Assembly (NCBI GenBank): GCA_016748015.1 | Contig: JAAOMT010000695.1 | Coordinates: 1-64,000, forward strand | Direction: 5' to 3' | Source: Geosiphon pyriformis uo1 | Lineage: Eukaryota > Fungi > Glomeromycota | DNA: 64,000 bases | Shown here: positions 1 to 64,000 of the stretch, one piece after another | Layout of the letters: every line of letters begins with the position of its first letter | How positions within the stretch are numbered: position 1 is the first letter of the stretch | Notes under the pieces: generated by a model | The model's input: only the letters and a program-made list of their open reading frames with translations | Told to the model about the DNA's origin: nothing | The model's database searches: none | Program-made: the position numbers and the translations under genes

Positions 1-1940
1 ACAAGGCAGTTAGGCCCCCATGATCCTGATGATGTTGCTATTTGTACAGCTTGACATCTCTTGCCCTGTCCTTGACAAAAGATTTGTTGTTGCCAATTAC
101 AAGATGCCCAAGGAAAGCTCTGGACCCCAAGACATTGAGGATTGAGTTGAAAGCCTTGTGTTTCACGAGTTGTGGGAGGCTGTTCAACGGGTTTGGTGGG
201 ACCATTATCGTCTTGAGCAGTCACAGTAAATGTGTTAAAAGCAATCAAAGCAAAAACTAAAAAGACCAAAACTAATTTTTTAAAAGTTGATTGGGGTGTC
301 ATATTGAAGGTTTTTCTCAAAATGTTTTATTGTCTTTATGGAGAAAGTAGACTAAGGCAATAGAATTTTTTTACTTTGATAATTAAAGCTTGTTAATTTG
401 GAATTTAGAGAACGAGAGCCCTTATTTTTATAAGAAAAATATTCTCGAATTTCGTTTATATGCTAAAGGATAAGTTAATTTGAAGGAAAGAGTGAAAGAT
501 TCAAAGATTATTTTCAATGATTGAATGAAAATAACTAAATTTGGATATAAGATTATCAGAATAAAAACGATTTTTTTTTCACGCTTATCTAACTCTCTCT
601 CACTTTTTTTCATTTTTATTCCCAATGCTTCATTGAGAAAGAGTAGGTATTCACTATATACATAGCGAATGCTTGAAAAAATAGAATTTTCATAGTTGAA
701 TGTGCAGATCCCTTGTGATTACATTTCGATCTTCTGTCGATTTTACTATTTTACTATTTTCTGCTAGAATACAAAAAAAATTTTATCTCGGACATGATAA
801 AATTTTCAAGTAAAGGTAGAAAAAGCTAGAAACTTTCAATCAGTTCATTGAACAAATAAGTTCATTATATTAAATATCAGGAAATCTTTAAACTTATTAA
901 GATCTATGTATTTTGTATTATTTCTAGTAAAGAAGGCTACCGGAGCAGTTTACACCAAATGATTATTTTATAAGTAGTATGCTATTATTTTTTGGGATTA
1001 CAAGATACAGCTAACATACATTTAAACATATATGATGTTTAAACTGTGGATTATTTGTGCCTCATATCATTATTATTTAAGATAAAATAAAATAAAATAT
1101 ATTGGCTAACATACTTGATTTAAAACATATTTGAAATATGTTTTATTAGATAATAGATTAAATAAACTATAATTAATGAACATTCTTGAAAACCCCCATT
1201 GAAAATCTTACCAATTCTACAAAATGAATTAATCTATTTATCGAAGATATTCAAACAAACCAAAAAGCTTTGGTTATTTAGAAGTTGAATCAGGTCTTCA
1301 AAGTGAGCCACGGCCAAATGTATATGAGTGTCTAGTACCTTTAACACTGAAAGATATAGGTTAGAATCGCCCGAAATGAACGTTGAAAAATTCAATTTCT
1401 GCTTTAGAAATTTGTAATGCAGATGCTTACGGAGATATGGACACAGTTATTATGTTTCATTTGAGTCATTATTTTGGTCATTTAATAAGTATTGGCAATA
1501 TGTAAATGTAATAAAAAATTCAGGGCTATATGAATGTTGTGTCTAAATAATATTGAATGATTTTGACGGAGCCAAGGTTGTATAAGCTATTTGAAAACTG
1601 AAATTGCCTATCCTAAAATTTAGCAATTGGAAAATTCGTTGAAAACTATGTCTTAAAACACCATCTAAAGTTTATAAGCTTAATTAGCGAGGAAAAACAA
1701 CTATGCATTTAAAAGTGATATTTCTAAGCTATTCAGCTAAAAGCGTTTTATGGTTCTAACCTGTGATAGAAACTTTAAATTCAGAGATCACTTTTTATCA
1801 AAAACGACTTTTAAGTTCTAAAGTTTTCTTGATGTTTAAAAAATAGATTCAGTGATGTTCTTTTAACTTTATTGTGAAGATAAAAATGGTAGCCTATAGA
1901 ATATTCTGCCAGTAAAAATTTCCGATGAATCAAAGCGAAT

Positions 1941-3438
1941 TTATCTTTTGATAATTTGAAAAACTTCATACTCCTCAACAAAAAATCTTACCCGTTGATT
2001 TCCTAACCCAGGCATTATAGGATGCTCATAATCTGTTGTCTTTTGACAAAAGCACCCTGGACTATTTTTAAAATTATAGCTATTTAATGCTATACTGCTA
2101 TCTGCGAAAGAAGGCCCATAATTGAACCCACCATAAGGTCCATATGTGCCAACAAATTTGCTAAGTTTAGCATTTCCAGCTTTGCCATCTCCAAGGGAAA
2201 AAATGAAACTTCCTTCTCCCTCCAAAAAACCATTCCTAGAATGCCACCATTGTGGATTATAGCCGCCAATTAGCTGTCCCGTTCCTTTCACTTTGATTAC
2301 GCTGACTGTTGCTCCTTTATCATCACATAATCGATGAAAATCGGCTGGAGTGAATCCGTCTCGACTGCCTTGAAGTAACAACTTAAAATCATTTACAAGT
2401 TGATTTTAAAAAGGAGTATTTTTCATCTTTGTCTTGAACCCAATGATTAAGCTGTTTTATATTATGTGATTGAAGAAGCTTTGAATCAACATTTGATCGT
2501 AATGGCTGAGCATCTACGGACTTTTGATGACTACCCGGTACGAGATAATGATGTAAAAGATCTTCGTATAAAGTTCCAGGTAAGATTCTCGCAAATGGTT
2601 TTACTTTGTTATAGAAGTCAACTGAAGATATGTTAAAGAAGCGGATTAAAGGTAGAAGTCCTTCAATATATTCCTTCAATGCGTTAAAGTTTTCATCTGT
2701 CCAGGTAAAAACTTCTTTCATCTGAATATTTTTATCCAATTTAGCAACTCCCCATTCCACAATCTTTTCCCATATCTTAAATTCTTCTATATTTAGATCA
2801 TCCCGAGTTAAAATTGAGGAAGGAGCATTTTCACTAAGGGAGGTGAAGTCTTGGGAATTGAAGACTATAGCTGGATTGTTACCAGCTATTTCTGTGCAAA
2901 AATTTTGTAACTTTTGAAAGAATCATGCATAAATGAAGTTGTCTGCAAAGTGACAAAATTTTCCTCTAGTTCTTTTGAATGGTGTTCAATCAAATAGTCT
3001 TCAAGGGGATCAATAAGATTCTCTAAAATAAATTCGTCAGCGGCAACAAGCAATTCTAAAATAATAGGTACTCCATGTTCATCAAGAGAGATCTCGCCTT
3101 TATAAATATATCTGTACAGGAAAATGAAACATATGAATTTATGTTGGCCAAAAATACTTTGAAGCAAATAAAAACCCTTACATGAGAATTATCTCAAAAA
3201 TTTTAGGTGAAATATTAGGTTTAGCGAAGATAATGGTATTATTTTCCCTTTTAACCCAATTACTAGAGAGTGCTATAGCAAAATATGGTGATCTTGCTGC
3301 TAAAATTTGGGAATGAGATTGAAAAGTTCTGATATTAGACGTGTCTCCAACAACAATCCTAACATCAGAGAATTTCTGACTCTCTAGTAAATTCCCAAAA
3401 TTATTGGATAAAAGGTGAAAGAATTGCTGGAGTGCCAT
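1941..3438 (-). pseudogene. BTB/POZ-BACK-TLDc domain gene, frameshifted
   Basis: ATG at 3438 (MALQQFF...FSDVRIVVG...HSQILAARSPYF = BTB), one intron ~3113-3181, BACK-like segment, TLDc C-terminus (GSRDGF..FHRLCDDKGATV..IGGYNP..EEYEVF). Relative to the paralog at 58.4-59.5 kb there is a 1-bp deletion in an A-run near 2913 and a 1-bp insertion near 2420 followed by GAA>TAA. Confidence 0.85.
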
Positions 3439-4189
3439 TGATAATGAAAGATCTTTTCCCACGTACTAGTATTTATCAATTGAACAATTAATTCTGATCT
3501 TCTGACTCCCTATTACATTTTGGTCCCTTAAATATATTGTCTGCATCAAATCGCCTTCGAAGATTAAACCTCTAATCGAAAAGTATGAAATATCAAAACG
3601 AATTTTCGGTTTTTTTGATCAAGTAAACAGTTGAGGTAAATAATAGCATGCTCAAAAAGATATTTATCATTTATATTATTTAATAAAACCCCCATCCCAT
3701 AATTAAAAAATATTGCTCTCTGATAATATTTAATAATATGATGGACCCTGATATTGATATAACCACTATTCAATCAATTCACTTAGAATTACCCTTACAA
3801 TTTTATTTAATTGTCCTTCTTGTTTTGAAACTGATATGAGTCAAAGAATAAATAAACAACTTCATTATATTAAACTTATTTTTATTATCATAAAAATATG
3901 CCTAAAAAACCTTGAACCGCTATATGATAACATCATATTTCCTCATATTTATCAAATAAAAATATAACAATACGCATAAATAAACGGCTAGCCTTGTAAA
4001 TTAAATGGTTTAATTTTTAATAATTTGAAACCTTGTAAAGATTTAAACCACCATTCTTTTCCTTATTTTCTATGAATAGAAGTGCATGCGGTAAGCTAAA
4101 AATAATTTCTAAAAATAAATTTTTTTTGCCTTTTATAATATTGATGTTAATAAAAACAAAATTTTCAAAATACATATTAATTATAATGA

Positions 4190-4225
4190 ATATGTAAATA
4201 TAAATATAAATATAAATATAAATAT
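4190..4225. repeat. (ATATAA)n microsatellite
   Basis: taaata/aatata hexamer repeated about 5 times. Confidence 0.8.
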
Positions 4226-4756
4226 CATTGATAAAGAAATGTTTTATAATCAATAGGCATCACAGTCAAAAGTATAAGAGTCAAAATAACCAATCTTTAA
4301 CCGATAATATAAAGCTAAAAAGGATAAAACAGATGACAATTAAGAATACTTAGAAACTAATTGTTGAACTCAAGGAAAACTTCACTAGTGTTATTTTAGA
4401 AGCTAGATATGAAAGCAGAAGATTGAAATCAAATTAATTGACAGATTTTCTCATGTTAATTTATTAAAAACCAGTTTCTAAATAATGTTTAATTAAAAAT
4501 TATTTTCAGAAGCGGCTAGGGGTTAGAAAAGACCTTTAAAACTAGATTATGCATATTATGCATTTAATGAGCTATTGAAACCAGCAATCACCAATCAAAG
4601 TGCACTAAGGCAATGAGTCAATTTGAGTTCCAGACGATCTCTACCCGTAAAAGTAAGCGTCAATTTTTCGTCAATGTGATGAAGGATTAAAATCCTTATT
4701 TATTAGCAAGACGACTCTTTAAATATCCTTCTTTTCCCAATACAAAATATTCAATC

Positions 4757-7611
4757 ATGTCTTCAACTTCAATTGAAAACGCAGCTTCACCCCTCGACTG
4801 GCTTGAAGAAGCATTGATTGTCATCAAAGAAAATTTGGCCATTTACCCAGTTAGAGAATATTCAAAAATTGCTAACTTGGTGAAAATATATCTTAGGCAC
4901 AATCAGAAAACACCTGAAGACTTATTCAATTGCTTGAATAATAAAAGTTTAAAGCGTTCGATAGACAATATTTTACTCGGCTTTTCTTTAGAATATGGGA
5001 TTGGAACTCTTCCTAATTTAACAAAAGCCTTTTTAGAATTTCAGAAAGCAGCAAACGCAGAAGATTCTTTTGGACAATTCTTCCTAGGACGTTGTTATGA
5101 TGATGGAATCGGTACTTCACAAGATCGAGAAAAAGCATTTAAACTCTATTCAAAAGCAGTAGAGGCGGGAGATACGAATGCTCAAAAATCTCTTGGAAAT
5201 TGTTATTTTCATGGATGGGGAACAACGAAAAGTGACGAAAAAGGATTTGAACTTTATTCAAAAGCAGCAGAGGCGGGACATTTAGGCGCCCAATACAATC
5301 TTGCAGTTTGTTATGCTAATGGATGGGGAACGACGAAAAATTCGGAAAAAGCATTTGAACTCTATTCAAAAGCTGCAGAGACGGGATATTTAGATGCGCA
5401 ATACAATCTTGCAGTTTGTTATGCTAATGGAGAAGGAACGATAAAAAATTCGGAAAAAGCATTTGAACTCTATTCAAAATTAGCGGAGGCGGGAAATACA
5501 AGACCACAATACAATCTTGCAGTTTGTTATGCTAATGGAGAAGGAACGATGAAAAATTCGGAAAAAGCATTTGAATTCTATTTAAAAGCAGCAGAGGGGG
5601 GAGATTCAGATGCACAATACCATCTTGCACGTTGTTACGATAAGGGATTAGGAACGACGAGAGATTCAGAAAAAGCATTTGAACTCTATTCAAAAGCAGC
5701 AGAGGCGGGAAGTTTACTTGGGCAAATCGGTCTTAGAGCATATTATCGAAATCGATTGGAGACAACAGAAGATCTGGGAAAAGAGGAAAATCCGAGTCCA
5801 CAAACTAGTATTGGAACGTATTATCGAAATGAACGTGGAATAGTGAAAAATCTAGAAGAAACATTTCAATTCTATTTAAAAACAGCAGAGGAGGGAAATC
5901 AAAATGCACAATATAACCTTGGATGGTGTTATCAAAATGGATGGGGAACCGCAAAAAATTTAGAAAAAACATTTGAACTTTATTTAAAAGCAGCAGAAGC
6001 AAATAACTTATGTTATCAAAGTGATTTTCCAGATTTGAATGTCCATGAGCTTACTTTAGAGGATCAAGATAATCTGGAATATACCATTTTACGATTCCAA
6101 AATCGAGGCTTCAAATACCTAGATCATTTGAAAGGAGAATTTTTAGATTTTGAAGCTTTCTTTGACAAGCTTTCAGATGAATTCAAGTGTTTTAAATGTG
6201 GCAACTTGGGTATAATCATTAGTGGATCTCCTATATGTCCATTTTGCGATACTGATAAAAGTGATAATATCGTTAAAGCCGGGTTGCCTAAATGTCTAGA
6301 ATGCGATGGAACATTAAAAAATCCACTCTGGTGTAAATCTTGTGAATATCTACGATATTCAGAGAGTTGCGGAACATGGAATAGTGGAAATGATAATATT
6401 GATCTGTATATAGATCATGTACAAAGAATTTCTGCAAGCTGCAGGGAATTTTTAGAATGGATTTCTCCTGACGAGATCACATTTTTAGATGAGGTGGGAA
6501 CTGGGGGATTTGGTATTGTTAAAGAAGGTAGATGGGAGAGAGGCAGAATTCTATTTTGGGACAAGAAAAATCAAAAATATGAACGAACTGGGGTTACTAA
6601 AGTTGCTTTAAAATGTCTTAAAGACAGCCAAAATATAGAATATATCAATTCAGATGAGGTATTGCTTTTTAAGTAATCTATGTGATTTTTATTGTCTCTA
6701 TTTATCCTCTAAAACCAAAAAATTCATTGAAATAGTTTATTGCACATCTTACAAGTGCATCTTGCAAATATATCCTTGAATGCTATGGAATAACCAAAGA
6801 TGTTACAACCGATGGGTTTGTTATGGTTTTACCATTTGCGGAACACGGGGACCTCAGAGCTTTTCTCAAGTTAAACGAAGATATTCTTACTTGGGACATG
6901 TTTCTTCGTATTCTTTTTCAAATCGCTGGTGGCCTAAGATTTATACATGAATCAAAACTGGTCCATGGGGACTTGCATCCTGGAAATATCCTTGTTTTAA
7001 AAACAAACCCCTTAAAAGTTGTCATTTCTGATCTTGGACTCTGTCGTCCAGCAGATTACGCTCCACAGTCTGAGAAAATTTATGGTGTACTTGAGTATCT
7101 TGCGCCCGAAATTTGCAAAGGGGGTTCTCATACTAAGTATAGCGATATATACAGCTTTGCTATCATTTCATGTGAAATTATATCGGGAGAAAGACCTTTG
7201 AATAATACAGATTCTATTTACGTGCGATTTGATGTTATTGATGGAAAGCGTCCTACAATCAAGAAACATACACCTCAATGTATTCAGAAAATAATTGAAA
7301 AAAATTGGCAATATGATTCGTATTGTCGTGATAGTGCAGAAGAACTTCAACAAAGAGTTATTGCTGCTCGCAATAACTGTAACTTAAATGAACCCGTCCG
7401 TGAGAAAAGACTTAATACCGAAGAGATAGAAGGAGCTCAACATGATTCGACAAGATATAAAAGTCAATTAATCTCAAACTCTACATTTTCAATGAGTGGT
7501 AAGACTTTCATTTATCATATTTTAATGGTTAAAGAAATTTTTTAATTTAAACGTTTTTTTCCAGATCTGGATTGTGCTATTAGCATCAGTTATATGAAAA
7601 AAACACGTTGA
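4757..7611 (+). CDS. Sel1-like repeat / Cys-rich linker / TKL-type protein kinase (3 exons: 4757-6658, 6736-7498, 7565-7611)
   Basis: 36-aa Sel1 repeats (AQYNLAVCYANGxGTxKNSEKAFELYSKAAEAG); CxxC motifs and WNSGNDNID; kinase motifs GTGGFG, VALK, HGDLHPGNIL, DLG, APE, SDIYSF. GT..AG introns join the frames. Confidence 0.9.
5130..5710 (+). repeat. 108-bp tandem coding repeats (Sel1 units)
   Basis: aaaagcatttgaactctattcaaaagc recurs at about 5131, 5239, 5347, 5455, 5563 and 5671 (period 108). Confidence 0.9.
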
Positions 7612-9612
7612 CCATATCAGTAAGCACTTTCAATTTATTATAATAATGATATTAATTGTTTTTATTGATATTTAACTATAGCATGGTATGAAACAGATGA
7701 AGATAGATATAGTTAATAAATTGTAATAAAAATTTTTCTCTAATCTCAAGAATTATTTTGAATACTTCCTTAAATATCTATAAAAACATTATTTATTTGA
7801 ATTAACAACCTATTTAATTTAATAATTTTAAACCATTACTTTGCAATGATATAAAAACTTAATATGAAAAGAAAAACTTCACCCGTAATACATATGTTAC
7901 ATATATCACAAGCTCACAAAAAAAACATTATTTTCTTATTCTTGCTTAAAAAATAAAATTTTCTCAGGCACAAAAGGTTAATCCAACATTTTCTAATATT
8001 ATATTAGTAAGTCAAATTTGGTGTAGAAGAAAATTCCCAATTTAATGATAGAAAATGTAATATTCAAACAAAAATCTGATAATTGGCAAATTTTCATTTC
8101 AGCATTCATCGAAATAGCAGTTTAAAATATAAAAGTATCATAAGTTTCTGACGGCTAACCCTTTGATAAATAATTTGAAACTTTTGGTTTTAGTTTCAGT
8201 TTCCCGAAAACTTGAAAAATCTATTTAAATACGATATATTGTCAATTTAAAATTAAATTCAAAATTTTTGGTCCAAAATTTCTTTTATTTACAAATTAAA
8301 AAAAAAACAATTCGACAATTAAATCTCTGATTTAAAAATTATTTAGAAAAAAACCATTTTTAGATAATTTAAATTTGGCTTTTTCCATTAATACATTTGA
8401 AAAAGGTTAAAAACTAAATAAATAAAATTTCTTAAAAGATAATAAAATATATATTTATTAAAAATCAATTTTATTGGTCCGGAAATATTTTTCATCATTA
8501 AAAGTGAGGCATTTTTCGAAAATTTAAGCATAATTTAAACATATTGCATGTAATTTTTATTTTTTTTTATTTCAATTAAATAAAAATATTAATTTTCTAA
8601 TTAAACTTATTAATTTACCATCTCCAAAAGTAAGAAATTGTTGTTTTTCAATTTGACAAAAATAATCTCCAGAGTTATTATGATACATGAACAAATATTC
8701 TAATATTAGATGATGACCAATTTGAAACTATTATTCGTTAACATGGTATAGCTTTATAGCTTTAAAAAAATGGAACCTTTTTTGAATATGCTAGATATTG
8801 TAAATTATTATATATGCTTTTATTTTTATATACTATCAAATCATTTTTGGAACAAGAACAAATCCTATGATTAAGATTGCAAACAAGTAAAACATTGAAT
8901 AATGTGGCTAAAAAATCCATGGGACAAAGATTTCTTGCATTTTACAAATCTCTATTAATATTATTATCAAACAACTTGGAATATTGTATTCAAAAAATAA
9001 GGCATCTGATTATTGAAAGTGAGCACCAATATTCTGTTGTCCTTGAGGAAACCTTTAAGAACATACTACAACTTGAACCAATCTACCCTAAAAGTCCCAA
9101 AAATATCTTCAATCACAAGAAACTACATGTATTAAAAGGTCATAATCATTATATAGTTCGTTTAGTATTGAAATAATTAAAGATTTTCATGTTAAACTCG
9201 ATTTTAAAAGAGAAAATTATATAATTAATAAGCTAATATCTTGTATTGAGTGTAGAGTTTAAGCTTTAACATTTAATCTTTTAAACTAAAAATATAGATA
9301 TAAGTTTAAATTTTTCTCGGAAAAATAAAGAAATTCTTGGTAAAAAAATCCAAATAATTAATCAAAGCATAAACATGTCAACTGACATCATAAAAATTCG
9401 TCAAGGCTTGTGCAAAAATCAACAATTTTCTACTTTTTGCAGCTGTCTTAATAACTATCTTATTAAATAATAATAAGAAAAAACATATAATAATATAGTA
9501 AGCAAAATCATGTTTTTAGCTGAACAAAATTACATTATTACCAAATAAAAATGTTTTGCAATTGTATAAATAACAAATTATTGAATTTATAGAGTTGTTG
9601 TGTTTATTCTCG

Positions 9613-9662
9613 CCTATAAAAGTACTGTTAATTCTATCCTATAAAAGTACTGTTAATTCTAT
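9613..9662. repeat. Perfect 25-bp tandem duplication
   Basis: cctataaaagtactgttaattctat twice in a row. Confidence 0.9.
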
Positions 9663-9960
9663 CAGAAGATTATTCAATAATAAACAAATTTAGACCACAT
9701 ATAATACGGTAGTTTTGAATTAAAAAATGTGTTTTGGCTTTTTAACTCTTTGGCAGTTGAAAGATTAAGAAAAGAAAAAACCAAAATATTTAATAAAAAA
9801 AAACGATTGATTAGATGATAAAATATATTAACATTGCATGATTATATTATATAGGGCGTTAAAAAGATTTAAAACTTCATTGATACGAACCAAACATATA
9901 TAAACACTCACCTTGTGGTACTATCGCAGACTTTCAATGACCAACCATAACAAACACGCA

Positions 9961-11400
9961 GGCAAGTAATTAAACTTTTTAAGAGCTTTGATTATACTAA
10001 GGCCTTGGGCTTTGTAACTATATTAGCTCTGCACTCGAACGGTCTCCCAGCGCGGACTCCTTCTCTGAACGAGTTGAGAACGTGACAAAATGGTGCTGGT
10101 TGTATGGACTATTTTTTGCGAAAGTCACCAGTTTTAGTCACCAATATTGACCTAAGTTCTTGCAGAAACAGTGCTGCTGTTCTTATATTTTTTCTACAAT
10201 GTATCAGTTGCTTATCAAATAACTAATTTTTTTATTCTTAGTTTAGTTTTCTAATGAATTCTCACGAAAATTGGCTTGCCGACAAACTACAGGCCATGAT
10301 AGCTGCTGGGCGAAAATCCAATAGTATTTAAAATTGATTCGTTTTGCTGCTTTGCCATCTATTTTCGGATAATAAATTTTTATCTTTTCTAGGAGCCTCG
10401 CCGTGAGTGGAATCTTGTTGATTAAACAAGAAAGTCTGATCCAACATCTAGATCTGAATATGATCTTATCGCAGCGGTTAACATGATAGAGAAGTCTATA
10501 TCTCCTTCATCGATGGAGTATTTGTTGTCCTTTGTTCAATGTCTTATAAGTTTATATTTTGTTAATTTTTTTAAGGAAAAAAAACAACTAATATTATTTA
10601 TTGAATCATTAGACGGATCCTGGTCAACTTCGCGCTCTTGTTGACAAGACCCCATGGATTACTTATGATATAACCAAGCATTATGATCTTTGGGCGATCA
10701 AAAATGCAATGAATTTAATGTAAGTGGATTTTTAAATTAGTTTTTAATAAAAAATTAATATTAACAACTATTTTTATTTTCAGACTTACCCATTTCGAAA
10801 TAATGCCATCTCCATTTTCTGATGATCTTTCGGAGGCATGGATCAGTACACATATATTGGTTCCGGTTATCGATTATGTCTTGATGGATGTGATTCTGAT
10901 TTCTCGGTAGGAATTTATTTGAATGACTTTTTTTCAACATGGATTAATTTATTTTTTGAATTTAGTGGTGAATGTAAAGGCCACAATATATATCATATCG
11001 GTATCAGTAGGCATAATGCTAATTATGAACTTTTAAAGGTTATAAAATTCAAAAGTGATGCTGCAGGCCAAATAAAGGCAATTCAAGATTCAAATGTGTT
11101 GTTTCGTGAGGTGAAGGATAGTTTGAATGTAATTTTGTTAACATTACCAAATACTGAGGAAGCTCGACAAATATTTGTTTTAAGAATTCTTTCATCTGGT
11201 ATTTATTTTAACTTATTATTTAATTAGCAGTATTTTTTTATGCTTATTATTTGTTTTTTTTAGCTGAAACTGGAAAGATTTATTTAATGGATAATTCATC
11301 ATGGCTTCAAACTTATCGCTGTTTTGATATCGGAATATTTTGGCTGCCTCGAACTTTTGGCAACAAGAATTATCTCCTTTTAACTTTAAAGGGTAAAGGT
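9961..11400 (+). pseudogene. Decayed multi-exon gene with Crinkler-type / PD-(D/E)xK REase-like C-terminal domain (left copy)
   Basis: Spliced fragments read LSEAWISTHILVPVIDYVL..ISR|GE..KGHN..IGI..NYELLKV..K..DSNVLFREVKDSLNVIL..IFVLRILSS|..IYLMD..TYRCFDIG.FWLPRTF, resembling Mucoromycota REase-fold proteins. Stops and deletions upstream. Confidence 0.6.
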
Positions 11401-11434
11401 AAGTAAAAATGTTGAATGACATTACAACAAATGC

Positions 11435-12604
11435 TATTATGGCCTTTGACCTTCCGACATTTTTTCCTAATCGATGAATTGCGACTCATGCATACACCGC
11501 TAAATTCAAAAAATTATTAATCCATGCTGAAAAAAAGGCATTCAAATAAATTCCTACCGAGAAATCCGATTCCATCAAGACATAATCTATAACCGGAGCC
11601 AATAAATCCTGCCTCCAAAAGATCATCAGCCACAATCTATATGGCGTTATTTCAAAATGGGTAAGTCTAAAACTAATTAATAAATCCACTTACATTAAAT
11701 TCATTGCAGTTTTGATCGCCTGAAGATCATAATGCTTGGTTATATCATAAGTAATCCATGAGGTCTTGTAAAAGTTGACCAGGATCCGTCTAATCATTCA
11801 AAAAAAATTAACAAAATATAAACTTACAAGATATTCAACAAAGGATAAAAAATACTCCATCGATGAAGGAGAGATAGACTTCTCTATCATGTTAACTGCT
11901 GCGATAAGATCCTATTCAGTTTGATCTAGATGTTGGATCAGAGTTTCTTGTTAACCAACATGATTCCACTCGTGGCGGGGCTCCTAAAAAAGATAAAAAT
12001 TTATTATCCGAAAATAGATGGCAAAGCAGCAAAACGAATTAATTTTACATGATATTGGATTTCCTCCCAGCATCTATCATCGCCTGTAGTTTGTCAGCAA
12101 CCGAAATGCTTCCTTTTATATCAGGAACACATTTACCACTTGCCGATTGAGCAAATTGGTCGCTCTTTTAGCAGTTCTACCATCATCCCATTCTTTTAGT
12201 TTCATAAGGGCAAGCATTAGATCTTGCTCCGCAATTCTTTGTTCGGTTTAATGATAGTGAAAATGCTCGTAAAACGATCTCCCAGAGAAAGGTTTCTCGT
12301 ACAGTTTGCTTGCAAGCCAATTTTCGTGAGCATACACTAGCAACTGATACATTGTGGAAAAAAATGTAAAAACAGCAACACTGTTTCTGGCAAGAATTTT
12401 GTCAATTTTGGTGGCTAAAGCTGGAGACTTTCGTAAAAATAGTCCATACAACCAGCATTATTTCGTCACATTCTCAACTCATTCAGAGAAGGAGCCCGCG
12501 CTGGGAGACCATTCGAGTGCAGAGCTAATATCATTGCCGTCGATACGCTAGAACGAAACCCGCCTTGGTATGATCAAAGCTCTTAAAGCGTTTATTTACT
12601 TGCC
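11435..12604 (-). pseudogene. Inverted, 3'-truncated second copy of the same decayed REase-like gene
   Basis: Reverse complement aligns to 9961-10988 (e.g. tattagctctgcactcgaaYggtctcccagcgcgg). It retains GVCMSRNSSIRKKCRKVKGHN and a ~220-bp segment missing from the left copy. Confidence 0.75.
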
Positions 12605-14689
12605 ACCAATAAGGGCCTATATACACCCACACAAACTTCAAACCACCTAGGCTAATGATATAATTAAACAATCAAATCTTAAAAATAGTTGGAGATAGTG
12701 GAGTTGCTCTTATGGTTAGAATAAAAAATAAAAAAGTTAAAAATCGAAAGAATGGATAAATAAATATCTTCTCAAAATTATAGTTACCAATTGAATCAAT
12801 TCTCGATTTTTGGTTGAATTCAGAGCGAGAATCAGCTCAGTTAAAACGTTATCTTTTCAATAATTTTTTTTTGATATTTTATATTGGTTAAATTGAAATT
12901 CATATTTTTTTAACTTGAGAAGTATATTTTATCAGTATTAAGATATAAAGACAGTGTTGTATTTTATGTTTTCATTATTTAATAAAAAATATGGAAATGA
13001 GCAGTTGTCGTTAACTTAAAACGAGTAAAAAGTTAGTTTTAAAGATACTTGGCCACCAGTTTACAATTTGATAATATACTATATTTAAAAGCACGTAATA
13101 TTGTCATTTTGTAAACGAATGATTACCTACAGTCGAGAGCATATGTTATAATACTCAAAATCACATTTACAGAACTAATAGAACAAAGAAGTGAAAAAAA
13201 TGAGAAACATGCACAGTTACTGTACCAAAATAAAAAAGACTTTATTTACATTGTAAAATATATCTTCATGATTTGAAGATAAATTTTTTGCAGTTAAATA
13301 GTTCTAGCAAATACTTTTGCGCATTTTAAAATTGATAATCTACAAAAAAGTGCTGGCAAATAAACACATTAGAATTATCAATCAATTGGCTGTTTACATA
13401 CACTTGCAATGTTTTCAAAAACCAAGCTTTCGAATTTCATTGACCAAAGAATGGATTAGAAATTCTAGATTTTAATATTAACATGCTAAGATTGTTCACC
13501 TTGGGTTATAACACCATATATTTAAATTGTATAAAACAAAACAAAAATAATGTATGCCAAGAAATTTTTTTTATAATCATATACTATATTTCTATTTTTT
13601 ACATTTGAGATTGAGAATATTTTATTACTGCTAAATTAGAAGGTAGTTATTTGTCTTAATTTTGAGCTGAAATTTATGGTCGTTACCGTCTGTGTAACAC
13701 ATTTAAAATAGAAAAGTTTGTGGTCGTTGCTAATTTTTGTGTGTAGTATTCAAAAAATTTATGAATCAAATTCTTTTATTTTTTTAAAATTCTAACTTCT
13801 CCCTAACTTACCTTACTTTTCATATAAGAGTATATATATATATAAATTGTGCATAAGAAAATCTTAGCTTAAAAGTAACAAATTTCGGGGCTATTAAGAT
13901 CAGTATATACATATATCGTTATAATTGTCTCTCATTATATTAGATGGGTTTATAGAAGATATTTCTGTATTAAAATTTTGATATTTTAAAGATATTCTTG
14001 AATAAAATAGTACCTCAAATTTCATTGGAAAACGTTTTCGCATACATTTTCTTTATAGCTAGAGATATTCAAGTGGACAATAATATAAGCCTAGATTTTG
14101 TTGTACAAATATTCAAAGTAAATAAGATACAGAAAGCTTTCAAAGCGAATTCGAAAGGTCCATAAAAGAAATAATGTTTCATTCAATCTAGGAAATATTC
14201 AAGTCAAAAAAATTTAAATTTAGGCTGTAAAGATTAGAGATGAATTATTGGTTTGACAACATCAAATTATTACTATTTGTGTCTGGTGGGAGACAGTAAT
14301 ATTGTTAGTGCACCTTTGACAAATCAATAAGATATGCCAACAACAATCAAATTTGAAATAGAAAAATGATGGGTAATAACTCATGATATCTGTAAAAGCC
14401 ATGAGAGAATATTGTCTAAAAGGTTTTTGCCTAATTTCGAATAAAAAATGATTTGTAAAAAAACCTTTGGAATCACCTAAAATGACATTAGATACATGTG
14501 CTATGAAAAACTTTCTCATTCAGCAATTTCTAGGATTTTATTATTTAGATAGTAATTAATATAAAATAATTACTTGTATTTTTATGTTTGAATCATAAAT
14601 ATTATTGCAAAAAACCAGATTTTATGCATCAAATTTTCATAAAACTTTTCGTTTACAAAACTATTAGTAAACTTTTAAATAAAATTTAT

Positions 14690-16260
14690 CTATTGATAAA
14701 ATACACTGCAATTACCCATGATAATACCGAAATAAGGGCCGTAATGTTCTTGAATGCTATTCTCGCCTGCGATAGATTGTCCAGAATTACATTCCTAAAT
14801 TTTTGTTTAATTGAATAATCAGTTCTGAAGCTTTTACTTGAACTCACAAATTTCGAATTGAAAAACAAGGTCAATGCTATAATTATAAACAAGGGTTATT
14901 ATCTTCTACTAACCTTATTCTCCCCTGTTAAATCCTCTCCAGGAATCCAAAACTTTTCCTTAATAAAGCGGTTCACTCTGAAATAATTTCTTTCTAATTT
15001 GAAAATTTCTTGGGATCTTCCGCAATCCCATACAGCTTCTCCATCAAATAAAACGGCATTTTTATTTTCAAGACAATCACAATCTATTGGTCCAAGCCAT
15101 ACTTCTCTTTCATGATGTTGCATTATTGAGCGCCTATTTTCAATTGGAAGAAAATGTGGAACGTAATCGTTTCGACGAGTAACTCTTGTGACCTTTACTA
15201 ATTCATTCATCATTTTGGCAAACAATGTATTTCCCGTTCTTGGTTGACCGTAGGTATAAATAGAAATATTAATTAATCTTTTAAATTGGTTGATTTCGGG
15301 TGGATGAGATCCAATAATATTCATAATTGCAAACGATAAACCCGCTATAGCCGCGTACGCTGTCAATTTTAAAAAGAAAAATAAATGAAAATTACTTTAG
15401 AAAAAGTTTTTGAAAACGAAAAAAATCTAAATCACTCACCACCACCCACTCCATGTCCACAAAAAGTAATTTTTGTTAACTCCTCGTCTTCTATATGACC
15501 ATATATATTTGATAGCATAGCATCCATCATAAGGGAGACCTCACCGAACCATTCTTTATCAACTAGTACTAATGCATTTGTCGACATTCCTGGAACACTA
15601 AATGGTACCAACTCATTTGTTCTATCTTCCCATTCGGCTTTGGTCAAAATAGGAGCTTTGAAATGTACAAAAATTTGTTCTAATTTCACATCCGTCAATA
15701 CGGTACCTGTTATATATGGAAATAGTGAAAAATTTATTCGAATTGAAGAGTCGTCAAGATTGGAAAAGAATTAGATTATTATAAATACCAAAGATATCTT
15801 TGCCATTTTTTACCAAGCTTCCAAGAGTATTAATTAAGGAATATGGAAAACAATAGGGCATATTAGCATATAGAGCTTGCATTTTTAATAATGCAACTTC
15901 ATCCCTTTGAGTGATGTCAAATAGTCGTTTTTTAAGGTATACTTCATTATCAAAGTCTGTTCTTTTGTAAAATAAATGATCGTCTATAATTTGTAACGTT
16001 TTTGCCGCAAATGAAAATCGAGATAATTTTGAAAGTTTCTTGATTGATTTTGAAATACTTTCAGTTGGATAAAGTTTATTACGTTTTAAATTTAGGAAAT
16101 TCTTCAAAATATTTCTCAATTTTAAACCATTCAAATGGAAAGAACTTCCAATTAAAATAAGGAATAAGAATATTAAAATTAATAAAATCGAATAAAATTG
16201 GTTTGATTTTATTGAAAAAAATCGAAAATTTTTGGTAGAATTTCCTTGAGCTGTATACAT
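14690..16260 (-). CDS. Class-3 lipase-fold protein A, nucleophile Ser>Gly (predicted pseudo-lipase)
   Basis: 4 exons. N-terminal hydrophobic segment, KKR, ANMPYC, FKAP, FCGHGVGG, YTYGQPRTGN, NDYVPH, DCDC, last exon ECNSG..EHYGPYFGIIMGNC. Confidence 0.85.
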
Positions 16261-17124
16261 TTTTACTTAAAAAAAATTTGCACAATTTAATAAGACAGGA
16301 AAAATTAATTTTTTAGCTCTATATTTGAAGATGATTAGAAAGTATATTACAAAGTAAAATTTGTTGTGGGGTGTTTTGAAACAATTAAACAAATATTTCT
16401 CAATGATAGGCAAAAGTTTTTTGAAACTTGTTATTTGTTATGACATATCAATATCGGAATCTTGAACAATCCTTATCAATTTAGCATAAACCATTTAATG
16501 CAAGTAATTTAATTATTTTCTAGAGTACTTGAACATATATTTTTGTGAAATAGATAAAAGAAATATCTAATTTGTATATATTTTTTGCTAATTATTTATT
16601 ATTTTTTTTTATATCTAATGTAAATGGTATGAAATTTCTTTTGTCAATACAATCAGAAATAAACTTTTTTTTTTAGTAATTTATTCAAAAAAATTTTATT
16701 GTGCCTTTTATTTTTAGAATTATTTATTAACTTGAATAAAATTTAAAAATGTTTATAATAGAAATTTCTTTTAAATTTTATTTTAGAGAATGACAATTTT
16801 GATATAAAAATTGGTATAAAATTTTTTTATATATTTTATTTTTAAAAATGACTAAAAACTAATAACCTAAAGTTAAGATTAATTAGTTTCTAAAGAAGAC
16901 TAATAGCAAAATTTATTAAAATATAATTTAAAATTCCAAGTAATTTTGAATATTAATTCGATAAGAAAATTGTTTTATTCAAACTAATATTAATTTGTCC
17001 AAATTAAAATATATTTTGTTTAATTTACCAACATATTTTTATTATTCCTATTTCTTTTTAACATTTAAAATAATTGTTTCTCAAATATATCATTAAATGA
17101 TTTGGAATCACAAAAGAGTTACAA

Positions 17125-17290
17125 CCAATGGAGTCTAGATTTTAGATGAGATATCGATGTTTTGGCATCTTATTAGGGGGTTTTTTAATTCCTAAAGAGT
17201 TCGACCTAGAACATTTATCAGTAATAGATTTTCTATCACAATTTTTTTAATGCTAATATTTTAATACAATTAGCGGACCATTTAATACTG
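17125..17290 (+). repeat. Dispersed repeat, degenerate inverted match to 27285-27515
   Basis: Shared blocks ttttagatgagatatcg, tagaacatttat and acaattagcggacc occur in the same order on the reverse complement of 27285-27515. Confidence 0.6.
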
Positions 17291-20200
17291 CGCAATTTTT
17301 TGCAGTAGATATCCCATTCTTCTTAAACATTTCTACCTTATAACATTCATTTTTACTAAAATTAAAAAACCTATGTTTTGTTATTATAAATAAGCACACA
17401 CGTGCAATTTAAGGCCATTATTACTGCGATTTTCATGATATTGAGAAAAATATCCCAATTTTATGTGATTGTGTTTATTGATATATAAGTCAAGAATCGG
17501 TTCTTTCTAATGATATTTCTGGCTATAAAAAACTATCATATATAATATTTTTTGGTTAATGGGATTTGAAAAATGGTTATTTTGACACATATAATTTTGC
17601 TGTAGCTATTGATTAAAAAAATTTCTTATCAATGATATTATTAGATGAATAATTTCAAAATATGGAATACTCATTATAAATAATGTGTATTTTGGACAAT
17701 TTGCCTCTATTAACTTCAATATTGTAATTTTTTTTAAATTAAAATTTCTATTCATAAGATCAAAAATGGCTTCTGTTGTATTATAAAAATATTTTTCTAA
17801 TATGCTTCCTACTTTTAAAAATTATGAGATTTTTCTAGTCAAGTTCTTAAATTAGATTTTTCTGATCTAAATTATAAACCTCTTGTAGTTGGGTTGTTTT
17901 AAAAAATGCTTTTTCCATTAATCAAATTTAGAAACAAACGTAACTTCACAAAAATAAGTAAGATGATTTAACGAATGTTTCAGAACAATTAAATTCAGTT
18001 ATGTATTAGTTTTTTGTTGACTAAAACACTTTTTTTAGGAATTTAATTAAATTAATTTGCTGTAATCTTTGTAATTGTACTATCGTTGGTTTAGCTCAAA
18101 TAGATAAAACTAAATTTCTTGATTTGAAATTTTGATATATTTTGAGAGCCCCATTTAAATTAAATTAAATTAAATACCAATCAATCAATCAAGCATTTTT
18201 TTTTAAGATTCATTTATTCATATGTAAATTAACACACAAATATTCAATTATTTACAACTTTCTCAAACAATAAAAAAATTTAAAATTTAAAATCTAAATA
18301 CTAGATAGAATAAAAAATATTCATTACATAAAAATTTTTATAGCGTGATTTTTTATTTAAATTTTTTTTTAATAGTTTACAATTATTTTCAGGCTATATA
18401 AATTTGTTTGGATAAACAATAAATCATGTTTAATATAAACAACAATAAAAAACTTTTTGAATAAGATTAATTATTCCGGCAAAATTTTACAAGACTTAAA
18501 AAAACAATAATAAGTAAATTTAAATTTTAGTACATTTTAAAAAAAAAATTTAAATATAAAAATTTATTTCGAAATACAAAGCAAAGCAAGTTAACATTTT
18601 CAAAATATTCTTATCAAAAAACATTTGATAATACAAAAATTTCAATTTTGTATTAAAATTGTTATATCAATATATAATAAATAATAATTAAATAAATTGC
18701 AGTTATTTTTAATTATATAATTTATGAGAAAAATAATAATAAAAATTTTATTTTAAAATAATTAAACTTTTTATTTCTAATATTTATATTATTAATTATT
18801 AAATTTTACAATTATATAACTTTTATATGTATTTATTAAAAATAAAATAATATTTTTACATTTTTTAGAATTTGTATTTTATATTTGTATTAATATTTCA
18901 ATAATTATTTTTAGTCTTAATATTCAATTAGTTGTTTGATAATAATTCACACTAATTATTTTAATTACTCTGAATATTTTAAATTTATATTGTCCTACAA
19001 TATAACAAAATAGTTTTAATATTTGACAAATATATAATAAAAATATATAAATATAAACCGGCTTAATTATAATAACGCCTACTGCAAATGGTTTACCTAG
19101 AACTTTTAGTAAACAGAATTTTGATATCCTTAATTATTGAACTCTGAAAGGGATAAAAATAATGATATTTGATATTTGATTTGATTAAGTATGAAATTCT
19201 TATTTGGGTTTGAATTATCATTTTTATTGAAAAGATTGATATTTATTACCTCACAAAATTGATTTTTAGCTTTTTCAGATATTGAAAACCAAGTACATAC
19301 TTTAAACATAAAAATTCAAAGGATCAATATTTCAAGATAGCAGACTTGGCACATTTATTATTTAACCTAATTTTTGTGATTATGGTGTATACCACGAGTC
19401 GAACATTAGAAAGAAAAGTATACTGACAAAAAATTTGAAATATTGATTTTGTTGAAAATTCAGAAGTAAAAATAATTAACTTGCCAAATATAAAAATTGT
19501 AAATCTTTTCTATGATTTATAATTGAATTCGATATAGAGAATAATACTCATCAAAATTTAAAAAATTTGGCGAAAAAATTTTAAGTCTCAATATTTCTGG
19601 TCAGTTCTATGATCAAATATTTGATAAATATAATTGAACTGGAATTGTAAAAGACATTTGACTTTTAAGTGTTTTAAAAATTCAAAGTTGTTTTAATTTT
19701 GATGTTAATAGTCATAATTTAAGCTAAATACAGATTTTTGCTTGAAAATTTGAGATGGTTAATAATTGGGTTGTCAGTTTTCTAAAAATATTTGTGTACC
19801 TGTTAGAATAGGAAACTTTTCAGATATTGTAAGATAACTTTTATTTAGATCTTTGATCTCAAATTTCCTCTTGGATTTCAAATTTGACCGAATAATTTTA
19901 ATAAATAGGTTCTAAACACTACTTGTTTTAGGACGCTTCAAATTATCAAATACAATATAGTTTTATTGCTCCCCGCTGATTTTATCCACCAAATGATTCT
20001 CAAAAATAGTCTCTATCATTTATTTATTCTTGATGCCTACCGATTTGATTGAAAAGTGTAATCTTCTATATTTGAGGTCAATTTTAATGACGAACAAGAA
20101 AATTTTATGAATTTCACTTCTCTAAGACATGTATATTAAATTGGGCTTTACTTTTGATGCTTACTGTACACTGAAAGATAGACAAAATCTATTTCATCAC

Positions 20201-21362
20201 TTTTTATTTATGTTATAATGTGAAATGATACTAGTGTATGAGCAATGATCTTTGATGAAGTTCCCTCTTTCTTTTATTTACTTCCAAGCCACTAACAGAG
20301 ATGTGCAGTGTAAGGAAAAAATCACATGTGAATTTTTGTCATATTATTTAAAAAATATTCTCGTTCTGCATCTTATTTACTTTTATTCTCCTAATGAAAT
20401 TACATTCATAGATGAGGCCTCGAATGAATCACCAAAATTGTGCGAAAACTTACAGCTACTCAACTCCTTCACAAGATTTTATTTATTGTGTGTCTACATT
20501 TAACTTATGGCATCCTAAATTAGTACATGTCAAAGCCTTCATCGAATTGAAAAAAAAACTTTTAGAATACTTAGCAAATGCATTCTTGGAGAGATATGAT
20601 TTCGATATTTAAAGATTAATATGGTCATTTGAACTTCTCGATTTATTGAAATTCTTTCACAATCGACGAAACAACACTATGAATGATATATCAGAAGTTT
20701 GCTTTTGATCATCGATTATCTGATCCAATTACGTTTAGTGTATCTTAAATTTGGCTTTTACTTTTGCCAAACCATCAAATTTATTTCGCTACGTAAAAAC
20801 CCCTTAATCGCAAAATATTCAAGATGATAAAGGAAAGTTTTCATAAAGAATCAAGATTTTAAGTTAATTCTACCGGTCTAGACAGCCAGATAAAAGCAAA
20901 GATCATGCATCTCTGTGTCTTCCGAATTGTGTTTAAAGTTAAAACTAAAGATATTTACCGGATGAATTAAGAACCATTTTACAAGATGAAATGAATAACG
21001 AATTTAGCAAGCAAACTCTTTTGATTGATATTTGAGTTTATTTTCAGAGCTCGTCTTAAAAATATCATTAAGATTGTAATTTAAAGTTTTCAGTCTCTAT
21101 AAGAAATTTAATTTGAACTAATTTTTCAATGTTAAAAGCTCTGTAATTTTGATATTAAAAATTAAATTTTCCATCATCTTTCATTAAAGTGTAAGAATCA
21201 AGAGTTTTAATTTAAATCGTAATTACAGTCAAAAAAAAACATTCATTCTACATTTCTTAATGCAGGTAACCTATTGACTGAAAGATGCCAAAACCTTCTT
21301 CCAATAAAAGATAATGATCTTTCAAGACTCCCTTTTTTTTTTTGAGAGAAAGAAGCAAAGAT

Positions 21363-22811
21363 TTAATACACTTCCTTGTCAAGCGCAAACCCTTCACAAT
21401 TCCCCATAGTTGTTCTAAGATATGGGCCAAAATGAACATCATGCTCTTTATCTTCTAATGAATCCACTGTGCCTAAGTTACATTCCTTCAAATTAAAAAG
21501 CAGTAAGTTTTCACAAGGTAACCCAAGCCAAAAAACAACATATTACGGTAAAATTTATTCCTTACATTGTTTTCATCAAAATCTAGCAGAGATTTCCTTC
21601 CGGAACAATCATATATCACATCTTTTACTTTTTTCACGTTTAAATTACAATTACAATCCTGATTTTCAATCCAATATTCTCTGTAGTAATGTAAAAAATT
21701 TCCTTTCGCCATAAAATCTCTTGGTATCCAATCATTTGAATGAGTGACGCGAATAAATCCATTATAATTTAACGTTCTCTTCAAGAATCTCACAAAATAG
21801 AAATCTCCAACTCGTGGCGCGCCAAAAGTTATCACCGAAATTTTAGAGACATCCATCTGAAATTTCTGAACCATCAATGTTTGAATATATGTGGCTGCCA
21901 GGATTGCGTATGCTTTCATAAAAAAAAATTAGTTTCAAAACATTGAAAATTTACATTGTATGAAACTTCATACCTCCCCCAATTCCGTGCCCAACAAAAT
22001 GAATCCTCCAAGGAGATTCGGTTTTTTTATTTCCCCAAAATTTTTTAAGTTTCTGGATGAGAGAAGGCATCATTTTTTGGACATGCTGATGCCACACTGA
22101 GTCCACGAGAGGTCTTTGCGAGAGATATTTTTCCACTTCAATAGGGAGAAGATCAATTGGCCGTTTTTTCCATTCATCTCGAGTATAATGAGGACCTCGA
22201 AAGTAGGCAATAATTACCATGCCTTCCAAGGTTTTCTGAAATGCATCGGCTGGATAAGTAAATTCAAAAATAAGTTATTATTTAATTTCAAGATATTATC
22301 CATATTCAGAGAATACATCTTATTAAACAATAAGAAACTTACCAATAACATTTTGGTCCAAAATGACTTTACCAATTTCATTATGCTCTGGAAAACAATA
22401 AGCGAAATTTGCATATTGCGCCATTCTTCGAAGAAAGTTAATTTGTGCTTTGTCAGTCAAACTTTCTTTATGTGGGGGTGGGAATACTGGTTCTTGTGAT
22501 AAATAATATTTGGTGGACCGTTTAGATGGTGGTTTTAATTCATTCTTTTTGAATTTGGTAAAAATTTTTAAGTTAAACTTAGTAAGTCTCTGTGAGATAT
22601 TCGACCATGGATTTATTTTTTGAGGGGAAAAAGACGAATCAATCCCCTTTGATTTTTCAATAGAGCATCGGTTTGCATTATTCCAAAGCTTAATTTCATT
22701 TTTGGAATGAAGATTTGATAGATTGGGTTTTGGCAAAGCTCCCGAATAGGATGAAATGTAGTCAAAAAATAAAAAGGCTGACAAAAATGAGAATTTTAAA
22801 ATTAATTTCAT
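21363..22811 (-). CDS. Class-3 lipase-fold protein B, Ser>Gly
   Basis: Signal peptide MKLILKFSFLSAFLFF, SKRS, ANFAYC, YFRGP, FVGHGIGG, TFGAPRVGD, NDWIP, DCNC, last exon ECNLG..VHFGPYLRTTMGNC. Confidence 0.88.
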
Positions 22812-22868
22812 TTGGCGAAAATAAAATTTATGTCAAACTTTTAATGGCCTCATTAATAAATCCCTGAC

Positions 22869-22881
22869 TTATACATGTACA
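22869..22881 (-). promoter_or_regulatory. TGTACATGTATAA motif upstream of lipase-like gene B
   Basis: About 60 bp upstream of the ATG; an identical 13-mer lies upstream of gene C. Confidence 0.4.
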
Positions 22882-24475
22882 GTAACCGCCCGATTTAACA
22901 TATTGTAATCGGGAATTATTTTGAAATCGGGTGTTATTTTGAAATCAAAGGGTAGATCCAAATTTTTGCTAGTACGTTAATCCGAAAATTTCTGATTCAA
23001 ATTAGGATGATAATTGACTTTAATATCTGTAAAAATTAATGTACTGAACAAAATATTTTTTTAAAACATTTATTTTGATAATTATAGAGACATGAAATAA
23101 CAAATTAATATCCTAAATCTTAAAAGAAAGATTTCACATATTGAACATATTGAACATATTATAAATTTTATCATAGATTCAAAAACAAAAATACAATGAT
23201 CTCAATTTGACTCAAAAAATTGAACTTTTCTCAAATCAAAGAAGCCAATCAAACCATTTCTAAATAATATATATTAGCAAATCAACATACTTTTTAAAAC
23301 AATAAATTATTGATTAGGATCCTTAATTGAAAATCTAGTCTCTGTTTAATATTTGATTTGTTTTGCCAATGAAAATTGAGGAAAAGCTTAATACTTTAAA
23401 AGTTTTAATTAGAAATTTCCAATATCTTATATTTTACTTCAAATATTTGTTTTTATTGTCAAAAGTTTTTGTAATTTTAACATTTTCTAAAAGATAATTC
23501 TCATAAATGGACCCATTTTTATTTATTAAAAAATTTTCATTTCAAAAATCGCTTATTCTTACATTACATCCTAAATAAGATAAAAAATTATGAAAATTAT
23601 GAGAATTGATAGAATGAGGAAAAAATCTCAAAAAGCTTAAAAGAACTGAGAATTTTTCACAAAATTTCTTGTTTGAGAGATTGGGAAAAGATTATTTTTT
23701 GATTTAGTGTTGTTCTTTGGTTTTTAATAATAAGATGCGATGGAATTTTCTAAAGTTTATTAAAATTATTTTCCAACAATGGTCATTATTAAAACCAGCT
23801 ATATCGTAATAAATTTACAAAGAATGTATCAACCATATCGGTCAGGCTATATTAACATGATAAAGGGTCACGAGTGCGAGAAAATTAACAAAACTAAACT
23901 AATTGGAATCGAATTCAAAGATTTATTAATGTGTTTTTTTAATTGCTAATGGATAACCAAAAAATTTTGTTAGTTTTATATTTAAATGAAATCAACATTG
24001 ATAAATTTGAAATATTTTTATATTGTAAATTTCATCAATGAAACCATTTCATTTAAAAATTTATTTATACAGAATATTAATCAATCAATCAATCAATCAA
24101 AGAATTCTCAAAATTTCAAAGTGCCAAGAATAACTAAAAATTTTTTTTTTGAAAATATGATTCTGTATATAAGATTAAAATTTCAAATCTCTCTTGGAAT
24201 AAATTAGAAAGTTTTTCTTTTTTTAAATCAAATTATTAAAAAAAAGATTTTAAATAAAAATCTTTAAACGAAATTACAGGTCAAAAGATGAAATTTACAT
24301 TCGATTTACGGATATATAAATGGAGAGCACTCCTCAATATCAAAAAGTTTTTATAATCAGAACAAAATCTAGGTTTTGTTTTAATTTTTATTGTTGATTT
24401 TGGTGTTGACAACTAAAATATATACAGATTGTCAATGTTATTTCATTTTGCTGACCAAGATAATCCACTGTTTCA

Positions 24476-24488
24476 TGTACATGTATAA
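24476..24488 (+). promoter_or_regulatory. TGTACATGTATAA motif (palindrome plus TATA) upstream of lipase-like gene C
   Basis: About 60 bp upstream of ATG 24549; same motif and spacing as for gene B. Confidence 0.4.
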
Positions 24489-24548
24489 AAGAAATGCTTG
24501 AAGCCCTCATATTTAATAGCCTTTTTAAAATAGAATCTTTCTCAATAA

Positions 24549-26074
24549 ATGATGTTAAATTATAATTACATTTATTCGTCTAAAAAAACTGTGGGAAAAG
24601 AAATTATTCTAGCGCTGTTTTTATCTTTTATTTTATTTAATTATTTGTCGCTTTTCAAAGATCAATTTACTAAATTTTTAAGAAAAACCACTCCCATCTC
24701 AGACAATTTGGCTCCAGCAAAATACACACTATTTTTACTCGAATTAAAATTGAATTTTACCCTTCAAGAAAAAATATATCAAAACGAACATGAAAAGAGA
24801 TCACTCTTTTCAAGAGCTACGGGATTTAACAATGATAAAAATTTTATCCCACCCAAGAAGTTTTTAAAAGATAAAGATCTTTTTAGACTTTTTACTACGA
24901 TGGCTCTCTGGGCAAATATTCCTTATTGTATTCCTAAGGCTTCAATATCAGGTCCAGGATTTATTGGTAAGATAGCTATCAAAATAAAAATTTTTTTTGT
25001 CGAAAATTTCACCATCATTCTTCTTTATTTATCAGGTGATGTTGCATACGATCCACAAGTTTCAATAATTTTTGGATATTTTGGCGGTAATTTTTGAAAA
25101 AAGTTTCTTTCTTTAAACCTTAAAGCAAAAAAAAAATTATTATTCCATTTTTTTTAAATTATTTAAAATTAGGGCCTAAAATAACCAAAACACAATTAGA
25201 AACTACCAAGTTTCAAATGATGAAATTGAGAGGAAATGGTTATTTTAAAGTTGATTTGCATTGGTGGACTATGTTAAGGGATCAATATTGTGATGCTTTT
25301 ATCAATAAAATAGAGCATGGAATTTACGAAATTAGAAATAGAATGGGATCAAAACAACGAATCGATATTTTTCTAACTGGGCATAGAGTTGGAGGATGTA
25401 AGAATTTTATAAAATCAATATTTTCATTCCAAAATTATAAAATAGATTTTAAATTGAAATTTTAACCATTCAATTACTATCAACTCAGTCTATGCCCAAA
25501 TATTAGGCTTTTTACTCCTGGGTTTCCTAGCTGTAGATGAAAATGTTAACATTCATGTTGTCACCTTTGGCTCTCCACGTCCAGGTGATTATCAACTTGC
25601 TAAACAAATCAACATTGGCTCTCCAATTCAAGGGAATTATCAAGTTTCTGAGCAAATTGACAAGCGAAGCAATAAATTAAATATGTACAGGGTTACGCAT
25701 ACTAATGAATTTTTTCCCCATTTCCCAAAATATTCGGTAACGGGTGTACAATATATACATCCTGGCACTGAGTATTGGATTGCGGGTATTGATTGTGATT
25801 GTAATGAGCCAATAGTTTATGAATGTCCAGGATTTTCAAAAAAAAGTCAAAAGAAATATGGTGAAAGTCTGGTATGTCTTCTTCTTTTGATTAAACTTTT
25901 AAAAAATTCTTAAGAATTAAAAGCTTAACAGTTTTGTTTTTTCTCATTTTGTAGCAATGTAATTTAGGGACAGATGGTACAGGAACAAGCACCCATGACA
26001 CCATTTATTTTGAAACTATATTTGAAGACTGCACGGAGTTTCTTGATGACCCTAGTTTTTTTCCAAGAAATTAA
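24549..26074 (+). CDS. Class-3 lipase-fold protein C, Ser>Arg
   Basis: 5 exons. TM-like IILALFLSFILF, EKRS, ANIPYC, YFGG|P, LTGHRVGG, TFGSPRPGD, NEFFPHFP, DCDC, last exon QCNLG..THDTIYFE..EDC. Confidence 0.85.
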
Positions 26075-27284
26075 AAAGTAATGTGAAACTTAATATCCAA
26101 GTTTCTGGGACTATGAAAACTTTAAGAAAAATTGATTTTCGGAAAAAATATTTTCGGGTTCTTGGACGTTATAAAATAATTTTCTACAGAAATCAAAAAT
26201 ACCTTTTAATGAAGACCTTTCAAGAAATAAAGTCAATAGAATCTCATATGACTAATTTTATATATATATTACACAACAAGCAAATACAATTAATTTTTTA
26301 TATTTTGATAAAATAAGATTTGTTTAATAAAAATTTATTTATGGATATAAAAAGTTAAAATTAAGTTGTATACAATATCAATTCACTTGGAAAAAGGAAA
26401 TTGGTTAATACTTTAGATGAAATAATTTTTATGAGCTTGTGAAAATTATGATTATTTATTGATGAAAACAGAAAAATTCTTTTCTTTTAAATAAAAATAA
26501 ATATTATAAAAAGGAATTCCTATTTTGACCAAAGATAAAAATACAATTTTTTGATAAAAAACATAAACAATATCAAGAAATGGGAACTGTGTTAAAAGAA
26601 AGGGAGAGAAGTGTATAGCCAAAAAAAAAATCGATAAAATGAAATAGTCTTACATTGATTTTTAGAATTTTTTTGATAATGAGGGCGTAGAAGGATAACA
26701 ACAGTATTAATAAAGACTCCTTTATCTCAATGTCTTTTATTTTATTAGTAGGGTTTAAAGGTGAAAAAATTTTGAATATAATTTTTAATACTTTTAATTT
26801 CAAAGACATGGATTTTGAGAACATGGTCAAAATAATTTTAAAGTTTGACATATTTTCAGAAAAGAAAATATTAAAGTAACACATTTAAAAAATATTTCTT
26901 ATTTTCTAAATAATTTTCTTGTTTCACAAAGCGTTTCTATCAAAACTAATTCAAAAGTCTAAAATATAAAATATGTTGTATGAAGAATAATAATGTTTGA
27001 CGATATTTTTCTTTCTTTAAGGAGGTCTGACGAAAATTTTTTATAATTTTGTGTTTTAAGATAGCAATTTAAGTCACAAATTAGAACAATTTCTCAAGAT
27101 CGCAAAGAATTTTAAAGAGTGCAATAATATTGAAAGCTTTAAAATTATATCTAATTGGTTATTTTTATTAAAAAAATATTTATCTTTATATAATTTACTA
27201 ATTATTTAAAGAAAGACTTGAAAATTTGAAATGTATACAAAAATGCGTCTCTAAAAAAATCTTGTAAAAACGAATATTATACAC

Positions 27285-27515
27285 ACATTATTAGACGGTC
27301 CGCTAATTGTGTTAAAAATTGTTATAAATGATTAGAATCAACAAAAGTTTAGTAATCCTTTAAAAAGAATTAATAATGGTCGAAAATTTATTATTTATAA
27401 ATGTTCTAAAAGTCAAATTCTCGGGAGAAATTAAAAAAATTTAGTAAATAAGAAAGATGTCAAAACATCTGCTTACTGCCGATATCTCATCTAAAATGCA
27501 ACTTCTATCTCCATT
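27285..27515 (-). repeat. Dispersed repeat, partner of 17125-17290
   Basis: See 17125-17290; lies next to the Tc1/mariner relic. Confidence 0.6.
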
Positions 27516-27699
27516 AGAACTTTAATGAGAATTTTAAAAAAAAAAACAATATTAAACTCTTAAAAAGTGGGCTAAAACCTACAGGAATTGAACCAAGGAA
27601 GATTATCAACGCATTCTTTGAACAAAAGAATCCTTTAAAACTACCGATTCTTTTGAAAAATTTCATAGCATAGATGTACCCTTTCAAGTATGACTGGTG

Positions 27700-28025
27700 A
27701 AATATGTGGAGACCAATGATTATGACAAACAAAGAAGCAATATTCCAGCAAGATAACGCTCTAATTTATAAGTGCAAGTTTTTTAAAGAACTCCAAAATA
27801 ATCTTGGAATTGTGACTTTGGAATGGTCTCCAAAATTATCAGACCTTAGTTTAATAAAAAAAATATGGAGAAAATTTAAAAATTGGAATCATCAAAACCG
27901 AGAGCTACAAACAGAAACTGACTTGTAGAAGGCAGTCTTTACAGTTTGGAATTCTATTCCATTAAAAACAATTCTTCAATTTATTTATTAGATGCCGAAA
28001 TCGTATTAAAAAAGTTATAAAAAGA
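27700..28025 (+). mobile_element. Tc1/mariner (DDE_3) transposase relic
   Basis: IFQQDNA...LEWSPKLSDLSLIKKIW...DL*KAVFTVWNSIP, degenerate forms of FQQDNA and WPPxSPDLNPIENxW. Confidence 0.85.
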
Positions 28026-28184
28026 AAAGTTTGTTTTTCAATAATAAAATTATTTTTATAACTTTTATCGGGTAAAAATAATAACTATTATTTTTTATCT
28101 TAAAAATATCCTCTTAATTTTATGTCACCAGTCTGAAAAATAAAGTAAGGATTTTTACTTTCTTTTCAAAAAATTTTAAACGAA

Positions 28185-29633
28185 TTAACTACAATCTCCC
28201 ATTCTAATGTCGAAATAAGGCCCATCATGAAAAAAATCATCCGGAACGTTGATGATTGATTGTCCTCCATTACACTCCTAAAGAGAAGAATTTTTTCAAA
28301 ATTTTATTGATTCAAAAGATTTTCTTTAAAAAAAAAAACCTACCATATTCTCACTATTCCATTTCTCAATCCATATTTCTCTTTGAGTCAATTTAAGTAA
28401 TCGATTATTACAATCCCAATATGAATATGGATGAAAATTAACATCATCGGAACAATTGCAATTTTCTAATGGCTCAATCCAGATTTCAAACCCAAAATGT
28501 TTCCACTTCAATAGATCACGAGGAAAGTGTGGAACATGGTCATTTCCATGGGTTATACGATGATGTGTAATTATATCATTTGCAAAGTTACTGAATTGGT
28601 TATTCCCAATTCTCGGAGCTCCAAATGTGATAATCTGTTGTCCAATGTTATTCACATCTATTTCAGGCCATAACTTCGATTGAGTAATCTCATATCTTTG
28701 AATAGCCCATCGGATACCAGCGATTGAGGCATATGCTATTATTTCAGAAATATAAAGTATTTCAGATTTTTGATTATCGAAACTGAAAAAAAAAAATCTT
28801 TAGTTTCCCAAACCTCCACCAATACCATGCCCAACGAAAAAAATTTCCCTCGTGTTGGGACTTTTTTTTAAAACTTCCCGCATCGTTTCTAAAATTCTGG
28901 GAAACATGGATTCAATAATTTCCGAGAATAGTTTATTAACACGGGCACCATGGTCAAATATTGGGAAGCCTTTCACTTCAAATAAAATTTGTTCATGGAT
29001 TATATTGGGCCAGGTAATCTTTTTTATTTTCTAAGAAATAAATAAATAAATTTCTATTTAGTGAATTTAATTCTGACATTCTATTTCAGGAAATAAAAAA
29101 TAATTACTGGTCCTCCAAAGTACACAACTAAAGCCGTATAAAATTCTTGATTTTTTACAAATCCCAATTTGACTAAAGAGTAAAAATTTAAGATAAATAT
29201 CAAAAAATAATTTTTGATATGAAGTTGACCTAAATCAATTGTTTTATTCTGAAAGGATCAAACCAGTTATAGATCCATTTGTTGAGTTGCAATAGGAGTC
29301 ACTTGCAAGGTATGCCAACTGTTTATAAAGTGAGAATAAATATTTGTCAGTTTCTATTAAAGTTTTAGGCAACGATTGAGATCGTTTTGTGACTCGATTA
29401 AATTTGAAAGGAACTTTAATTTGATTTTTCCAATTAACTATGATTGGAAAAGTGAGATTTTCATTCTGTTTGAAGAAATTTTGAATTTTTAGAGCTTTAT
29501 GAGAAACTATCCAATCTTCAAAATTTTCATGCGACCAAAACTGAAATGCAAAGTATATAAATATTGGAAGGATAATTTTTCTTCTCGATAAAATTTTGAA
29601 AGCTTTCATGGCAAAATCTTTAAAAGAAGTCAT
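28185..29633 (-). CDS. Class-3 lipase-fold protein D, Ser>Gly
   Basis: 5 exons. TM-like IILPIFIYFAFQFW, TKRS, ASDSYC, YFGGP, FFVGHGIGG, TFGAPRIGN, NDHVPHFP, NCNC, last exon ECNGG..FHDGPYFDIRMGDC. Confidence 0.87.
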
Positions 29634-31620
29634 TATGCTCTTCAAACACCATAAATTGGGTTCCTAGTTATTATCTGCTTTAAATTGTTTTTCGGCAATT
29701 TATCATGTTCCGAGATAAAATAGAACATTTCAAACAAATTCATCAAAACAAAAACATATTTATGTATTTATTTGTATATTATCATGCGAACTGCCATTTT
29801 GGATCTTATTCCAAAATATTTGACAGCCAACAAGAAAATCTTTTAATTAAGAACATAACATATGCAAGACCCTTAAAAACATAATAAAATTCAAGGGAAA
29901 TCTCGCTGAATTTCAAAAAAGTATGTGTATAAAGGCCCTAAATAATGGAAAAGTAGATCTGAAGTTTAAGTAAATTAAAATCTGGAGTAAACAAATTTTG
30001 AAAAATAGCAAGGAAAAATCGAAGCCATTAAGTCAAAAAATTTGAATAGAAAATATTGTTTAAGATTTTTCACATGTATTTTTTTGATAATCTAGCCAAA
30101 TTCTTTCATATAAATATTTGAATTTTTTCTTTATGAATTAGAACAGCAAAATTTTTAGCTAAAAAAAATTCAAATAACATAATTAAAATACATATATATG
30201 TTCAATTTTTATTTTGAAAATAAACTTAGCTTGTATATTTTCAAATAAATTTAATTATAACTTGATAAGTAAATAGTTTTTTTCTTTTCGAAAAATAATA
30301 GGTTCAATAAATATTAAACTTTTTAAAAATTATAATTGATTTAAAAACTTGATTAATATGTAATAATAAAAATAGGAAATAAAAATAATATAAAATAGAA
30401 TAAAAGTTTTTCTATGTAAAAAGTATAAATAAAATAATGTTCAAATAGTTAAAAAATTAACAAATATGTTTGTTTAATTTATATTATATTATTAAATCAA
30501 TTAAAATTAAACTATTCAAAACAAGTTATGTATTTGCATAAAAATAAAAAGCTTTTATAAAAATTATTATTTTTCAACTATTAACATCTTTTATAATTTG
30601 AAAAATTAAAATTATGAACTGCAAACTTCATTTTACACTCGTAAAAATAATTTTTAACTATAATTTATCAATCAATGAATAAGCCTGTGGTTTTAAAATC
30701 CAGCTTCATCCAACATAAAAGCAAAAAAAAATTGAATTAACTTTTATCAACATTTCAATACAACTAATAGTTAATATTTTAAAGAAGAATATTTAAATAT
30801 TGCTTGAAGTTGTCTTTATTTTTTTTTGTTAATTATATCATAAATAATTCATAATTATATATACTAGATTTTTAGATATGTGATTTATTTATAACTTTTA
30901 AACTTTTTAAATAATATACATCCTAAGGAATATACATTCAGATACAGTTATAATGAATTATTTTTTTTATGCTTTTATTACGTTAAATCTTATACTGGTC
31001 ATCTATAACATCTATTGTAAATTTTGGTATAATCTAAAAAATACAATAAATTTCTAATTAAAAAAATATAAATTTAACAATTTTTTTAATATTGTCAAAG
31101 AGATAGCCCAATTATTTACTATTAAAAATAACTTTTATATACTTATAATACACAAATATCTTAGTTAATACTAAATTTTTTAATATATTGTTACAAAATT
31201 TTATTCTTAAATCTATTTTTTACCATTTTTAAAGCTATAAACAAAATTTTCTTATAATAAAAATATGAGAAATTTTTCTTTTCCAGCCAATAAACTTTAT
31301 ATTTTGAAATTCTTTTCTAGGTTGCATATGATCAAAGGTATATTGCTGTTTATGTAAATATGATAAGCTATATTTTAAAGCAAATATTCAAAAACTAATT
31401 GAAGTATTTTTTATTAATTAAGTATATTTTTTGAAACAAAATTTATGAAACTGAAAATAAGTTAATATCTTTTTTGTTTTGCAATATTCTAAAAAAAAAT
31501 CTATTATATCAAATAACTTAAAAGCTCTTAAACTGTATTTTTTGAGTTTTATTAAAAAGATGTTTATTTTTATTTTCCAATAACAGTTTCATTTCTATTA
31601 ATTCAAAGGCACCATTTTTG

Positions 31621-31800
31621 AAAACTGTTTGGGAACGTGACAAAAACGCTGCCCAAAACGTAAGAGATATTCTTCTTTATTATGTGACTAAGAGTGAAGG
31701 AGAGAGACGAAAAATTGTTTTATCGGATACAAATACAATTAACTACCCTTGGCAAGAATGAATAGCTTGTGGGCAAAAACGATGGTTCCCATGTTATCTA
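31621..31800 (+). mobile_element. Probable Fanzor/TnpB C-terminal remnant plus 3' flank
   Basis: KTVWERDKNAAQNVRDILLYYVTKSEGERRK..* matches the W-x-RD-x-NAA-x-N RuvC-III motif and tail of Fanzor1/TnpB. No upstream domains are recognisable. Confidence 0.6.
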
Positions 31801-33091
31801 TAAAGTCGTAGTCTCTATCGAAGATGTATGCTTAATTTGAATATGTGAAGCTATGCATTAAGAAACTGGAAATTTTATAAAAACTCTAAAATAAGCAAAG
31901 ACCAAGCTGGAAACCACTAAGCCAAAAAAATAAATTCTTTGTATGTAATTGGAGGCATTTAAAATTTATGAAATTGAAATTTTTGAATGTAGTTTGTATA
32001 TTTAATATGAATCATATAATTAATTTATAACGGCTTATTTTATCTTTTCACTTTTATCAATATTAAAAATATTTGTATATTTTTTTTAATTTAATTAATA
32101 AATCTTTATTATGATGTTATTTTTTTATAGTTATTTTACTATATTTATTTAACTTATACTTGTATTATATTCTCTGAGAACTAAGAAACTTAAGCTTAAC
32201 TTTATTTTCACCTTAAGACACTTCAATGGAGCAGGTATACATTCATTGGAGATCCAGTAATTTATATGTGTCAAATACTTTTAAAATTTAAAATAGTGGG
32301 AACTGTGATATACTGCACTTAAAGCTCTAAATCTTATGATATTTATTCTAATTTTTTTTACTTTGTAAACTTCACAACTTCTTGATTTTTGATAGTATAA
32401 AGTGTAACAAACTTTCAGAAACATATGAAGAAAGTGAAACTTTTTTTTAAATTGTTTAATTCTTTCAATTTCATACTTATACAATCAATAGTTTTTAACT
32501 ATCTTTGAATATTTTTGATAAATTTTTACTGCCCTTTTTATCTACAAATATTTCTGACAAATTCGACCTTTCCGAAAAAATATTCTGTTCTGTTCGAATC
32601 TAGCAAATTAAAAAGGTCCTTTCTTTCAGCTGAAACTTACTATAACTGGCTCGTTTGAAACAGCGAAAAACATAACATGCTAAAGAGAAATCACAGTGAT
32701 TGAAAAAGTTACAGGGGTAAAATTTTTGCAAATTAGCTGATATGTTCGTTTGCATTGAAATTAACCGAAATATTTTCCATTTTATCATTTTTGCAGTGAA
32801 TGTCTCTAATCTTGGAACTTTTAAAGAAATCTCACTATTCTTATTTCTTTTAAGTCAGCTTTATCTATATAACGAGTAAAAAACACAATACTTAAAAGCT
32901 AACATTATATTTTTAGAATTTAGTTGAATAAACTTTAATTAGCTTGCATGAATAGGTAATCTCTAAAGAGAGATTATAATATAAAATTATAATGAAAAAA
33001 TTATTAAGACTCCTAAAAAACATTTGCCTCACACTCAAATCATTAATTGATATAAGGATGCTATTTCATTACATTGATTAATTAGCTCATA

Positions 33092-34567
33092 TTACATACA
33101 GTCACCCATCGTTATACCAAAATAAGGACCAAAGTGATTATCCCTGCTGGAGTCTGTAATTGTTTGTCCAGCGTTACATTCCTAAAATTATTATTTATTC
33201 ATAAAATAAAAATATAAAGTTTTATTAAGCTTATAAATTTCAGAAGAAGAAATAATTTATATTATAGATAAAATTATTTCTTCACGAACCATATTTTCCA
33301 TCGCTAGATTATCACCAGGAGTCCAAAACCTTTCCCGAATAAATTGTTGTATTCTAACTAACTTTTTTTCTTGATTATCTTCTAATTGTCCACAATCCCA
33401 TATAACCTTGTCTGTGTTTTGGGAACAATTACAATCTATTTCAATCCATATTTCTCTTTCATGATGTTGCATTATTGTGCTCTCATTTTCAATTGGAGGA
33501 AAATGTGGGAAATAATCATTGTAATGAGTTATTCTTATAACCCTTACTATTTCATTCATCATTCTAGCAAACATAATATTTCCGACTCTTGGTTGACCCA
33601 AAGTACCAATAGAAATATCAAGTGGTAAATTTGAATCCAAAAGATTCATTATTACAAATGATAGGCCTGCTATGGCGGCATAAGCTATTTGTTTTTTAAT
33701 TAAAAAGAAAAAGAGTGTCAAAATTAGTAAAATAAAAAATATGATATCCTTCCCTCTATTAAAAGAACTAACCACCACCAACACCATGTCCACAAAAAAT
33801 AACCCTCTTATATCCACTATCTTTTAGTAAAATATTAACTTTGTGGTTAAGAAATTTCATCATCAATGAAACATCATCAAACCATTCTTGATCTACTTTT
33901 ACTAATTCATTTTTCTTCATTCCTGGGACACTAAATGTTACAAGCTGGTTTTTTCTAGCTTGCCATTGTGTTTTTGTGAAATGGGGGCCTTTAAAATACG
34001 CAATGATTGTTTTGATTCCATCTGATTTTGTTACATCAGCTTTTAGATTTATAAGAATAAATAAATAAGGAAAAATTTTAAACCAGATTAATTTGGTTCA
34101 AAAATCAATTAATTGAATAATACTCAATTTCATGAAATACCAGTAATTTTATCCTGTTGCTTTATCGATTTTCCAATTTGATTATAAGGAAAGCAATAAG
34201 GAAAATTTGAAGCCGTAGCTATCAATTGTAATTTTAAATTGTAGAGTTCGTTATTGGTAAGGCTAATTACTCGTTTCTTAGGGTATCCTTCATTATTGTG
34301 AGCTGATTTTTTTGAAAAAAAATTAAAGCTGTTATTTTTAAATGTTTTTATTGGAAATGATAATTGAGGAATTTCTGGAATTTCATTGTAATTTTTTGGC
34401 TTTATAGTTAAGAAATGGAGTGAAAAAGAACATGGGAATTTGAGGTCATTGAAATAGTAAAAAATTTTGGCCAGAAAAATTATTTTAAATAACAATATTA
34501 AAAAGATAGAACAAAATTTCTTTGATTTGAATAAAAAGAATTCTTGCATTTTTAACATGATCTGCAT
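33092..34567 (-). CDS. Class-3 lipase-fold protein E, Ser>Gly (closest to A)
   Basis: 4 exons. TM-like FCSIFLILLFKIIFLA, KKR, SNFPYC, YFKGP, FCGHGVGG, LGQPRVGN, NDYFPHFP, DCNC, last exon ECNAG..NHFGPYFGITMGDC. Confidence 0.87.
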
Positions 34568-37179
34568 ACTCCTAAAAAGACTTTGATATAGGTGAAAATT
34601 TATTGTTATTTTTCTAACAAAAGTAAATATTGACTGAAAGCTATGCCTCCTCGTTATAAACTTTAAGTTTGCAAATACTGAAAATCCTCATTGCATGGTC
34701 ACCCTCGTTAATCCGAAGTTGATTGCCGGATTAAATCTACCTCAGTTTACAACAATATTATTGTTATTACCTCCTGTCACTATTAATATTGTTGTTACAT
34801 GTCTACTATAAAATTATAAGTAGGAAATTTTCATCTTAATTTTTTATTTCAAAATACCTATATATAAAAGTAAATAAACAAATTTATAATCAAGCGTCTG
34901 ATAATTTTATATTACATGTTTTTTTTTTAGATAATTACAATAATAATGGTAGGATTTGACATTTAAAAAAAATATTTTTAAGTATAAATTTTAATAATAA
35001 CACATAAAATACATTTCAAATTTTGAGATTTGTTAGAGATTGTACTTTAATAAGTTATTGAATTGATTTGTTTAGGTTTTTTGAAATTAATAAAATTTTT
35101 TAATTATTCAGGTATAAATTTAATATTGTTTTTTTAAATTGATAATTTGTAATTAATTAAAATAATTAAAATTATTTTTTTATTATAAAATTTTTAATCG
35201 TATTATTTATAAATGTAAATTATTAGGAATTTTTTATTTTAATTTTTTTTATATTATATTATGAATTTCTTGTTTTATAATAATAAAAAATAAAGTATAA
35301 TTTATATTATATTTCAATGTTAATAATTTAGTAAATTAAATTATTTATTGTTTACAATTTTAATTAAAATTATTAATAAAAAAATATTTTTTAAAACTAC
35401 AATTTATTGTTGAATTCAAAATAATTGAAAAACCATCTTTAATCATAATAACTATTAATTATATACTTGAATTAGTTAACAGTCAGCTTGCTTTTTCATG
35501 TTGAAAATGATGAAAAGATCAAAAGTTTTAATTTGTTGTCACATTAAAAATTTGGTCAGATTTATGTGTAACAAGAAGAAAATTACAAATCACAAAAAAA
35601 TGCAAGATTTCTCAATTTGATATTATATATAGACAAAATTTTGATTAAATAAAGTTTTCAAACATAAATTTTATTGTCTTTTAAATAATTTTTTAAATCA
35701 AATATGTCGGCTTTATTTATACACCATAATGTGTATGTAATTTTAAAAATTTAAATTTATTAAAACTAAAAAATTTAAATTCATTAAAACTATCATGATA
35801 GGTAAAGAAAATAATTTTTTTTACGTGTAAATTTTTTTGAGTTGTGATCTTAAAGTTAAACATAATTCTGTTTCATAATGTGATTAAAATTAAAAAAATA
35901 TTGTAAAGATAAATAAAATTATTCAATATAAGAGAAATAAAATATTAAATGTTATACTTAGAATACTAAAAATAATTTAAGTTGTGAGTGCAATACAATA
36001 TTCAATAATAAATTATGTGAAAAAGAGTTTTTTCCTTGTTAAACATATCAACCTAAAAATAGTGTTATGGTCGAATGTAACACGCTAATGAATAACAATG
36101 GAGAACAATATTTTTAATGGTGATAAAAATAATAAAAGGATAATTCAACTTTAATGAGTCAATTGAATTAGTAAGGATTCAATGTGCAAGATAAGTCTCA
36201 TAAATATCTCAGTTCCTATTCTTTCCAAAAAGGTAACAAGGGAATCTGAAGGTAGAAGGATAGTCTGTACTGTCAACAAAAGATAACACAATGGTATAAT
36301 TTTACGTCTCATGTCGGTGCTTTTAGAATTCAATATCAGGTATCAGTTGTACTTACCAGTAAATGTTTATTCAATATACTTCACAAAAACTAACAAATCA
36401 TACAAATCAAGAAAAGAAAAGGGAAAAGAAATAGTGAAAAGGAATTAAAGGAGTTTATATCGTTGTATTGATCTTTGTTTTAAATGAATTGATCTGATTT
36501 TGAATGAATTTCTACAGCTTTGGAAAGTCTCACTTATAAACTGTTAAAAAGGGATCAATTATCAGGTCATTGATTACAAGTCAACGACTAAGTTAATGAT
36601 CAAGTCAATGATATAATTCTAAAAATAGGGTGGCTAATTAAAGACATCAGTGGCTAATACATGTGACTAAATAAATAAAATTAAAAAGTAAAAGTTTCAA
36701 CCGTAACAATAGTGTGTAACGGGAAAAGTAAGATTCATATAAAATGAATATGATAGACTTCATTTTCATTATTTCAATTTCCAGCTTTGTAAATAATTTA
36801 CATTAAAAATGAACTTTTTCAGTTAAAAAACGTAGCAAGTTAAAGCTATTATGAGGGGGGTAACGTTCCTTAGTAAACTCACTAAGCTAGTGATCTTTCA
36901 CTGTACAATAAAATGCTCAAAAGTCGGGATAATTGAGCGCAAAGGCAGTAATGGTTGTATCAAAGAGATTACGCTACATGTATCAAGAAAAGTAGGAAAA
37001 TATTTTTACATAAATTCTTGGTCTCTGTAAATGATTTCTATTAATTTAGATACAGAGAGAGAGTAGAAATTTTATATCGCACAATTGACAAATAAACATT
37101 TTAAAGCATTTAGATATATGAAAAACTTACTAATTACTACGCGAATGCCCATAAAAATTCAAAAGCAGAAATCTGTTTG

Positions 37180-37870
37180 AATGAGCCAAAGTTCATCTTA
37201 GAAAACCCTTATTTTCTGATGAAACGGCATTGCAACTATTTCCAAACACGATTGAGCACTAATAAAATGGGAAAAAATTAGTTTGTCCAAGCTTTTTGGT
37301 CGAGCGGCCTTGTGTGAAGGGGAAAAACGAGCTTATTTTGTTTTCAGCGTATCATGGATCCTAAGTTTTATGCTGAAATTTTGCGACAGTATGTTGAGGA
37401 AATTAATCATATACTTAGGAAGAAGTAGCACTTTCAACAAGATAATTATTTCAAGTATACAATTCGAGTAACTAAGGCGTTTCTTGTGGAAAATGTACCC
37501 AAACTTATTGACTGACCGTCGTCTAAATCCTATTTAAAAATCTGTTAAACGTGAAGTAGAAAAAAGAATATCGCAAAATGTGAATAATTTGGAATGATTT
37601 ATGGTTGAATAATCGAATTCATTACCAAAAAACCATGTTAAAACAATTTGGTCAATTCAATGCCGCGACGTTGCGAGTTGATTATCGAGAGTAAAGGCGT
37701 ATCAATTTATAAAGTTGGATTTTACAAGGATTTGATTTGCAAAATCTAGCAAGAGAAATAAAATTTGGCCTAATTTTTATAGGAATTAAGTAATATTTCT
37801 TTGGAAAACTTTCATTTTACTTATTTTCAATTGAATTTAAGCTAGAATGGAACCTTTTCCTATCACTATA
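37180..37870 (+). mobile_element. Tc1/mariner transposase relic with candidate right TIR
   Basis: FSDET..GKTSLFCFQRIMD..Y.EIL..FQQDN..LID*PS..LNPI..LVNSMPRRCELIIESKG, with multiple stops. The sequence ..ccttttcctatcactaTA near 37870 resembles a Tc1 end. Confidence 0.85.
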
Positions 37871-38381
37871 CACAATAATTGAGAGATAAATTTCAAAAAC
37901 TTCAAGCAGAAGCAAATAATATCAAAGTGTAAAAACTCAGACTCTATTTTCTACTTCACAAACATGAAACACTATATTTTGTTAGAAAGGAAATTTTCGC
38001 TTTACTAGCGGGATCACTTTTTCTTGTCATTGAATTGAAAGTTATTTGTTTTCCATAAAAAAGTACTCGATTGAATTAGTTTTACTGATTAGCACAAATG
38101 ATCGTTTAATTGAATTTTTTGTTCAATGACTTGGATTGCTGACGAGAATACAAATGTCATTTTCTAAATGAATAGCTTCGTAAGAATAAGTCATCAAAAA
38201 AATTCATGACTCTGTCTCTTAGTATGACATTGTCCTAAATATAGACCATACAGGCGACTCGTGAAATCTTCAAAATCTAATATATACGGTGGATCCCCAC
38301 ACTTCTCTGGAAATTTACTTTTAATTCAAACTTTCAAAACTTTATTGATATTATTGGTATTCCTATTTTTTAATCAACAAA

Positions 38382-41300
38382 ATGTCTAAGCGGCATGAAC
38401 CAGAAAAATCCTCCCCGATTCGTAAGGAAGGCATCAAGAAACAAAAAAACAAAGATCTTGAACTCTATTTCGAAATCAAGGTGTCGAAAAGACCAGGAGT
38501 GGGGACATTGGGAAGAACAGTAGCACTCAAGGCGAATTATATACGCATCGTTCAAGTAATTATTTCCGTGGATTATAAATTCTTTAAATCGGAAGGTCAT
38601 GATTTCAACTGTAAAAAAAAATTTAATACAGATTTCACACTATTCGCCTCTCAGCTACTAGATCGCTTGATCTATCATTATAATTTTCTCGTAGAACCTC
38701 CAGTTAAAACTCCTGTCGCCCTTACGATTTTTTCCAAAATTGGAACTGATGGAACTTTTAGTGATGTCTGCCCCGTGTTTGATGGGAACAGCTCTATCTA
38801 TTCTTTTCGACCTTTGCCTATTGGCAATAAGGAAATTGGAGAAAAGATTTCGGTTAATTTTTGAATTTTTCGTTTCGTTTTTGCCTCGCAACCTGTAAAT
38901 TTTAAATCCTGCGATTATAATAGGTCAGACTTGGCAAGATAAAAACTTTTCATGTTACCATCCGAAAAATTGAAGAGTTGGAACTTAGACCTGTATTTGA
39001 CTACATTTCCGGGAAAACTCCCCTCAATAGCCAAATTGCTAATTGCAGGGCCATATTAAACACTATTTTTAATTATAAACCCCGAAGCACATTTGCTACA
39101 TTAAAGAAAGGTATATTTCCCGAAGTTAATAACCAAAAACCAATTCTTTTGTCCGGAGGTATTCAGCTAAAACTTGGATTATTTCAAGCTTTGCATTTAG
39201 GCTGGGGTAAGTAAAAGCATAATTATTTTAAAAATGACTATTTTAATTAAATCAAATCTACAAATTTTAATTTTCTAGATCATATGTATCTTAATGTGGA
39301 CGTTTGCGCAGCTACTTTTTATCCGAGTATGTGGCTCATCGACGTTATAGGCCGCTACTTGGAAAAAAATCACCGAGACGATTTGCGACGTGGTATAAAT
39401 ATCCAGGAAAAAAGAAAAATCGAAAAGGTGGATGGAATTAACAACAATTTAACATCTTCGCTTCAATAATTTCAATTAATTTCATGTTTATAATTTTGAT
39501 GGGATATGGAAGTACTTCCATGGAGTTCAAATAAGAGTAATCCATCGTGGAGAGCAAAAACGTAAATACAAGATTGAAAGGTTTTCACAAATGGCGACGG
39601 ATGAACAGACATTCCTAAAAAATGGGAAGCATATCACAATTCTTGAATACTTCTCTCAAACCTATGGAAAGCGATTAGAATATAAGGCTTTACCTTGCAT
39701 TGTCGTCAAAAAGAATGTACTTTTGCCGTTGGAGGTATGCGAGATAACTCCAGGTATTTAGGCAATTTTGAATATATATGTGAGCTTCTTATAATTATTT
39801 CAAGTATTGAAAGATTATGAAATTCGACATCTCAAATGAAGGGCAATCATTTAAAAAAGAGTTAAGTGATAAAGTCAAAGCTGAGATAGTTAAAACAACC
39901 GCAATGAAACCCCAAGAAAGGTTCCGTTTTATCGAAAATGGCATTCAAAACTATTTCAAGTATCAAGAGGATGAAAATCTTCAACAGCTTGGCGTCCGAG
40001 TTGAGAACCAACTTGTTACTGTAAATGGTGGATAAGAAGAATTTTCTTTTTTTCTTTTCATTATTTATTTCTTTGAAAGTTTATATCATCTAAATATGTT
40101 ATATCAGGGCGAGTTCTCGACACCCCAACTGTTACTTTTCATCCAAAATCACAAGCTAGAGAGGAAGCTCCCCGCAGTGCAAGATGGACCCTTAATAACA
40201 AAATTTTTGTAAAGGTAAATCAATTTCAACTGTTTCCTCCATATTAGGATGGCTTCTAACTGCCAAAATTCATTAAGGGACGCCAATTAGTAAACTGGGG
40301 AATTCTTGTCGTATGTGGTCAACAGGATGCTCCACAACAAAATGTACAAAGGTTCATTCGTGAAATCAAAGATGTCTTGAGGGAAAAAGGGATCGTAAGT
40401 ATTTCAGTAGTAAGCAAACAAATTTAAAGGTTTTTTATATATTAATTCCTTAAAATGTCTTATAGATGGTTGCAGAGAATCAAAATCCTTACCTTCAATA
40501 TAATGATCCAATTCATAAGAATTTAGAAGAGGTATTATTCATTATACCAATCCAAAATTATCAAAATGTTTACTTCAAATTATTATTATATCCCTTCAGG
40601 CGTTCAGTCAAACAATTGAAAGATGTCATGTTAACAAAAATGGTCCACCCCAATTGATCATCTGCATAATTGCGAAGAAATCCAATGAGCTTTATGGTCG
40701 TATAAAGATGTTATCAGACCACAAATTTGGCATACCAAGCCAAGTCATTATTGCTGATAAACTGCGAAGGGCGAATAATCGACCATGCTGGCAGAACATT
40801 GCTTTGAAAATTAATGCAAAACTTGGCGGGCATAATTGTTTTTTGAAGCAAGATCAATTAAGATATTTATTAGAGATGCCTGTAAGTAACTTTCAATTCA
40901 GAAATTAACGGCAACTATTGCTGATGATATATAATATTGATTATGATTTTGATATGAAAGACCATGATCATGGGAGCAGATATTTCCCATCCTGGCCCAG
41001 GGACTAACCAGAAAAGCGTTGCCGCCTTATGTGCCTCAATGGAACCATCTGGCACCACCTATTACGGCCGTTGCAGTATAAACCAAATTCTACGCAATGA
41101 AACAATAGAGAGCTTAGAGGATATGGCCTTTGAATTATTGAAAATTTTCTGGGAGAAGAACAAGCTTCTTCCTTTGCGCATTCTTTTCTATCGCGATGGT
41201 GTTTCGGACTCGCAATTTCGTGCAGTCCTAAATAAAGAAGTAATAGCCTTGAAAAAAGCTTTTTCGAGGATATGCGGTAACAATTCAAAAATACCAACAC

Positions 41301-41991
41301 TCACTTATATAATAGCACAAAAAAGGCATCACACTAGGTAATTAAAACTAGTATTACAACCCAATCATTTACTTTGTTGATTTGTTCTTACTTGACTCAA
41401 TTTTCAGATTTTTCCCAACAAATCTTCGGGAAGGTGACAGAAACGGAAACTGCCAACCGGGCACAGTAGTAGACACAATGATTGTATTGAAAGGAGAATT
41501 TGATTTTTGTATGTTTTTCATAAAGTGATATGATTCTGCGTAATAATCAAATAAATCTTTGTTACTGACTCAATTTTATTAGATCTTCAAAGCCATTCTG
41601 GTATTCATGGCACTACTCGTCCAACACACTATTATGTGTTGTTCGATGAGAATGATCAAAAGCCTGATGCTTTCCAAACCTTAACATACCATTTGTGCTT
41701 TTTATATGCACGGTAAGTATAACATTTTGACTACTTTTTTGAAAATGAACTATTGCACGTATTCCAATCTAAATATCAATGTTATCTACCTTATTAAGGT
41801 GTTCCTCGGCCATTTCAATTGTACCACCTATTGCCTACGCCCACTTGATCGCCCAAAGAGCTCGACTTTATCCAATGAATGAAGATGACCACAATTTTGG
41901 CAATGAAAATCATTCTGAAACGAATTCTCTCTCAACAGTTAGCCTTCCAACACTTCATGAGCAACTTTCAAAGGCAATGTATTTTGTTTAA
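38382..41991 (+). CDS. AGO: Argonaute (N-PAZ-MID-PIWI), about 14 exons, DEDH tetrad intact
   Basis: RPGVGTLG..L.ANY; PAZ (EYF.QTYG..L.Y..LPCI, LPLEVC); MID (YGRIK, SQ, NIALKINAKLGG); PIWI GADISHP, NETIE, YRDGVSDSQF, KRHHTRFFP, GTVVD, GTTRPTHY, AYAHL; ends MYFV. 13 GT-AG introns restore the frame. Confidence 0.96.
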
Positions 41992-43575
41992 AAACCAGAT
42001 GATCAAATTCCATTTACGTAAAGTTAATATGAGTATTTGGTAAAAAAATCTTTTGAGTAACTTCCAAAGAATTCATGGTCAGGTCAAAAATGATTCAAAT
42101 TTCTCGAGAAAATTTAAGTATATACTTGAGATAGCAAAAAAAATTCAGAAATATTTCAATTATAAAAAAATTATATCATATTTTGATCTAACGAAAATCT
42201 TATCAAGGGAAAAATATTTTTATGCTCTAATTTTGTCAAATTCCTACATTCTTCTTTTTAATATTAAATTTTTAGCGTGTACCCTTATTAACATATTTAT
42301 TAGCTGTTAAAATCCGGAATATTAGTTAAATTCAATGTTTTTTAAAAAATTTATCTGTTTTAAATAATAGGAATAATGGTAATATATAAATTTCGCTAAA
42401 AAGTATTATCGAAATATTTTATATTATCAAGTTTAATTTTATAAATTCGCATGCTAAATTGAAATTATTACTATTTTTAATTTTCGAAATAATTTGAAAA
42501 GTCTCAATCTTATATATTATTAAAATAATAAAATGTGAAATGTGTAAAACTTAAGATATAAACCTGAAAAGTTTTATCTACATTGATAAGTTTGATAATA
42601 AATAATAACCACAATTGTGTTAGTTTACTCTAAAATTTTGTATTCTATACTTGTTTTTATATTGCAATTACACAGAATTTTTTATTAAAACAAGTTGGTA
42701 AAAAAATTCAAAAAAGGAGGCAGTTAACATGATGGTGCGGATAATTCAATTTTTATGTTGTTTGCACATCCAATGAATGGTATTTATTTTATTTATCAAT
42801 ATTTAGGCATTTTAATTTATTTGGCGTAATATTTGTAGATACAAAAATATAGTACCAGTAGTTAAATCCAATAAATATGGCTAATTTTTAATTTTTATTA
42901 ATAAGATCGCTTAAAATTTTGGCCAAAATTAAGAATTTATAACTAATGTCGGCCAAATTTATAATTAATGTTTAGCCAAGCTATTCAAAATTATTAATAC
43001 AATAATTTTCAATATATTTGAAATTTGAAGTAATGATCGTTGGTTTGCAAAATCACTTTCTGATGATATAATGCGAATTGTACAACAATTATCACTATTA
43101 TGTTACTTATATATAATAGTAAACACACCCCACCCCCAAATTTATTATGTAATACTTGCAACCCAAATTTCGCAGCAAAATATAAACAATTAATAGTATC
43201 ATTGTTTGCAAAAGTGGTATAATTTAGTAAGATCCAATGTTTGTAGTGATTTTCTTTGAAATTAACTATTCATTAACCAAAATATTGAATATTAGATAAA
43301 TAAATTGGAATATAGACCTCCAACTTTTAACATGTACAATTCGATAACCCCATCTAGGTCTCTCCTAATCAAGTCTACTATGCAAATAGATCGTATACTC
43401 AAAAAATTTTATTGAATAAATGTATTTTGAAGTTGAATTTGAAAATAGACTGCTTTGAAAATGGTCTTCACCTAAAGGAATTATTAAAATTTTACCCATT
43501 ACCCCAAGCTTTGGCTTATAAATAATAAATAAAATATAGGTTATCTTTAACAATTTCCTAAGCTACTTCGACCTT

Positions 43576-44274
43576 TCATCCACTGCTGATACGTGAATCA
43601 GTTACGACTTCACCCTCTGTAAGGTTAAAAAATCATGACGATTATTATGTTTAAACGCACCAAATAAAGTAATAAATGACAAACCTTCATTAATTTCTAA
43701 AGGTTGACCAGTAATCTCCTCATGCAATGCTGATGCTTTCTCTGCACTAGCACGTTTGGCATCTGGACTTCGACCAACTCGATGAGAAGCAGCAACCAGG
43801 GATGATCTATTCGGTTAAGATAAAAATAAAAGAATGGAGCTATAAAACGAGAGCTTCGCAATGATGAAAAACAAGGCTCTATTTTATATGAGGAATTATG
43901 TACAATTGCCGGGAAGAATCTGGATTTTTCTCAGAATCTTTAGCGGTCAATGATGGACCTTCCTCGAATTCATCTTCGCCTTCGGCAAAGATACCAGGGT
44001 TTTCACGAGTTGCAACAGTTGACTCACGAAGAATAGGGGGTGTCTTACGGGTGGGGGTTAAATCGATAGGCTCTTTTCAAAAGATTAAATTTTTAGTTAA
44101 TTTTCCTGCTGTAAACTTTTCCAAAAGACTATTTTACATGGTGGAATTTCGAAGTTTACCTTCACTTTGTTGATTAGGATCATATTCTTCGTGCCCATGT
44201 TCTTCGTTCAAAATGTAAAGGTCATCCTTTACAACACCTTCCTCAGTAGAATAGTCTTGGTCAGGAGCTGGCAT
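43576..44274 (-). CDS. Small acidic hydrophilic protein, 148 aa, 4 exons (44160-44274, 43904-44072, 43685-43806, 43576-43616)
   Basis: Four GC-richer exons with GT..AG introns splice to a 447-nt stop-free frame: MPAPDQDYSTEEG...SSLVAASHRVGRSPDAKRASAEKASALHEEITGQPLEINEEGEVVTDSRISSG*. Confidence 0.8.
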
Positions 44275-45074
44275 TTTTTATTTTGAAACGTTGGGCAATT
44301 TTAAGTGAGAGAATTCAAATTCTTTTTGAAAATAAATTGCTTTTTAAATAAATTATCGGGGATAAATCAACCAAATAGGTAGCGATTTAATAAAAATATG
44401 ATGTATTTTTTACGATAATTTGACGAAAGCATGATCGATTGTGTTGATAGATCGAGATGACTCAGTTTTACCGAATGTTGTGAAAAATATCTCATCAAAA
44501 AATATTTTTCACATGGGGATTGTCAATTTAAATTTTTTTTTGATATAATAATTTATAAAATCGAAAATATAGGTTATTTAACGATATTAATTGCTTTAAA
44601 AAAAGAATTTCACCCTTTTATTCAAAGGATTAATAACAAATCTCAGTTGTATTCTTTTATTACTTAATCTGTTAATAGGAATAAAAAATAGGTATTATTG
44701 AAATCTTTTAATTTTTTAAAAAAAACTAATCCATATTATTTTAATGTACTTGGTATAATCAAATAATATACATATATAAATATCAAAATTAATTATACAC
44801 GGAGTTATAAATCATGATTTTATTTATTTATTTTTCTACCTAATATAAAAACTTGGTTTTTGAAAAATAATTGTATTAATAAATTAAATTATATGATAAT
44901 ATTATGTTAGATTTTGTGCTCAGATAGTAAAATATTTTCAAAAAACTAATTCAATAAAAACTTAAATGATGACGCTATTTTTATTGGTTGGTTGCCAGGA
45001 AATGTGAGTGGTCTCTGAGAGAACAAGTCTGCAACACAAATAAAATAATTGAACTTTTAAATATATCTCTATTC

Positions 45075-46152
45075 TCATTGTCGTCTAGGAGTCTTTTTCT
45101 TTGATGACGTGTTTTCGACGCAAATTTTTACTCTTTGTATCATGCGCTTTCTTGATCCGCTATCTTTGTAAAGAAAATCAACTTCTGAATAAATTGAGCC
45201 GGATACCTTCTCTGCATGTCTGAAACTCATCCACGAATCAATATCCAAGTTCTGTGATTGCTGATTGATCGATTTTGTCGAGAATTCACTTCTAATTGAG
45301 TATTTCTGTTTGGAAATCATGGAATACTATAAATATACAATTCATTTTATATTTGAGAAATCGCAATAATTCCTTCGAAATTTTCTAAACGAACCTCCAA
45401 CTCGATGCTCAAGTTGTTTAAAGTGTCCATTCCTTCCGATATCACTTCTAGAAATGATCAGCTCAATGTTCTATGGTTGCTAAATATATTCCAAAAAGGA
45501 TAATAATACCTGAAATGTTATACCTGGTAAGCATACATCTGCAACATTGTTAGGAAAATCATGTTTTGTATTGGTTCCACTGGGGATAACCTTCAGATTT
45601 TGCCGAGTGGTATTGATAATGCCAAGCTACATGTTACGGATTTGCCAATTAACTTTATACAAGATAAAATGACCGAAAGGATGCGAATATATTATAAAGC
45701 GTTAAAACTCAACATTTGCTTTGTACCAAAGTTTTTATCATGTCTGCTTTTTCCTCAATATTGTCTTTTGATGGTCCATCTTTTTTTTTTTGCATAAAAT
45801 TCACCAGCTTTTTTGGCGAACAAGCCAAGACCGGCTGAGGAATGCGACTAAGATCAAATGATTTCGACCCACGCGTTTTCTGTATATTACTTTCGTTCAA
45901 TTCTAATGGAGAAAAGGCTCTAGAAGATCTTGGTGGTGTTGGCTGAAAAATTTTTGCCGTTGTCCAAGGATTACGATCACCCTCGATAATAGCTCTCTTC
46001 TTTATTAATTCTTTGTCCATCAATTTTCTTTGATCATAGATAAATTCTAAAATCAAAGCCTCGCGTACGGCTTCTTGTTCTCCAAAGCTCGAAGAGTATT
46101 TTTGAAGATTTTTCTTTGTAAGAGGGGCTGATTTTGGTATTTCTAATGTCAT
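45075..46152 (-). CDS. Hypothetical multi-exon protein (3' exon structure uncertain)
   Basis: ATG-led 147-aa ORF with coding-like composition; further exon-like blocks at ~45510-45627, ~45395-45470 and ~45075-45325; no recognised domain. Confidence 0.5.
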
Positions 46153-47466
46153 GAGTTTTGGAAGTTGTGAGAATAGAACAATATTTGATTAGATTCTAAA
46201 TATAGATAACAATATTAACCTTTGTCGTAATTGATATCATTTTTGATGACAATTGAGCATATACTATCAAAAAATTGTGAAGCACATGATTTCTTAGCAA
46301 AGGATTTATAATATGATATCATTTTGTGAATCTGAGATAATGGGTACCATAAATTATATGTTAAAAATTTTAAAGTAAAAAATTTCAAACTACAGTTACT
46401 TGTAATTTTTATATTTTGAAGCACGTATAAATCTAATAGAGTTACTATTTCAACAAAAATTAAATTAGTAAAAACTTTAGGTAGTCAGAGGTTATTATTA
46501 ATAGAAATTGAGGTAAAAAAACCTTTGTTTTAAAAATTGAAGTAACTCTGTTTTTGGGATTAGATGTTGTTGAGGTGATTGTACCAGTTAAAATATTATC
46601 TGGAATCCAAATAATACGAGTGAAAAATTCACAATCTAGAGGTAAACAGTCAAGGTAAAAAAATGTGGTATAAATTATATTGAATCCCAATTACCAAGTT
46701 AACAAGCAATGGTTTTGCGCAAAGATACAAAGCAGTAAAAGGCTATTAAAAATTTTTCCAACATTTAGAATAATGTTAAAAAAAAAACGAAAAGAAGAAT
46801 TGAATTTTTAAGAATCCCACACCTAAATTTGATAAAGTTGAATATTCAAAGATTGATTTTTGGTAAACCTCACCCAGGTTGCATTAGAGATATAAATTAT
46901 CCAAGTTTCTTTAATAATAAAAGTGAAACCTAAATATTTGTTGTTGCTAACCCCTTAACCTTTTTAGGCTGTTTGAAAAGAGAAATAATAATATATAGAG
47001 CTTTTTTGCAATAGCTTGTACAAATTTTCCAAGCAGCAGACTACTCATCGTGGATAAAAGTTTTACAAAGAATGATCTACATTTTTTCTGCAAAATATTT
47101 TTCTTTATAACTTTAAAAAATAATTTAATTGCTCAACCCCTTTCTGTGAAACTCGTTAGTTCAGATAAGAAGCTTCTGAAATTTGAGCATTATCAAGTAA
47201 ATCAATTTAAAAATCTAGCTATAGCTTCTTTTGGGTGACAAGGTTTTTCTCAAGGAAATACCTTCTATTGAACGTTTTCATGGTAAACTTTTAGCTAACT
47301 GATCATATAGGAGCAAAAGTAACAAAAAGGGTGGATATCATTTAATTTATATAAAGAGAGATACATAATTTTAAAATGATAAAGAAGATTACGATGGAAG
47401 TGATGACAATATAGCCAAAGATAAAAAATTAGCCATTAAAAACTTCCAGCAATATAATCGTTTTTC

Positions 47467-47467
<1 letters not shown>

Positions 47468-47513
<46 letters not shown>
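47468..47513. repeat. (TAA)15 microsatellite
   Basis: Perfect trinucleotide run. Confidence 0.95.
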
Positions 47514-47514
<1 letters not shown>

Positions 47515-48315
47515 GCTACTCTCGTACCACTTTTCTCAATCTATTTTCTATTATGATTTTCAAATAAATCATTAAAACAGCCACACACTTGGTTCAAATT
47601 GGTATAGAAACACTCAATATCAAAGAATAATATCATTATGCGTATCATTGAAAATCTCCCATTATATTATACTGATTTTTTATCACCACGCTCAGCTGTC
47701 TGGCACGAGATCACAATTAAAGTAGGTTTAATTTGAGTGCCGTGGGAAATATGTAATGTAAAACTTGGATGACCACCGAAAATCGCTCCTTAACAGGGTT
47801 GAATGAATGTGGATTTCGGCTAGCGACGACGGTTCAATTGTTAAATTTGGTGTGCTGGTAAATTACGTGTATGACGGAATAATAAATGTACGACATCATT
47901 CTCAAGGGGTTTGCTGTTATTAATGCTACTTATCAGATTTTTATAAATCCAATGTATAGAGTGATGTCATTAGTATTCTATCACGTTTAACGGTGGGAAA
48001 TAAGATTATGCGCATGATCAATTGGATGGTAAAAGGGAGGCAAAATGCGAAATGTAAATATACATAAAGAGAGGCTGTCTGAAAGTTGGATATAGAAGTC
48101 TCAAAATCTGATGCTTTTAGGAATTTAAAATTAAGAAACCCTTAGACAAATCCCATTTTTTATCATTTTATTCAAATTACAAAAAGTCTTCTCCCTCTTG
48201 ATTTAATTCGGATCGAGATTCCACTTTTGAGATCTTTGTAATAGTTTTCAGGCGTGTAGACTCGTCAATAAACGATATTCACACATATTGAGAAATTTGA
48301 TCCCGACCAAAAAAA

Positions 48316-50009
<1,694 letters not shown>

Positions 50010-51231
50010 TTTTTTATGCCACAATGATCGATTTTTTATCATTCTTTAATACCTCTAAATTAATCCATTTAATTTTAAGCTAATAAGATATCCAGTGTTT
50101 GTCATTTGTCTATATATCAAACTAGATATTCTCAGATTCTTGGGAAATTCGTTAAAAAAAATTGTTTTTAATTTTTAATCAACTGTTATTTTCAGGATCA
50201 ATCTAATTTTAGATTATAATCTTTAAGATTTTCAAAGAAAACAACAAACAATTTATCATTATACGAATTTTGAAATTTCTCATCTATAAGCAAAATAGTC
50301 TCCAAGTTTGAAATTAGTTTCGGAAGAAACTAGATAATCCTGCTTCTTCTTTAGCTTCAAATCACAAAATCTTTCAAAAGTTACTTTATAATATAACTAG
50401 GTTATTAATTCGTAAAAATATTTAAAATATTATTTTTGTTTAATATAGAATCAATTAAAATTTTTTTTTCACATTAATTATACAAAATTCTTGTGCCAAT
50501 AAATCTTTCCAATGTTAAATGTTGCCCTTTCCTAATGAATTCACGTTTTAGGAAACGTGAATATTTAATAGTAAATATCCATAATTCCTAAAATATTTTT
50601 TTCGAACATTCTAAAGATAAAATTATTTCAAGATTGTCAATTTCACCTGGTTTTCTAGAGAATATTATTAGTTGGATTTGGAAACAATGATTCAAATTAA
50701 CAAATACTAATAATTAGGAAGATAAATTAACTTTTTGCTCTAATTCAGATTTCATTGATCCATGGAATCGGAAACAAAATGTTATTTCTTTGGGAAACTC
50801 AAAAAAATTATATAGTTTAAGTTTATAATTTAGATAATTTTCCTTCATTCGGTTGTAAAACTATCAGTTATTATTATTCTTTTATTTGTAGACTCAATAA
50901 GAAGTGGAGGGGAGGTCTACTCTTTTTTTAATAAGTTTAGGAATTTTTAAACTATTTATTATGTTTTTTGAAAGAATTTCAGTAAAAAAAAAAAAATGGT
51001 TACACTCAGAATACAATAATGAAATAATAATGCAAATTTGATCAGATAATTAAGACTCTTGACAATATATTTATGACTTTACTCACCCTTTTTAGAAAGA
51101 AATTGAAGAAAGTTTTAGGCGTAATTATCAGTTAACATTTTAATAATAATGATTATAAATATTTTTTTATAATTGAAATTTTGAGTTTATACATGTGAAC
51201 CGCCATACATTATGATCAAAAAATACCAAAC

Positions 51232-51276
51232 AATAATAATAATAATAATAAAAATTTGAATACCCTCCCACCCCCC

Positions 51277-51308
<32 letters not shown>
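51232..51308. repeat. (AAT)n and (ACA)n microsatellites
   Basis: Direct inspection. Confidence 0.9.
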
Positions 51309-51310
<2 letters not shown>

Positions 51311-51803
51311 ATAAAATATGACCCTATCGATAATTCATAAGCGAAAGGGTTCCCCGTGTGACCAACTTTCAAAATCATTAAAAAGGACGAGTTATTATTA
51401 CCATTATTATTATAATTTGACATGTGATCTTGATAATTGAACCAGGGGAAAGTATTGATAATTTATGACTGACCAACAATATGATAGGGTAAACAATTTA
51501 TTTCGTAAATCCTCTTGATTTATTTGATCAATCATGAGGTGTTTTAAAGAAATTATTATCCAGACACGTAAGACAATGAGTGATTTGAAAATTTTAAAAA
51601 CGTCTACAAGATTGGCAACGCAATTTTTATCAATCCTTGGGATGCTTTAAACAGTTTTTCTTTGAAATAATTTTGGAGAGACGATTGAACATTTTTTTTT
51701 TCAAAATTTCTCAATATCAACGCGTGTAATCAATCTTTTCAAGAAAAACAGCAACAGTAATCCCTCCTAATTTAATTTCAGCTAAAGAATTTTATCAAAA
51801 GTA

Positions 51804-52644
51804 ATGCGAGAAATTACAAAGGTATTTTAATATTAATTTCAGTAATAAAATGTAGAAATTTTTACGAAACAAATTCAATGAAAATTTTTGTGAATTTTAC
51901 CGCGTAAACGTGGTTATCATAAATAAATTACTCAAGTTTGAAACGATCGTTTCTGTAATACTTTAGAACGTTATTAGAGTTGCTGCTGCCAAGGAAACGG
52001 ATGGAATTCAAACTGATTATGGATCATTTTTGCCAATTCTAGCCGCTTCTTCTTTCTCTTCATCTGGTATAGGTAGTCAGGGCCTAATAAAATCAACCTT
52101 ATATGGTGGTAATAGTGGTGGCCATAAGTTTCAAACTTTATTTTCCTCATATCTCGGTATTCAAAATGTCATTTCACCAAACGGTACCACCCCTGCACGT
52201 CTTGCAAAAATTGAAACACGATTTTGCAACACAATCCATTCCATAAAGATGTATTGGTCAGATAATTCTTCAGTTAGTTATGGTGGGGAAGGAGGTTGGT
52301 TAAAAGGTTCTTTCGAATTTCGCGAAGGTGAACAAATAAGCGCGATCGTGATCCGGACGAATGGTATGCACTTGAAAGGGTTACAAATAACAACAACTGA
52401 ATGTCGACTCAGTCAACGATGGGGTTCCGTTGATTTTTCTGGCGATGAACAAGTGTTGAAGGCTCCAAGAGGATATGAGATTATTGGGTTACATGGAACT
52501 ATATATCAAGAACGGATCCAGAGCTTGGGAATCATTGGTAGTTGGGTTGATGCTATACCATTATTTCCGAGTGTTTGTACTGATGAAAGCGCTAATTCAG
52601 TTACCGAACGAGATGATGAATCAGAGGGCTCACATCAAATTTGA
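51804..52644 (+). CDS. Jacalin-like (beta-prism) lectin domain protein (exons 51804-51821, 51967-52644)
   Basis: STLYGGNSGGHKF, YGGEGG..SFEFREGEQI, LQITT..SQRWG, APRGYEIIGLHG..IQSLGI match the jacalin pattern. The short first exon is tentative. Confidence 0.8.
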
Positions 52645-53928
52645 TTCAAGTGTTTTATAAAATACTTGTTATATAAGCTAAACTAACAAAGAAAAATGTA
52701 TTTTTGATAATTATAATTTGGGTTTCTATGTAAATTGTGATAAATATTTGCTATGTAAAAATGGAATTCAAGTTTTTCTAGGCCTTAAATAAACGCGATA
52801 TTATATATTAACCAATCGAAGTCTAAGTATATTCCGGGATATAGTTTTTTTCACATAAAAAAAGATTATCAAAAATTGATTTGAACTTGGTTTTTTAAAA
52901 AATTCAAATATATCCATTTATTTAGGTCCAATTAATTTTATATTTATTTTGATGAAAAAAGTTCAGTAATAAATACCGCCAAGTAGATCAACTCATTTCA
53001 TAGGATAATTTTCAATTGTATGAAAGCTAACATTTTAAAATTCATGTTGAATCTCGGATTTTCGCCACAATTGGGAGTTTTTTTTTAGTAAAAAATTCGG
53101 AATAACAATCATTTCGATCGAACAACGCAACACATACTCCTAGGGACATCGTTTTGTGTTGCGAACGTGAGAAAATCTTTGTATATATGTGGGAACGGGC
53201 ACATATTTAGACATTATTAAACTGAATGAATTTTTATTTGTAAATAGAAAAAATGTAAAATCCAGTCACACAAAATACAGATTAATAATTTATTTAAACA
53301 AATCTATAGTTTTTCAAAAACTCTTATTAAAATCTAAAATCTAAAGAGAAATTTAAAGATAACGCTCGAATTATCATTTTTTGCTTTGGATTTTTCAAAT
53401 TTTTAGTTAAATTCTGCAAGTCTTACAATCAATAATTGAAGAAACATTATGTAATCTAATTGTATTTACATATTTAATAAATCACAATTTCGTCTACTTA
53501 AATTTAAAAGGGATGAGATAAGGATATTCAAAAAAAAAATGGGTGTTTTACTTAACAGATATGCGGAAATGAGAAGAATTTTTTTTATTGATCTCGAAAT
53601 TGTTTCAATATTACCCCCCTGATACTAAGGGAGGTTCCTGTGTCATACATTTATTTAAGAGGATAAAATTTGAATATCATTGACTTGGTCTGACGGGAAT
53701 AAAGCATTATCAAGAGCTTTAGATCTGCTAACTATAGAATAGTCTAAATTATTATTAAGAAACAATAGTTTCGATGCTATATATGAGTTTTAAAGTATTA
53801 AATTTTCAAAGATGAAAATTTGCTTCTCTAGAACTTTTTCATTAGGCTCTAGAAATTTCATTATCGCAAGTTATACCAGATAACCATTTTCCTTCAAACC
53901 TTATTCTCCTTAATTTTTTTAAAAAAAA

Positions 53929-55447
53929 TTAATGGCCATTACCACCCTTAACTTGATTTACAAACGGTGGAAAATCTTGAAGTTGTTCGCAGTTTTGTGG
54001 ACTACCCATCGTCTCCCCAAGATAAGGACCCCGAAACGAAGCTATTCTTTCATCGATATCCGCTTGCATTGCCAAAAGACAATACTTTGAATTAAGAATT
54101 TTTTCAAGGTTAGAATAAATTCTTGATCACAAAATACATTGCAAACCCCAAAAAAATTGCCCAAGAGCTATATACCTGGGATTCATAATTGGGAACTTGA
54201 TAGGGTTCCTTGTTGGGGAAACATTCATACACAATAGGAGGGTTTTGTGGATCGTCTAAGCAATCACATCCTTCGGCAAATGGAATCCAAAATTCTTTAT
54301 GATGGTGTACGTATCTAGATAAGATACCTGTTGCTGGGGATCTAGGATAGGTTGGTGCAATATCGGCTCCAAATGTAATTCGATAAAGATTGGGAAGTTG
54401 TTTGCTTACATATTCACCAAAAAAGTCAATCCCAAGACGAAATTGGCCAAATGTGTAGACAGTAATTGGAAGTTCAGGAATTTTTCTACGGTAATGCAAG
54501 GCAAGGAATACTGCATGACCTGGAAATTATAATTTGAGATTCGTTTTGAATTTTTTATTGGTATTTTGTAAATTAGAATATCTAAAAGATAATTCGAAAA
54601 CAAACCAGCCCCGAATCCATGTCCGACAAATGTGATACGCTTTCTTTTTTTAGGTTGAGCTAATTGATCGTCCACCATTTGAATCAACCGGTTTTCAGCT
54701 TTTAGATATTCGTCATATAATTTTTGATGGACGTATAAACCTTTAACTATATACGGGCTGACTTCGGTATCAAAAACGGTCGAATCATTTATATTAAAAT
54801 CGGGGCCTTTAACTCGAATGAACACAATAATCTCATTATAGGGAGTCAAAATCGCCTTAGCTATATTTCAAGATTTTGTGGTATATTGAATTATTTGAAA
54901 CGCAAAATTAGAAAAATTTTCAAAATTTTCAAAGAGGTTTACCATAGTCTCCTATCGAAATCTGATCTTGCGATGAGCTCAAACAATAGGCTCGATTCGC
55001 AAAGTAGGCATATTTCTTGAAATCCCAGAGTACCCTTTGATTCTTGATCTGAATTCGATAGTCCTCTGGGTTCTCGCCTGCAGGTGTTTCAGGTAAAATA
55101 TTACGTTTGAATATTTTAGTTGAACGAATTTCGCCAAGAACTTTTGATAATTTAAAGGCAAATTGAGGTATCACCAATGTTTTATTAAAAATAGTGAAAT
55201 TATGATTTATTTTAAAATTTTTTGATAGATTGAAGTTTCCAAAATCATGAAAACCTGACTCTAAGAAACGATCATGATCCTTAATTTTCTTATGAGCAGC
55301 CCAAAGTTCATGGAAATTTGAAACGAACAAAGAAAAAAGAATTATAATAAAGAATAAAGGAATATAAATTTTTTGTATCAAATAATTATCTTTGACCATT
55401 TTTTGATTAAATTTTTTAAATTCCAACGAGTACAATTTCCCATTCAT
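53929..55447 (-). CDS. Class-3 lipase-fold protein F, Ser>Gly and His>Phe
   Basis: TM-like IPLFFIIILFSLFV, FKRN, ANRAYC, RVKGP, FVGHGFGA, TFGQFRLG, ADIAPTYP, GCDC, last exon YCL..ASFRGPYLGETMG..NC. Confidence 0.85.
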
Positions 55448-55620
55448 GTTTTAAACAAGAGTTTTTAGAAAATTAGCAAGCTTTTTTATTATTATTATTA
55501 TTATTTTTATAATCACTTTTTTATTTCGTGGGAAATCGATAAATTAGATTATTAGTGATGGGGTAAACTTAATTAAACTCAAATATTTATCATTCCCTTT
55601 TAATATTTCAAACCCGAGAT

Positions 55621-55695
55621 ATATTAGATATTAGATATTAGATATTAGATATTAGATATTAAATTTTAGATATTAGATTTTTAGATATTAGATAT
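55621..55695. repeat. (ATATTAG)n heptamer tandem repeat
   Basis: About 10 units, some degenerate. Confidence 0.9.
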
Positions 55696-56036
55696 ACTTT
55701 GTTTCCATTAAAAGATGGTATCGCCATCTTTTAATCTTTATAAATATTTTAAATATGAAAAATAAATAGTTATGATGCTCCTTATATTGAATTTTTTTTT
55801 AATTTACGATAAATCTTTAATAAAATTCATGAATACTTAACAACATTCCTATATTTTTCTTTTCATGGCCAAAATTTTGATTTTCAAAAATTAATGGTCA
55901 TAAAAAAAATATCAGTATAATAAATTAAATACTACTACATTTAATTATAAGAGTTCATTCAAAAAAAAAAAAAAAAATTTTTGGAGTGATATGATCAAAA
56001 AATTCACCGTTGTGGATGCTCAAGCAAAAATAGCAT

Positions 56037-57550
56037 TCACAATGGTGGAAAATCTTGAAGTACTTCACAATTTTTCGGCATCCCCATCGTCTCCCCAAAA
56101 TAAGGCCCCTGAAATGAATCCAATCGCTTTTTTAAATCTGCTTTCTTTCCATTAAGGCAATACTAAAATTTTTAAAAAAAATTTGAACAATTTGATCTCA
56201 AACATATCTTTCTTTCGGAAATAGAAAACACAAAATTGAAAATTATATCCCTACTTGTGATTCATAAGATTTATGCGCAAAAGGATATTGCTCAGGCAAA
56301 CATTCAAACACGGTAGGAACGTCTTGCTCATCGTTAAGACAATCACATCCTTCCGTAAATGGAATCCAAAATTCTCTATGATGTTGTACGTATTTAGGTG
56401 TAACAGTATTTTCATTGTTCAGGGGATAGGTCGGTGCGATATCGGATCCAAAAGTGATTCGATAAAGATTGGGAAGTTGTGTGCTTACGTATTCACCAAA
56501 AAAGTCAATTCCAAGACGAAGCTCACTGAATGTATAGACAGAAATTGGAAGTTCAGGAATTTTTCTACGGTAATACAAGGCAAGGAATACTGCGTGACCT
56601 TTTAAATCAATTTGTAAACTTTTATTTTATTTTATTTTATTTAAAAAATGTGGGATTCAAAAAATTTAGAAATAAATAATAAGTGATAATTCAATAACCC
56701 ACCAGCTCCAAATCCGTGTCCAGTGAATGAAATTTTTGTTCTATTTTTGGCTTGATTCAATTGAGCGTCAACAAGCTCAATCAATCGTTCTTCGGCATTG
56801 AAATATTTGTGATAAAATTTTCGATGTACATATAAACCTTTAACTGGATAAGCACTATAATCCGGGCCAAAACCAGTGCCAAAAATATCCGGATCATATA
56901 TATTAAAAGTTGGACCTTTGACTCGAATGAATACAATGACTTCATTATAGGGAGTCAAAATTGCTTGAGCTAAGTTTTAAATTTTTTGGAATGTATAAGC
57001 AATAAAATTTTATTGGAATTTTCTTAAACTGGCAGAATTTTGAATTTCTGAAATGGGAATTACCATAGGCCTCCTTTGAAAGTGCATTCTCGGGTGAATT
57101 TAAACAATAAGCTCGGTTCGCAAAGTAGGCATATTTCTTGAAATTATAAAGTACCCTCGGATTTTCAATTTTAATTCGAAAATTTTCAGGTTTTTCGCCT
57201 TGAGGTAGTTGAGGTAAAGATCCACGCTTAAAAATTGTAACTGGCAAAAATTTATTAATATTTTTGGAGGTCCTATATTCGTAATAATTTTTTGTTAATG
57301 TATAATTAAGTTTGGCAAGATTGCTTGGTCGTTGTAGAAATATTGATCTATTTTGATTCCTAATATTATTATTAAAATCGGTCTCCTGGAATGTTTCATG
57401 ATTTCCAAATTTTTTTTCGACCTTTAAAAATGCGTTAAAAGATGAAACTAAAAAAAAAATTAAAAGAGCGGTAAGAAAGAAGGAGAGAAAGTTTTTTCGA
57501 ATCACCAAATTTGTTTCAAAAATTTTGTTATTAAATATTCGAAATGACAT
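56037..57550 (-). CDS. Class-3 lipase-fold protein G, Ser>Gly and His>Phe (tandem paralog of F)
   Basis: TM-like FLSFFLTALLIFFLV, FKRG, ANRAYC, RVKGP, FTGHGFGA, SDIAPTYP, GCDC, last exon YCL..DSFQGPYFGETMG..NC. There may be a 1-bp loss just before the stop compared with F. Confidence 0.85.
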
Positions 57551-58444
57551 ATTTCATTGCAATAAAATTCTAAAAAGGGAGACTTTAGAAGGATAAGATA
57601 ACCTTTTTATAATGATTCTTTCAAAAAAATTTCATCATATGTGATTAATAACAGTAAAATAAAAACTTTTATTAGTCGCGAAACCCTATAAATCAGCAAT
57701 TTTTATTGATAGAAACGATAAAAGATCCCGGTTAATCATTCCCAAATAATCACAGCTAATGATCAAAGTTGGGGATATGTTAGTTATCGGATTTACACAT
57801 GTTTGCATAAATATATTACGAATATTAAAATTTAAAAAAAAATTAAAAATTGATAATACAAACAAAAAAAATTTTTGCTTAAAGTTTTCTGTATATTTTT
57901 AATATTATATATTCTTTAAGGCAAATTGGTAAAGATTTTCTTCAAAATATTTAGATCTAATACTTTATTTTCATAGGAATAGCCAAATTCTATTTTGCAA
58001 ATACTGCATCTTTTCATTAAGGCGTTCTTTCATTAAGGGGTTCATTTTTATATATCAATAATCGAAAGTTAGGATTAAATATACCTCTTGAATAATTTTT
58101 TTTTTGACTAATTTCGTGAAACTTCTATAAATAATAGATCATTCAAATCATTTCCAATTATCGATAATTAATTTTTTTAATTGAGAACTATAGTTTAAGA
58201 ATGTTTTGAGATCTTGATCATGTTTGTAAACAGTATAGTATGATTTTTATAATTAAAAAAAAATTGAAATTCATTCCTATTATTTGTAAATATTTATATT
58301 CATTTGAATTTTAGCTTTTAATAAATATCTACCTGGATATCAACTAATTTCAACATTTAGTCAAGCAAATATAAATATATAATTTTAATCAATAGAATAT
58401 ATTAATTATATTGAATATAATTTTTCTAACACTTGTTAAATATT

Positions 58445-59500
58445 GTAATCCCCTTGAAGACTATTTTAATGAACATTATTCAAAAGTACTAAAAGAAAAT
58501 TTCGCTACTTTGCAGAGAACCTCATTTATGCATGATTCTTTCAAAAAGTTACAAAACTTTTGCACAGAAATAGCTGTTAAAAATTCAGCTATAGTCTTCA
58601 ACTCGCAAGATTTTACCTCTCTTATTGAAAATGCTCTTGCCTCAATTTTAACTTAAGATGACTTAAATATAGAAGAATCTAAGATATGGGAAAAGATTGT
58701 GGAATGGGAGTTGCTAAATTAGATCCGAATATTCAGATGAAATAAGTTCGTGACTGTACAGATGAAAACTTTAACGCCTTTAAAGAATCCATTGAAAGAC
58801 TTCTACCTTTAATCCGCTTCTTTAACATATCTTCAGTTAACTTCTATCACAAAGTAAAACCATTTGTGAGAATCTTGGCTGGAACTTTATATGAAGATCT
58901 TTTACACATTATCTCGTATCAGGTAGTCATCAAAAGTCTGTAGACGCTCAGCCATTACGTTTTTCCCAATTAAATATTGATTCAAAGCTTCTTCGATCAC
59001 ATAATATAAAACAGCTTGATCATTGGATTCAAGGTAAAAACAAAAATACTCCTTTTGAAGATCAACTTGGAAATGATTTTAGATTGTTACTTCGAGGCAG
59101 TCAAGACGGATTACTCCAGCCAATTTTCATCGACTATGTGATAATAAAGGAGGAACAGTTAGCGTAATCAAAGTGAAAGGAACTGATCAATTAATAGGTG
59201 GCTATAAACCACTGTCTTGGTACATGAAAAATTAGATGGAAAAGGAAATTTTATTTTTTCTCTTGGAAATGCTACATTTTGCAAATTTGTTAGTAGATTT
59301 GGACTTATAGTGGGCTAAATTATGGACCTTGTTTTGGAGGTAGCAATATTATCTTGATTTGTAATAAATTTAAAAATATTCCAGGGTGCTTTTGTATGAA
59401 GACAATAGATTATGAGCATGATATAATGCCAGGATTGCACAATCAAAAGAGGAATTTATTTTTCGAGGAGTATTAAGTTTTTCAAATCATAAAAAGATAA
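58445..59500 (+). pseudogene. 5'-truncated, heavily disrupted BTB-BACK-TLDc paralog
   Basis: Aligns to the reverse complement of ~1941-3010 (PLEDYF..SFMHDSFKKLQNFCTEIA..FQIIKR*); has stops (e.g. CGG>TAA) and frameshifts; BTB exon absent. Confidence 0.9.
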
Positions 59501-60089
59501 ATTTACTTTTATTTAATTTAATTTATACATTATCTGAAGGTTTTACAACTTATCTTGGGAATTTTTACTAGCAGAATATTCTATAGCATTTTATTTTAAA
59601 CCTCACAATAAAGTTAAGATAATAACACTCTATATATTTTAAATCAGAAACACTTTAGAAAATTTAAGTTGCATTAATAAAAATTATTTTATAAGTTTAG
59701 GTTTTTATCACTGGCGAAAACCATAAAATGTTCTTTAACTGAATAATATTAGAAATGTAACTTCCAAATGCATATTTGTGTGTTCCCCGCTAATTAAATT
59801 ATAAATTTTAGATTTTCACTATGTGCTTATATATAAAAATACTTTTAACTTCTTACTTATATTAATAAAGTTGTAATTAATTTATTTTCAATAAAGAAAC
59901 TTTGAGAACTCAATTTCCAAATAAGATATAATCGCAGCTTCGAGATAGTAATTCTTGATTAAACCAAAATTTTTATTTATAAATTTTTTTAGTATTAAAT
60001 TATTTTCTTATATATTTAAACATTACAAACTTTCTTTTTTAATTGACTGTAGTAGAAATTCCCATTATTCAAAAGAAATACAATTGAAA

Positions 60090-60435
60090 ATGCCTTTCAA
60101 ACTATTAGTAACGTTAATTTTCTTTGCTCTGTTCTCTCATAATCTCATTTTTGCATTTAAAAAAAACAAATTTCTTGAATCAAAATTTAATTAATAAAAT
60201 TAGTGAATGTGATGTTAACTATTAAATCGACTAGAGTTAATGTGACAAAAACAATTGCAAAACTATTCCCTTATATAATATGAAGTTTGATAGAAATTAA
60301 ATATTGAAGATTAATACATGCTCACTCATGTTTAATCTAGAACTGAAGACTTCATATGAATGCTAATGGGAGAAAACCATTCATTTTGGATCACTTGTTC
60401 AAGAAATTTGAAGCCATAATATGTTCTTGGGCTAA
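60090..60435 (+). pseudogene. Possible decayed small secreted Cys-containing protein
   Basis: Signal-like MPFKLLVTLIFFALFSHNLIFA, a shift in an A-run, then ISECDVNY*ID*S*CDKNNCKTIP..TCSL..EC*WEK. Confidence 0.25.
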
Positions 60436-63400
60436 TAATCCTAATTTCGAGTTATTATAATTAATAATTTTGATATGCTCCCTCTTAATTAAAAAGTTTA
60501 AAACTAATTAATTTTTAAATGTCTCTAATATTGTTTTTATTTTCAGTAGAATTGAAAACTTCTTTGATTTAGACAAAAAAAACTAAATAGTTTGGCTTAA
60601 AATCAACAATAACTATTATGTATTTTATTTAGATAGTATCATTCAAACTTTTTTACCTACATGTCTGTTTTCTCAATATTATGATTCTAAAAAATTCAAA
60701 TAAAATGGATAAATAAATTTTAAATTGCCAAATATTTGCCTAATAAGCTAGATCTACTGTACACTCATCATAAAATTATTACAAAAGATAATAAAATTAT
60801 TTTTATATAATTAATTAAATATGCTTTCAATAAAATTTCTTTTTTTTGTAAATTTTCAATTTCGCTGTTTTACTTATTTTTACATGACAATATTGTAACT
60901 TTACAAATATAGTTTGTCATAAAATTGATCCAGTGTTATTGTTATTAAATAATAAGCTATAAGATACCATGTTATGTTTTTTTACAGACTAAGTATAATT
61001 TGTAGCACAATTTATTTGAACAGCACAATATTTAATACCAAAAAAACATGTATTTTTATTATGATAAAATAAAAATGAGAAAAAAAATCACCTGTTTTGG
61101 ATCACAAAATATAATATATAATTAATATATTATTATGTTTACACTATAAAAATAATTAACAGTAATATATTGCAAATGAAAATTTAAATTTATGTTCAAA
61201 TTTTATATGAGTGCACTATTATAAGTTAGTCTGTAATCTTAATTAGTGATAATATTTAGTTCAAAAAAATTTTATAACTACTTTTAAACACATTTGTTTT
61301 AAATTACTATTTTCTTGTAATGCATATTTACTTTAATAAAATCTTATTAGATTTGTTTCTAAATTTTTTTGGCTGCATAAAAAATAGTTTATTCTTTAAT
61401 AACAAGTTTAAAATCTTGGATTATATTAAAAAAGAAATAAAATTAACAGTTAATAATATGTATATTAATAATAAAACATGTAAAAAAAAGCAGATAAGTT
61501 GCTTCAAAACTTATAAAACACTGGTTTACTTTATTTTATATTAAAAAATTAATATTTAATTAAAATAAAGTTATATACATCATAAATTAATATAATTTTA
61601 AAGAAATAAAAATAAAAAACTTTTTGTTAGCTTAGATGTTAAATTTTTTATTTGCTATAGTCTTAAGTAAAACTTATTAAAAAAGTCAATATTTAATTAA
61701 AATAAAATTGTACACAATATAAGTTAATACAATTAAAAAAAATATATATAAAAATATTAATTTATTATTTTTGTTTGGCCTATTGCAACACAATTAAAAA
61801 ACTATTTATTAGTTTTGTATTAAATTATTTGTTCACTGTGATTTTATGTGCTCTTTATATATAATATTGAGTATTAATAAAGTGTCTTTTTAGACTTCTT
61901 ATAACACATTTAAAAAAACTATTTATCAGTCTGGTATTTAATTTATTTATTATAGTCTTATTGAAAAAGTTAATAAGATTACTTAATTCTCTAATTTTGT
62001 TGATTTTATTGACTTGTAATTTGTTTTATCAGTCATGAAGTTAAAACTATAAAGGTAGGTTTTTTTAATTTGTTCTAATTTAAAGAAGACACAACTTTTA
62101 AAAATTAGTTTATGTTTGTAAATATATTTATAGCAATTTATTAGAAGATGTCTTGCATTACAAGATAAAAAAAATAAGATCCAGAATTATGTAAGTATAT
62201 GATTGAAAAACATTTGTTTTATTATATTCTGTCCATAAACAATTGAAAGAAATATGAAAGTGAAATTGAGATAAGTACATAGTTGCTTTTTTTCCTGGCA
62301 ATCTGGGTTAATTTGAATGTCAAAAAAGCTAAGTTGTTGCTTGGCCTTAATTTTACTGTGGCGTGGCATGTTATGTCATGTCAAGAGCATAAAGTCATAT
62401 TTTGTGCCAATCTGATAACTGATGACATTCGGCATTTTTGCTGGCTTTAAGTGGGAAGCATTCTATGATTTAGACCTTAGGTACTTTTATATTAATGCAG
62501 AATGAGATGAAATATAAAAGGACAAAAAGAATCATGAGAATAAGAAAGAAGAGCTATTATTGATGAACCTTTTGATATGTTTTGGTTTCTTAATTTTAGC
62601 CTTCAGAAAAAGCAAACAAATGATCATTATTCACAAATTAAAGATTCCTTGCAAATTTAGTTTATTCATTGTGGGAATATTTATTTAAATACTATATAAG
62701 TGATGAATTCTATATTCAGAATATATATTGCCCCCCCTAAAAGCACTATTCATCGCTACTATAACCCTGATTTGTTGTAATAACCGAAAGTGATCATTAT
62801 GCCGAAGTTTTATCAATTTAATAATGACCAATCTGTGTAGACCGGCGGGCTAGAATAATTAACTAGAATGCAACTATTTCATAAATGTGTACAAGCCCCT
62901 TTGGGTGGTGGAAAACTCTTAGTAATTAAAATTTCTGGCATAAAAATAGATGAATAAAGAAACAAAGTTTTAGATAGTATCAATGTATTTTAAAGCAAAA
63001 ATTTTTTTAAACTAAATTGGAAATAAGAATTAAAAGCCTTTACTATTTGAATTGAAAGTTCTTTTTTAAGATAATATAAGTGATGTAGAAAGCAAATTCA
63101 TTCTGTATTGAAATTAGAAACAAAGACAATAAGCAATAATACAATAAGCGATAAAAAATTCAAAAGCTTATATTTTGTACTATCATAATATTTGCAAACA
63201 AATAATATTTAATAGCATATTTTTCTTGGTTTTGTTTGTGACATGGATACAATTTTAATCATAATGGCAATCGAAATTCGAGATTTCTTACTGATTGGTA
63301 GTAAAATTGAGACTTATGTTGTTTACATAATTCAAAAACTAGAATTTTAACGAAAAAAGTCGATGGATGACCGAAACTATTCATTTATTTACTTATAAAT

Positions 63401-64000
63401 ATACAGTAAAAATTTGAAAAATAATTCTTAGAACAATGTTTGTTACAAAAAATATTATGATACAGATCAAAATTAACAATCAAATGAATTAAAGAATGTT
63501 AAATTTAGATTTGTAAATTTATTCAAGTTTTTACTTTCAAAAAAAATTATGCTAGAAAAAATAAATGAAATATGTAATACAACTTTTAATTTCTAATAAT
63601 TAGAAAGATCAAAGTTTAAGAAGTTGAATGGATCTAAATGCATTTTTAAAAACCTCTAATCGTATCTAGAAGGTTTTCGTAACACTAATTATGTCAGCAT
63701 TATTTCACCTAATAAAATTGGCTATTTATTATAGCTCTTTTCAATACTTATTTAAAAAATAGAGGTTTTTTTAAAATATTTATAAAATTTATGAACAATT
63801 ACTTTATTTAAGATTCCTTAAGTAAAAATCACATTGTTAATATTAAAAAATCAAATATTTACTATTTTATAATAATCCAATAATTTTAAAAAGTTTTTAT
63901 GTAAAATAATGTCAAATTTAAAATATGAATTATTTTATACAAATAAATAATTATAACAATTTAACCTTAAAGTGTAATTGAAAAATTTATTGATCCAAAT

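Follow-up and report, generated by a model that had tools for sequence, protein, structure and literature searches.

Seven lipase-fold genes without the catalytic serine point to a pseudo-lipase family in Geosiphon pyriformis

Introduction

Rhizomucor miehei lipase (RML), a fungal class 3 lipase, requires the triad Ser144/His257/Asp203 together with Ser82/Leu145 (PMC5466060). The hydrolase fold also includes exported proteins without the nucleophile, among them neuroligins, neurotactin, glutactin, the thyroglobulin C-terminal domain, and insect yolk proteins, which have adhesion, binding, or storage roles; such non-catalytic alpha/beta-hydrolases often keep the His (PMC3531081). In plants, EDS1, PAD4, and SAG101 use a class 3 lipase-like domain in signaling; the S-D-H triad is intact in EDS1 and PAD4, with SAG101 alone lacking it (bioRxiv 10.1101/2021.12.15.472806). 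Tomato MKS1, a 3-ketoacid decarboxylase, and E. coli RutD share the alpha/beta-hydrolase fold and have a GHALG elbow without Ser, yet are catalytic (PMC3531081).

Geosiphon pyriformis forms an intracellular symbiosis with Nostoc, not with plants (PMC11134847). Here, we analyzed a window of 64,000 nt from its contig JAAOMT010000695.1 that carries seven genes, named A to G, for which an original prediction had proposed a secreted lipase fold without the catalytic serine. We know of no molecules by which Geosiphon recognizes or manages Nostoc. Malar C et al. 2021 (Curr Biol 31:1570) are reported to have found an excess of Lipase_3 domains in its genome. In literature searches with the Geosiphon genome paper outside their coverage, we found no described inactive clade or serine loss, and lipases go unmentioned in the Peltigera pangenome preprint.

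Results

Gene models. Genes A to G have 4 to 5 exons each, encode 378 to 429 amino acids (aa) with zero internal stops, and are interrupted by introns of 61 to 119 nt, all GT-AG. Pairwise identity among them is 20 to 56%, and no eighth copy was found within the 64-kb window. Six genes lie on the minus strand. Gene A (public G9A89_000043; 14690..16260; 429 aa) has exons 16260-15789, 15706-15440, 15359-14914, and 14794-14690; its nucleophile elbow, at 15458, reads GHGVGGA, with the Gly codon at 15452-15450. Gene B (21363..22811; 404 aa; exons 22811-22343, 22249-21974, 21912-21566, and 21485-21363) has the elbow GHGIGGA at 21992 (Gly codon 21986-21984), and its paralogue P0022 is 83% identical (omega 0.57). 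Gene D (28185..29633; 378 aa; exons 29633-29264, 29172-29108, 29030-28814, 28735-28344, and 28277-28185) carries the same GHGIGGA at 28832 (Gly codon 28826-28824) and has a paralogue, P0025, at 72% identity. Gene E (33092..34567; 392 aa; exons 34567-34141, 34039-33773, 33684-33290, and 33181-33092), which probably overlaps public G9A89_000047, shares GHGVGGA with A (at 33791; Gly codon 33785-33783). The elbow GHGFGAG is common to F (G9A89_000052; 53929..55447; 419 aa; exons 55447-54943, 54860-54606, 54519-54176, and 54084-53929; elbow at 54624, Gly codon 54618-54616) and G (G9A89_000053; 56037..57550; 407 aa; exons 57550-57064, 56969-56703, 56598-56255, and 56162-56037; elbow at 56721, Gly codon 56715-56713). 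Only C (G9A89_000045; 24549..26074; 398 aa; exons 24549-24966, 25036-25086, 25173-25397, 25489-25871, and 25955-26074) is on the plus strand, and its elbow, GHRVGGF at 25379, has an Arg codon at 25385-25387.

Public gene calls match our models at 100% over 419 aa of F (its full length, P0012), 303 aa of A (P0159, residues 127-429), 299 aa of G, and 242 aa of C. Based on a comparison of F and G, G has probably suffered a 1-bp loss just before its stop, after the last Cys, leaving it 10 residues short of F. This agrees with the original prediction, which had described essentially intact multi-exon frames and a possible loss of this kind. Across F and G, genomic contigs agreed at every base, although they possibly come from the source run.

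Active-site residues. All seven elbows, and their codons at the nucleophile position (GGA in A, B, F, and G; GGT in D and E; AGA in C), are as originally described. The elbow motif occurs seven times in the window, compared to a mean of 0.045 and a maximum of 1 in 200 local shuffles. None of the seven elbows offers a Ser, Cys, or Asp, which makes a serine mechanism impossible. The oxyanion strand ends in Pro in every gene (FKAP, FRGP, FGGP, FGGP, FKGP, VKGP, and VKGP in A to G), placing Pro at the position of oxyanion Ser82, and the VHxGF motif is altered to VDKEW, VDSVW, VDLHW, VNKLF, VDQEW, VHQKLY, and VHRKFY, respectively. The seven proteins can thus be called pseudo-lipases, having lost both the nucleophile Ser and the oxyanion Ser.

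The triad acid is present throughout, as Asp in six proteins and as Glu in C. By alignment, A to E have the triad His, whereas F and G have Phe in its place, a loss absent from the original prediction. Each of the seven genes has a phase-1 intron after the elbow and downstream of the nucleophile codon, so that splicing is unable to supply a serine; we rejected restoration by alternative splicing for this reason. An RNA contig covers the elbow codon of F without any difference. We also rejected the Cys preceding the elbow in A and E as an alternative nucleophile, as this column is Thr, Val, Cys, or Ile across the family.

Fold and export. Pieces taken from exon 3 matched Pfam PF01764 at 22.4 to 41.5 bits (cut-off 22) for A, B, D, E, F, and G, and the public models of A, E, F, and G carry this domain. 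The piece of C that we tested had no Pfam match; C matched the family profile at 5e-35. AlphaFold models (pLDDT 87 to 91), from a set that excluded B and D for want of a full-length public id, had the class 3 lipase fold, with Z 25 to 27 to the Rhizopus and Rhizomucor lipases. The predicted alpha/beta-hydrolase folds of A and F superpose on RML, ROL, and TLL, with Z 25.3 for A and 27.4 for F to 6A0W, in agreement with the proposed lipase fold. No EP domain is present at the C terminus; the proteins stop just past the last Cys of the lipase fold.

The proposed secretion is a prediction from an N-terminal hydrophobic segment, which all seven have (Kyte-Doolittle peak 1.8 to 3.3) and which is most classical-looking as a signal peptide in B. 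In six of the seven, it follows a basic leader of 17 to 28 residues and could be a signal anchor instead. A KR site is found in all seven, and KR or RR precedes the mature domain in each window gene and in 34 of 48 family members. N-glycosylation sequons are likewise present in all seven.

Family and serine regain. We retrieved at least 162 family proteins, and all 49 whose origin was checked are from G. pyriformis; the family probably totals about 300 and is apparently Geosiphon-specific. Exons or public proteins served as queries in the database searches, and our joined gene models were confined to local analyses. Word-index searches, a method insensitive to distant kin, returned Geosiphon proteins only, and ESM Atlas searches returned ordinary Lipase_3 clusters only. 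A metagenome scan had a single match, which we rejected as a chance resemblance in the frame opposite to a bacterial gene.

Among 160 family elbows, the nucleophile position is Gly in 131, Ala in 15, and Ser in 7, and serine is absent from about 95% of the family domains sampled. The oxyanion Ser82 position holds Pro, Lys, or Arg in 63 of 83 members and Ser in 3 of 83. The triad Asp (168/172) and His (119/137) are both kept far better than Ser, and the cysteines are invariant across the family, which shows tandem arrays and birth-death turnover. Serine-bearing copies, among them G9A89_001456, are nested in the family tree (AU p=1e-4). This test used 52 of 167 rows, chosen after a first tree had been seen: the seven window genes, every Ser-bearing Geosiphon member together with its neighbors, and eight outgroup domains. 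Both Ser copies with a codon read use AGT, which together with their nested position indicates that at least some serines are regains. Tree, AU test, and AGT codons thus support the proposal of an early, ancestral loss.

Selection and expression. Within the clade of 13 genes centered on A and E, ~60% of sites had omega ~0.13 and ~10% had omega 2.3 to 3.5. Site-model likelihood ratio tests gave p values of 1.5e-3 to 3e-19 across four codon-frequency models, whether or not columns next to gaps were included. Omega was 0.45 under M0 (p=7e-21 against neutrality) and 0.29 for F/G (p=3e-15); for the young pairs E/P0153, E/P0154, and D/P0025, it was 0.65 to 0.8, inseparable from 1. Pocket-side motifs had a mean omega of 0.45 and the elbow 0.32. 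Many of the constrained pocket-side residues are also structural. Positively selected sites cluster on a beta-hairpin and on the long helix, in its C-terminal half, and by topology they lie mostly away from the pocket (12/39 versus 4/65, a post hoc partition). This combination of purifying selection and positively selected sites bears out the maintenance by selection that had been proposed. In RNA contigs, F is fully spliced, with one contig skipping all three introns, and G is partly spliced, with intron 1 removed. As F and G lack the His, yet are constrained and expressed, their function cannot need the triad.

Discussion

Serine loss is old within this family, and the lipase fold has been retained. 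Most likely, the proteins of A to G bind something rather than digest it. We lean, by somewhat more than an even chance, toward the seven genes being a local sample of a pseudo-lipase family of exported, non-hydrolytic lipid or glycolipid binders at a microbial interface. The whole family would derive from one secreted fungal class 3 lipase. Each protein would enter the endoplasmic reticulum via its N-terminal hydrophobic segment, form three disulfides, and be cut in the style of a prepro-lipase at a Lys-Arg site 25 to 43 residues before the first conserved cysteine. The released domain of ~290 residues may end up in the wall or the medium, or in the space, topologically external, that surrounds engulfed Nostoc. 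There, an amphipathic ligand (acyl lipid, glycolipid, or other microbial surface lipid) might be held uncleaved in the old substrate groove, its head group seated against a polar site formed by the Gly-rich elbow and, in the majority of copies, by the Asp-His pair as well. The hundreds of paralogues, whose lids vary and whose outer surface changes rapidly, could then form a repertoire for recognizing, sequestering, or handling partner or competitor microbes. Counting against this reading, selected sites off the pocket are equally compatible with varied lipid ligands and with evasion or a protein partner, and the better retention of Asp and His than of Ser also fits non-canonical catalysis.

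The kept Asp-His pair, missed by the original prediction, makes catalysis without a nucleophile possible: the pair could act as a general base on water or substrate, as in MKS1 and RutD, which set the precedent for catalysis without an elbow Ser (PMC3531081). The Ala at 15 elbows points the same way. We nevertheless consider such enzymes unlikely, given that F and G lack the His, that Pro, Lys, or Arg occupies the oxyanion position, and that His is commonly retained in non-catalytic members too; hundreds of fast-diverging copies would also be odd for a metabolic enzyme. The location of the selected sites, with the tandem arrays and birth-death turnover, would suit effector-like decoys with a vestigial pocket, whose stable scaffold would present a variable outer surface for binding or escaping the proteins of Nostoc, bacteria, fungi, or grazers. 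Set against the strong constraint on pocket-side motifs, many of whose residues are also structural, and the post hoc nature of the partition, this seems rather improbable to us.

We give slightly less credence still to a bulk structural or storage role, in wall or bladder components or spore lipid carriers comparable to the lipase-derived insect yolk proteins, which are non-catalytic members of the fold (PMC3531081). Predicted export, disulfides, and sequons are consistent with it, and gene dosage could explain many copies, but dosage families tend to similarity, and here we see 20 to 56% identity and positively selected sites. We regard as largely refuted and very improbable that the genes are pseudogenes, whether in decay or amplified neutrally, or that they are an artefact of assembly or annotation. 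Some young pairs are inseparable from neutrality and G has its probable 1-bp loss; on the other side stand seven intact, diverged frames, invariant cysteines, rejection of neutrality, spliced RNA for F and G, and genomic contigs (possibly the source run) that agree over both genes.

Within the reading of exported binders, a more specific version is conceivable, though doubtful: hundreds of diversified extracellular receptors, derived from a lipase, that read the lipids and glycolipids of cyanobacteria or bacteria and so serve in the selection, engulfment, and maintenance of Nostoc. If true, this repertoire would be a molecular system specific to the Geosiphon-Nostoc endosymbiosis. The putative link to Nostoc derives solely from the apparent confinement of the family to the Geosiphon lineage. 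Lineage-restricted, probably exported pseudo-lipases under mixed selection are a concrete, testable candidate for partner recognition or management. A count of Lipase_3 domains would imply heavy lipolysis; with serine missing from nearly all sampled domains, including those of public models annotated with PF01764, this default reading is overturned and the annotation is, as originally argued, misleading. Repeated regains of Ser from Gly, in proteins whose oxyanion Ser is missing, are a natural experiment on the loss and return of catalysis.

The closest known relatives are the fungal class 3 lipases (Rhizomucor miehei 3TGL, Rhizopus 6A0W, and Thermomyces 1TIB; PF01764), with which the Geosiphon family shares the fold (Z 25 to 27, rmsd 2.2 to 2.5 A over about 230 to 240 residues), the motifs GxPRxG, RxTxxxD, and HxxxExW, and, by prediction, the layout of leader, propeptide, and dibasic site. 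Unlike them, the family has no nucleophile Ser, has Pro, Lys, or Arg for the oxyanion Ser/Thr, VDxxW for VHxGF, and HxGPY for HxxY, and has lost the His in F and G; about 25 residues are deleted after the first Cys, an invariant CxC motif is new, and members number in the hundreds. By motif, the family also has what we take to be equivalents of two RML disulfides. The plant proteins EDS1, PAD4, and SAG101 are more distant (Z 16 to 18 to the Geosiphon models); they are intracellular and carry a fused EP domain, which is missing from the Geosiphon proteins, and the latter have a predicted export signal. As a non-catalytic analogy, the originally cited EDS1/PAD4 pair is loose because both keep the triad. 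MKS1 and RutD belong to other subfamilies, are single genes, and show no sign of substrates shared with the Geosiphon proteins. The neuroligin- and yolk-type proteins form small families that arose in animals from the cholinesterase or pancreatic-lipase branches; in contrast, the Geosiphon family has its origin among fungal class 3 lipases, and a single lineage has expanded it massively.

Gene models, transcripts, and annotation

A six-frame scan of the window for the nucleophile-elbow motif, GHx[VIF]G[GA], returned exactly seven matches, at the positions originally predicted, against a mean of 0.045 in shuffled sequence. They lie in genes A (14690..16260, - strand), B (21363..22811, -), C (24549..26074, +), D (28185..29633, -), E (33092..34567, -), F (53929..55447, -), and G (56037..57550, -). 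The multi-exon open reading frames were indeed intact: the seven models encode 378 to 429 amino acids, with GT-AG introns throughout and zero internal stops. The suspected 1-bp loss before the stop of G is probable and falls after the last cysteine. Pairwise identity is 20 to 35%, except for A/E (46%) and F/G (56%). Three introns are common to all seven genes: two of phase 1, one closing exon 1 and one following directly on the elbow, and one of phase 0 that precedes the final exon. Genes C and D each carry a further intron (25086-25173 and 29108-29030) where the oxyanion GP motif is encoded. These two differ by 5 nt in position and also in phase: in C the intron is of phase 1 and precedes the second Gly-Pro, and in D it is of phase 0 and follows the Pro. 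Intron sliding or independent gains are possible explanations; the paralogues P0030 and P0025 likewise have an intron near this motif.

Transcript evidence among the seven genes covers F and G only, and comes from X2, a sequencing run catalogued as "DNA?". One X2 contig skips all three F introns at the modeled junctions and a second skips intron 1 of G, neither with substitutions listed. Because introns are skipped exactly, we take X2 to hold RNA sequence from the same sample.

The window is AT-rich fungal DNA (27.7% GC) from Geosiphon pyriformis (Glomeromycota, Archaeosporales), whose partner is Nostoc (PMC11134847). Typical Glomeromycota neighbors include a BTB-TLDc gene, a Sel1-repeat and tyrosine-kinase-like gene, an Argonaute (Piwi), and HPPD (jointly, 1941-7545, 38382-41991, 48599-50000, and 58411-58656); a short stretch at 58411 appears to resemble the BTB gene. 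A Jacalin-like lectin gene (52030-52644, +; PF01419, E 8e-7) lies 1.3 kb from F and is covered by an X2 contig; lectins are plausible partner-recognition proteins.

Public proteins in the window (contig JAAOMT010000695.1, GCA_016748015.1) include G9A89_000043, _000045, _000052, and _000053, with G9A89_000047 assigned by position and similarity. Public predictions are 100% identical to our models over all of F, 303 aa of A, 299 aa of G, and 242 aa of C. Several start downstream of the N-terminal hydrophobic segment and so lack it: those of A and C begin at internal Met residues (127 and 118), and that of G takes its first exon from 58843 (58760-58843), leaving out the hydrophobic leader. Some two-domain public models of the family are possibly fused neighboring genes. 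Secretome counts from the current annotation would overlook many family members.

A lipase fold without the catalytic serine

Database searches with the spliced models were run exon by exon or via public protein ids. Exon-3 pieces matched Lipase_3, and the family profile matched Thermomyces, Rhizopus, and Rhizomucor lipases at 1e-31 to 1e-23, aligning GHGxGG on GHSLGG, FxGP on FRGS, and VDxxW on GHDGF. AlphaFold models of mature A and F (pLDDT 91 and 87) superposed on Rhizopus lipase 6A0W with Z scores of 25.3 (rmsd 2.2 Å, 229 residues) and 27.4 (2.4 Å, 242 residues); the lid is kept as a short helix in A and modeled as coil in F. Fold and profile place A to G among the Lipase_3 proteins.

Rhizomucor miehei lipase has a Ser144, His257, Asp203 triad and an oxyanion hole formed by Ser82 and Leu145 (PMC5466060). 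As first proposed, all seven proteins lack the nucleophile serine and have an altered oxyanion strand, with Pro at the Ser82 position, so that the hydroxyl is gone and the backbone NH with it. The triad acid is retained, as Glu in C; the triad His is retained in A to E and aligns with Phe in F and G. No conserved nearby Ser, Cys, or Asp appears as a substitute nucleophile and, judged by sequence, none of the seven would class as an active serine lipase.

F and G, which have lost the triad His, have acquired another His five positions beyond the nucleophile site that might offset the loss; Tyr is usual there in the family (His in 3/85 aligned members). The exon bearing the ExW motif encodes an invariant CxC in all seven genes (e.g., residues 340-342 of A) that none of the retrieved ordinary lipases has. 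Since the mature protein has six cysteines, the motif must self-pair, take part in a rearranged pairing of the C-terminal cysteines, connect subunits, or coordinate metal.

All seven proteins carry a hydrophobic segment near the N terminus and a variable pro-region of 70 to 110 residues, with a KR site 25 to 43 residues upstream of a conserved YC; the mature part has six conserved cysteines and N-glycosylation sequons. This layout resembles that of Mucorales prepro-lipases. The proteins had been described as secreted, and these features would fit export. In six of the seven, a basic leader precedes the hydrophobic segment, making a membrane anchor with Kex2-type release and a cleaved signal peptide equally likely.

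Family extent and history of the serine

Searching 1.84 billion representatives with a profile built from the seven exon-3 pieces gave 309 matches at E<=1e-10; the best 150 of these and later searches yielded at least 162 family proteins, a lower bound. Members occur in tandem arrays on many contigs. All 49 whose origin was looked up are from G. pyriformis, and ten of them rank among the tree's most divergent members. The identified non-Geosiphon matches, multi-domain ordinary lipases and one Chromosphaera protein, branch outside the clade formed by the family (SH-aLRT 99). The latter (P0140, Chromosphaera perkinsii, EukProt), a 1,467-aa ichthyosporean protein, has lipase-like domains with GYGVGG and GYGLGG; given its placement, it appears to be an independent Ser-to-Gly loss. 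Among 173 CxC-bearing domains, the elbow residue is Gly in 131, Ala in 15, Ser in 7, Arg in 3, Asp in 2, and Phe in 2; the triad Asp persists in 168/172 and the triad His in 119/137.

With ordinary lipases as the root, the seven Ser-bearing Geosiphon members appear at five places in the tree among Gly/Ala members. A tree grouping all serine-less members was rejected (delta lnL 319, p-AU 1.3e-4, LG+G4, with test rows picked after the first tree). The two Ser codons that could be read are both AGT, a single change away from GGT, and no Ser-bearing member with a readable oxyanion column has Ser or Thr there. These observations favor the ancestral loss originally suggested: most likely, the serine was lost before the family expanded and was then restored on several occasions. 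A Ser clade of three members, weakly placed deep in the tree, could represent retention.

Selection and function

Expansion under selection had been proposed, and omega fell below 1 for A/E (0.21) and F/G (0.29). A against its paralogues gave 0.40 to 0.45 and B 0.57; values for E and D against young paralogues (0.65 to 0.79) are inseparable from 1. In a 13-gene A/E clade, M0 estimated omega at 0.45 (p=7e-21 versus 1), and M2a assigned an omega of 0.13 to 60% of sites, of 1 to 29%, and of 2.9 to 11% (p=6e-10; M8 versus M8a, p=2e-10). We implemented these site models ourselves, keeping relative branch lengths fixed and without a recombination screen; the outcome was stable to F3x4, F61, and MG frequencies and to removal of gap-adjacent columns. 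Constraint is strongest at the elbow and core motifs. Most positively selected sites are in two places, the hairpin that precedes the oxyanion strand and a single face of the long helix in its C-terminal half; by topology this is the pole opposite the pocket, a post hoc partition that is descriptive only. Decay of the genes is very improbable.

We lean toward A to G being exported proteins that bind amphipathic microbial ligands without hydrolyzing them and that have diversified into a repertoire; in this proposal the ligand, the place where it would be bound, and a connection with Nostoc are conjectural. Nucleophile-free His-Asp catalysis of the MKS1/RutD type (PMC3531081) seems unlikely: the RNA-confirmed F and G lack the serine, the oxyanion Ser, and the triad His, yet are still constrained and expressed, which weighs most strongly against catalysis. 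Only marginally less probable are a protein-level decoy or effector-like role and, after it, a bulk structural or storage role.

Comparison with known systems

A literature search, the genome paper aside, found no description of a class 3 lipase family lacking the serine, in fungi at large or in Geosiphon, nor of this inactive clade. Alpha/beta-hydrolase proteins without catalytic activity are already known (PMC3531081). The proposed analogy with EDS1 and PAD4 holds for the fold, as the A and F models match them with Z scores of 16 to 18. However, EDS1 and PAD4 retain the triad (bioRxiv 10.1101/2021.12.15.472806) and are thus imperfect analogues of the Geosiphon proteins.
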